Below, piece after piece: positions 1 through 64,000 of a DNA stretch of 64,000 nt. The notes beneath the pieces are model-generated. The model worked only from the letters and a program-made list of their open reading frames with translations, had not been told where the DNA came from and searched no databases. The DNA comes from Pristiophorus japonicus (Eukaryota), in the NCBI RefSeq assembly GCF_044704955.1, contig NC_092008.1, forward strand, positions 5,828,001 to 5,892,000. The letters are read 5' to 3'. Positions within the stretch are counted from its first letter, which is position 1; the number at the start of each line of letters is the position of its first letter. Position numbers and translations under genes: made by a program.

Positions 1-209
1 GGAGATTTTCACGTTTATTTCTTCCATCGAATCCTGTGGCATTGCCCTCACAATCTTCTCATACATTGTCCCCATTGCGTTTTCCTCTACTTCCTTATCC
101 TCCTCACAAACCATATTCGTCACGACCGCTTCTGGCAACTAAACTGGAATCTTCTCATATTCCACGAGTAGAATATCAGATTTTATCAAAGCTTTATTAA
201 ATAATACCC

Positions 210-1190
210 CTTCTTCTTCTTAGTCAGTCCCTCGGAGTCGAGGATGACTTGCTTCCAAATTAAAGATGAGTTCTTATGTGACTGATGACTGCGATGTGGG
301 ATCTCCAGTCTCTGTCACAGGTGGGGCAGACGGAAGTTGAAGGGATGCTGGGAGAAGGGACAGGTGGGTGGCATGCTTGGGTTGTCATGCACTCCATCCA
401 CTGCTTCAACTTGGTTTCCGCTTTCTCCTGGCGAAGAGACTCGGAGTGTTCCGTACCTTCCCAGATGTTTCTCCTCCACTTTGAGCGTTCTTGGGCCCAG
501 GATTCCCAGGTATCGGTGGGGATGTTACATATTTTCAACATGATTTTTTGGGTGTCCAAGAAGCATTTCCTCTGCCCATCCGGGGCTCGCTTGCCGTGTC
601 GCAGCACCGCGTAGAGCGTTTGTTTTGGAAGTCTCGTCTCGGGCATGCAGCTGATGTGGCCCGTCCATCAAAGCTGATCGAACGTGGTCAATGCTTCGAT
701 GCTGGGGATGTTTGCCCGAGCATGAACACTGACGTTGGTGCGCTTATCCTGCCAATGGATTTGCAGGATCTTGCGGAGCCAGATTGGGTGGAACTTCTCC
801 AGTGCTGTGAGATGCCTGCTATACATAGTCCATGTCTCTGAAACATAAAGCGCGGTGGGTATTACTATGCGCTCTTTACCATGAGCGTGTTGCCGGGTTT
901 GACATCCTGGTTGTCAATCACTCTCTTCCTCAGGTGAACGATGGCTGCGCTGTTACACTGAAGGCGGTGTTTGACCGTCATTGAAGTCTACCCTTGTTGG
1001 CAGTAGGCTCCCGAGGTATGGCAAATGCTCCCCGTTGTCCAAGTCTTCATCGTGGATTTTTATCATCTGCAGCCGGTACTGTGTGGCGATTCCAGGTTGG
1101 TGGAGGACCTTTGTCTTACGGATGCTTACTGTAAGGCACATGCTCTCCTATGCTTCTGTGAAAGTATTGACGATGGTTTGGATTTCGGCC
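210..1190 (-). mobile_element. RTE-clade LINE 3' fragment (degenerate ORF2 C-terminus with C2H2 finger)
   Basis: Minus-strand ORFs give RLPKQTLY...GKRAPDGQRK...WESWAQERSKWR and CPTCDRDWRSHIAVISHIRTH; the HLPYLGS motif is present; an (AAG)n tail lies at ~210-221. Confidence 0.8.
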
Positions 1191-1856
1191 TTATCTCAAA
1201 ATTATCGAAGTTAACTCTTATCTCTGTTCTTTGACTGTGGATAAGCCCACTATGTACTCTTGATAGCTGTTGAAATGTAATCAGTCATAATCCCCTGTTA
1301 TAATTCTTGAGTATTATGTCATGCTGGATTGCAGATTAATATGAAGTTTGCTAGTCCACAATTGTATTACTTTAGTTTAATTTTCCTCTGTTTCAATTAG
1401 TGGAAGTAATCATCTTGTACCTAGGTTTTATTTACAGTTAAAAGTCTCATTGTCTTCAAAATCCACTGGTTTCATCATCAACAAAAGCATTATGACAGAG
1501 GCCTAAGACCAGTTTCTGTGGTTGTATGAACTTCTCCACGTTTCCGGTTTTTGGGGTATATCCCAGGGTTTTCGGTTCTCTCTCAATGTGGAAGATCCAC
1601 GGAGTTAACAGACAGGTGGCCATGCGTATGTGTGTAGGAAGTCTGAGGAATGGGTCGCTTCTTCTACCGAAAGGGCAGGAATAATATTATTCTCAGTCGT
1701 ACTTTGTAAACTGCTGATTAAATATTGTAAGGTATTAATTCTTGCCTATGCTAAATAAAGCCATATAATTACACCGAATATGGTGTCAATGTTGAACAAT
1801 TGAACAGACAGACAGACCCAAAAACGACAACAATGAGCGATCCTTGTGGTGAAATC

Positions 1857-2160
1857 CTGACGTGATGATGGACCTTATCTAAACGGGCTGTCCTATTGGT
1901 GATGAAAGGCCTTCTCGTTAACTGGTCAATAACTGAGGTGATGGTGGACATTATTGAAACGGGCAGTCAGAGTGGTGATCAACGGCATCCTCTTTAACCG
2001 GATGAGCCTTGAGGTGATGATGGGCTTTCTATTTAAACGAGAGAGACTTGAGGTGATGATGGAAATTTTCTTTCATCAGGCAGTTCATGAGGTTATGGTG
2101 GGCCTTCTTTACCAGAAAGGCTTCGATGTGATGGTGGCTCTGGTTTTAAATGTGCAGTTA
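1857..2160. repeat. Degenerate ~36-39 bp tandem repeat (TGAGGTGATGGTGG... core), ~8 units
   Basis: Recurrent gaggtgatg(a/g)tgg motif; paralogous copies at 30887-31190 and 55050-55352. Confidence 0.7.
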
Positions 2161-2636
2161 ACATGTGCACCAGGAAGTGAAGGTCGGATGTCAGAGTTTG
2201 TATTAAATGGATTCACTATAGCAGGAGGTTTGCCTCATTGACACAGTGAGCTCGGATAGGTCATGAGGGGAAATATTTGAAAATCTAGCGAAGGATCATA
2301 ATTCAGAGCAAGAGAAGGAGATGTTTTCCTTGATGGGGATGGGGAAGGAGATGAGCCAAAAACAGGTGAACAGATAATTTCGGTATCAGTGACAAATAAT
2401 TCCATCAGTTTCTCGGATTGATCTTGGAGGTGTGTGTAGAAGGGACAGGGCAGAGGTGTTTAACAATATGGTTGTTAGTTTTGAAAGGAAGACGGGGTCT
2501 ACGTTTGCTTTTCATGATAATATTGGATATTGGATCTGCTTAGCGTGAAAGATGCATAATCTTACAGGGCTGTATTTGAAGAGCCTGCTTCGACATTAAA
2601 TGAGTAAACCAGTTGTGGACCAGATACGATCAATAA

Positions 2637-3130
2637 TCACTGACTCACTCTCCCCTGGTAACTGACTCACTCTCCCCGGTCACTGACTCACTCTCCCTGG
2701 TTACTGATTCACTTTCCCCTGGTCAGTAACTCACTCTCCCCCGGTCACTGACTCACCACCGACCCTGGTTACTGACTCACTCTCCCCGGTCACTGACTCA
2801 CTCTCCCTGGTCACTGACTCACTCTCCCCTGGTAACTGACTCACTCTCCTTGGCTACTGATTCACAGTCCCCTGGTCACTGAATCACTCTCCCCTGGTAA
2901 CTGACTCACTCTCCTTGGCTACTGATTCACTGTCCCCTGGTCACTGACTCACTCTCCCCGGTCACTGCCTCACTCTCCTTGGTCAGTGACTCACTCTCAC
3001 TGGTTATTGATTCACTCTCTCCTGGTCACCGACTCACTCTCCCCGGTCACTGACTCACTCTTCCCGGTCAGTGACTCACTCTCCCTGGTTACTGATTCAT
3101 TCTCCCCCGGTCACTTACTCACTCTCACCG
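2637..3130. repeat. ~21-bp minisatellite (CACTGACTCACTCTCCCCGGT), ~23 units, intron remnant of GPCR copy A
   Basis: Direct tandem repeats visible in the sequence. Confidence 0.95.
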
Positions 3131-3598
3131 GACGCACTCCTGTAATTGCTGCCGCTGAATTACGGTCCATAATGACCTACCAAGACATTTCAGCCAAAGT
3201 CCAACTACCCAAACTAACTCCTGTTTGCGTGCAGACTGGGAACAGAATCCCAGAATGTCGATGGTTCCAGGGTTCCTGCAACAGCAGGCAATGATTTAAT
3301 AAACCTGGAGCTGAGGGCTAATGCCGTTTCAGTATTGATCCTCTCATTAAATGGCACACTACTCTTGTAATATTAAATTCCATGCCCCGGTTCCGTTTAC
3401 CATTCTTTGCTGATTGGTGAGTTGCACAGTTTGCATTGTACATCACGTTTCCAGCAGAAAGCCCTTTCTTTGGAACATTATTAAATTCCATCACTGGCAG
3501 CAGTAATAAATGTAGAAATTTTACCCCAACCCCTTCAATCCGCTGAATTCACTTTCGTCCTGTTGTGTTAATTTCCTTTTGATGTCCCTTCCTCACAG

Positions 3599-4494
3599 CT
3601 AACTCAATGACGATTGTGATCCTGTATCGGGGAAAGTGCGGTCTCTCCAAATGCGTCACTCGCTACTTGGTGGCCATGGCAGCGGCGGATCTACTGGTTG
3701 TTATCACTGACCTGATATTGAGGCAGATTCCAATTGTTCATCGTCTGTATTTTGTGCAGCGAATCCCCGTGTGTAATATCCACGCCGTCCTGCTTTATGC
3801 AGCCACAGACTGTTCTGTCTGGTTCACCGTCACTTTCACCTTTGATCGATTCGTGGCAATTTGTTGCCAGAAGCTGAAAACTAAATATTGCACTGAGAAA
3901 ACCGCAGCTGTGGTTCTTGGAGCAGTGACTGTGCTGAGCTGTTTAAAGAACATTTTCTGGTACTTTATGTATTTACCTTGGTACAGGTTTGCCAATACAC
4001 CCTGGTTCTGTTACGTGAGTGTTCTTGTTATGATTTCACATTTGTGTGGAACACTCGAGCTTCTTCATTCTATTCTCACCCCTTGCATCCCATTTGTTCT
4101 GATTCTGCTCCTCAATGCTTTAACCATCAGACACATTTTACTGACCAGCAGAGTCCGCAGGAGACTCCGGGATCACAGCAGTGAGGTGATTGCCAGTGAC
4201 ATAGAGATGGAGCGACGAAGGAAATCCATCATTTTACTGCTCATTATTTCATGGAATTTCATTCTGTTATGGGCTGTGTTTATGTTGTTTTCTATTTGGA
4301 ACAGGTTATCGTATTTTGTTCTTGATATTTTCCATCTACCTGCTTACATGAAAGAAATAGGATTTATGCTCCAGCTCCTGAGTTGCTGCACAAACACTTG
4401 TATTTATGCCGTGACCCAGAATAAGTTCAGAGAGCAGTTGAAGAATGTGGTGAAATGTCCGTATCTCCGAATTGTTAAAATAATTAAATGGTGA
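3599..4494 (+). pseudogene. GPR139/GPR142-like class A GPCR, copy A: exon 2 only (exon 1 deleted); 295-aa ORF from internal ATG 3607 still open
   Basis: Acceptor cccttcctcacAG|CT at 3598/3599; motifs YLVAMAAADL, CSVWFTVTFTFDRFVAIC, RRKSIILL, LLSCCTNTCIY. The region carrying exon 1 in copies B and C is missing at ~2637. Confidence 0.85.
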
Positions 4495-4849
4495 GACTGA
4501 ATGTAGAAAATGCAGCATCAGAAATCAACATGATGTACGAAAAGGAGCGAAGCAGGAGAAGGCCATGGTGAATATCCACGGTTTCTCATGTAGAAAACAA
4601 AATTAACTCAATATAGATGACACTGCGGCAGAAAGGAAACGTTACCTGATGTGGGGACGTCGAGATTTAACACAATCACATATTACACAGACGTAGTTAG
4701 CACGGGTTGGCAGAATAGTATGATGTTACAAGGTCACAATTAACCTGATAAAATACACAACACACCCGATCCTTTCAGGGATTTCGATCTAGATAGCATG
4801 AATATTCAAGACGATAAGGTTCGGACATGCGCTGAAATAGTTAGGAGGA

Positions 4850-5745
4850 TTACATAGCACATAAGCAGGTAATTCGGGCCATCGTACATTTGCCATCTCT
4901 TTGAACGAGATATACAATTTTTCTCACTCAGCTGGTCTTGCCCCATAGTTTTGATAATTTTACCTGTCAAATATTAATCCAATTCCTTCGTGTCGGTTGG
5001 TACTGAAGCCGGATTATCCACCCTTTTAGTCTCGTCATTCACGATAATAATTCGAGGTGTACAAAAAACTCCGCATTTGCCCACTAGATTTCTTGTCAAG
5101 AATTAAAATCTGTGTCCGCTCGTTACCAAGCCTCCAGTTAGTGGAAAACATTTTCGTATAACTACTATGCCGATACCATTCATGATTAAATCTATCCAAA
5201 CCCTCTCGGACCTGTGAAGTATAGGTCCCCGAATTACTACAGCCCCTTTTAAATTGTGCCATTTAGCTTATATTACTTCTCCTCATTTGTACCGACAATA
5301 TGCTTCACTTTGCAATCCCCTGCTTTAAATGTGCACTGCCATGTTTCTGTGGAAGTCACTCCTCATGACTTCTGGTATGTTCCACTCGTTTTACTACATT
5401 CGCAACTTTGTGACATTTGCAAACTTTGCTATTGTGTCCTGAGTACTCAATTCCAGGACATTAATAAATATCCTCAACGAGCAGTGGTCCCAACAGCGCC
5501 ACCTAGCTGATAACATCGGGGACTTAACCGCTGTCCAAATCACAAAGTTCGCCATTATTCTCTGCTTTCTGTCACTCGGCGGATTTCGAATCTATGCAGA
5601 CACTGTCCCTTTAATGCCACGGGCTTCAATTTTGCCAGCAAATCTGCTATGCGGTACTTCATCAAGTGTCTTTTGAAAATTCGTCAAATTCGTCATGCAC
5701 GATTTGCCTTTGTCAAATTAGACTAGCATGAGCAGTTAAGACCAC
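4850..5745 (-). mobile_element. Old, highly degraded CR1-type LINE fragment
   Basis: The paralogous segment in unit C translates as FVKGKSCLTNLINLFDE (CR1 RT); also present at ~36000-36890 and ~60320-61230. Confidence 0.55.
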
Positions 5746-6228
5746 AAGTTTCTAACACCCAGGTGAATCCTTTGCAGGTGAAGAACTTTCAGTACCACTC
5801 GCAATGACACTGCAATTAAAGAGTTGTATCAATTATTTGACAACTAAATTGTATTAATCTGATGCCTCAATCCTGAAATTTGGGTTAAGCGTACGTACGA
5901 TTGACTATCTCACAGACCAAACATAATTGGCGACCGAATCAATACTGGGAATAATTAAGTTTTTCATTGTCTGATTTTTTGACTGCCATCTCAAGTCAGT
6001 CAGTCCCATACAGAGCAGATTCTGGAATATGGAGTATCTGGGCGAATAAAAAGATGCACATTCGACGTAGCATGGAGTGATAACTATGAGGGTTAGTAAT
6101 CTCACGGGAAAAAGAACCATGAGTGAGTTAAATTGGATCCTGGGTACCGGAAAAACCAAATTTCCTGTGTTACAAGAGATGGTTTTCAAGCCTGAGATTC
6201 TATCCAAATCTCATCAGCATCACAAAAA

Positions 6229-6505
6229 GGAGAGTCGAGCGTGGGGAGGGCTAAAAAAGGCCCACCGTCGGCGCGAGGCGACAGTCCGAGCAGCGTCGGG
6301 GAGCTGAGTGTGAGGAGGCCTATAAAGGCCAGCTGGTGCAGCTGCAGCAGGGTGAGAAGGCAAAAAAGAAGTCGAAAGACATCGAAAGGTGACTTCACAG
6401 CCAAGGGGGTAAGTGATTGTCTGGTGATTGGTGAGTGGATTTTGTTTTTCTATACTTTATCAGTAAGTAACCTTTTGCATTGTTGTTGCCAATTTAAGTT
6501 TATAA
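6229..6505 (+). mobile_element. 5' UTR of forward 'host' CR1 LINE (element continues at 10439)
   Basis: In unit B the same sequence runs directly into the ORF1 ATG (gtttatctaagggttaaatcATGgcag, 37661-37687); absent in unit C. Confidence 0.75.
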
Positions 6506-9500
6506 GAACATAAGAACATAAGAACATAAGAATTAGGAACAGGAGTAGGCCATCTAGCCCCTCGAGCCTGCTCCGCCATTCAACAAGATCATTGCTGATT
6601 TGGCCGTGGACTCAACTCCACTTACCCGCCCGCTCCCCATAACCCTTCATTCCCTTATTTGTTAAAAATCTATCTATCTGTGACTTGAATACATTCAATG
6701 AGCTAGCCTCAACTGCTTCCTTGGGCAGAGAATTCCACGAATTCACAACCCTCTGGGAGAAGATATTCCTTCTCAACTCGGTTTTAAAATGGCTCCCCCG
6801 TATTTTGAGGCTGTGCCCCCGAGTTCTAGTCTCCCCTACCAGTGGAAACAACCTCTCTGCCTCGATCTTGTCTATCCCTTTCATTATTTTAAATGTTTCT
6901 ATAAGATCACCCCTCATCCTTCTGAACTCAAACGAGTAAACACCCAGTCTACTCAATCTATCATCATAAGGTCACCCCCTCATCTCAGGAATCAACCTTG
7001 TGAATCGTCTCTGTCCTCCCTCCAAAGCCAGTATATCCTTCCTTAAGTAAGGTGACTAAAACTGCACGCAGTACTCCAGGTGCGGCCTTATCAATATCCA
7101 ATAGAGTTGGAGCAGGACATCCCTGCTTTTGTACTTCATCCCTCTCGCAATGAAGGCCAACATTCCATTCGCCTTCCTGATTACCTGCTGCAGCTGCAAA
7201 CTAACATTTTGGGATTCATGCACAAGGAACCCCTGGTCCCTGTGCACCTCAGCATGTTGCAATTTCTCCGCATTCATATAATATTCCCTTTTACTGTTGT
7301 TTCCCAAGGTTGATGACCTCACACTTTCCGACATAGTATTCCATCTGCCAAACCTTAACCCATTCACCTAACCTATCCAAATCTCTTTGCAGCCTCTTTG
7401 TGTCTTCTGCACAACCCGCTTTCCCACTAATCTTTGTGTCATCTGAAAATGTTGTGACACAACACTCTGTCCCCTCTTCCAGGTCATCTATGTATATTGT
7501 AAACAATTGTTGTCCCAGCACCGATCACTGTGGCACACCACTAACCACCGATTTCCAATCCGAAAAGGACCCATTTATCCCGACTCTCTGCTTTCTGATC
7601 GCCAGCCAATTCTCTATCCATGCTAATACTTTTCCTCTGACTCAGCGTACCTTTATCTTCTGCAGTAACCTTTTGTGTGGCACCTTATCGAATGCCTTTT
7701 GGAAATCTAAATACACCAGATCCATCGGTACACCTCTATCCACCATGCTCGTTATATCCTTAAATTATTCCAGCAAATTAGTTAAACATGATTTCCCCTT
7801 CATGAATCCATGCTGCGTCTACTTGATTGCACTATTCCTATCCAGATGTCCCGCTATTTCATCCTTCATGATAGTTGCAAGCATTTTTCCCACTACAGAT
7901 GTTAAACAAACCGGCCTATTGTTACCTGCCTTTTGTCTGCCCCCTTTTTTAAACAGAGGCGTTACATTAGCTGCTTGCCAATCCGCTGGTACCTCCCCAG
8001 CGTCCACAGAATTTTGGTACATTATAACAAATGCATCTGCTATAACTTCCGCCATCTCGTTTAATACCCTTGGATGCATTTCATCAGGATCAGGGGCCTT
8101 GTCTACCTTGAGTCCCATTAGCCTGTCCAGTAGAACCCCCCTAGTGATAGTGATTGTCTCAAGGTCCTCCCTTCCCACATTCCCGTGACCAGCAATTTTT
8201 GGTTTGGTTTTTGTGTCTTCCACTGTGAAGACCGAAGCAAAATAATTATTAAAGGTCTCAGCCATTTCCACATTTCACATTATTAAATCCCACTTCTCAT
8301 CTTCCAAGGGACCAACATTTACGATAGTCACTCTTTTCTGTTTCATATATCTGTAAAAGCTTTTACGATCTGTTTTTATGTTTTGCGCAAGTTTACCTTC
8401 GTAATCTATCTTTCCTTTCTTTATTGCTTTTTTAGTCATTCTTTGCTGTTGTTTAAAATTTTCCCAATCTTTTAGTTCCCCACTAACCTTGGCCACCTTC
8501 TCCGCATTGGTTTTTAATTTGATACTCTCCTTTATTTCCTTGGTTATCCACGACTGGTTATCCCTTCTCTTACCGCCCTTCCTTTTCACTGGAATATATT
8601 TTTGCTGCGTGCTATGAAAGAGCTCCTTGAAAGTCCTCCACTGTTCCTCAATTGTGCCACCGTTTAGTCTGTGTTTCCTGTCTACTTCAGCCAACTCTGC
8701 CCTCATCCCACTGTAGTCCCCTTTGTTTAAGTATATTATGCTCGTTTCTGCCACAATTTCCTCACCCTCAATCTGTATTACAAATTCAACCATACTGTGA
8801 TCACTCATTCGAAGAGGATCTTTTCATTGGAGATCGTTAATTTTCCTGTCTCATTAAACAGGACCAGATCTAAGATAGCTTGCTCCCTTGTAGGTTCTGT
8901 AACATACTGTTCTAAGAAACAATCCCGTATGCATTCTATGAATTACTCCTCCAGGCTACCCCATGCGATTTGATTTGACCAATCGATATGTAGGTTAAAA
9001 TCCCCCATGACTACTGCCATTCCTTTTTCACATGCGTCCATTATTCCCTTGATTATTGCCCGTCCCACCATGAAGTTATTATTTTTGGGCCTATAAACGA
9101 CGCCCTCCAGTGACCTTTTTCCCCTTACTATCTTTAATCTCCACCCACAATGATTCAACATTTTGTTCATTAGAGACAATATCGTCTCTCACAACTGTTC
9201 TGATATCATCCTTTATTAACAGAGCTGCCCCATCTCCTTTCCCTTCTTGTCTATCTTTCCAAATCATCAGATACCCCTGTATGTTTAATTCCCAGTCTTG
9301 GCCACCCTGCAACCATGTTTCTGTAATGGCCGCCAAATCATACCCATTTGTAATGATTTGTGCCATCAACTCATTTACTTTATTTCGAATTCTGCGTGCG
9401 TTTAGGTAGAGTGTTTTAATCCTAGTTTTTAAACGATGATTTTTAGTTTTGACCCCTCCTGCAGCCCCTTTATATTCAGTGGCCCCTTTTGTTTTTTGCC

Positions 9501-10438
9501 TTGGGTTTCTCTGCCCTCCATTTTTGCTCATCTCTTTTCTGTCTTTTGCTTTTGTCTCCTTTTTGTTTCCCTCTGTCTCCCTGCATTGGTCCCCATCCCC
9601 CTGCCATACCAATTTAACTCCTCCCCAACAGCACTAGCAAACACTCCCCTTAGGACATTGGTTCCGGTCCTGCCCAGGTGCAGACCGTCCGGTTTGTACT
9701 GGTCCCACCTCCCCCAGAACCGGTTCCAATGCCCCAGGAATTTGAATCCCTTCCTACTGCACCACTGCTCAAGCCACGTATTCTTCTGAGCTATCCTGCG
9801 ATTCCAACTCTGACTAGCACGTGGCACTGGTAGCAATCCCGAGATTACTATTTTTGAGGTCCTACGTTTTAATTTAGCTCCTAGCTCCTTAAATTCGTCT
9901 CGTAGGACCTCATCCCTTTTTTTACCTATATCGTTGGTACCAACGTGCACCACGACAACTGCCTGTTCACCCTCCCTTTTCAGAATGGCCTGCACCCGCT
10001 CCGAGACATCCTTGATCCTTGCACCAGGGAGGCAACATACCATCCTGGAGTCTCGGTTTCGGCCGCAGAAACGCCTATCTGTTCCCCTTACAATCGAACC
10101 CCTATCACTATCACTCTCCAACTCTTTTTCCTGCCTTCCTTTGCAGCAGAGCCAGCCACGTTTCCATAAACTTGGCTGCTGCTGCCCTCCCATGATGAGT
10201 CATCCCCCTCAACAGTACTCAAAACGGTGTATCTATTTTGCAGGGGGATGACCGCAGGGAACCCCTGCACTACCTTCCTTGCACTGCTCTTCCTGCTGGT
10301 CTTCCTTTCCCTAACTGGCTGTGGACCCTTCACCTGTGGTAAGACCAACTCGCTACACGTGCTTTTCACATCATTCTCAGCATCGTGGATGCTCCAGAGT
10401 GAATCCACCCTCAGCTCCAATTCCACAACGCGGACCGT
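6503..10438 (-). mobile_element. Near full-length CR1 LINE (ORF1 SGNH esterase + ORF2 APE/RT, frameshifted), inserted antisense into host CR1
   Basis: ORF1 motifs VHVGTND and DGLHL (9528-10193); EN motifs LYLNAR, ITETWL, MGDFN, SDH; RT motif FSDDTK; RPHLEYCVQF; (ATGTTCTT)n 3' tail at 6503-6535. Confidence 0.92.
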
Positions 10439-13400
10439 CAGGGTTACATCATGGCAGGAGAGCTTGGACACGTTTTATGTTCCTCCTGTACTATGTGGGA
10501 AATCAGGGACACTTCCGGTGTCGCTGATGATTACGTGTGCGCGAAGTGCATCCACGTGTAGCTCCTGACGCACTGCATTGCAGAACTGGAGCTGCGGGTT
10601 GATTAACTCTGGATCCACGACGCTGAGAATGATGTGATTAGCACGTTTTGTGAATTGGTCTTAATGCAGGTAAAGGGTACACAGCCAGATCGGGAATGGC
10701 TGATCAACAGGAAGAGCAGTACAAGGAAGGTAATGCACGTGTCCCCTGTGGTCATCCCCCTGCAAAACAGATACACGGCTTTGGTACTGTTGAGGGGGAT
10801 AACTCATCAGGGGAGGGAAGCAGCAGCCAAGGTCATGGCACCGTGGGCGGCACTGCTGCAGAGGAGAGCAGGAAAAAGAGTGGGAGAGCTATAGTGACAG
10901 GGTCTTTAATTGTAAAGGGAATAGATAGATGTTTCTGCGGCTGCAACCGAGACTCTAGGATGGTATGCTGCCTCCCTGCAGCAAGGTTCAAGGATGTCTC
11001 GGCGCTGGTGCAGGGCATTCTGAAAAGTGAGGGTGAACAGCCAGTTGCTGTGATGCATATAGGTACCAACGATATAGGTTAAAAGTGGGATGAGGTCGTA
11101 CAAGACGAATTTAGGGAGCTCCGAGCTAAATTAAAATATAGGACATCAAAAGTAGTAATCTCAGGATTGCCACCAATGCCACGTACTAGTCAGAGTAGGA
11201 ATCGCAGGACAGCTCAGATGAATACGTGGCTTGAGGAGTGGTGCAAAAGGGAGGGATTCAAATTCCTGCGACATTGGAACTGGCTCTGGGGTAGGTGGGT
11301 CCAATATAAGCCAGCCGGTCTGCACCTGGGCAGGACCAAAACCAATGTCCGAGGGGAAGTGTTTCATAATGCACTTTTGCGAGGAGTTAAACTGATATGG
11401 CAGGGGGATGGGAACTTATGCAAGGAGACAGGGGGATGTAGAATGGGGGCAGAAGCAATAGATAGAAAGAAGAAAAGTGAAAGTGGAGGGCAGAGAAACC
11501 AAAGGCAAAAAGCACAAATTGCCGCATTATTAGCAAAATTCTAAAGGGGCAAAGTGTGTTAGAAAAACAAGCCTGAAGGCTCTGTGCCTCAATGCAAGGA
11601 TTATTCGGAATAAGGTGGACGAATTAACTGTGCAAATAGCAGTAAACGGGTATGATGTAATTGGAATCATGGAGACATAGCTCCAGGGTGACCAAGGCTG
11701 GGAACTCAACATCCAGGGGTATTCAACATTTAGGAAGGATAGACAGAAAGGAAAAGGAGTTGGAGTTGCATTGCTGTTTAAAGAGGAAATTAATGCAATA
11801 GTAAGAAAGGACATTAGCTTGGATGATGTGATGTGGAATCGGTGTGGGTGGAGCTACGGAATACCAAGGGGCAGAAAACGCTCGTGGGATTTGTGTGCAG
11901 ACCACCAAACAGTAGTAGTGAGGTTGGGGACAGCATCAAGCAAGAAATTAGGGATGCATGGAAAAAAGGTACAGCAATTATCATGGGTGACTTTAATCTA
12001 CATATTGATTCGGCTAACCAAACTGGTAGCAATGCGGTGGAGGAGGATTTCCTGGACTGTATTAGGGATGGTTTTCTAGACCAATATGTCGAGGAACCAA
12101 CGAGGGAGCTGGCCATCCTCGATTGGGTGATGTGTAATGAGAAAGGACTAATTAGCAATCTTCTTGTGCGAGGCACCTTGGGGAAGAGTGACCATAATAT
12201 GTAGAATTCTTTATTGAGATGGGGAGTCCTGAACTTAAGGAAAGGTAACTTCGATGGTCTGAGGCGTGAACTGGCTAGAATAGACTGGCACATGATACTT
12301 AACGGGTTGACGGTGGATACGCAATGGCAAACATTTAAAGATCACATGGATGTACTTTAGCAATAAAACGGAGAAGGTGGCTCAACCGTGGCTAACAAGG
12401 GGAATTAAGGATAGTATTAAATCCAAGGAAAAGGCATGGAATTTGGCCAGAAAAAGCAATACACAAGAGGACTGGGAGAAATTTAGAATTCAGCAGAGGA
12501 GGACAGAGGGGGAAAATAGAGTACGAGAAGAAGCTTGCATGGAACATAAAAGCTGACTGCAGGAAGTTCGACAGATATGTGAAGAGAAAAATATTCGTGA
12601 AGACAAACGTAGATCCCTTGCAATCGGATTCAGGTCAATTTATAATGGGGAACAAAGAAATGGCAGACCAATTGAACAAACACTTTGGTTATGTCTTCAC
12701 GAAGATAGACACAAATAAGCTTCCAGAAGTACCAGGGGACCGAGTGTCTAGTGACAAGGAGGAACTGAAGGATCTCTTTATTCGGTGGGAAATTGTGCTA
12801 GGGAAATTGATGGGATTGAAGGCAGATAAATCCCAGGGGCCTGATAGTCTGCATCCCAGAATACCTAAGGAAGTGGCCTGAGAAATAGTGGATGCATTGG
12901 TGATCATTCCCAACAGTCTATCGACTCTGGATCAGTTCCTATGGACTGAATGGTAGAGAATGTTACACCACTTTTTCAAAAGGGAGGGAGAGAGAAAGCG
13001 GGTAATTATAGATCGGTTAGCCTGACATCAGTACTGCGGAAAATGTTGGAATACATTTTTAAGGATGAAATAGAAGTGCATTTGGAAAACAGTGACAGGA
13101 TCGGTCCAAGTCAGCACGGATTTATGAAGGTGAAATCATGCTTGACAAATCTTCTGGAATTTTTTGAGGATGTAACGAGTAAAGTGGACAAGGGAGAGCC
13201 AGAGGATGTGGTGTATTTGGATTTTAAAAGGCTTTTGACAAGGTCCCACACAAGAGATTGGTGAGCAAAATCAAAGTACATGGTATTGGGGATAATATGC
13301 TGACTTGGATAGAGAACTGGTTGGCAGACACGAAGCAGAGATTCTGGATAAACGGCTCCTTTTCAGAATGGCAGGCTGTGTCTCGTGGAGTGCCAATGGG

Positions 13401-14392
13401 CTCAGTGTTGGGACCCCAGCTCTTTACAATATATATCAATGATTTGGATGAAGGAATTGTGTGTAATATTTCCAAGTTTGCAGATGACACTAAACTGGGT
13501 GGCGGAGTGAGCTGTGAGGGGGACTATAGGAGGCTGCAGGTTGATTAGACAGGTTAGGTGAGAAGGCAAATGTGGATAAATGTGAAGTTATCCACTTTGG
13601 GGGCAAAAACGCGAAGTCACAATATTATCCGAATGGTGGCAGATTAGAAAAGGGGAGGTGCAATGAGACCTGGGCGTCATGGTTCGTCAGTCATTGAAAG
13701 TTGGCATACAGGTACAGCAGGCGGTGAAGAATGCAAATGCTATGTTGGCCTTCATAGCTCGGGGATTTGAGTATAGGAGCAGGGAGGTCGTACTGTAGTT
13801 GTACAGGGCCTTGGTGAGGCCTCACCTGGATTATTGTTTTCAGTTTGGTCTCATAATTATGTGCAAGGATGTTCTTGCTATTGAGGCAGTGCAGTGAATG
13901 TTCACCAGACTGATTCTCGGCATGGCAGGACTGACATATGAGGAGAGATTAGATCAACTAGACCTTTATACATTGGCGTTTAGAAGGATGAGAAGGGATC
14001 TCATCGAAACATATAGGATTCTGACGGGATGGGACAGGGTAGATGCGGGTAGAATTTTCCCGATGTTGGGTAAGTGCAGAAGAAGAGGACACAGTCTTAG
14101 GATTAGGGGTAGGCCATTTAGGACTGAGATGAGGAGAAACGTCTTCACTCAGAGAGTTGTTAACTTGTGGAACGCCCTGCCGCAGAGAGTTTTTGATGCC
14201 AGTTAATTGGATATATTCAAGAGGGAGTTAGATATGGCCCTTACGGGTAAGGGGCTCAAGGGGTATTAAGAGAAAGCAGGAAAAGTGTATTGAGGGAATG
14301 ATCAGCCATGATCTTATTGAGTGGTGGTGCAGGCTTGAATGGCCGAATGGTCTACTCCTGCACCTATTTCAAATGTTTTCTATGTTTCCATG
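10439..14392 (+). mobile_element. Forward host CR1 LINE, ORF1+ORF2 decayed
   Basis: ORF1 ATG at 10451 with CxxC motifs; esterase HIGTND; EN MGDFN and SDHN; RT HGFMKVKSCLTNL and FADDTK; (TTCTATGT)-type tail at ~14375-14392. Confidence 0.92.
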
Positions 14393-15630
14393 TAACAGAT
14401 TGGAGGAAATGATTTGGGTGAAAACTTGGGTAAACATTGGATGATGAGGTTTAAATTAATACTGATGAAGAGTAAGGAACAATCTCGAGCAGACATTTTA
14501 AATTGGAAGGGGGAAAACTTCAATGGGAGGAGAGCGGATCTCGCCTCTGTAAAATGAAACCAATAGTTGTTCGGATCATCTGTAATAGGACAATGGGTGA
14601 TCTTTCAGGAGCAGATGCATCAGGGACAGGCTAGGGACTTTCCAACACGAAAAGAGAACCAAAAACACGGCTCCTGAGATGACAAGGGAGATAGATAATA
14701 TGATGCAACAAAAAAGAGGGTGTATGATGCATGTCAGGAGAATTTTTCAAGTGAGTATCAACCCAAATGCCATAGATTACTAGGGAAACTGAAGATGCTA
14801 TGAGAATAGAATGACAATTAACATAAAAGTGAACCCAATATCTTCTACCAGCAGGGAAATAATAACCGGGTAGTAAGCGATGGGGTGGGGTTCATAAGAG
14901 CAAAGAAGGTGACATATGCTTAGAGGTGCAGGGCTATGCTGGAATACTTAATGAGTATTTGTATCAGTGTTACCAAGGAAGAGGATGCTGGCAAAATATC
15001 AGCAGAGGCGCAGATTGTAGAAGCAATGCATGGTATGAAAATTGATAGCCAGGATGTAATGGAAAGGTTGTATATATTTAGAATGGATAAGTTGCCTGGT
15101 CCTGATGGTTTTCATACCAAGCTTCTAGGTGAAGCGGGGTTGGAGATAGCAGAAGGGATTGACATAATCTGCCAATCTACCCTCGATGCGGGGGAGATGC
15201 CAGAATGTTGGAAATGGCAAATGTGACATCTTTGTTCAAGAAATGGTGTAAGACAATCCTGGTAATTACAGGCCGATAAGTATAACATCAGTGGTGGATA
15301 AGGTTTTAGAAACAATAATGAATGAATATATTAACAATCAGTTTGGCGTGATGTAAGTTAATCAAGGATAGCCAGTACTGATTTGTGAAAGGCAGATCGT
15401 GTTTGACTGAACAAATTGATTTTTTAAATTAAGTAACAGAGAAGGTTGATGAAGGAAATTAACTGGATTTTTTCTGTATGGCTTTGAAGAAAGCGTTGGA
15501 CAAAGTACCACATAAAAGGCTGGTTAACAAAATTGAGGCTTTTGAAATAGGAAGGCCTGTTTCAGCTTGGATAAGAAATTTGCTTAAGGACAGAAAACGG
15601 CGAGTCATTGTAAATGGTTGTTTTTCAGAC
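14393..15630 (+). mobile_element. Older CR1 ORF2 fragment that received the host CR1
   Basis: Translated remnants DKLPGPDGFH and KALDKVPHKRLVNKI; paralogs at ~43069-44070 and ~61707-62980. Confidence 0.7.
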
Positions 15631-15634
15631 CGCC

Positions 15635-15960
15635 ATCAACAGCCTGCTGGTCGCCATTGACAAGAGATTTAAGTGTTCCTGCCACGTATATAATGTGGCT
15701 ACAAGAGCAGGCCAGAGGCTGGGTATTCCGTGGCGATAGGCGCAAAACTGACTCCCCAAAGCATTTCCACCATATACATGGCAGAAATCAGGGGTGTGGT
15801 TGAAGACGCTCCCTTTGCATGGCTGAGTGCAGCTCCAACAACACTTAAGAAACTCGGTACCATCAGGGAAAAAGCAACTCCATTGATTGAAACTCGAAAC
15901 AGTACCATTAACATTCACTCCCTTCTCCACCTCTTTCAAGGCACTGCAGCTTTGCTTCAA
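15635..15960 (+). mobile_element. Non-LTR retrotransposon (CR1/L2 group) RT-thumb fragment
   Basis: TIYMAEIRGVVEDAPFAWLSAAPTTLKKL; the unit C paralog reads MYKADVRSVVEYAHLAWMSAAPTTVKKL. Confidence 0.55.
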
Positions 15961-15995
15961 AACTAGCTACCCCGACTGCCGAGAACTCCCGAGTG

Positions 15996-16625
15996 TTACT
16001 GAGCCCTATGAAGCATGAACGGACCAGGCTCCAGCCCAGACCTATGCTATGTAAGTCCATCTCACAAGGGAAGGGACTGACCACCACACATACCAGGATG
16101 GGCCCAGGAAACATCCCCGGTCTGCGATGAGTTATCTGATCTCACCTGTTGAGGAACTGAGCGCCATAGCACAGTGCAGTCGGAGGCTTCATTCCCGCCC
16201 TGTGCTGAGATCGATTATCTCACCCAGTGTGATTCTGGGACTCTGAGAGAGAAGCAAATGCCCAGGATTCAAAACTGGCTTGTGATGCATTAGCTGGTCT
16301 CACCCGGCAGGGTACTGAGCCACACGGAGCAGGTGGGGCCCGGGCTTCATTCCCGGCCTGTGCTACGTTCGATCATCTCTGGAGGTGTGCAACTGAGACA
16401 ATACAACACAGGAAATGTCCAAGCTTCATCGCTAGCCTGTGCTGTGTCAGCAGATAGTACACGGCGTGGTACTGAGCCCCACACAAAGCAGTTTGCGCCC
16501 ATTATCATTCCACGGCACGTGTTGTGTTAGCTGATACCTCTTGGGGTGGTACTAAGCCAAAATCTACAGCAAACGCCCAGGTTTTAGCTCTGCTATATGC
16601 TGAACTCTCTGATCTCACCTCCTTC
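15996..16625 (+). repeat. ~79-bp tandem array (~8 units) derived from a tRNA-type SINE head
   Basis: Units start near 15996, 16076, 16155, 16232, 16313, 16391, 16470 and 16550. Consensus ~TACTGAGCCACACAGACCAGG..CCCAGGTTC.ATCCCYGGTCTGTGCTGAGTTAGCTGATCTCACC. Confidence 0.7.
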
Positions 16626-16844
16626 CTGGGCATGAGCTGGGCAACTGTCGGATTCTCAGTAGAAGGTCCAGGCTCTGAGCAGCAGCTGTCTGGGTTTGTG
16701 TTGTTGATCGCTGGGCTGTGCAAAATCTATTTGTGTGTGGGTAGGAGCTATATGGGTCTGTATGTTATATTCGGATCAGTGTAGTTTAGCTCCAGGTTTG
16801 TGTTGGAGCAACCAGAGTCGACAAAGAAGCTGAAAGGTAATCGA

Positions 16845-16955
16845 GCTGAAAAGTTCACTCTGTTTCTCTCGACTGAGGTGTTACCTGATACACTGAATGC
16901 ATATACACCATTTTCATTTTTCGTTCAGATTTCCAGCATCTGCTTTATTTTGCTT
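16845..16955 (-). mobile_element. Short interspersed repeat (AAAAT..GCAGATGCTGGAAATCTG motif), possibly Penelope-related terminus
   Basis: The reverse complement resembles the repeat at 27545-27610/27925-27970; the family assignment is from memory and uncertain. Confidence 0.4.
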
Positions 16956-16969
16956 AAGTTTCCACGAAT

Positions 16970-18290
16970 AAGTTGTCAGGATCGGTACAGGAGATGCCTG
17001 GCTCTATGTAAATGCTTTCTGGGTCTGTGCAAATGCTACCTGGGTCTGCGCAAATGTTGCCCGGTTCGATGTTGGAGTGCACTGACTGTGTATAGGAGCT
17101 ATCTATGATCCAGTTCGCTGTGTCAGGGCTGGAGCTGACTGCGTCGGTGCAAGAGTTGCCTGCGACTATGCAGCAGCATATCCTGTCTGCGAAGGAGTGC
17201 CTGCTTCGCTGTGGAATGTCTCGGTCTGTGCTGGAGCTCACTGGGTCAGTGTGGGATCTTCCTGGATCTCTGTTGAAGCTTTAGATTCAGTGTCGTTGCT
17301 GTCGTTGTTTGAAGTGAGCTGTCTGGAAGCTGTTTAGGAACATATAGGAACTTTTTGGTCATTTCTATAAACTGTCTGCGCTAGGGTAGGAACTGTTTAT
17401 ATCAGTGTAGGACTACTTGGGACTGCATATATGCTCCCTGGGCCATGATAGGAGCTGTCTAGTTCTAACCTGGACTGAATGGATCTGTGCAGCAACAGCC
17501 TGTGTCTGTGAAAGGAGCTTCTTCCTTCCATGTCGAAGCTGTCTGTGGCTGTGTTGGAGCTGTATTGAACTGCGTAGGAGTTGTCTCGGGCAGCCATGGG
17601 ATGTTTGGTTCTGTGTAGGAGATCCTGGGTCTGTGCAGAAGCAGTCTGCGACTGTGTCGGATCTTTGGGGGCACGCAGAGGAGTGTTTGGGTCTGTGTAG
17701 TTGATCTCTGGGTCTGTGTAGCAACAGTACCTGCCTGCATGGGAGTTGCCTGGCTCTGTGTAGGAGCGTCCTGGGTCTGTTGGGTACTGAGTAGGAGCAT
17801 TCTAATTCTGTGTAGCGACTGTGTGAGACTGCGTGGGAGCTGTCTGAGCCTGTTTAGTCGCAGTGTCTTTTGGAGCTGTCTGGCTCTGCGTAAGAGCTTT
17901 CTCAATCTGGATATTCTGAGTCTGGGTCTGTAAAATACATTCTAGGTCTGTGTAGGCAGAGTCTGGATCTGTGTAGGGACAGTCTGGGTCTGTGTAGGCA
18001 GAGTCTGGGTCAGTGTAGATACAGTCTGCGTCTGTGTGGGCAGAGGCTGGGTCAGTGTAGGCACAATCTGGATCTGTGTAGGCAGAGTCTGAGTCAGTGT
18101 AGGCCCAGTCTGGGTCTGTGTAGGAACTGCCTGTTTCTGTGTCGGCAAAGTCTGGGTCAGTTAGGCAAAATCTGAGTCTGTGGTAGGAATATACTGCTTA
18201 TCTGATTCTGATTATTTCCGCCCTCCATTGGTCTGTGTAGCAGTTGTCTGGCTCGATTCTGGAACTGCTTTGATCTTTATCGATCGGTAA
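16970..18290. repeat. ~21-bp minisatellite (CTGGGTCTGTGTAGGCAGAGT), degenerate flanks, clean core 17940-18180
   Basis: Tandem units visible; they give 7-aa periodic ORFs (PTQTQT...). Confidence 0.85.
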
Positions 18291-18864
18291 ACCTGTTTGT
18301 GTGTGCTGAGATTTGGTCAGTAGTTACAGTCTCCCCGTCCGCTCCTGCACTGTGTGAGTAAGTTTTTCATGTTTACATTTACAGACTGGTGATCAGGGGC
18401 GCTGGAGCGTCAGTGAACCCGGGTGAGACAGTGGACAATCTGCCCGGCCCCGGCCCCTAATGTGAGGATGACATGATAGGGCCGATCGTGATTGGGGCTA
18501 TGAACTGAGAGTAAACCCCTCTGATCCAAACAACACTGGCCACAGTCGCAGATTCCAAATGTCACTTCCGGGGCGGCTGTTCCTTCCCATGCTGCCTTGA
18601 TGTCTACTCAGTGCCTTTGCTGATAAACTGTCCAAATCTGACGCCTCACACCAAACTAATCCACCCACTTTGCTGCTACATGCGATGGGCTCCTGGTGCT
18701 TCGATACATTAACTGATTTCAATAACTGCCCGAGCGGCACTGTGCGGCACTTCAGCAGGGAGGTAGCCAAGGCAGTCAGGGCAGTCTCGGGCTCAATCAC
18801 TTTGTTTATCACGAATGGCCAAAATATGGTTTTGATTGTGGGTACATCTTGAGTAGGCTTAGTT

Positions 18865-18953
18865 CCAGGATTGGTTCAGAGGTAGGATTCTCGCTTCCCA
18901 TTTATTGGCTGGAATATGCGAGAGGTCCCGTGTTCAAATCCCAGAAAAAGCGC
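18865..18953 (+). pseudogene. tRNA-Pro-like pseudogene with 16-nt insert after position 37 (anticodon now CCC)
   Basis: GGTAGGATTCTCGCTT-CCCA-[tttattggctggaata]-TGCGAGAGGTCCCGTGTTCAAATCCC matches the vertebrate tRNA-Pro body; the acceptor stem is broken. Confidence 0.65.
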
Positions 18954-18994
18954 TCCTGTACCCTCCATTTTTTACAATTAACTGCCTTTGAATC

Positions 18995-19455
18995 TTAGAA
19001 AATAGAAATCTAGAAAATTACAGCGCAGAAGGAGGCCATTTCGGCCCACCGTGCCTGCGCCGGCCGACAAAGAGCCGCATGGCCCTCGGTCAGCAGCCCT
19101 GAAGATTATATACCAAACCATAAACAATGACGGAAAGGCAAAGAGCACCTATCCGAACCAGTCCACTCCACACCACTGCAACACCCCTAATACTAAAAAC
19201 ATCAACACTCCACCCCAACCGAAGCCATGTGAGCTCCTGGGTTAGGCAAAAAACAGATAAAAACCCAGGCCAATTTATGGAGAAAAAATCTGGGAAAATG
19301 CCTCTCCAACCCATCCAGGCGATCGAAATTGGTCCAGGAGATCACCCTGGTCGTATTCTATTCCCTGCAGTACTTACCATTATATCTGCGCCGTCCAACA
19401 AAAGGTCATCCAGTCTAATCTCAATTACCAGCTCTCGGTCCGTAACCCTGCAGGT
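18995..19455 (-). mobile_element. LINE (CR1/L2 group) 3' terminal fragment
   Basis: The reverse strand ends GGGCCGAAATGGCCTCCTTCTGCGCTGTAA followed by a (TTTCTA) tail; paralog at ~47015-47465. Confidence 0.6.
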
Positions 19456-19649
19456 GGGTTCATGGTCTGGAAAGATGATGAAGTTCCCAAGTAAAACTGC
19501 ATGAATGTGAAGCGCTGTGGGAAGACGGTCAGTGCAAATAATCCCCAGTAATGCTTCTTCAATAACATACACTTTGTGTCAGCAAGTTTGGTTGGAATAT
19601 GAATTCGATCTTTAACCCGCACGACACTTTCATCTCACTGAAGCAGATG

Positions 19650-19860
19650 CAGCACTTGCACGTTTTTGCGCAGTTCACGACCACTGGACGTCCCAAAGCG
19701 CATTACAGCCAATGCAGCATTTTAAAAGTGTAGTCACTGTTGTATTGTAGAAAACGCGGCAGCCAATTTGCGCACAGCAAGCTCCCACAACAGCATTATG
19801 CTAATGAGCACGTAATCTGTCCTTTGTTATGTTGATTGAGAGATAAATATTGATCAGGGT
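19650..19860 (-). mobile_element. DeuSINE (SacSINE1/AmnSINE1-like) 3' part
   Basis: The reverse complement contains GTGGGAGCTTGCTGTGCGCAAATTGGCTGCCGCGTTT...ACAACAGTGACTACACTT...CATTGGCTGTAA.GCGCTTTGGGACGTCC; paralog at ~47665-47868. Confidence 0.75.
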
Positions 19861-20489
19861 GATTGGCGTCACAGTCTTATTCAGTTTGCAGACAGTCATT
19901 CATATAAATAATGATGCAATTGCGGAGGACAGACACCTTTCTCACACCTTCCCGTACTGATCCCATGTTCCTTATCTGTGAGAAATCTCATTTATCCCAA
20001 TCTAATTGAGCTCTCCTGAACAACCGCATGTTTCACCCCATTGCACAAGCCAGTTATTTCCGAAATCATGCCGGGATTTCACCATCACCACACTGCCTGG
20101 AATCCACTCCAAGTGCTGATCATTCTCGTGATTTCAGTCCTGAAGAGTACAATATTAATTTTGAGCATGTTCCACCTTGGTCTTTCTCCCACAATGTAAT
20201 TTCAACTCGTATTGCACAAGAGTTACTGTCTTGTATATCGTTGTAATGCCATGTTACAGATGCCATCATTCTAAGCTGTTCAAGGTATCAATTTGAACAC
20301 CCCGTGGGTTGAGTTAAAATCCCTCCCCACCCCGCATATGTTCGACAGGATCGGCGAGCGTTGGGTAATGGTGCTCCCTCCACTGGCCGCTGTGCAGTAT
20401 TGCAACACCATGTGCAGCTGCTCCCTCCTCTGTCTCCCTGAAGTTAACAGGCCAGGAGGACAAGGTAGTTCAGAGAGTCAATAAAAATT

Positions 20490-21122
20490 TGACTTTGTTA
20501 GTCGAGGCATGGAACACAAGAGCAAGGACGTTATTCTCGAATATGTAAAACATTGTTTAGGCTGCAACTGGAGTACTGTGTGCGGTTCTAGTCACCAGAT
20601 TACAGGAATGATGTGATTGCACTGGAAAGAGTGCAGAGGAGATTGACAAGAATATTGCCTGTACTGGAGAATTTTGGCCATGGGCAAAGATTGGAGATGC
20701 TAGGTGTGTTTCCTTTGTAATAGAGTACACTGAGGGAAGACCGGATTGAGGTATATAAAGTTATGAAGGGCCTGGTTAGAGAGGATAGGAAGGACCTCTT
20801 TCCCTTGACAGAGCGGTGGTCCTGCAAGGGGCACAGATTTAACGTTACTGGGGGGAGATTTAGAGGAGATATGAGGGGAAATTTCTTCAGCCAGTGGGTG
20901 GTAGTGTCTGGAACGCACTGCCTGAAAGAATGGTAGAGGCATAAAGCATCAGCACATTTTAAAAAACATTTGGATGTGCACCTGAAGTGCCATAACGTAG
21001 ATCGCTAGGGACCAGAGTTCGAAGGTGGCATTAGGCTAGATAGCTCTTTTTCGGCCGGTGTGGGAACTATATGCTGAAAAAGCCTCTTTCTTGATGTAAA
21101 TTTCTATGATTCTATGATTCTG
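20490..21122 (+). mobile_element. CR1 LINE 3' fragment
   Basis: CTGGAGTACTGTGTG (LEYCV) and CTGGAAAGAGTGCAGAGGAGA (LERVQRR); TTTCTATGATTCTATGATTC tail; paralog at ~48505-49110. Confidence 0.8.
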
Positions 21123-21124
21123 TA

Positions 21125-21385
21125 CACTACTGCACCATCTGCTACAGATACTTCCTCCTTTGGCCGCTGTCCAGTATGGCACCATCTGGTAATGCTGCTG
21201 CCTCCTCTGGGCGCAATACAGTACTGCAACACCTGATACTGCTGCAGCATCCTCTGGCCACTGTGCAGTATTGCATCACCTGATACAGCTGCTCCCTCCT
21301 TCGGGCACAATGCAGTACTGCAACACTTGACATTGCTGCACCATCCTCTGGCCGTTGCACAGTATTGCAACACCTGCTTCTTCCA
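21125..21385. repeat. ~38-bp tandem repeat (CAGTACTGCAACACCTGATACTGCTGC.CCATCCTCTGGCC)
   Basis: About 6 degenerate units; a related unit at ~20370-20432 lies on the other side of the CR1 fragment; paralog at 49110-49295. Confidence 0.7.
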
Positions 21386-21584
21386 ACACTTGGCGTCCTG
21401 GCAACATTCCACTGAAAATCCAGACTGTTTGCACAGATCATCAATGTTGTAAATTAACTGTCAGCTTCTCTTGGAGAAACCCGTTTTTTATTTCCATTAC
21501 ATCAGGTAAAAGAATTTCTGAAACTGTCGCGTGTGCAAGAGATCCCTCCCGTGCAGGAGACATTCTCACCCTGTGTGTAAAAAG

Positions 21585-21672
21585 TCCTGGGGTAGAACTC
21601 GAACCTGCCATTATGTGATAATAACATAATTTACACCTAACCCAGGCTCTACATCCTTTGGGCCACGGCCAC
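21585..21672 (-). pseudogene. Very degenerate tRNA-like (Arg-like) sequence
   Basis: The reverse strand has A-box-like GTGGCCCAAAGGAT and B-box GGCAGGTTCGAGTTCT; paralog at ~49500-49587. Confidence 0.35.
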
Positions 21673-22069
21673 TTACTGACGGAGGGTGAACTGGTCCGCT
21701 ATTGTTATCAGTGTCCATTTTTATAATAGATATTTTCTTGCTTCATTGAGCAAGTGGGTACTTCAGCATCCACGTCACTACGAATCGGACAACTGAATTA
21801 ATTAACTTAAACACAGCCCCAGTTTGGACGATAAATGCAGCATTAGGATTCACAGGCAAATAGACAAGTGTAACTGACGGTCTGAATATCCAACAGAGAG
21901 TGGCGGGTAGCTGATAGATATTTGTGAGAGGTTGTGAGATTTGATTTTGAATTGGCTCAATGAATTAATTGGTTAAAGTGCTTGTCAGGAAAGCAGGAAC
22001 TACCAGGTCCTATTATCAGCGGCTGTGTGTTGACTAAATGTTGTTTATATTGTCTGCGAATTTCAGCAA

Positions 22070-23078
22070 CAAATAATAAACCAATGGTGCAGGGATTAAT
22101 GTCCGGGATACTCAAGAGGCCAAAATTAGAGAAGCATAGATATCTTGCGGGGTTGTGGGGCTGGAGGAGATTATAGAGATAGGGAGGGAATGAGGCCACG
22201 TTGGGGGTCTTGGAAGCATTTACTTGAATTTTAAAGTCGAGACATTGCTTAACCACGAGTCAATGTTGATCAGCAAGCACAGGGGTGATGGATGATCGCG
22301 ACTTGGTACTAGTTAGGACACGGGTGCAGAGTTTTAGATGACCTCACATTTAAGGAGGATGGAACGTGGGCAGCCGGCCAGCATCGCATGGGAATAGTCA
22401 AATCTAGAGGGAACAAAGGAAGAGATCGGGTTTCAGCAGCAGCTGAGCCGAGGCAGCAATGCAGTCAGATGGAAGTGGAAATAGTTGATCTTGGTGATAG
22501 AGTGGATAGGTGGATGGAGGCTCATGTTGGGGTCAAATGTGACTGCAAAGTTGCTAACCGTCTGTTTCAGCCTCAAAAAGTTGGTAGGTAGAGGACTTGA
22601 CTGGATGGGTAGAAAACAGATCTTATTGCATGGACTGAAAACAATGACTTCAATATTAACAATATATTGTTGGAAAAAGTGTTCGCTCATCCAGCACTGG
22701 ATGTCGGACCTCTGATCATTTGGAGACAGTGGAGGGTGGAGAACGCTGGTGATGATGTAAATCTGGGTGTCACCAGTGTACATGTGGAATCTGACGCTGT
22801 GTTTCCGGATGATGTCGCCACGTTGCAGCAGGTGGATGATATAGGAGGGGCCAAAGATTGCTCCTTGGTGGACACCAGAGCTAATGGTGTCAGAGCGGGA
22901 TGAAAAGCTATTGCAGGTGATTCTGTGGCAACTACACGTAAGATAAAAATCGACTGAGGGAATTGCAGTCACATCCAGCTGGACGACAGTGGAGAGGCGT
23001 TGGAGGAGGATGGAGTGTTCAACACGGCAACTCCTGCAGATAAGTTTATCAGGTCGGCGTCGGATAGTTTATCTTTTG
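22070..23078 (-). mobile_element. L2-clade LINE 3' part (RT remnant)
   Basis: ORF 22433-22972 reads GVHQGAIFGP...GDIIRKHSVRFHMYTGDTQIY (L2-type QG..LGP/YADDTQLY). Confidence 0.8.
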
Positions 23079-23079
23079 T

Positions 23080-26000
23080 GGATTGGAATAGGAGTGCGGT
23101 CTGCTGCACTTCAGCAGTTATCGGCAACGGTCACGATGGTGGGCCCAGGGACCATCCATATGGTCAGGAGGCAATGACTGCCGGTCCTCCGGCCTGGGCA
23201 TTCTGCTGTGGGGAGGCCACTTCACCATCATTGAAGTTAAGGAGTTGGTGGGCGGCCGCCTCCTCGTAGCGGAAGTAATGTACAAAAGCTTCCCTCTCAG
23301 GTTAATCAACGTTTATGCCCCAGCTCTCAAGAACGAGCGGCTGGCCCTTTTCCAGCAGCTCCCACTGCTCCTGGCAACGGCCAAGCCGGTCATTCCGGGC
23401 CGTGACTACAACTGCATCGATGCGGCTGGACAATCCAGCAGAGCTGACAGCAAACTGGACACCACGTCCAGACTCCTGATGGATGTGGTAAAGGATGCCA
23501 ATCTGTACGACGTCTTCAGCAACTCTACAGATGGAGCACCGTGCAGATACACCTGGTCGAGACCAGACGCATCCGTCCGTTCCAGAATAGATTTCTTGTT
23601 TGTGTCCCACACGCTCAAGGTCAGATCCACCGACGTCACGCCGGTGTTCTGCTCTGACCATTGCCTCCTACTGGCCGTCTGTCACACACGGGAAAACCAG
23701 AAAGTTGGCAGTGGGATATGGAAGCTGAACGTTGAACTGTTGAGTCCGGAAAACGTTGAGGTACTCAAGCGGGATTACAAAGGTTGGAGACCGTAAAGCC
23801 CCTCTGCGATTCCCCGATGCACTGGTGGGAAACAATCAAGACGAACATCAAGATGTTCTTCATCCTCAAAGGTGTTCAGGAGGCGAGAGGGAGACAGAGG
23901 GAATTGTCCCAATTGCAGAAGAGTATGCAAAACCTGCTCCTGCTGCAGTCGATGGGGGTCGATGTCACGGAGGAAGTCGAAGTGGTGAAGGGTCAGCAAG
24001 CCTCGATCTTTGCCACAAATTCCTCCAAAATAATCTTCCGCTCCAGAGTCCACTCCGTCGAGCAGGACGAGACGTGTTTGCGTTTCTTCTTCCAAAAGGT
24101 ACACAGGGGAAGCTCTGTGATCACCAGCCTAAAGGAGGAAGACGGTTCTGTAACGTCTTCGCAGCCTGACATGCTGAGGATCAGCAAATCCTCTATGCCA
24201 GGCTGTATGACGTTAAGCACACAGAACGCGCTGCCTCCCAGTCATTCCTGTCGTCTATCACGGAGGTCTAAGACGACAGCGAGTAGGAGATTCTGGACCA
24301 CATGCTAACTCTGGATGAGCTTACAAAGGCCGTCCAGTCCTTCGAGACGAATAAAACTCCTGGAAGCGGCAGCTCCAGACGAGTTGTATTCGGCTCTGTG
24401 GGACTGGATGGGCCTAGACCTGCTGGAAGTGTACGGGGGTCTGCTTCTGGCCGGCAACGTGTCAGAATCGATTAGGAAAGGCATCATCACACTCATCTAC
24501 AAGCAGAAGAGGGAGAGGGAAGAAATCAAAAACTGGCGGCCCATTTCGCTGCTCAGTGTGGACTATAAGATCCTGACAAATGTCATCGTCAACAGGATCA
24601 AGTCTGCTCTTGTGCTGGTGATTCACCCGGACCTGACCTGCGCTGTCCCTGGCAGGAAAATGCCTGATAGCCTCGCGCTACTCAGGGATACGGTCGCCTA
24701 TGTGCGGGTCAGGAGGGTGGACACCTGCTTAATCAGCTTAGACCAGGCGAAGGCCTTTAACAGGATATCACACACGTACCTGATTGACGTGCTCTCCAAA
24801 ATGGGGTTTGGGGAAGGTATCCACAATTGGATCCAAGTGCTCTACATAGTTACCAGTAGCACAGTTCTAATCAACAGGTGGGAAACTGCAAGCTTTCCAA
24901 TCAGATCTGGAGTCAGGCAAGGCTGTCCCCTCTCCTCTGTCTTGTTTGTGTGTTGCATCGAGCCCTTTGCCGAGTCCATCAGGAAGGATGTGGGCATTAG
25001 AGGCGTGACGATGCCAGGCATCGGAGGTGCTCAGGTCAAGACCTCCCTGTACATGGACGAAGTCGCTATATGTTGCTCGGATCCGCAGGCGGTCCACAGA
25101 TTGCTCACAATCTGCCACCAGTTTCAACTGGACTCGGGAGCGAAGGTCAATCGCAGACAAAGCGAGGCCATGTTCTTTGGCAACTAGACCGACCGATCCT
25201 TTATTCCCTTCACCGTTCAGCCAGATTACCTGAAGGTGTTGGGAATATGCTTCAGAGCAGATGGGGCGTGCGCCAAAAACTGGGCAGAGCGTGTCGCCAA
25301 TGTGAAACAAAAACTGGGATGATGCAAAAAGGACCGTGTCCACAGAGACACGATGTACAAATCTCTGGACAGTGGAGGAAAGGATGTTCCGAACGTGGCC
25401 GTCATCCTGATGGCCACCTTTGTGTGCGGCTGCATCAAGCTGTGCACAGACCCCCGGTACGCAAACACCAACTGTCACCCCGTGCTCAGGTTCTACCTGT
25501 CCCCGGTGTTGCAAAGGATGGGTCTGGCCATGCTGCCATGAAACGCCCCCATCAGTTGGACCATGCCTGTCCACCTGTCCTTCGTGGAAAAGTTTTTCGG
25601 AAAAATCCCTTGTGACCACAAGGCCGTAAAGCAGTGGTCGGCACGTAAGGTCCTGGACCCCCTACGAAAGTAGGAGAGGTTGGGCCCTATCGGGTGGTTC
25701 CCCGAGCAGACTGTCGAACTCGTTTGGCAGAATGTCTCATCACCAGAGCTTTCACACAAGCACCAAGATGTAGCTTGGTTGGCGGTGAGGAGGGCTCTTC
25801 CCGTCAGATCCTTCATGCACAGCCGGCGTCTCAGCAGCACGGCACGGTGTCCCCGGGTCAGCTGCGGGGCAGACGAGACTGTCACCCATCTCCTTCAGGA
25901 TTGCACCTTTGTAAGGCAGGTCTGGAAAGAGATGCAGTGGTTGCTGACGAGCTTCATCCCAAGCAGCTCCGTTACACAGGACTCTGTGCTCTACGGGCTG

Positions 26001-26622
26001 TTCCCAGGGACACACACCGAGAGAGACATCATCAGCTCGGTGAAAGATGCACTTTGGTCTTGCCGAAAGTTGCTGGTCTTCCAGAGCAAGGAGATGTCCA
26101 TGTCTGCGTGTTGCAGACTGGTGCAATCCAAGGTCCAGGAGTACGTGCTGAGGGACGCACTGAAAATTGGTGCAGTCGCCGCAAAGGCACGGTGGGTAAA
26201 AGCCGCAGTTTAAAGCCCTTCTGCCAGGGTAAACCCAGGACCTGGAATCAGTATAAAAATCCTCTCGGACTGTACTTGTACACTTTTTGCATACAGAGAT
26301 CGCCATAATCTGAAAACACCTCTGTCGTGCCATGTATAATGCAAGTTCTGTTCAGTAATGTATCTTGAAAAGAAATGTAACTGTACCCTCACCCATTCCT
26401 GTGCCGTATGTAATGTAATTTTATAAATGTATTACAATGTATCCTGGATTGTACTGAATTGTACCTTGAAATGTGAAGCAAGCAAATGTATTGAACAGAA
26501 CTGCCTTCAGCATCCAAATGTTTAGTATGGAATTGCTGGCCGCATCGAAATGTACTGAACTGCTTTCCAATGTATCTTGCACATTTTTATATAAAAAAAG
26601 TGTATTTTGAAATTTTAAAAAA
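23080..26622 (+). mobile_element. Tx1/L1-clade LINE, 5'-truncated ORF2 (APE, RT, CCHC finger), unique to unit A
   Basis: LINVYAP, SRIDFLFV, SDHC, WKLN; NWRPISLLSVDYKIL, GVRQGCPLS, YMDE; RCPRVSCGADETVTHLLQDC; AT-rich 3' UTR and A-tail at ~26590-26622. Confidence 0.9.
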
Positions 26623-26770
26623 GTATGTATTTTAATAAAGAGCATACTTTGGAATGATAGCGTCACTTGCGGGTAATAACAACTAGCGAGGTTTGGCATT
26701 CATTGAATTTCACGATAAATAAACCGACCATTCATTTCATTGTTGGATATTTTATTCCCAGTGTGTAGAA

Positions 26771-26840
26771 CAACCGTGGCAGGGAATCGAAGCTGAGTAT
26801 ACCATCAATGAAATTATTATCCATTAGTGCACGGGGCTGC
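26771..26840 (-). pseudogene. Very degenerate tRNA-like (Arg-like) remnant
   Basis: The reverse strand reads GCCCCGTGCACTAATGGATAA ... CTTCGATTCCCTGCCACGGTTG; paralog at ~51363-51431. Confidence 0.35.
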
Positions 26841-26910
26841 TGTGTTCTTGGGCAAGCTACTGACCCTTAAATATTCACAGCTCTGTTATGTGTGCGGTGC
26901 AGTTACCCGC

Positions 26911-26983
26911 TGCTCCTGGGTCTCAGGTTCTGATTCTCGCTTTGGGCTTTTACTGATTTAAATTTGTGAGGTCACGGGTTCCT
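26911..26983 (+). pseudogene. tRNA-Pro(UGG)-like pseudogene with 16-nt insert after G37
   Basis: TGCTCCTGGGTCTCAGGTTCTGATTCTCGC-TT-TGG-G-[cttttactgatttaaa]-TTTGTGAGGTCACGGGTTC; the 3' end is decayed. Confidence 0.6.
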
Positions 26984-27391
26984 GCGCCATTCCCTGCGCT
27001 TCCACCTCGCTGGCTCTTCACTCAGCCATTTTCTCCTGCCCTCTGGAAATCTCTGACTCTCAACCGCCCTTCAAACCCACAGCACAATATAAAATTATAC
27101 CGCAGCGACGGTTGCTCCCCACGTTTAACCGAATGCTGCCACCCAATCCTTCTCCTTTCTCGCTCGGGGCCCACATTTCTCTCCTTGTGGAAGCTCCGAG
27201 CAGTTTTGTGAGGTTTGTGCCACGGGTGTGAGAGGATTGAGTTACCTTCCTTCACTCATTTTTATCTCTGGAAATGAAATCGATGGAACGTTTGATACAG
27301 TGTCTTAACATTGTCTTTCTTTGCTCAGCGGTTTGTGTGACTTCTTGAATTTAATACGTTTACTGAAATAATTTAATGAGACTTGCAACAT

Positions 27392-27461
27392 TGCATTGGC
27401 CGTGAATCGAACGCGGGTATCCGAACCAGGGGCCGACAATTCAGCTTCTGAATTCCAAGAC
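27392..27461 (-). pseudogene. tRNA-Gly-like pseudogene
   Basis: TGCATTGGCCGTGAATCGAACGCGGG...AATTC..C..CTGAA matches the reverse complement of vertebrate tRNA-Gly(GCC). Confidence 0.6.
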
Positions 27462-27610
27462 TCACACTGTCAAGGCCACTTTCTCTTCAATTTTCACTTT
27501 ATTTTCTGCGCTTTTCGTTACACAAGGAGCAACTTCATAAAACACAAAGCAAAATATCGCAGAAGCTGAGAATGGAATTATTCAGAACATTCTGGAAACA
27601 CTCTGAAGGT

Positions 27611-27920
27611 CCAGGGGTCACAGTCTAAGGATAAGGGGTAAGCCATTTAGGACTGAGATGAAAAGAAACTTCTTCACCCAGAGAATGGTTTACCTGTGGA
27701 ATTCTAAACTGGAGAAAGTTGTTGAGGCCTGCTCGTTAGATATATTCAAAAGGGAGTGAGATATGGCCCTTACGGCTAAAGGGTTCAAGGGGCATGGAGA
27801 GACAGCAGGAAAGGAGTACTGAGGTTGAATGATCAGCCATGATCTTCTTGAATCGTGGTGCAGGCTCGAAGGGCCGAATGGCCTACTCCTGCACCTAATT
27901 TCTATGTTTCTGTGTTTCTT
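27611..27920 (+). mobile_element. CR1 LINE 3' fragment nested in a short interspersed repeat (27545-27610, 27925-27970)
   Basis: RGHSL/FRTEM/FFTQR-coding sequence, GGGCCGAATGGCCTACTCCTG and a TTTCTATG tail. Confidence 0.8.
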
Positions 27921-28127
27921 TGACCATCCGTGGAGAGGGGAACACGGGTTAACCTTTCAGGTCGATGAGCCAAATATTGCAGATACGTTAATTAAAATTA
28001 TTTTTCCATGTGCTGAGCCGTTTGAATTTCCCTCCAAACTTTATATTTTATAAGTTGCCCACAGACAATAAAAAGTTAATGAACTACCCTCAGCCTGGGA
28101 AGCCTCATAAAGCGTTCAACACTGCAA

Positions 28128-28259
28128 CGACATGGATATGACTCAAAACCTCGCGTGGTGAACAATGGATTAGTAGTCTATCGCCTTATTTTGTTCAATT
28201 TCGAGTCAATAAATCTTCATAATTACATTGTATCATCCAAATCCATTCCGCCACGCCAC
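28128..28259 (-). pseudogene. tRNA-Ser(GCU)-like pseudogene split by ~52-nt insert in D-loop
   Basis: Sense strand: GTGGCGGAATGGAT-[28189-28240]-TAAGGCGATAGACTACTAATCCATTGTT...ACGCG.GG...CATATCCATGTCG, compared with GTGGCCGAGTGGTTAAGGCGATGGACTGCTAATCCATTGTG. Confidence 0.65.
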
Positions 28260-28329
28260 ACAGTCACCCCTCCATCACTTAATAACGACAAAACCTGACG
28301 TTTAATTTGTCTCCTGTGACATTCACCAA

Positions 28330-29230
28330 TCTATTGTACATTAAAAACTGATCATTATCTATTACTTAAAATTCCTTTCCGAACAGATCATCCGCAGAGT
28401 CTTCGAATGATGTTTTAGCACATATTTGTAATAACCCTTCATGTTTATTCTCCTCCCCTTATCAAAAAGGAGATTCCTACTTTGCACAATCACTAATCTA
28501 GCCAAACTGAATATTAAATGTATCGCTGCATTGCCTGACTCGAGCAGACCCTGCTGCGATCTCCATCTCAAAATTTAATACATACGGGAATCCCATTCCC
28601 ATTCTTTGTACCCCACCCAGCAACGAAACCTCACACAACTGTCCAACACAGTATTAGAATCACTTAACTGAGGACATATCACCAGTAAATGGGATAGTCA
28701 CATCCCGTGTCCCTCACACCGGGCAAGTTGCCACCTCCACTCGCCCAATTTACATATAGTAATCATAGTAAAAATCCGGCTTTGAACCAATTTAAAATCC
28801 ATTTCAATCCACTCTGGATATTTAAAATTCATCCACACCCCTATCTAAATCGTGTTATCGTCCAGCTGTGCGGACATTATCTTCCAAAACTCCTGATCAG
28901 CTGGGGCCTTGAAACTTCATTGCCTAAATATCCCAAAAAAACCATGAGTGTTGCAGGTGTCTAATTGGACCGGCTCCTCTGCTCTCTCCAGCAGAAAGCT
29001 TGGAAATGCAGGACGCGTTTGACGTCCTCTGAAGAATTTCACGTTTATTTCTTCCATCGATTCCTGTGGCATTGCCCTCACAATCTTCTCATACAGTGTC
29101 CCCATTGCGTTTTCCTCAACTTCCTTATCCTCCTCACAAACCATATTCGTCACGACCGCTTCTGGCAACTAACCTGGAATCATCTCATATTCCAAGAGTA
29201 GAATATCAGATTGTATAAAAGCTTTATTAA
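28330..29230 (-). mobile_element. Probable decayed L1/Tx1-like ORF2 C-terminal fragment (also at 1-200)
   Basis: The minus-strand remnant AAIHLIFSLARLVIVQSRNLL resembles the L1/Tx1 C-terminal helix; the match is weak. Confidence 0.35.
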
Positions 29231-29239
29231 ATAATACCC

Positions 29240-30220
29240 CTTCTTCTTCTTAGTCAGTCCCTCGGAGTCGAGGAAGACTTGCTTACAAATTAAAGATGAG
29301 TTCTTATGTGACTGATGACTGCGATGTGGGATCTCCAGTCTCTGTCACAGGTGGGGCAGACGGAAGTTGAAGGGATGCTGGAAGAAGGGACGGTGGGTGG
29401 GGTGCTTGGGTTGTCATGCACTCCATCCACTGCTTCAACTTGGTTTCCACTTGCTCCAGGCGAAGAGACTCGGAGTGTTCCGTACCTTCCCAGATGTTTC
29501 ACCTCCACTTTGAGCGTTCTTGGGGCCCAGGATTCCCAGGTATCGGTGGGGATGTTACATATTTTCAACATGGTTTTTTGGGTCTCCAGGAAGCATTTCC
29601 TCTGCCCATCCGGGGCTCGCTTGCCGTGTCGCAGCACCGTGTAGAGCGTTTGTTTTGGAAGTCTCGTCTCGGGCATGCAGCTGCTGTGGCCCGTCCATCA
29701 GAGCTGATCGAACGTGGTCAATGCTTCGATGCTGGGGATGTTTGCCCGAGCATGAACACTGACGTTGGTGCGCATATCCTGCCAATGGATTTGCAGGATC
29801 TTGCGGAGTCAGATTTGGTGGAACTTCTCCAGGGCTGTGAGATGCCTGCTATACATAGTCCATGTCTCTGAAACATGAAGTGCGGTGGGTATTACTATGC
29901 GCTCTATACCATGAGCATGTTGCCGGGTTTGACATCCTGGTCGTCAAACACTCTCTTCCTCAGGTGAACGATGGCTGCGCTGTTACACTGAAGGCGGTTT
30001 TGACCGTCATTGAAGTCTAACCTTGTTTGCAGTAGGCTCCCGAGGTATGGCAAATGCTCCCCGTTGTCCAAGTCTTCATCTTTAATTTTTATCATCTGCA
30101 GCCGGTACTGTGTTGCGATTCCAGGTTGGTGGAGGACCTTTGTCTTATGGATGTTTACTGTAAGGCACTTGCTCTCCTATGCTTCTGTGAAAGTGTTGAC
30201 GATGGTTTTGATTTCGGCCT
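29240..30220 (-). mobile_element. RTE-clade LINE 3' fragment (duplicate of 210-1190)
   Basis: Near-identical sequence and ORFs (RLPKQTLY...SHIRTH). Confidence 0.8.
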
Positions 30221-30886
30221 TATCTCAAAATTATCGAAGTTAACTCTTATCTCTGTTCTTTGACTGTGGATAAGCCCACTATGTACTCTTGATAGCTGTT
30301 GAAATGTAATCAGTCATAATCCCCTATTATAATTCTTGAGTATTATGTTATGCTGGATTGCAGATTAATATGAAGTTTGCTAGTCCACAATTGTATTACT
30401 TTAGTTTAATTTCTCCTCTGTTTCAATGAGTGGAAGTAATCATCTTGTATCTAGGTTTTATTTACACTTAAAAGTCTCATTGTCTTCAAAATCTACTGGT
30501 TTCATCATCAAGAAAAGCTTTATGACAGAGGCCTAAGACCAGTTTCTGTGGTTGTATGAACTTCTCCACGTTTCCGGTTTTTGGGGTATATCCCAGGGTT
30601 TTCGGTTCTCTCTCAATGTAGAAGATCCACGGAGTTAACAGACAGGTGGCCATACGTATGTGTGTAGGAAGTCTGAGGAATGGGTCGCATCTTCTACCGA
30701 AAGGGCAGGAATAATATTATTCTCAGTCGTAGTCTGTCAACGGCTGATTCAATATTGTAAGGTATTAATTCTTGCCTATGCTAAATAAAGCCATATAATT
30801 ACACCGAATATGGTGTCAATGTTGGACAATTGAACAGACAGACAGACCCAAAAATGACAACAATGAGCGGTCCTTGTGGTGAAATC

Positions 30887-31190
30887 CTGATGTGATGGTG
30901 GACCTTATCTAAACGGGCTGCCCTATTGGTGATGAAAGGCCTTCTCGTTAACTGGTCAATAAATGAGGTGATGGTGGACATTATTGAAACGGGCAGTCAG
31001 AGTGGTGATCAATGGCATCCTCTTTAACCGGATGAGCCTTGAGGTGATGATGGGCTTTCTATTTAAACGGGAGAGACTTGAGGTGATGATGGAAATTTTC
31101 TTTCATCAGGCAGTTCATGAGGTGATGGTGGGCCTTCTTTACCAGAAAGGCTTCGATGTGATGGTGGCTCTGTTTTTAAATGGGCAGTTA
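30887..31190. repeat. ~36-39 bp tandem repeat (duplicate of 1857-2160)
   Basis: Same units as in unit A. Confidence 0.7.
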
Positions 31191-32154
31191 ACATGTGCAC
31201 CAGGAAGTGAAGTTCGGATGTCAGAGTTTGTATTAAATGGATTCACTATAGCAGAATGTTTGCCTCATTGACACAATGAGCTCTGATAGGACATGAGGGG
31301 AAATATTTGAAAATCTATCGAAGGATCATTATTCAGAGCTAGAGAAGGAGATGTTTTTCCTTGATGGGGATGAGGAAGGAGATGAGCCAAAAACAGGTGA
31401 ACAGATAATTTCGGTATCAGTGACAAATAATTACATCAGTTCCTCGGAGTTGATCTTGGAGGTGTGTGGAGCGGGGCAGGGAAGAGGTGTTTAACAATAT
31501 GGTTGTTAGTTTTGAAAGGAAGACGGGGTCTACGTTTGCTTTCCATGATAATATTGGACATTGGATCTGCTTAGGTTGAGAGATGCATGGTCTGACAGGG
31601 CTGTAATTGAACAGCCTGCTCCGACATTAAATGAGTAAACCAGTTGTGGATCGGATACGATCAAATAATGGCCTTGGAGCTTTGGGAGCTACATTGGGAC
31701 CCATTCCTGAGGAGAGGGTAAGAGTTTTACCAGGGACAAGGACATCAAAACTGCCAGTGAATGAGTGGTGGAGCTGATCGACAGCTGCATAACTACCTTG
31801 GAAAAAGGACAAGTTAGTCAGACTGCAGTGCCCAAAAGTCGTCAGTGAATTGTGGAGAGATTTTTCACGTGAATAGATGCAGCTAGATGTGGTGTTGGAA
31901 TGTCATAGGGGCTGTGGATGGTGATCGATTCACGAACCTGTCGGAGATGGCTTTGATTGTTACCGCAAAAAGCGAGCCGACTGAGTTGGCAAGCTTGAAG
32001 AAATCAAGTTGACGATCAGTGTGCTCAGACTGTTGCTTTAATATTTTTGTCCTTGCTCATCACGAAAGTACTTTTACAACAATGGGCCATTCTACTGTAC
32101 ATCCATAAGTGCATTTAGTGGTGCGAGCGGTGTTGGTTTGAAAGGGGTTAACTG

Positions 32155-32260
32155 AATGTGTTTGTTCATTGACTGTAATTGATATCAGACCCCATAGATT
32201 AATTAAATGTGTTTGTTCAGTGAATGTAATTAATGTGCCTCTCCATGGACCATAATTGTC
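32155..32260 (+). promoter_or_regulatory. Candidate proximal promoter: duplicated AATGTGTTTGTTCA.TGA.TGTAATT.AT (forkhead-like + homeodomain TAATT)
   Basis: 29-bp direct repeat at 32155-32183 and 32206-32234, 150-230 bp upstream of the ATG; conserved in unit C (~56330-56411). Confidence 0.4.
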
Positions 32261-32384
32261 TCACTGGAGATATTGTCTCTTCTATTAATGCGGCAAAAAT
32301 CTCAATGTGTTGTACCACTGTTTCGCAGAGAGCATCAACTCCGGCACTCACAGGGATCAGCGGCTCTATAACGAGAGGAGAAGA

Positions 32385-32478
32385 ATGTATTTAAGAATCA
32401 GTGAGTTTACAATACTAGGGTTCGTTTTTGAGATACAAAAGATATACTACCCGCTTCTGGCTGTGGTCGGAGTCCCTG
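32385..32478 (+). CDS. GPR139/GPR142-like GPCR copy B, coding exon 1 (MYLRISEFTILGFVFEIQKIYYPLLAVVGVP)
   Basis: ATG at 32385; 94 nt ending CCTG|GTAAGT (phase 1). YY..L...G.P start of TM1 as in GPR139; joins exon 2 as GVP-A-NSM. Confidence 0.88.
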
Positions 32479-34045
32479 GTAAGTCACTGTGTCCAGCTAC
32501 TCATGCTGTAGATCATGTTTAACTGTGTGACTGCATTATCTCACTGAGGTCACAAAATCCAGAAATTAATTGACACCACATATTCTCTCTGGATTTGGGG
32601 CTGACAATGCTCTGTGATTCTCGAATGTGACTGTGTCACATTCACCCGTTGACTGATCTGAGTGCAGTGAATAGAAAATATCACCTTTTGATCTTTTCTC
32701 CATGTGATAGGGTCTGATAGAGAACTGACTCGTTTGTTAATTTCCAGCACAAGCAATCTCACTGGATGATTCTCTTAGACTCTGTGTCTGTATAGCGCAT
32801 TCTATTCAAACGGACAGATGTGTTCATGGCTTTCCAGAATCGATCACCGTGCACTGGGAAAAGTGAATTATACCAAGTGGGGGAAACCAGTCGTGGCAGA
32901 AAGCTCAGAAACACACCGTGAATGTTCGATAATGTCCAAGTTGATTCAGATCGAGTCTGATGACCCCCTTTGTACAATCTCTTTCCCAGCAAAAGTCAGT
33001 GTTCTGGGAGGTTAGGATGGGATTACAAATTAATTCGTGATTGAATGTGTCTCCAGTTATAGATCAATGGATTGATTTCCGATCGTATCTGTGAACAAGG
33101 AATCTCCCACCGCGTGTCCATCTAGCACAGTTCAGCAGAATCTCTCAATGAGATCTCTCCTGACTCTGCCCCATCTCTTGCTCTGCTTCCGTGCAACTGA
33201 TTCTTGTTGATTGGCAGGGAGTACAATGAATGGTGAGATCACTTTATTGATGCAAATTCACAACGTCAATTGGAGTTCCATTAAATCTCAACCACAGATA
33301 CAAAACTCTGGGTTAGCGCTGATGTAGTTGGGTTCGGATATTAAATTAAATCTCAACCACCGATATAGAATTACGGGTAAACAAATCATCTAATTCGATG
33401 CAGAGATTTTAACACACCACAAGGTGTTTAGTTTAATCTATGTTATATTAAACACATTCACAAAAATGTTCACACAGCAGCAGACAGTTTGAACATTACG
33501 CCACCTTTTAAATCGAGCGCTTAGAATTAGCCTCCCGTTATACACCACCACCCCTTGCCTTCACATTAATGCGGAGTGTATAAGGCTGGACAGGTTCCAC
33601 ATCGCCCATTTTACACCAGCACAGATAGATATAAACAGACAGAGCATTTGGCGAGTGAGGGAAACGTCAGGTGCGGGCCAACCTCAAAACACGACTGGAC
33701 ATAGTATTAGAACATTTATAGTCGAGGTTATGTGGAACCATTTGGAGTATCGGTGAGTTGAAAGTCGTCTAAAATGTTATTTAATAATGTGTTATTTTCA
33801 CTGGATGTAAAATGTCAGATTTAAGTGCATGTGGAAGCATTGCTCTGTTGTATTACATGCTTTCACACCAGATAAATATTTTTCCCTTCCAAACCTTAAA
33901 CCATATCTTTTTGTGCCGTGATACCGCGTAGGAATGCCTTAAGCATTCGGCTCAGAGGGAATCACAGCCCAGTTTACACACAATATCCAAACTCGCTTTG
34001 TTCCTGTCTATTTTGTTCAGGCTCTTCGGGTCTATCTCAAGGGTC

Positions 34046-34260
34046 AATGACTCACTCTCCGCCGGTCACTGACTTACTGTCGCCTGGTCACTGACTCACT
34101 CTCCCTGGTTGCTGATTCACTTTTCCCCCGGTCACTGACTCACTCTCCCCGGTCAGTGACTCACTCTCCCTGGTTACTGATTCACTCTCCCCCAGTCACT
34201 GAATCACCCTCCCTGGTCACTGATTCATTCTCCCCCAGTCACTGACTCACACTCACCGGA
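34046..34260. repeat. ~21-bp TGACTCA minisatellite, ~10 units, intron of GPCR copy B
   Basis: Tandem CACTGACTCACTCTCCCCGGT units. Confidence 0.92.
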
Positions 34261-34745
34261 AGCACTCCTGTGATTTCAGCCGGGGTGCTCCGAATCATTC
34301 GCTGTATTACGGCCCATAATGACCCACCCAGACATTTCAGGCACAGTCCAATTACCCAAACTAACTCCTGATTGGGTGCAGACTGGGAACAGAATGCCAG
34401 AATGTCGATGGTTCCAGGGTTGCTGCAGCAGCAGGCAATGATTGACAAACCTGGAGATGAGGGCTGATGCCACTTCAGTATTGATCCTCTGATTAGATAG
34501 CACATTACTCTTGCAATATTAAATCCCATTCCCGGGTTCAGTTTAAAATTCATTGCTGATTAGTGAGTTGCACAGTTTGCATTGTACATCCTGTCTCCAG
34601 CAGAAAGCCCTTTTCGCAGGAACATTATTAAATTCCATCACTGGAAGCAGCAATACATGTAGAAATGTTACCCCAATCCCATCAACCCGCTGAATTCACT
34701 TTCATCCTGTTGTGTTAATTTCCTGTTCATTTTCCTTCCGCACAG

Positions 34746-35641
34746 CTAACTCAATGACGATTGTGATCCTGTCTCGGGGAAAGTGCGGTCTCTCCAAATG
34801 TGTCACTTGCTATTTGGTGGCCATGGCAGCGGCGGATCTACTGGTCGTTATCACTGACCTGATATTGAGGCAAATTCCAATTGCTCATCGTCTAGATTTT
34901 GTGCGGGGAATCCCCGTGTGCAATATCCACGCCGTCTTACTTTATGCAGCCACAGACTGTTCTGTCTGGTTCACAGTCACTTTCACCTTTGATCGATTCG
35001 TGGCAGTTTGTTGCCAGAAGCTGAAAACGAAATATTGCACTGAGAACACCGCAGCTCTGGTTCTTGGGACAGTGACTGTGTTAAGCTGTTTAAAGAATAT
35101 TTTCTGGTACTTTATATATTTACCTTGGTACTCGTTTACCAATGCCCCCTGGTTCTGTTACGTGAGTGTTCTTGTTATGGTTTCACATTTGTGGGCAACA
35201 CTCGAGCTTCTTCATTCTATTCTAACCCCTTGCATCCCATTCGTTCTGATTCTGCTACTCAATGCTTTAACCATCAGATATATTTTAGTGGCCAGCAGAG
35301 CCCGCAGGAGACTCCGGGATCACAGCAGCGAGGGTAATCTCAGTGACATAGAGATGGAGAGACGAAGGAAATCCATCATTTTACTGCTCATTATTTCAGG
35401 GAATTTCATTCTGCTATGGGCTGTGTTTATGTTGTTTTCTATTTGGAACCGGTTGCGGTATTTAGGTTATGATACTCTACACCTACCTTCTTACATAAAA
35501 GAAATAGGATTCATGCTCCAGCTCCTGAGTTGCTGCACAAACACTTGTATTTATGCCGTGACCCAGAAAAAGTTCAGAGAACAGTTGAAGAATGTGGTGA
35601 AATGTCCGTTTCTCCGAATTGTTAAAATCATTAAATGGTGA
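34746..35641 (+). CDS. GPR139/GPR142-like (probable G-protein coupled receptor 139) copy B, coding exon 2; spliced product 329 aa, intact 7TM
   Basis: Acceptor ttccttccgcacAG|CT; open frame to TGA at 35639-35641; motifs AAADL (TM2), DRF (TM3), PCIPF..LLN (TM5), RRKS..LLW (TM6), LLSCCTNTCIY..KFR (TM7/helix 8). Confidence 0.92.
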
Positions 35642-37380
35642 GAGTGAATGTAGAAGATGCAGCATCAGAAATCAACATGATGTACGCAAAGGAGCGAAAC
35701 AGAAGAAGGGCATGGTGACTATCCATGGTTTCTCTTGTAGAAAACAAAATTAACTCAACATGGATGACATTACGGCAGAAAGGAAACGTTTCCTGATGTG
35801 GGGACGTCGAGGTTTAACACAATCACATATTACACAGACGTAGTTAGCATGGGTTGACAGAATATTATCACATTACGAGGACATAATTACCCTGATAAAA
35901 CACACAACACACCCGAACCTTTCAGAGATTTCGATCTCGATAGCATGAATATTCAAGACGATAAAGTTCGGACATGTGCTGAAATAGTTAGTAGGGTTAC
36001 ATAGTGCACAAGCAGGTAAATCGGACCATCGTGCATTTGCCAGCTCTTTGAAAGAAATATACAATTAGCCACACACAACTGGTTGTGCCCAATAGTTTTG
36101 ATTTTTTTACCTATCAAATATTTATCCAATTCCTTCGTGACTGTTAGTTCTGAAGCCGGATTAACCACCCTTTCAGTCTCGTCATTCACGATAATAATTC
36201 GAGGTGTACCAAAAACTCCTCAATTGCCCACTAAATTTCTTTTCAAGAATTTAAATCTGTTTCCGCTTGTTACCAAGACTTCAGCCAGTGGAGACAATTT
36301 TCCTATAACTACTATGCCGACACCGTCTATGATTGAATCTACCGAAACATTTTTCGACCTGTGAAGTAACAGGTCCCCGAATTCCTACAGCCCCTTTTAA
36401 ATTGTACCATTTAGTTCACATTACTTCGCCTCATTTGTACCGACAATATGCTTCACTGGGCAATTCTCTGCTTTAAATGTCCACTGCCATTTTTCTGTTG
36501 AGGTCATTGGCCTGTCTATGTCCTGCTGACTTCTGGTACGTTCTTCTACATTCGGAACTTTGTGACATTTGCAAACTGTGATATTATGTCCTGAGTACGC
36601 AATACCAGAACATTAATAATTATCCTCATGGAGCAATGGTCCCAAAAGCGTCACCTGACTGATACCATCGGGTACTTATCCGCTATCCAAATAAGAAAAG
36701 TTCGCCACTAATCTCTGCTTTCTGTCACTCGGCGGATTTCGAATCTATGCAGCCATTGTCCCTTTAATATCATGGGCTTGAATATTGCCAGCAAATCTGC
36801 TATGCGGTACTTCATCAAGTGTCTTTTGAAAATTCGTCAAGTTAGTCAAGCACGATTTGTCTATGACAAAGTAGACGAGCATGGGCAGTTAAGACGACAA
36901 ATTTACAACACCAGATGAATCCTTTGCAGGTGAAGAACTTTCAGTACCACTCGCAAGGACACTGCTATTAAAGAGTAGTATAAATTATTTGACAAATAAA
37001 GTGTATGAATGTGACGCCTCAATTCTGAAATTTGGGTTAGGCATAAGTATGATTGACGATCCCATAGACCGAACATAATTGGCGACCGTGTCAACACTGG
37101 GAATAATTAAGACTTACAATGTCCGATTTGTTAACTGCCATCTCTCGTCAGACAGTCCCATACAGAGCATATTCTGGAATATGGAGTATCTGGGCGAAAA
37201 TATAGATGCACATTCGACGTAGCATGGTGGGATAACTATGAGGGTTAGTAATCTCACGGGAAATAGATCCATGATTCAGTTAGACTGGACCCTGGGTACC
37301 GGAAAAACCAAGGTTTCTGTGTTACAAGGGATGGTTTTCAAGCCTGAGATTCTATCAGAATCTAATCAGTATCACAGGAA

Positions 37381-37750
37381 GGAGAGCAGCGCCGGAGAGG
37401 CGAGCGTGGGGAGGCCTATAAAGGCCCACCGTCGGCGGGAGGCGGCATTCCGAGCAGCGTCGGAGAGGCGAGCGTGTGGAGGCCTATGAAGGCCAGCTAG
37501 TGCAGCTGCAGCAGGGTGAGATGGCAAAAAAGAAGTCGAAAGACATCGAAAGGTGACGTCACAGCCAAGGGGGTAAGTGTTTGGCTGGAAATTGGTAATA
37601 GATATTCTTGTTCCTTTCTTTACCAGAAATTAACCTATAACATTGTTGTTGCCAATTTAAGTTTATCTAAGGGTTAAATCATGGCAGAACAGCTCGGACA
37701 CGTGTCCTATGTGAAAAGTCAGGGATGCTTCCGATGTCCCTGACGACTAT
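37381..37750 (+). mobile_element. Host CR1 5' UTR and ORF1 start (unit B)
   Basis: Homologous to 6229-6505 joined to 10439-10535. Confidence 0.75.
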
Positions 37751-37780
37751 TTGACATCGATGTATATTGTAAACAGTTGT

Positions 37781-39351
37781 ACATAAGAACAAAAGAATAT
37801 AAGAATTAGGAACAGGAGTAGGCCATCCAGCCCCTAGAGCCTGCTCCGCCATTCAATAAGATCATGGCTGATCTGGCCGTGGACTCAGCTCCACTTACCC
37901 GCCCGCTTCCCGTAACCCTTAATTCCCTTTTTGGTTAAAAACCTATCTATCTGTGACTTGAATACATTCAACGAGCTAGCCTCGACTGCTTCCTTGGGCA
38001 GCGAATTCCACAGATTCGCAATCCTCTGGGAGAAGAAATTCCTTCTCAACTCGGTTTTAAATTGGCTTCACCATATTTTGAGGCTGTGCCCCCTAGTTCT
38101 AGTTTCCCTGACCAGTGGAAACAACCTCTCTGCCTCTATCTTGTCTATCCCTTTCATTATTTTAAATATTTCTCTAAGATCACCCCTCATCCTTCTGAAC
38201 TCTAACGAATAAAGACCCAGTCTACTCAACCTATCATCATAAGGTAACCCCCTCATCTCCGGAATCAGCCCAGTGAATCGTCTCTGTACCCCCTCCAAAG
38301 CCAGTATATCCTTCCTTAAGTACGGTGACCAAAACTGCACGCAGTACTCCTGGTACGGCCTTACCAGTACCCTATAAAATTGCTGCAGAACCTCCCTGCT
38401 TTTGTACTCCATCCCTCTCGCAATTAAGGCCAACATTCCATTCGCCTTCCTGATTACCTGCTGCAACTGCAAACTAACATTCTGGGTTTCATGCACAAGG
38501 ACTCCGAGGCCAGCGTGTTGTCATTTCTCCATATTCAAATAATATTCCCTTTTACTGTTTTTTTCTCCAAGGTGGATGACCTCACACTTTCGGACATTGT
38601 ATTCCATCTGCCAAACCTTAGCCCATTCGCTTAACCTATTCAAATCTCTTTGTAGCCTCTCTGTGTCCTCTACACAACCCGCTTTCCCACTAATCTTTGT
38701 GTCATCTGCAAATTTTGTTACTCTACACTCTGTCCCCTCTTCCAGGTCATCTATGTATATTGTAAACAGTTGTGGTACCAGCACCGATCCCTGTGGCACG
38801 TCACTAACCGCTGATTTCCAACCCAAAAAGGACCCATTTATCCCGACTCTCTGCTTTCTGTTCGCCAGCCAATTCTCTATCCATGCTAATACTTTTCCTC
38901 CGACTCCGCTTACCTCTATCTTCTGCAGTAAACTTTTGTGTGGCACCTTATCTAATGCCTTTTGGAAATCTAAATACACCACATCCATCGGTACACCTCT
39001 ATCCACCATGCTCGTCATATCCTCAAAGAATTCCAGTAAATTAGTTAAACATGATTTCCCCTTCATGAATCCATGCTTCGTCTGCCTGATTGCACTATTC
39101 CTATCCAGATGTTCCACTATTTCTTCCTTAATGATAGTTTGAAGCATTTTCCCCAATACAGATGTTAAACTAACCGGCCTATAGTTACCTGCCTTTTGTC
39201 TGCCCCCTTTTTTAAACAGAGGCGTTACATTAGCTGCTTTCCAATCCGCTGGTACCTCCCCAGAGTCCAGAGAATTTTGGTAGATTATAACGAATGCATC
39301 TGCTATAACTTCTGCCATTTCTTTTAATACCCTGGGATCCATTTGATCAGT
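37781..39351 (-). mobile_element. 5'-truncated CR1 LINE (RT + 3' end), antisense in host CR1
   Basis: 285-aa RT ORF at 38521-39378 (NYRPVSLTS, HGFMKGKSCLTNL, PQGSVL, FADDTK); (ATGTTCTT)-type tail at 37781-37806. Confidence 0.92.
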
Positions 39352-39358
39352 CCCATTC

Positions 39359-42300
39359 GAATGACGTGAATAGCACATTTAGTGAGTTGGTCTTACCGCA
39401 GGTAAAGGGTGCACAGCCAGATCCGGAATTGTTGACCAACAGGAAGAGCAGTGCAAGGAAGGAAGTGCAGGGGTCCCCTGCGGTCATCCCCCTGCAAAAC
39501 TGATACACCGCTTTGGGTACTGTTGACGGGGATGACTCATCAGGGGAGTGCAGCAGCAGCCAACTTCATGGCACCATGGGTGGCTCTGCTGCACAGGAGG
39601 GCAGGAAAAAGAGTGGGGGAGCTATAGTGATAGGGCATTCAATTGTAAGGGGAATAGATAGACGTTTCTGCAGCCGCAACCGAGACTGCAGGATGGTATG
39701 TTGCCTCCCTGGTGCATGGGTCAAGGAGGTCTCAGAGCGGGTGCAGGGCATTCTGAAAAGGGAGTGTGAACAGCCAGTTGTCGTGATGCATATAGGGACC
39801 AAATATATCGGTACAAAATGAGACGACGTTCTACAAGACGAATTTAGGCAGCTAGTATCTAAATTAAAAAGTATAACCTCAAAAGTAGTAATCTCAGGAT
39901 TGCTATCAGTGCCACGTGCTAGTCAGAGCGGGAATCGCAGGATAGCTCAGATGAATACGTGGCTTGAGGAGTGGTGCACAAGGGAGGGATTCAAATTCCT
40001 GGGACTTTGGAACCAGTTCTGGGGGAGGTGGGATCAATACAACCGGTCTGCACCTGGGTAGGGCCAGAACCAATGTCTTACGGGGAGTGTTTGCGAGTGC
40101 TCTTCGGGCGGAGTTACACTGATATGAGGGGGATGGGAACCTATGCAGGGAGACTGGGGGATGTAGAATGGGGGCAGAAGCAAAAGATAGAGAGAAGAAA
40201 AGTGAAAGTGGAGGGCAGAGAAACCTAAGGCAAAAAGCAAAAAGGGCCAAATTACAGCAACATTCTAAAGTGGCAAAGTATGTTAGAAAGACAAGCCTGA
40301 AGGCTCTGTGCCTCAATGCGAGGAGTATTCGGAATAAGGTGGAGAATTAACTGCGCAGATAGCAGTTAATGCGTATGATGTAATTGGCATCACGGAGACA
40401 TGGCTCCAGGGTGACAAAGGCTGGGAACTCAACATCCAGGGATATTCAACATTTAGGAAAGATGGACAGAAAGGAAAAGGAGGTTGAGTGGCAATGCTGG
40501 CTAAAGAGGATATCAATGCAATAGTAAGAAATGACATTAGCTTTGATGATGTGGATTCGGTATGGGTGGAGCGTATGGGGGGACAGCATCAAACAAGAAA
40601 TTAGGGATGCATGGAATAAAGGTACAGCAGTTATCATGGTTGACATTAATCTACATATTGGTTGGGCTAACTAAACTTGTAGCAATGCGGTGGAGGAGGG
40701 TTTATTGCAGTGTATTAGGGAGCTGGCCATCCTAGACTGGGTGATGTGTAATGAGAAAGGACTTATTAGCAATCTTGTTGTGCGAGGCCCCATGGGGAAG
40801 AGTGACCATAACATGGTCGAATTCTTTATTAAGATGTTGATTGACACCGTTAATTCAGAAACTACGGTCCTGAACTAAAGGAAAAGTAACTTCGATGGTT
40901 TCAGGCGTAAATTGGCGTGAATTGGCTAGAATAGACTGGCAAATGATACTTAGCGGGTTGACGGTGGATAGGCAATGGCAAACATTTAAAGATCACATGG
41001 ATGAACTTCAGCAATTGTACATCCCTGTCTGGAGTAAAAATAAAATGGAGAAGGTGGCTCAACCGTGGCTAACAAGGGAAATTTAGGATAGTGTTAAATC
41101 CAAGGAAGAGACATATAAATTAGCCAGGAAAAGCAACAAACCTGAGGACTGGAGACATTTAGAATTCAGCAGAGGAGGACAAAGGGTTTAATTAAGAGGG
41201 GGAAAATAGAGTACGAGAAGAAGCTTGCAGGGAACATGAAAACTGACTGCAAAAGCTTCTCTGGATATGTGAAGAGAAAAAGATTAGTGAAGACAAACGT
41301 ATGTCCCTTGCAGTCAAATTCAGGTACATTTATAATGGGGAACAATGAAATTGCAGACAAATTGAACAAATACTTTGGTTCTGTCTTCACGAAGGAAGAC
41401 ACAAATAACCTTCAGGAAGTACTAGCGGACCGAGTGTCTTGTGAAAAGGAGGAACTGAAGGATATCCGTATTCGGTAGGAAATTGTGTTAGGGAAATTGG
41501 TGGAATTGAAGGCCGATAAATCCCCAGGACCTGATAGTCTGCATCCCGGAGTACGTACGGAAGTGACCCTCGAAATAGTGGATGCATGGGTGATCATTTT
41601 CCAACAGTCTATCGACTCTGGATCAGTTCCTATGGACTGGAGGGTAGCTAATGTAACACCAATTTTTCAAAAGGGAGGCAGGGAGAAAGCGGGTGATTAT
41701 AGATCGTTTAGCCTGACATCAATGCGGAAAATGTTGCAATCAATTATTAAGGATGAAATAGCAGCGCATTTGGAAAGCAGTGACAGGATCGGTCCAAGTC
41801 AGCACGGATTTATGAAGGTCGAATCATGCTTGACTAATCTTCTGGAATTTCTTGAGGATGTAACCAATAAAGTGGACAAGGGAGAAATAGTGCATGTGGT
41901 GTATTTGGACTTTCAAAAGGCTTTTGACAAAGTCCCACACATGAGATTGGTGTGAAAAATCAAAGTACATAGTATTGGGGATAATATACTGACGTGGATA
42001 GAGAACTGGTTGGCAGACACGAAGCAGAGAGTCAGGATAAACGGGTGCTTTTCAGAATGGCAGGCAGTGACTCGTGGAGTGCCACGGGGCTCAGTGTTGG
42101 GACCTCAGCTCTTTACAATATACATCAATGATATGGATGAAGGAATTGAGTGCAATATCTCCAAGTTTGCAGATGGCACTAAACTGGGTGGCGATGTGAG
42201 CTGTGAGAGGGACGCTAGGTGGCTGCAAGGTGAATTAGACAGGTTAGGTGAGTGTGCAAATGCATGAAAGATGCAGTATAATGTGGATAAATGTGAAGTT

Positions 42301-43068
42301 ATCCACTTTGGGGGCAAAAACGCGAAGTCAGAATATTATCTGAATGGTGGCAGATTAGGAAAAGGGGAGTTGTGTCATAGTTCATCAGTCATCGAAATTT
42401 GGCACACAGGTACAGCAGGTGGTAAAGAAGTCAAAAGGTATGTTGGCCTTCATAGCTAGGGGATTTGAGTATAGGAGCAGGGAGGTCTTACTGCAGTTGT
42501 ACAGGGCCTTGGTGAGGCCTCACCTGGAATATTGTGTTCAGTTTTGGTTTCCTAATCTGAGGAAGGATGTTCTTGCTATTAAGGGACTGCAGTGAATGTT
42601 CACCAGACTGATTCCAGGGATGGCAACACTGATATATGAGGAGAGACTAGATCAACTGGTCCTTTATACATTGGCGTTGAGAAGGATGAGAGGGGATGTC
42701 ATAGAAACATACATGATTCTGACGGGACGGGACAGGTTAGATGCGGGACGAATGTTCCCGATGTTGGGGAAGTCCAGAACCAGGGGTCACAGTCTTCGGC
42801 TTAGGGGTAGGCCATTTAGGACTGAGATGAGGAGAAACTTCTTCACTCAGAGAGTTGTTAACCTGTGGAAATGCCCTGCTGCAGAGAGTTGTTGATGCCA
42901 GTTCACTGGATATATTAAAGAGGGAGTTACATACAGCTAAGGGGATCAAGCGGTATGGAGAGGAAGCAGGAAAGGGGTACTGAGGGAATGATCAGCCATG
43001 ATCTTATTGAATGAAGGACAGAATGGTCTACTCCTGCACCTATTTTCAATGTTTTCTATGTTTCTATG
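39359..43068 (+). mobile_element. Forward host CR1 LINE (unit B copy of 10626-14392)
   Basis: Esterase, EN and RT remnants; same 3' tail and same right flank (gacagattggagg). Confidence 0.9.
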
Positions 43069-44135
43069 TGACAGATTGGAGGAAATGATTTGGGCGAAAA
43101 CTTGGAAAAGAGTGATCATCATATGATAAGGTTTAAATTAATAGTGGAGAAAAGTAAGGAACAACCTCGAGCAGACATTTTTAATTGAAAGTGGGAAAAC
43201 TTCAATGGGAGGAGAGCGGATCCTGCCAAGGTAAAATGGAACAAATGATTGTTCAGATCATCTGTAACAGGACAATGGGTGATCTTTCAGGAGTAGATGT
43301 ATCAGGTACAGGCTACGGACATTCCAACACGAGGTAACGAAAAGTGAACCGAAACCACAGCTGCTTGTATGACGAGGGAGATAGAGAATATGATTCAACA
43401 AAAAAGAGGGTGTATGATGCATGTCAGGAGAATTCTTCAAGTGAGAATCAGCCCAAATGCCATAGGTTACGAGGGGAACTGAAGATACTATGAGAATAGA
43501 ATGACAGTTAACATAAAAGTGAACCCAATATCTTCGACCAGCAGGGAAATAATAACCGGGTAGTAAGCGATGGGATGAGGTTTATAAGAGCAAAGAAGGT
43601 GACATATGATTAGAGGTGCAGGGCAATGCTGGAATACTTAATGAGTATTTGTATTAGTGTTACCAAGGAAGAGGATGCTGGCAAAATATCGGCAGAGGCG
43701 CAGATTGTAGAAGCAATGCATGGGATGAAAATTGAAAGGTTTTCGAAACAATAATGAAGGAATACATTAACAATCACTTTGGAGAGATGTAAGTTAATTA
43801 AGGACAGCCAGTACTGATTTGTGAAAGGCAGATCGTGTTTGACTGAACAAATTGATTTTTTAAATTAAGTAGCAAAGAATGATGATGAAGGACATTCACT
43901 GGAGTTTGTCTGCATGGCTTTGAAGAAAGCTTTCGACAAAGTACCATATAAAAGGCTGGTTAACAAAATTGAGGCTCTTGGAATAAGAAGGCCTGTTTCA
44001 GCTTGGATAAGATATTGGCTTTAGGATAGAAAATGGCGAGTCATTCTAAATAGTCGTTTTTCAGACTGCGATCAACAGCCTGCTGGTCGCCATTGACAAG
44101 AGACTTACATGTTCCAGCCACGTATATAATGTGGC

Positions 44136-44685
44136 GACTGATCACCACACAGACCAGGATGGGCCCAGGAAACATCCCCGGTCTGTGTTGAGTTATATGA
44201 TCTCAACTGGTGATGTCTTGAGCGCCATAGCACAGGGCAGTCCGAGGCCTCATTCCCGCCTATGCTGAGATCGGTTATCTCACCCAGTGTGATTTTGGGA
44301 CCCTCAGAGAGAAGCAAAGGCCCAGGATACAAAACTGGCTTGTGGTGCATTAGCTGGTCTCACCCGGCAGGGCACTGAGCCACAAAGAGCAAGTTGGGCC
44401 CGGCTTCATTCCCGGCCAGTGGTACGTTAGATCATCTCAGGAGGTGTGCAAATGAAACAATACAACAGACGAAATGTCCAGGCTTCATTGCTGGCCTGTG
44501 CTGTGTCAGCAGATATCACACGGCGTGGTACTGAGCACCACACAGAGCAGTTTGAGCCCATGAATATTCCACGGTACGTGTTGTATTAGTTGACATCTGT
44601 TGGTGTGGTACGAAGCCAAAATCTACAGTAAACGCCCAGGTTTCATCTATGGTATATGCTGAACTCTCTGATCTCACCTACTGCC
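44136..44685 (+). repeat. ~79-bp SINE-head tandem array (unit B, ~7 units)
   Basis: Paralog of 16076-16625. Confidence 0.7.
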
Positions 44686-45009
44686 TGGGCATCAGCTGGG
44701 CAACTGTCAGATTCTCACTAGAAGTTCCAGGCTCTGTTCAGCGGCTGTCTGGGTTTGTGTTGTAGATCGCTGGGCTGTGCAAGATCTATTTGTGTGTGGG
44801 TCTGTATGTTATATTCGGCTCAGTATAGTTTAGCTCGAGGTTTGTGTTAGAGCAACCAGAGTCCATGAAGAAGCTGAAGGGTCATCGATCTGAAAAGTTC
44901 GGTCTGTTTCTTTCGAATGAGATACTGAGTACATGTACACCATTTTCCGTTTTTCGTTCAGATTTCCAGCATTTGCTTTATTTTGCTTTAATTTCTACGA
45001 ATAAGCTGT

Positions 45010-46290
45010 CAGGATCTGTACAGGAAATGCATGGCTCTGTGTAAATTCTACCTGGGTCTGTGCAAATGTTGCCCGGGTCGATGTTGCAGCGCACTTGCTG
45101 TGGATAGGAGCAATCTATGTTGCAGCTCGCTGTGTCAGGGCTGGAGCTGACTGCGTCGGTGCAAGTGTTGCCTGCGACTATGCAGCAGCTGATCCTTTCT
45201 GCGTAGGAGCGTCTGCTTCGCTGTGGAATGTCTTGGTCTGAGCTGGAGCTCACTGGGTCAGTGTGGGATCTTTCTGGATCTCTGTTGAAGCTTTGGATTC
45301 AGTGTCGTTGCTGTCGTTGTCTGTGAAGTGAGCTGTCTGGGTCTCCCAAAGAGGCTGTTCAGGAACATGTAGGAACTGCCTGGCCCTTTTTATAAACTGT
45401 CTGCGCTCGGGTTGGAACTGTTTATTTCAGTGTAGAACCACTTGGGACTGCATATATGCACCTTGGGTCATGCTAGGAGCTGTCTAGTTCTAACATGGAT
45501 CGAATGGATCTGTGTAGCAACTGACGGTGTCTGTGAAATAAGCTGCTTCCTTCCATGTAGGAGCTGTCTGTGGCTGTGTTGGAGCTGCATTGACCTGTGT
45601 AGGAGTTGTTTGTGGTTGCCTATGGGATGTTTGGTTCTGTGTAGGTGGTGCTGAGTCTGTGCAGAAGCAGTCTGTGACTGTCGGATCTTTAGGGGCCCGC
45701 AGAGGAGTGTTTGGGTCTGTGTAGTTGATCTCTGGGTCGGTGTCGGAAAAGTACCTGCCTGCATGGGAGTTCGTTGGCTCTGTGTAGGAGCGTCCTGGGT
45801 CTGTTGGATCTGAGTAGGAGCATTCTAATTGTGTGCAGCGACTGTCTGAGACTGCGTAGGAGCTGTTTGAGCCTCTGTAGTCGCAGTACCTTTTGGAGTT
45901 CTCTGGCTCTGTGTAAATGTTGTCTCAATCTGGGTAGGCTCAATCTGCCTCTGTGTAGGCAGAGTCTGGATCTGTGTCGGCACAGTCTGGGTCTGTGTTG
46001 GCAGAGTCTGGATCAGTGTATCGACAGTCTGGGTCTGTGTAGGCAGAGTCTAGGTCAGTGTAGACAAAGTTTGGGTCTGTGTAGGCAGAGTCTGGTTCAG
46101 TGTAGGCACAGTCTGGGTCTGTGTAGGAACTGCCTGTCTCTGTGTAGGCAGAGTCTGGGTCAGTTTGTCAAAGTCTGAGTCTGTGTGGGAACATTCTGGT
46201 TGTCTGAATCTGATTGTTTCCACCCTCCCTTGGTCTGTGTAGCAGTTGTCTGGCTCTACTCCGGAAATGCTTTGATCTTTATCGATTGGT
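45010..46290. repeat. ~21-bp CTGGGTCTGTGTAGGCAGAGT minisatellite (unit B)
   Basis: Paralog of 16970-18290. Confidence 0.85.
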
Positions 46291-46882
46291 ACACCTGTGT
46301 GCTTGGGCTAAGATTTGGTCAGTAATTACCGTCTCCCCGTCCGCTCCTGCACTGTACGGTTTTCATGTTTACATTTACCGACTGGGGAAGTTGGTGATCA
46401 GGGGAGTTGGAACATCAGTGAACCCGGGTGAGACAGGGGAACATCTGCCCGGCCCCGGCCCCTAATGTGAGGACGTGAGGCAGACATGATAGGGCCGATA
46501 TTGCTTGGGGCTATGAACTGACAGTAAACCCCTCTGATCCAAACAACACTGGCCACAGTCGCAGATTCCAAAGGTCACTTCCGGGGAGGCTGTTCCCTCA
46601 CATGCTGCCTCGATGTCTACTCAGTGCCGTTGCTGATAAACTGTCCAAATCTGAAGCCTCACACCAAACTAATCGACCAACTCTGCTGCTGCACTCGATG
46701 GGCACCTGGTGCTTCAATGCATTACTGTCCACAGTGCTCAATAACTGCCCGAGCGGCACTGTGCTGCACTTTAGCAGACAGGTAGACAAGGCAGTCAGGG
46801 CAGTCTCGGTCTCAATCGCTTTGTTTATCACGAATGGCCAACACATGGTTTGATTATGGATACATCTTGAGTGGGCTTGGTT

Positions 46883-46971
46883 CCAGCATTGGTTCAGAGG
46901 TAGGATTCTCACTTCCCGTTTATTGGCTGGAAAATGCGAGAGGCCCCGATTTCAAATCCCAGAGAAAGCGC
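46883..46971 (+). pseudogene. tRNA-Pro-like pseudogene with 16-nt insert (unit B copy)
   Basis: GGTAGGATTCTCACTT-CCCG-[tttattggctggaaaa]-TGCGAGAGGCCCCGATTTCAAATCCC. Confidence 0.55.
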
Positions 46972-49900
46972 TCCTTTCCCATCCATTTATGACAATTAAC
47001 TGCCTTTGCTTCTGAGAAACATAGAAATTTACAGCGCAGAAGGAGGCCATTCCGGCCCATCGTGTCCGCACCGGCCGAGAAAGAGCCACTCGGCCCTTCG
47101 TCAGCAGCCCTAAAAGTTACATACCAACCCATAAATAATGATAGAAAGAAAAAGAGCACCCAGCCAAACCAATCCGCCGCACACAACTCCGACACCCCTT
47201 ATGCTAAAAACACCTACACTCCACCCCAACCGAAGCCATGTGAGCTCCTGGGAGAGGTAAATAACAGATACATACCCAAGCCAATTTAGGGAGAAAACAT
47301 CTGGGAAAATTCCTCTCCAACCCATCCAGGCCATCGAAACTAGTCCAGGAGATCATCCTGGTCGTATTCTATTCCCTGCAGTGCTTACCATTATATCTGC
47401 TCCGTGCAACAAAGGTCATCCAGTCTAATCCCAATTACCAGCTCTCGGTCCGTAACCCTGCAGGTGAGGAAATAGTGTGAAAAGATGGTGAAGTTCCCAA
47501 GTAAAACTGCGTGAATCTGAAGCGCTGTGGGAAGACGGTCAGTGCAAATAATCCCCAGTAATGGCTCCTCAATAGCATACAATTTGTGTCAGCGAGTTTG
47601 GTTGGAATATGAATTCGATCATTAACGCAGTACACTTTCATCTTACTGAGGCAGATGCAGCACTTGCACGTTTTTGCGCAGTTCACGACCCCCCGATGTC
47701 CGAAAGCGCATTACAGCCAATGCTGCATTTTAGAAGTGTAGTCACTGTTGTATTGTAGGAAACGCGGCAGCCAATTTACGCACAACAAGCTCCCACACAC
47801 AGCATTATTCAATGACCACGTAATCTGTCCTTTGTTATGTTGATTGAGGGGTAAATATTGATCAGGGTGATTGGCGTCACAGTCTTATTCAGTTTGCAGA
47901 CAGTCATTCATATACATATGATGCAATTGGGGAGGGCAGACACCTTTCTCACACCTTCGCGTCCTGATCCCATGATCCTCACTCGTGAGGAAGCCCATTC
48001 TTCCCAATGTAATTGAGCTCTCCTGAACAACGGCAGCTTTAACCTCATTGCTCAATCCAGTTATTTCCTAAATCATGTCCAGGATTTCACCATCACCACT
48101 CTGCCTACAATCAACTCTAAGTGCTGATCATTCTCCTGATGTCAGTCCTCACGAGTTCACTGTGAATTTTGAGCATGCTCCACCTTGGTCTTTCTCCCAC
48201 AATGTAAGTTCAACTAATATTGCACAAAATATACTTTCTTGTATATCTCTGTAATGCCATGTTACGATGCCTACATTATAAACTGTCCAAGATATCGATT
48301 TGGACACCCTGCGGGTAGGGTTAAAATCGCTCCTCCCACCACGAATGTTCTGCAGGATCGGCGAGTGTTGGGTACTGGTGCTCCCTCCACTGGCCGCTGT
48401 GCAGTATTGCAACACCTTGTGCAGCTGCTCCCTCCTCTGGCTCCCTGAAGATAACAGGCCAGGAAGACAAGGTACTTCAGAAGGTCAATGGAATATTTGC
48501 CTTTGTTAGTCGAGGCATAGAACACAAGAGCAAGGACGTTATGCTCGAATATATAAAACACTGTTTAGGCCGCAGCTGCAATACTGTCTGCAGTTCTGGT
48601 CACCACAGTACAGGAATGATGTGATTGCACTGGAAAGGGTGCAGAGGAGATTGAGAAGAATATTTCCTGTACTGGAGAATTTTGGCCATGAGCGAAGGTT
48701 GGAGATGCTGGGTCTGTATCCTTTGTAACAGAGTAGACTCAGGGGAGACCTGATTGAGGTATATAAAATTATGAAGGGCCTGTATAGAGAGGATTGGAAT
48801 GACCTATTTCCCTTGACAGAACGGTGATCCAGTAGGGAGCATAGATTTAAAGTAACTGGGTGGAGATTTAGAGGAGATATGAGGGGAAATTACTTCAGCC
48901 ATAGGGTGGTAGCGCCTGGAAAGCACTGCCTGAAAGAATGCTAGAGGCAGAAATCATCACCACATTTTAAAAACACTTGGATGTGCATTTGAAGTGCCGT
49001 AACGTACAGGGCGAGGGACCAGAGTTAGATGGTGGTATTAGGCGAGATAGCTCTTGGTCAGCCGCTATGGAAACTATGTGCTGAAATAGCCTCCTTCTTG
49101 ATGTAAACTTCTCTGATTCTATGATTCTGTACAGTACTACACCATCTGCTACAGATGCTCCGTCCTTTGGCCACTGTCCAGTATTGCACCACTTGATACA
49201 GCTGCTCCCTCCTCTGGGTGCAATACAGTACTGCAACACCTGATACTGCTGCACCATCCTCTGGCCTCTGCGCAGTATTGCAGCACCTGCTCCTTCCAAC
49301 CTTTGGCGTCCTGGCAAATTTATACTGAAAATTCAGCCCGTTTGAACAGATCAACAATGTTGTAAATGAACTGTCTGCTTCTGTTGGAGAAACCAGTTGT
49401 TGTATTAGCATTACATCAGGTCAGAGAATTTCTGAAACTGTCGGGTGTACAAGAGATCCCTCCCGCGCAGGAGACATCCTCATCCTGTGTGTAAAATGCC
49501 CTGGGGTAGATCTCGAAACTGCTATCATGTGATAACAACACGATTTACACCTAACCCAGTCTCCACATCTTTTGAGCCACGACCACTTACTGAGGGAGGG
49601 TTAACTGGTTCGCTTTTGTTATCAGTGTCCATTTTTATAATAGATATTTTCTTGCTTCATTGAGCAAGTTGGTCCTTCAACGTCCATGTCAGCACGAATC
49701 GGACAAGGAAACTAATTAAAATGAACATAGCCCCAGTTTGGACGATAAATGCAGCATTAGGATTCAGAGGCAAATAGACAAGTGTAGCTGACGGTCGCAG
49801 TCTGCAACAGAGAGTGGCGGGTAGCTGCTAGATATTTGTGAGAGGCTGTGAGATTTGATTTTAAATTGGTTCAATGGCTTAATTGGTTAAAGTGCTTGTC

Positions 49901-49989
49901 GGGTAAGGAGCAGCTCCCGGACCCTATTCTCAGCGGGCGTGTGTTGAATTTATGTTGTTTCTGTTGTCTGCGAATTTCAGCAACAAATA

Positions 49990-51190
49990 ATAAACCAATG
50001 GTGGAGCGATTAAGCTCCGGGATACTCAAGAGACAAAATTAGAGAAGCGCAGATATCTTGTGGGGTTGTGGGGCTGGAGGAGATTACAGAGATAGGGAGG
50101 GGCGAGGCCACGGGGGGGATTTGGAACCATTTATTTGAATTTTAATATAGAGACATTGCTTAACCACGAGTCAATGTTGGTCAGCAAGCACAGGGGTGAA
50201 GGGTAATCGCGACTGGGTACTAGTTAGGAAATGGGTGGCAGAGTTTTGGATGACCTCAAATTTAAGGAGGATAGAACGTGGGCAGCCGGTAGGCATCGCA
50301 TTGGAATAGTCAAGTCTAGAGGTAAAAAAGGCACGGTTGAGGGTGTCAGCAGCAGCTGAGCCGAGGCAGCGGTGCAGTCAGATGTAAGTGGAAATAGGTG
50401 ATCTTGGTGAAAGAGTGGATGTGTAGTTGGAGGCTCATATTGGGGTCAAATGTGACACCAAAGTTGCTAACCGTCTATTTCAGCCTCAAAATGTTGGCAG
50501 GTAGAGAACTGGTCTGGATGGCTAGGAAACAGAGCTTGTTGCATGGACTGAAAACAATGGCTTCAATATTCACAATATGTAGTTGGAAAAATTGTTAGCT
50601 CATCCAGCACCGGATGTAGGACATCTGATCATTTGGAGACAGTGGAGGGTGGAGAGCGCTGGTGGTGATGTAAATCTGGGTGTCACCAGTGTACATGTGG
50701 AATCTGACGCTGTGTTTCCAGATGATGTCGCCAGGGTGCAGCAGGTTGATGAATAGAGGAGGGGGCCAAAGATTGCTCCTTGGTGGACACCAGAGTTAAT
50801 AGTGCCACAGCGGGATGAAAAGCTATTGCAGGCGATTCTGTGGCGACTAGACGTTAAATGAAAATCGAACGAGGGGATTGCAGTCACATCCAGCTGCATA
50901 GCGGTGGAGACGCGTTGGCGAAGGATGGAGTGTTCAACACGGCAACTCCCGCAGCTAAGTTGGGAAGGACGGCGCGGGAGAGTTTACCTTTTGTCACAGT
51001 CACACAGGACGTTATGTGTCACTGTTGCAAGAATCGTTTCGGGACAATGGCAGGTGCGCAAACCTGATTGGACGGATTTAACCTTTGAGTTCCAGGAAAG
51101 ATGGGCCGGGATTTGGGAGCCGACAACACTTTCAAGGGCTTTGGAGAGAAAAAGGAGGTTGGAGGTGTGGTGGTAGTTTGCACGGTGGAG
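49990..51190 (-). mobile_element. L2-clade LINE fragment (unit B; ~200 bp longer than the unit A copy)
   Basis: LLFLSKALESVV...QSGLRTCHCPETILATVTHNVL and GVHQGAIFGPLL remnants. Confidence 0.82.
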
Positions 51191-51522
51191 CAAATGCACA
51201 AAAAGGATGGAACTTATTCATTTTAACAAAGAGCATTCCTTGGAATGATAGCATCACTTGCGGGAAATGATAACTAGCGACGTTTGGTATTCATTGAATT
51301 TCACGATAAATCAACCGACGATTCATTTCACTGTTGGATATTTTATTCCCAGTGTGTAGAACAACCGTGGCAGGGAATCGAAGCTGAGAATACCATCAAT
51401 GAAATTATTATCCATTAGTGCATGGGGCTGCTGTGTTCTTGGTCAAGCAACTGAGCTTAAATATTCAAACACTGTGATTGTATCTGTTTCAGCTCTGTTA
51501 TCTGCGCGGTACAGTTACCCGC

Positions 51523-51595
51523 TGCTCCTGGGTCTCAGGGTCTGGTTGTTGCTTTGGACTTTTACTGACCTAAATGTGTGAGGCCCCGTGTTCCT
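51523..51595 (+). pseudogene. tRNA-Pro(UGG)-like pseudogene (unit B copy of 26911-26983)
   Basis: GCTTTGGA-[cttttactgacctaaa]-TGTGTGAGGCCCCGTGTTC. Confidence 0.45.
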
Positions 51596-51626
51596 ACCCC
51601 ATTCCCTGCGCTTCCACCTCGCCGGC

Positions 51627-52535
51627 TCTGTATCTAACCCATGCTGTACCTGCCCCTGGAGTGTTTGATATGACAGTGTAGCTGGAGATTTACTCTATAT
51701 CTAAACCTCTATACTTGCCCTGGGAGTGTGTGATGGGGCAGTATAGAGCGACGTTTACTCTGTATCTAACCTCCTGAACCTGCCCTGGGAGTGTGTGACG
51801 GGACAGTGTAGAGGTAGCTTTATTGTGCATCTAACCCCAGCACCTGCCCTGGGAAAGTATGGTGGGGCAGTGTCGAGGGCGAATTACTCTGTATTTAACC
51901 TCGTGCTGTACCTGCCGCAAGAGTGTTTGATGCAACATTATGGAGTGAGCTTTACTCTCCATCTAATGCCCTGCACCTGCCCTGAGAGTGTCTGATTGGG
52001 CAGTGTGTAGGGAGATTTACTCTGTATCTATCCCGTGCTGCACCTGCTCTGGGAGTGTTTGATGGGACAGTGGTGCGGCAGCTTTACTCTGTATCTAACC
52101 CCTTGCTATACCTGCCCTGCGAGTGTTTGATGGGACAGTGCAGAGGGAACTTTACTCTATATCTAACCACGTGCTGTCCCTGCCCTGGGAGTGTTTTATG
52201 GGACAGTGCGGAGGCAGCTTTACTCTGTCTAACCCCCTGCACCTGTCCTGGGAGTGTGTGATGGGGCAATGTCGATTGAGATTTACTCTGTATCTAACCC
52301 GGTGGTGCTCCTGCCCTGGTTTTGTTTGATGGGACAGTGTAGAGTGAGCTTTACTCTATCTCTAACCCTTTACTGTACCTTCCCTGGGAGTGTTTGATGG
52401 GACAGTGTATCGGGAGCATTTCTCTGTATTGAGCCCCCTGTAACTGTCCTGAGAGTATTTGATGGGACAGTGTTGATGGAGCTTTATTCTGTATCTTACC
52501 TGTGCTATACCTGCCCTGGAAATGTTTGATGGGTG
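51627..52535. repeat. ~66-68 bp satellite (CTTTACTCTGTATCTAACCC.GTGCTGTACCTGCCCTGGGAGTGTTTGATGGGACAGTGTAGAGGGAG), ~13 units
   Basis: Clear tandem units; absent at the homologous position in unit A (~27016). Confidence 0.92.
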
Positions 52536-53199
52536 CGTGCACGTGTGGTGGATTGAGTGTGGGCCCCGCTGAAATGACTCTGTGCCGGCCGCTTCTGTCA
52601 ACAATACCGCTAGCCAGCTGGAAGTGAAGACCACCCTCCAAGAATTCCCGGCAGAGACACCGAGAGAGCACGGGCCCCAGCCCAGCGGAGACACTGAGAG
52701 AGCATGGTCATGTGGCCGGCCGAGTGGTCTCCGCTACGACCTGCCAAAGGGACTCGAGGACGTGGGGCCGGCTGAAGGGACTCCAAGGCCGGCGTTCAAT
52801 CCGCCGAAGGGATTCCGAGGCCGGTGCTGAAGCGGCTGAAGGGACCGAGGCTTCACGTCGTCTCATACTCCCAACCAACTTTTAATTAATTTTTAAAATG
52901 TTTTTAAACTTTTAGACAACTTTGAAACTAATTAAACAATTTGGGAGAACTTTACATTTTAGACTCTCAACCGAAATACTTTAAAACATTTATTATTAAC
53001 TTACATCTTTGACTTTTAATACATTTTAGAAATTTTTGAAATTGGTTAAACTTTTATAATCTATTATTGATTTACATCTTAGATTTTTAACAACTCTTAG
53101 AAAATTCTTAAAACGTTTTCACAACTCTTAGAAACTTTTGAATCGAATTGGGAACCTTTATCAACTTTTAATCCTTTAAAATAACTTTGGAAGTCACTT

Positions 53200-54512
53200 T
53201 CCAAATGCCTGCCCCCCGCCAACCTTGCCTCGGACCATCTACCATCAATGGCACTACCCGACGCTGAGCTTGCGGACAAAACTTCGCCGTCGGCAATTAG
53301 GCTTACCGAGCTGTGACTGTTCTCCAGTAGTCTTGGACCCCCTTGCCACTGGGCCAAGACCTTGTTCAGCTAAGCCCTTGAGGTTTCCCGTGTGCAGTGG
53401 CCACTCCACGTTAAAAGAACTCACGCAGAGGCATTTTCCACTCCGTCAGTATGAAGTTCGGGACCTGGAACACCAGGACCCTCATGGAAAATCCCAACAG
53501 CAAAAGGCCAGAACGCTGCTCCACCATAGTTGCCCGGGAACTCAGATGCTTTGACATTGACATCGCCACCCGAAGCGAGACACAGCAGGTAGGAGAAGGC
53601 CAGTTGAAGGAAAATGGTGGAGGTTACACCTTCTTCTGGAAAGGGAAACCAGAGGCAGAACGCCTCCTTCATGGAGTCAGCTTTGCCATCAAGAAGGATC
53701 TGGTCGACCGCCTCAAAGAGTCCCCCTGTGGGATCAACCAAGGCCTCATGACTCTCCGTATCACCCTATCTCGGAACCAATGTGCCACAGTCATCAGTGC
53801 GTATGCCCCAATACTCGTTGCAACAGATGAGGCTAAATAGAGTTTTCATTCTAACCTCGAGACATCCCTGTCCAATGTCCCCACGGGTGACGAATTGATC
53901 CTCCTGGGTGATTTTAATGCCAGGGTTGGCAAGGACACAGCCCTCTGGGGAGATGTGATTGGCACAGAGAGGGTAGGGAAAGCCAATTCCAGGGGTACCC
54001 TACTCTTGACAAAATGTCTAGAACATGAACTCCTCATTACCAACACCCTGTTCCGCAAGAGGGACAAATACAAGACATTGTGGCAACACCCTCGCTCCAA
54101 ACACTGGCACCTGCTTGACGATGTCAACGTCCGAGCCAGGGATTGCAAGGATGTACACATCACCCACGCTATGACAGGAGCTGATGACTGCTGGATGGAA
54201 CACCGCCTAATCCGATCCATCATCAACATTAACATTGCCCCAAAGCAGAGGGAACAGCAGAAGCAGTTCCACAAAAAAATTAATGCCAGGGCACTTTGAG
54301 ACCCAGCTAAGAGAGCCCTATACAGCCAGCGCCTCACAGCCAATTTGGCATGCCTTGATCAACCTGAGACGTTGAATCCCCATAGCGCTTGGTCTGCCCT
54401 CCAGGCCTCTACAACCAGTGCTTGTGAAGAGACACTTGGTCACTCAACCAGAAAACATCAGGAATTGTTTGATGAAAATGATCAGGAGATCAAAGAACTA
54501 ATAGATCGCAAG
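53200..54512 (+). mobile_element. RTE-clade LINE 5' part (APE endonuclease), 3'-truncated
   Basis: MKFGTWNTRTL...DIDIA..SET...GYTFFWKG...VISAYAP; ILLGDFNARVG; LLITNTLF; WQHPRSKHWHLLD. Confidence 0.88.
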
Positions 54513-54597
54513 TGTTGTGTATGCATGCCCATTCGTAGATGCAAGTTTCACCAGTTGCGATGGGTATTGAGCATGTTTGTTCAGCCATGAACTCATT

Positions 54598-54669
54598 GAA
54601 TGGCGGTGCAGGCTAGAAGGGCCGAATGGCCTACTCCTGCACCTATTTTCTATATTCTATGTTTCTATG
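54598..54669 (+). mobile_element. CR1 3' terminus stub at unit B/C junction
   Basis: GAAGGGCCGAATGGCCTACTCCTGCACCTATTTTCTAT..TTCTATGTTTCTATG. Confidence 0.75.
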
Positions 54670-56566
54670 ACAGAGGCCTAAGACCAGTCGCTGCTGTTGC
54701 ATGGACTTGTCAACATTTCCGTTTTTTGGGGTATATCCCAGGGTTTTCGTTTCTCTCTCAATGCAGAAGATTTACGGAGGTTAACAGACAGGTGGACATG
54801 CGTATGTGAGTAGGAAATATGAGGAATAGATCGCATCTTCTACCGAAAGGGCAGGAATAATATTATTCTCAGTCGTACTTTGTAAATTGCTGCTTAAATA
54901 TTGTAAGGTATTAATTCTTGCTTATGCTAAATAAAGCCATATAATTAGAACGAATATGGTGTCAATGTTGAACAATTGAACAGACAGACAACGACAACAA
55001 TGGGGGGTTCTTGAAGTAAAGGTCGGCCTTCTCTTTTACTGGTCAAATCCTGACGTGATGGTGGACCTTATTTAAATGGGCAGTCCTATTGGTGATGAAG
55101 GGCCTTCTCGTTAACTGGTCAAAAACTGAGGTGATGGTGGACCTTATTTAAACGGGCAGTCAGAGTGGTGATCAACGGCATCCTCTTTAACTGGATGAGC
55201 CTTGAGTTGATGATGGGATGTCTCCTTAAACGGGAGAGACTTGAGTTGATGAAGGACATTTTCTTTCACCGGGCAGTTCCTGAGGTGATGGTGAGCCTTC
55301 TTTGCCAGGAAGGCTTTGATGTGATGGTGGCTCTGTTTTTAAATGTGCAGTTAACATGTGCACCAGGAAGTGAAGTTCTGATGTCAGAGTTTGTATCAAT
55401 TGGATTCACTATAGCAGAAGGTTTGCCTCATTGACACGATGAGCTCGGATTGGACATGAGGGGAAATATTTGAAAATCTAGCGAAGAATCATAATTCAAG
55501 GCTAGAGCAGGAGATGTTTTCCTTGATGGGGATGGAGAAGGAGATGAGCCAAAAACAGGTGAATAGATAATTTCAATATTTTTGACAAATAATTACATCA
55601 GTTCCTCGGAGTTGATTTTGGAGGTGTGTGTAGCGGGGCAGGGCAGAGGTGTTAAACAATATGGTTGTTAGTTTTGAATGGAAGCCGGGGTCTATGTTTG
55701 CTTTCCTTGATAATATTGGATATTGGATCTGCTTAGGGTGAAAGATGCATGATCTGATAGGCCTGTATTTGAAGAGCCAGCTTCCACATTAAATGAGTAA
55801 ACTAGATGTGGGCCAGATACGATTAAATAATGGCCTTGGACCTATGGGAGCTACAATGGGTCTTATTCCTGAGAAAATAACCAGTGTAGGAGAGGTCAGA
55901 GTTTTACCGGGGACAAGGACATCAAAACTGTCAGTGAGTGAGTGGTGGAGCTGATCGACAGCTGCAGAACTACCTTGGAAAATGGAGAAGTTAGTCAGAC
56001 TGCAGTGCCCAAAAGTAGTAAGTGAATTGTGGAGAGATTTTTCACATGCGTAGATGCAGCTAGAAGTGGTGTTGGAATGCAATAGGGGCTGTGGAAGGTG
56101 ATCGATTCACGAAGCTGCCGGAGATGGCCTTGTATGTGACCGCAAAAAGCGAGCCAACTGAGTTGGCAAGCTTGAAGAAATCAAGTTGACAATCAATGTG
56201 CTCAGACTGTTGATTTAACATTTTTGTTCTTGCTCATTACTAAAGTACTTTTACAACAATGGGTCATTCTACCGTACATCCATAAGTGCATTTAGTGGTG
56301 CGAGGGGTGTTGGTTTGAAAGGGGTTAACTGAATGTGTTTGTTCATTGACTGTAATTGATATATACCCCATAGATTAATTAAATGTGTTTGTTCGGTGAC
56401 TGTAATTAATGTACCTCTCCATGGACCATAATTGTATTACTGGAGAGGTTATCTCTTCTATTAATACGGTGAACATCTCAATGTGTTGTACCACAGTACC
56501 ACAGTCTCGCAGCGAGCATCAACTCCGGCATTCACAGCAATCAGCGGCTCTAACGAGAGGAGAAGA

Positions 56567-56660
56567 ATGTATTTAAGAATCAGTGAGTTTACAATACTAG
56601 GGTTCGTTTTTGAGATACAAAAGATATACTAACCGCTTCTGGCTGTGGTCGGAGTCCCTG
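56567..56660 (+). pseudogene. GPR139/GPR142-like GPCR copy C, exon 1 with premature stop (Tyr22 TAC>TAA at 56630-56632)
   Basis: Identical to copy B exon 1 except for this one base; donor CCTG|GTAAGT is intact. Confidence 0.85.
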
Positions 56661-58231
56661 GTAAGTCACTGTGTCCAGCTCTCATGTTGTAGATCATGTT
56701 TAACTGTGTGACTGCATTACCTCATTGAGGTCAGAATATCCAGAAATTAATTGACACCACATATTCTCTCTGGATGTGGGGCTGACAATGCTCTGTGATT
56801 CCCGAATGTGACGGTGTCACATTCACCCGTTGACTGATCTGAGTGCAGTGAATAGAAAATATCACCTTTTCATCTTTTGTCCATGTGATAGGGTCTGACA
56901 GAGAACTGACTCGTTTGCTAATTTCTAGCATAAGCAATCTCACTGGATGATTCTCTTAGCGTCTGTGTTTGTAGAGTGCATTCTATTCAATCGGACAGAT
57001 GTGTTCATGGGTTTCCAGAATCGATCACCGTGCACTGGGAACAGTGAATTATACCAAGTGGGGAAACCAGTCGTGGCAGAAAGCTCAGAAACACACCGTG
57101 AATGTTCGATAATGTCCATCTTGATCCAGATCCAGTCTGATGACCCCCTTTGTACAATCTCTTTCCCAGCATAAGTCAGTGTTCTGGGAGGTTAGGATGG
57201 GATTACAAATTAATTCGTGATTGAATGTGTCTCCCATTATAGATCAATGGATTGATTTCCGATCATATCTGTGAAGAAGGAATCCCCACCCCGTGTCCAT
57301 CAAGCACAGTTCAGGAGAATCTCTCAATGAGACCTCTTCTGACTCTGTCCCATCTCTTGCTCTGCTTCCGTGCAACTGATTCTTGTTGATTGGCAGGGAG
57401 TACAATGAATGGTGAAATCACTTTATTGATGCAAATTCACCGCGTCAATTGGAGTTCCATCAAATCTCAACCACAGATAAAGAACTCTGGATTAGCGCTG
57501 ACCTAGTTGGATTCGGATATTTAATTAAATCTCAACCACAGATGTAGAACTCCGGGTAAACAAATCATCTAATTGGATGCAGAGATTTTAACACACCACA
57601 AGGTGCTAAATTTAATCTCTGTTATATTAAACACAATCACAAAAATGTCTAATCACACAGCAGTGGACAGTTTGATCTTTGTGCGATTTTTTAAATGGAG
57701 CGATTAGAATTAGCCCCCGGTTATACACCACCGCCCATTGCCTTCACATTAATGCGGGATGTAGAAGGCTGGATTGGTTCCACTTTGCCCATTTTACACC
57801 AGCACAGATAGATATAAATCGACTGAGCATCAGCAGTGAGAAGGAAACGTCAGGTGCGGGCCATCCTCAAAACAGGACTGGTCACAGCATTAGAACATTT
57901 ATAGTCGAGATTATTTGAAACCTTTTGGAGGATCGGTGAGTTGAAAGTCATCTAAAATGTTATTTAATAATGTGTTATTTTCACGGGATGTAATATGTCA
58001 GATTTAAGTGCATGTGGAAGTATTGCTCTGTTTTATGACATGCTTTCACACCAGATATATTTTTCTCTTCCTCACCTCAATCAAATGATCCTTTTTGTGC
58101 CCTGATACGGCGTGGGATTGCCCTAAGCATTCGGCTCAGAGGGAATCACAGACGAGTTTAAACACAATACCCAAAGTCGCTTTGCTCCCGTATATTTTGT
58201 TCATGCTCTTCCAGGGTCTATCTCAAGGGTC

Positions 58232-58595
58232 AATGACTCACTCTCCGCCGGTCACTGACTCACTCTCCCCTGGTCACTGACTCACTCTCCCCGGTCACGG
58301 ACTCACTCTCCCTGGTTACTGATTCACTCACCCCCGGTCAGTAACTCACTCTCCCCGAGTCACTGACTCACCCCCCCCCTGGTTACTGACTCCCTCTCCC
58401 CGGTCACTGACTCACTCTCACTGGTCACTCACTCACTCTCCTTTGGTTACTGACTCACTCTCCTTTGTTGCTGATTCACTGTCCCCTTGTCACTGACTCA
58501 CTGTCCCCGGTCACTGACTCACTCTCGCCGGTCAGTGACTCACTCTCACTGGTTACTGATTCATTCTCCCCCGGTCACTTACTCACTCTCACCGG
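58232..58595. repeat. ~21-bp TGACTCA minisatellite, ~17 units, intron of GPCR copy C
   Basis: Tandem units visible. Confidence 0.92.
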
Positions 58596-59063
58596 ACGCA
58601 CTCCTGCAATTTCTGCCGCTGAATTACGGCCCATAATGACTTACCAAGACATTTCAGCCACAGTCCAATTACCCAAACTAACTCCTGATTGGGTGCAGAC
58701 TGGGAACAGAATCCCAGAAGGTCGATGGTTCCAGGGTTCCTGCAGCAGTAGGCAATGATTTAACAAACCTGGAGATGAGGGCGAATGCCACTTCAATATT
58801 GATCCTCTGATTAGATGGCACATTACTCTTGCAATATTAAATCCCATGCCCCGGTTCCAGTTACTATTCTTTGCTGATTGGTGAGTTGCACAGTTTGCAT
58901 TGTACATCCAGTCTCAAGCAAAAAGCCCTTTCTCTGGAACATTATTAAATTCCATCACTGGACGCAGTAATAAATGTAGAAATTTTACCCCAACAACCTT
59001 CAACCCGCTGAATTCACTTTCGTCCTGTTATGTTAATTTCCTTTTGATGTCCCTTCCTCACAG

Positions 59064-59959
59064 CTAACTCAATGACGATTGTGATCCTGTCTCGGGGAAA
59101 GTGTGGTCTCTCCAAATGCGTCACTCGCTACTTGGTGGCCATGGCAGCGGCGGATCTAATGGTTGTTATCACTGACCTGATATTGAGGCAGATTCCAATT
59201 GTTCATCGTCTGTATTTTGTGCGAGAAATCCGCATGTGTAATATCCACGCCGTCCTGCTTTATGTAGCCACAGACTGTTCTGTCTGGTTCACCGTCACTT
59301 TCACCTTTGAGCGATTCGTGGCAATTTGTTGCCAGAAGCTGAAAACTAAATATTGCACTGAGAAAACCGCGGCTGTCGTTCTTGGAGCAGCGACTGTGCT
59401 GAGCTGTTTAACGAACATTTTCTGGTACTTTATGTATTTACCTTGGTACAGGTTTGCCAATACCCCCTGGTTCTGTTACGTGAGTGTTCTTGTTATGATT
59501 TCACGTTTGTGGGGAACACTCGAGCTTCTTCATTCTATTCTCACCCCTTGCATCCCATTTGTTCTGATTCTGCTCCTCAATGCTTTAACCATCAGACATA
59601 TTTTAGTGGCCAGCAGAGTCCGCAGGAGACTACAGAATCACAGCAGCGAGGGGATTGCCAGTGACATAGCGATGGAGCGACGAAGGAAATCCATTATTTT
59701 ACTGCTTATTATTTCAGGGAATTTCGTTCTGTTATGGGCTGTGTTTATGTTGTTTTCTATTTGGAACCGGTTGTTATATTTACTTTATGCTACTATACAT
59801 CTACCTGCTTACATGAAAGAAATAGGATTTATGCTCCAGCTCCTGAGTTGCTGCACAAGCACTTGTATTTATGCCGTGACCCAGAATAAGTTCAGAGAGC
59901 AGTTGAAGAATGTGGTGAAATGTCCGTATCTCCGAATTGTTAAAATAATTAAATGGTGA
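59064..59959 (+). CDS. GPR139/GPR142-like GPCR copy C, exon 2 (open; 295 aa from ATG 59072); gene probably pseudogenised by the exon-1 stop
   Basis: Acceptor cccttcctcacAG|CT; same TM motifs, with ERF in place of DRF and STCIY in place of NTCIY. Confidence 0.8.
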
Positions 59960-61706
59960 GACTGAATGTAGAAGATGCAGCATCAGAAATCAACATGATG
60001 TACGGAAAGGAGCGAAGCAGGAGAAGGCCATGGTGAATATCCACGGTTTCTCATGTAGAAAACAAAATAAACTCAATATAGATGACATTGCGGCAGAAAG
60101 GAAACGTTACCTGATGTGGGGACGTCGAGGTTTTACACAATCACATATTACACAGACGTAGTTAGCATGGGTTGACAGAATAGTATCACGTTACGAGGAC
60201 ATAATTAACCTGATAAAATACACAACACACCCGAACCTTTCACGGATTTTGATCTAGATAGCATGAATATTCAAGACGATAAGGTTCCGACATGCGCTGA
60301 AATAGTTCGTAGGATTACATAGCACATAAGCAGATAATTCGGGCCATCGTGCATTTGCCAGCTCTTTGAAAAAGATATCCAATTAGTCCCACTCAGCTGG
60401 TCTTGCCCCATAGTTTTGATAATTTTACCTTTCAAATATTTATCCAATTCCTTCGTGACTGTTAGTACTGAAGCCGGATTATCCACCGTTTCAGTCTCGT
60501 CATTCACGACAATAATTAGAGGTGTCCAAACAACTCTTTATTTCCCCATTAGATTTCTTGTCAGGAATTTAAATCTGTGTCCACTGGTTAGTAAGCCTCC
60601 AGCCAATGGAAACAATATTCCTCGATCTACTGTGCCGAAACCATGCATGATTAAATCTATTTAAACCTTCTCGGTACTGTTAAGTAACAATTCCGCGAAT
60701 TCTGACAGCCTCTTTTTAATTGTACCGTTTAGTTCATATTGCTTCTCCTCATTTGTACCTACAATATGCTTCACTGCACAATTCTCTGCTTCAAATCTCC
60801 ACTGCCATGTTTCTGTTGAAGTCACTAGCCTGACTATGTCCACCTGGATTCTGGTACGTTCCTCCCATTTTACTACATTCGCAACTTTGTGACATTTGCA
60901 AACTTGGATATTATGTTCTGTGTACTCAGTTCCAGGACATTAATATATATCTTAAAGGAGCAGTGATCCTAACAGCGCTACCTGGCTGACACCATCTGGT
61001 ACTTATCCGCTGTCTGAATAACAAAAGTTCGCTAATACTCTCTGCTTCTCAGCTGATTTCGTATCTCGGCAACCACTGTCCCTTTAATACCATGGGCTTC
61101 AATTTTGCCAGCAAATCTACTATGCGGCACTTCAGCAAGTGTCTTTTGAAATTTCGTCAAATAAATTAATCAAGTTAGTCAAGCACGATTTGCCTTTGAC
61201 AAATTTTACGAGCATGAGCAATTTAGGCCACATGTTTACAACACCAGCTGAATCCATTGCAGGTGAAGAATTTTCGGTATCACTCGCAAGGACACTGCAA
61301 TTAAAGAGTTGTATCAATTATTTGACAAATAAAGTATATTAATCGGATACCTCAATCGTGAAACTTGAGTTAAGTGTAAGTATGATTGACTATCCCAGAG
61401 ACCGAACATAATTGGCGACCGTGTCAATACTGGGAATAATTTATTCTTTCATTGTCTGATTTGTTGCCTACCATCTCTTGTCAGACACTCCCATACAGAG
61501 CAGATAATGGAATATGGAGTATCTGGGCGAATATATAGATGCACATTGGATGTAGCATGAGGGCTAGTAATCTCACGGGAAATACAGACCCATGAGTGAG
61601 TTAGTCTGGATCCTGGGTAATGGAAAAAACAAGGTTCCTGTGTTACAAGGGATAGTTTTCAAGCCGGAGATTCTATCCGAATGTAATCAGCATCACAGAA
61701 AGCAGT

Positions 61707-62980
61707 GTGACAGATTGGAGGAAATGATTTGTGAGAAAACTTCGGTAAGAGTGATCGTCGTATGATAAGATTGAAACTAATAATGGAAAGGATTAAGGAA
61801 CAACCTAAAGCAGATATTTTAAATTGGAAGGTGGAAAACTTCAATGGGAGGAGAGCGTATCTAGCCAAGGTAAAATGAAACCAATGATTGGGAGAATCAT
61901 CTGAAACAGGACAATGGGTGATCTTTCAGGAGTATCAGGTACAGGCTAGGGACATTCCAACACGAGGTAACGAAAAGTGAATCAAAAGTACGGCTTTTTG
62001 GATGACGAGGGAGATAGAGAATATGATTCAACAAAAAAGAGGGTGTATGATGCATGTCAGGAGAATTTTTCAAGTGAGAATCAGCCCAAACGCCATATGT
62101 TACTCGTGGAACTGAAGAGGAAAGTGAGACTGTCAACTTGATACTATGAGAATAAAATGGCAATTAACATAAAAGTGAATCCAATATCTTCTACCAGCAG
62201 GGAAATAATAAGCGTGTAATAAGCGATGGGCTGGGGCTTATAAGAGCAAAGAAGGTGACATGTGCTTAGAGGTGCAGGGCAATGCTGGAATGCTCAATGA
62301 GTACTTTGTATCACAGTTTACTAAGGAAGAGGATGCTGACAAAATATCGGCAGAGGTGGAGATTATAGACGTAATGGGTGCTGTGATAATTGATAGGCAG
62401 AATGTACTGGAAAGGCTGTATATAATTAGAATGGATAAGTGGCCTGCATCAGCTGGCTTTCATACCAAGTTTGTAGCTAAAACGGGGTTGGAGATAGCGG
62501 AAGGGATTGGCATGATCTTCCAATGTACCCTAGATGCGGGGATGGTGCCAGAATGTTGGAAATGGCAAATGTGACATCCTTTTTCAAGAAATGGTGTAAG
62601 TCAGTTTTGGTAATTACAGGCCAGTCAGTATAACATCAGTGGTTGGAAAGGTTTTAGAAACAATAATGAAGGAATACATTAACAATCACTTTGGAGAGAT
62701 GTAAGTTAATGAAGGATAGCCAGTACTGATTTGTGAAAGGCAGATCGTTTTTGACTGCTCAAATAGATTTTTTAAAGTAAGTAACAGAGAAGGTTGATGA
62801 AGGAAATTCACTGGATTTTGTCTGTATGTCTAGAAGAAAGCGTTGGACAAAGTATCACATAAAAGGTTGGACAACAAAATTGAGGCTCTAGGAATAGGAG
62901 GGCCCGTGTCAGCTTGGCTAAGCATTGGCTTAAGGACAGAAAACGGCGAGTCATTGTAAATGGTTGTTTTTCAGACCGCC
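61707..62980 (+). mobile_element. Old CR1 ORF2 fragment (unit C, without the young CR1 insert)
   Basis: MLNEYFVSQFTKEED and DKWPASAGFH; homologous to 14393-15630. Confidence 0.7.
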
Positions 62981-63337
62981 TTCAACAGCCTGCTCGCCAT
63001 TGTCAAGAGACTTAACTGTTCCAGCCACGTTTATAATGTGGCTACAAGAGCAGGGCAGGGGCTGGGTATTCTGTGCCGAGAGGCGCATATACTGATTCCC
63101 CAAACACTTCCACCATGTACAAGGCCGATGTCAGGAGTGTGGTGGAATATGCTCACCTTGCATGGATGAGTGCAGCTCCAACAACAGTCAAGAAACTCTG
63201 TACCATCAGGGAAAAAGCAACGCCATTGACTGAAATTTCAACCAGTACAGTTAACATTCACTCCCTTCTCTACCTCTACAGATGCACTGCACAAACGCTT
63301 CAAAACCCGCTACCCCTACTGCCGAGAATTCCCGAGT

Positions 63338-63965
63338 GTTACTGAGGCCCATTAAGGGTGAAAGGCGCAGGCTCCAGGGCAGACCTGCGCTATGTAAATT
63401 AATCTCAGGAGGGAAGCACCGATCACCACACAGACCAGAATTCGCCCAGGAAACATCCCCAGTCTGTGTTGAGTTATCTGATGTCACCTGTTGAGGTATG
63501 AGCGCCATATCACAGGGCATTCCGAGGCTGCATTCCCGCACTGTGCTGGGATCGATTAGCTCACCCAGTGTGATTCTGGGACCCTCAGAGAGAAGCAAAG
63601 GCCCAGGATACAAAACTGGCTTGTGGTGCATTAGCTGGTCTCAACCGGCAGGGTACTGAGCCACACAGAGCAGGTTGGGCCCGTGCTTCATTCCCGGCCT
63701 GTGGTATGTCAGATCATCTCAGGAGGTGTGCAACTGAGCCATTACAACACCGGAAATGTCCAGGCTTAATTGCTGGCCTGTGCTGTGTCAGCAGATATCA
63801 CACGGCGTGGTACTGAGCCCAACACAGGGCAGTTTGAGCCCATGATCATTCCACGGCACGTGTTGTGTTAGCTGATATCTGTTGGTGTGGTACGAAGCCA
63901 TAAACCTACAGGAAACGGCCAGGTTATACCTCTGCTATATGCTGAAATCTCCGATCTCACCTATT
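63338..63965 (+). repeat. ~79-bp SINE-head tandem array (unit C, ~8 units)
   Basis: Paralog of 15996-16625. Confidence 0.7.
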
Positions 63966-64000
63966 GCCTGGGCATGAGCTGGGTAACTGTCAGATTCAAA

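Follow-up and report, generated by a model that had tools for sequence, protein, structure and literature searches.

Both aromatic amino acids and peptides elicit responses from GPR139 (PMC5430874; PMC8557429), the closest characterised relative of the genes described here, and the Srw-related MIP/sex-peptide, proctolin, FMRFamide and myosuppressin receptors of protostomes have been placed as the sister group of GPR139/142 (PMC8557429). Sharks have been described as having a relative paucity of GPCRs (PMC8455134) and small olfactory receptor repertoires, with V2Rs as the main olfactory family (PMC11979771). The window analysed here (64,000 nt of Pristiophorus japonicus contig NC_092008.1, positions 5,828,001 to 5,892,000) contains three members of a receptor family that contradicts this picture, with about 1,000 receptors, a variable pocket and one promoter. 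No description of the family was found in the titles and abstract openings of the literature on GPR139 in sharks and cartilaginous fishes, and 12 of 24 whale-shark supplementary files gave no match to it; tandem-cluster labels in Fig. 5A and Table S4 of a preprint (bioRxiv 10.1101/2025.06.08.657570) could name it. The six vertebrate chemoreceptor families listed in PMC13113109 do not include it.

Gene copies and the surrounding array

The three exon-2 copies (A, B and C), each 896 nt long and following an AG acceptor, share 91.6–95.1% DNA identity (Table 1). Their stop codons are separated by 31,147 nt (A–B) and 24,318 nt (B–C), and the duplication covers whole units including the spacers (84–96% identity), in agreement with an earlier sequence-only reading that had described three same-strand paralogs 31.1 and 24.3 kb apart, each in its own duplicated unit. 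That reading also took one copy to be intact and two to be disabled by different lesions, which is the case: B is intact, A has lost its promoter and exon 1, and C carries Tyr22*. In copy A, the match to the B unit extends to B 31664 and then resumes at the intronic minisatellite, indicating that about 2.4 kb is missing; a hidden exon 1 was rejected, with no exon-1 match in the 16 kb between the preceding copy and the window. The nonsense codon of copy C recurs in a neighbour with 97.5% identity to it across 4.5 kb, showing that an already dead gene underwent duplication. A contig from a sequencing run of another organism (one of four runs; presumed to be RNA) skips exactly 2,267 nt at the copy B intron and, together with the exon 1 present in 40 of 40 close loci, rules out an intronless gene starting from the exon-2 Met.

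Table 1. Features of the receptor gene copies, in window coordinates
Feature	Position	Strand	Remarks
Copy A deletion junction	2633..2637	+	unit sequence up to the counterpart of B 31664, then intronic minisatellite
Copy A intronic 21-bp minisatellite	2637..3131	+	23 units, 13 TGA(C/G)TCA sites
Copy A exon 2	3599..4494	+	open frame, orphaned by deletion of promoter and exon 1
Copy B promoter	32159..32290	+	TGTTTGTTCA at 32159 and 32210; TAATTA element; TATA-like box at ~32282
Copy B promoter, third element	32253-32270	+	TAATTG and quasi-palindrome
Copy B exon 1	32385..32478	+	31 codons and one further base; GT donor of phase 1 after 'GVP'
Copy B intron	32479..34745	+	2,267 nt
Copy B intronic 21-bp minisatellite	34042..34259	+	10 units
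Copy B exon 2	34746..35641	+	joined to exon 1, gives an intact 329-aa class A GPCR
Copy C promoter	56336..56465	+	quasi-palindrome altered at 56429
Copy C exon 1	56567..56660	+	nonsense codon 22 (Tyr22*, TAA) at 56630
Copy C intronic 21-bp minisatellite	58228..58595	+	17 units
Copy C exon 2	59064..59959	+	open frame

The local array around the window holds 49 copies, far beyond three, and 12 of the 27 plus-strand neighbours are broken, which bears out the proposed tandem birth-and-death array. Genome-wide, a motif search that included pseudogenes found at least 892 copies, whereas the reversed control gave a single one, and a second motif gave 605 family matches against none; the overlap of the two motifs puts the total at about 1,040–1,460, or roughly 1,000–1,500 copies, pseudogenes included, so that the contrary outcome of only a few copies did not occur. 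As expected of a chemoreceptor repertoire, the family is large and clustered and includes pseudogenes. The V2R-type genes gave 37 clustered matches on contig C6, among 58 NCD3G matches.

The window array would expand and decay through unequal crossing-over of the 24–31 kb units. The size of the family could alternatively reflect genomic drift: starting from a handful of working receptors for some internal cue (neuropeptide, hormone or metabolite), segmental duplication in a large genome rich in repeats would have multiplied the genes, leaving most copies redundant. Consistent with drift are the broken neighbours, the duplication of dead copies, the 20 of 351 intact pairs that differ at 10 bases or fewer, the greater number of tandem duplicates described in larger batoid genomes (bioRxiv 10.1101/2025.06.08.657570) and the neuropeptide receptors among the protostome relatives (PMC8557429). 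Many copies are near-identical and the 28 intact local copies do not differ in their pocket, so a good part of the copy number may reflect drift or haplotypes left unmerged. However, the family is present in sharks, in skates and rays and in a chimaera, with many deep subfamilies persisting there, which argues against drift. Judged by this distribution of sequences, the family is chondrichthyan-wide and old, and the suggested lineage-specific repertoire is not a species-specific one.

Position within the GPR139/GPR142 group

The family has the hallmarks of class A GPCRs (7tm_1, seven helices, D2.50, DR3.50, W6.48 and N7.49/Y7.53), with PF00001 above the cut-off in all three window copies, and a database paralog 95% identical to copy B has a model-predicted 7TM fold (mean pLDDT 91). 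Human GPR139 (PDB 7VUG), though distant at 26% identity, is its best solved match by sequence (E 2.1e-7) and also ranks first by fold (26% identity); the two share a phase-1 intron in TM1, Asn5.58 and the lack of Pro7.50; the AG acceptor is at the equivalent place in 38 of 40 distant family loci. Three lines of evidence set the family apart from GPR139 and GPR142: 1) The true GPR139 is a separate single gene on contig C15, 96% identical to ray GPR139, and the true GPR142, which belongs to the same receptor group and shares 26–27% identity with the family, is a single gene on another contig and falls outside the family clade. 2) Nesting with vertebrate GPR139, an outcome that would have spoken against a distinct family, was rejected (AU p 2.5e-80), as was a single clade of the family, GPR139 and GPR142 (AU p 0.0011), and there was no nesting with GPR142. 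3) All 28 intact local copies have Phe6.51, Phe7.39 and Leu3.32 instead of the expected WAPR/Arg6.51, Asn7x38 and Glu3.32; the family also lacks Pro6.50, has Asp3.37 in 35 of 43 sequences, and keeps Cys3.25 and an ECL2 Cys, both of which are missing from GPR139.

In the phylogenetic tree, the family forms one clade (support 100/97) with two further genes, XP_069092602.1 of a salamander and XP_005988539.1, a conserved gene of non-mammals (sharks, fishes, coelacanth, amphibians, turtles and squamates). The salamander gene is the sister of the family (support 96/93), the exact sister relation being less sure because the root depends on three outgroup sequences. Both genes are annotated as 'probable GPR139' and have Cys3.25 and the ECL2 Cys in common with the family, but they look single- or low-copy and their pocket is conserved (Arg6.51, Asp7.36 and Asp3.29 in XP_005988539.1). 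By its tree position the family is a lineage of its own, the third in the GPR139/GPR142 group, and its nearest kin are non-mammalian genes, not GPR139/142. Membership of the wider GPR139/GPR142 group is supported by the phase-1 TM1 intron, by Asn5.58 and by GPR139 being the nearest relative that has been characterised.

The protostome receptors mentioned above are close matches to the family by language-model features, but they are neuropeptide receptors and the window proteins have no Srw Pfam match. Membership of the OR, TAAR, V1R, V2R, T1R, T2R, FPR and MRGPR families was rejected on the sequence and fold matches, the best solved one being GPR139 in both. The OR, TAAR, V1R/ORA, V2R, T1R and T2R families resemble the present one in clustered birth-and-death, variable pocket, conserved intracellular face and shared promoter, but none is among the best sequence or fold matches, and the coding region of the family is interrupted by the TM1 intron.

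Variation of the ligand pocket and loops

Among 42 family representatives, entropy was 2.71 bits in the pocket, compared with 1.75 in the core and 0.65 at the intracellular face, whereas in the single-copy sister gene (94 orthologues) the values were 0.71, 1.21 and 0.56, respectively. This excess of pocket variation over the core, which the single-copy control does not show, speaks against drift. The pocket is hypervariable between subfamilies and fixed within them. The combination of variable pocket and conserved intracellular face was thus found between subfamilies but not within the local one, where the invariant pocket rules out positive selection on it and means that the array contributes further copies and variation in the loops but no new pocket chemistry. 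Accordingly, the idea of a receptor repertoire is supported by birth-and-death, pocket diversity between subfamilies and the shared promoter, but not by pocket diversity within the array.

The window copies have LLWAVF in TM6 and NTCIY in TM7 as previously read, except for STCIY in copy C, and none of 30 intact copies carries an N-terminal glycosylation sequon, again as read. The claim of a remodelled pocket is only partly upheld: the pocket differs between subfamilies and has Phe6.51, but it is locally invariant, and three of the four residues reported to be important for GPR139 activation (Tyr3.33, aromatic as in GPR139, His5x43 and Trp6.48) are kept or conservatively changed in the window subfamily. 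The absence of Pro7.50 is no departure, since GPR139 and GPR142 also lack it (Phe there).

Pairwise pN/pS among the 28 intact local copies was 0.47 (378 non-independent pairs), indicating purifying selection, which also argues against drift; pN/pS was 0.72 outside and 0.33 inside (10 of 5,000 permutations) and reached 1.79 in ECL3, with ECL3 and ECL1 changing fast. In view of the promoter and of the deep subfamilies, drift as the main explanation is unlikely. Fast loops over a fixed deep pocket would suit large or pathogen-derived ligands, as in an innate-immune or barrier repertoire resembling formyl-peptide or MRGPR receptors, with which leukocytes, mast-like cells or skin would sense peptides of microbes or parasites. 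The intronic TGACTCA sites of the window subfamily, which we take to be AP-1-like, fit such a role, but 27 loci of other subfamilies have hardly any of them (0–2 sites per locus), and 11 family promoters showed no enrichment of ETS, IRF, NF-kB or octamer patterns. We consider an immune role quite unlikely.

The shared promoter and candidate sites of expression

One promoter of fixed spacing is common to distant subfamilies with 43–70% protein identity, a conservation not expected under drift. A search with the promoter pattern gave 259 matches versus 13, and 10 of 12 hand-picked matches precede a family gene. The third element reads TAATTG, two bases, and TC(A/T)C-TG-G(A/G)G(A/G); the sites are putative and the transcription-factor names used for them are our assumption. 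The same letters can also be read as endocrine-cell forkhead, ISL1 or NKX2 sites. TAATTG beside the quasi-palindrome resembles the mouse Lhx2/Ebf olfactory composite (probe TAATTG-A-TCTC-CA-AGGA; OMP Ebf site TCCC-TG-GGGA; PMC5608512, supplement 7), but the spacer is one base longer, and spacing matters in the mouse composite (PMC5608512). The strict Ebf consensus was found in none of 11 family promoters. Among held-out promoters, TAATTG alone was not enriched (3 of 7, versus 3 of 7 and 3 of 7), and the full composite was present in 2 of 7. The resemblance to homeodomain and Ebf-type sites is qualified further by the V2R-type genes: the promoter patterns had no match in the clusters on contig C6, which speaks against an olfactory site, and the one V2R-type promoter read (a single gene) did not match either. 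The 50 most specific catshark brain-and-olfactory genes included no GPCRs, which also speaks against such a site, although V2Rs were missing from this set as well.

Subfamilies differ in their ligand pocket while sharing one putative G-protein-facing surface and one promoter, so that many specificities would feed one cell type. From these sequence features we judge, with moderate confidence, that the family is a chemosensory repertoire, the likely candidate ligands being water-borne amino acids, their derivatives and short peptides. Olfactory sensory neurons are the foremost candidate site, though a tentative one, followed by chemosensory cells dispersed in the gut, gills, mouth or skin, which seem rather doubtful. 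A repertoire used outside the senses, in reproduction or elsewhere (sperm, oviducal gland, rectal gland), would parallel some catshark V2Rs enriched in testis or rectal gland (PMC11979771), which indicate that such shifts do occur in sharks; it is improbable here, as no sequence feature points to such a role and the shared promoter resembles neuronal and sensory-epithelial types.

If sensory, the family could explain how sharks have a keen sense of smell despite few known receptors. It might, tentatively, be a further major chondrichthyan olfactory receptor family under an Lhx2/Ebf-like promoter, with an independent origin from a GPR139-related gene apparently missing from mammals; it would then be some twenty-fold larger than the V2R-type gene set of the P. 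japonicus genome, and would have been overlooked because annotation pipelines give all of its members the name 'probable GPR139'. Two more vertebrate genes without a name of their own were uncovered under the GPR139 label.

Copies in the window and the size of the family

An 896-nt exon (exon 2) is present three times in the window, each preceded by an AG acceptor, and all three receptor copies (A, B and C) gave a Pfam 7tm_1 match above cut-off. Three same-strand paralogs in separate duplicated units had been proposed from the sequence alone, and this was confirmed: the stop codons are 31,147 nt (A-B) and 24,318 nt (B-C) apart, and whole units, with retroelement remnants inside them, were duplicated at 84–96% identity. 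One copy is intact and two carry different lesions, as had also been claimed. Copy B encodes a complete receptor and copy C is disabled by a nonsense codon, whereas copy A can be aligned with the B unit only as far as B position 31664, where it passes straight into the intronic minisatellite, with loss of the promoter and exon 1; the 16 kb preceding the window contain no exon 1 for copy A. The predicted 2,267-nt intron of copy B was skipped exactly by a contig of run X1, a run from another organism that is RNA only by guess; this joint was seen in one of the four runs examined.

Features of the three receptor units and associated repeats
Feature	Position	Strand	Remark
Copy A exon 2	start 3599	+	896 nt
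Copy B exon 1	32385–32478	+	spliced product 329 aa
Copy B exon 2	start 34746	+	896 nt
Copy C nonsense codon 22	56630
Copy C exon 2	start 59064	+	896 nt
Intronic 21-bp minisatellite	2637–3131		13 TGA(C/G)TCA sites
Intronic 21-bp minisatellite	34042–34259		5 TGA(C/G)TCA sites
Intronic 21-bp minisatellite	58228–58595		9 TGA(C/G)TCA sites
Imperfect inverted repeat (3.3 kb, 75%)	8831–12161		two opposed retroelement copies with GDSL-esterase-like ORF
Decayed LINE	23092–26213		endonuclease and reverse-transcriptase frames; only in A-B spacer
Further tandem repeats (21, 47, 68, 76 bp)	17919–18187, 45928–46199, 21120–21376, 51626–52533, 1857–1998, 30888–31028, 55024–55194

A protein search of the P. 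japonicus genome returned 3,878 candidates at first look; the 133 that were scored all had at least 68% identity. The 12.4-Mb contig of the window carries, from 5.62 to 8.63 Mb, copies with at least 82% identity, 27 on the + strand and 22 on the − strand. The former (24 neighbours and the three window copies) comprise 15 intact and 12 broken copies, and 13 of the 14 examined on the − strand are intact, broken copies being under-counted because the search favours the best-scoring ones. Copy B has a twin with 99.6% identity across 4.6 kb. Genome-wide, an exact seven-codon pattern had 892 matches (1 in the reversed control) and a second motif pattern 605 (0 in the control), counts that take in pseudogenes and perhaps unmerged haplotypes; a genome with just these few copies, which the sequence-only reading had named as evidence against its proposal, is not what was found. 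Within the range covered in full by both lists, the overlap of 58/95 gives a union of about 1,130, and capture-recapture 1,040–1,460. By comparison, class C receptors are represented by 58 matches to their NCD3G domain, of which 37 form clusters on another contig (C6) and are read as V2R-type from this clustering and one first exon. Separate copies (among loci L063, L067, L080, L069 and L081) share identical nonsense codons, and twin copies stand about 0.5 Mb from each other, which suggests that blocks of several genes were duplicated or that haplotypes remained unmerged.

Relationship to GPR139 and taxonomic range

A single true GPR139 (TM6 WAPR; 96% identical to the GPR139 of a ray) and a single GPR142 are present in P. 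japonicus. Copy B shares 26–29% identity with GPR139 and GPR142 proteins, and GPR139 is its best solved match by both sequence and fold. In a careful 32-row tree, with three unnamed, long-branched rows as outgroup, the family (own branch 88/90) joined a salamander gene (e.g. XP_069092602.1) with support of 96/93; these, a conserved non-mammalian gene (e.g. XP_005988539.1) and a further P. japonicus gene on contig C7 came together at 100/97, and GPR139 and GPR142 formed a separate group (100/100). A quick 76-row tree agreed, although the outgroup leaves the precise sister relationship less certain. Grouping the family with GPR139 and GPR142 was rejected (AU p 0.0011), as was grouping it with GPR139 (AU p 2.5e-80); nesting with the canonical GPR139, which the sequence-only reading had named as evidence against its proposal, did not occur, the true GPR139 being a separate gene.

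The conserved gene (P0360 and relatives; P0421 in P. japonicus) is labelled 'probable GPR139' yet distinct, and two chimeric annotations suggest that it adjoins TMEM183A. It was named in sharks, fishes, coelacanth, amphibians, turtles and squamates, with no mammal or bird named among the 120 matches listed of 145, many of them without organism name. The salamander gene (P0359, P0390, P0393) is one 90% cluster from three genera and the family's closest bony-vertebrate relative. The C7 gene (L034, C7:215368360–215369214) is long-branched and weakly joined to the conserved gene.

A database protein whose record names Pristiophorus japonicus matches exon 2 of copy B at 100% identity. Of 4,375 database candidates, 2,328 passed E 0.001; the best 120 are from sharks and one skate, nearly all labelled 'probable GPR139', and 30 distant representatives looked up (36–68% identity) are from catsharks, bamboo sharks, whale shark, skates, stingray, electric ray and Callorhinchus. 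The family is therefore older than the shark-chimaera split, and the suggestion of a lineage-specific repertoire does not hold in the narrow sense. Three Heptranchias models (P0004, P0006, P0020) contain a duplicated receptor part and are probably chimeric predictions spanning tandem copies.

The family is real and is a birth-and-death receptor repertoire, apparently undescribed: a literature search covering few subscription journals found no paper on it, and the accessible parts of PMC12294341 and PMC13113109 do not mention it. The tree tests, non-mammalian sister genes, controlled pocket comparison and promoter anatomy are new.

Ligand pocket, promoter and proposed function

Pocket positions, selected partly on general background, were numbered via alignment with GPR139. 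Residues reported important in GPR139 are F3x33, H5x43, W6x48 and N7x38 (PMC5430874) and R6x51 (PMC12775434). The local subfamily, i.e. the close copies on this contig, carries Tyr, His and Trp at the first three positions, which are thus kept or conservatively changed, and Phe at the other two; the listed pocket positions are invariant or almost so in 28 distinct intact local sequences. Entropies for 21 pocket positions, core and 20 intracellular positions were 2.71, 1.75 and 0.65 bits in 42 family representatives (mean identity 46%), 0.71, 1.21 and 0.56 in 94 conserved-gene orthologues (61%) and 0.42, 0.82 and 0.16 in 106 close family members (74%). Since these sets differ in divergence, the pocket/core ratio is the measure that counts: 1.55 in the representatives versus 0.59 and 0.51, respectively, and thus the pocket is fixed inside subfamilies and different between them. 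Pairwise pN/pS in the 28 local sequences was 0.47 (0.63 with transitions weighted four-fold), with 0.72 in the extracellular versus 0.33 in the intracellular half (10/5,000 permutations) and 1.79 for ECL3 relative to overall pS; as the pairs are non-independent, this pattern is not proof of positive selection. Drift around a receptor for an internal signal is unlikely to explain the family. Much drift is visible in the local array itself, where dead genes were copied and the pocket is uniform.

Exon 1 was located in 19/40 distant loci. Subfamilies at 43–70% protein identity share a ~77-nt upstream layout, in the order TGTTT(G/A)TTCA, a TAA(C/T)TA-like element, TAATTG with a quasi-palindrome, and a TATA-like box; the first element, loosely defined, anchored 18/20 promoters. 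In seven held-out loci, three of them close to training loci, it was found in 6/7 (0/7 and 2/7 control windows) and the TAATTG composite in 2/7 (0 and 0), whereas TAATTG alone was not enriched (3/7 versus 3 and 3). The full pattern had 259 matches genome-wide versus 13, and a family gene lay downstream of 10/12 hand-picked matches. Promoter patterns had zero matches in the C6 V2R-type clusters, and the single V2R-type promoter examined differs from that of the family.

Many pockets, one signalling face and one promoter would together make up a chemosensory repertoire, which we consider the probable function. An immune repertoire seems quite improbable; leukocyte-type patterns showed no enrichment in 11 family promoters. 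A reproductive or other use appears very improbable. Olfactory neurons would be the likeliest site of expression, at somewhat below even chances. The third element (TAATTG, two bases, TC(A/T)C-TG-G(A/G)G(A/G), derived from 16 promoter types that include two chance matches) resembles in geometry a mouse olfactory enhancer probe (TAATTG-A-TCTC-CA-AGGA; OMP site TCCC-TG-GGGA; PMC5608512, supplement 7), but has one base more in its spacer; the mouse study reports impaired binding after insertion of two bases (PMC5608512). The promoter letters can also be read as forkhead, ISL1 and NKX2 sites, which are typical of endocrine sensory cells.

The ligands of this putative chemosensory family would probably be amino acids, derivatives or peptides, because aromatic residues activate the receptor group from which it descends (PMC8557429). 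With its retained Cys3.25-ECL2 pair and its variable outer loops, the receptor would be able to accommodate peptides.

In every unit, a 76-bp tandem repeat precedes exon 1 by ~1.4 kb. The AP-1-like TGA(C/G)TCA sites of the minisatellite number 1–28 in 40 close loci (L062–L101) versus 0–2 in 27 loci of other subfamilies.
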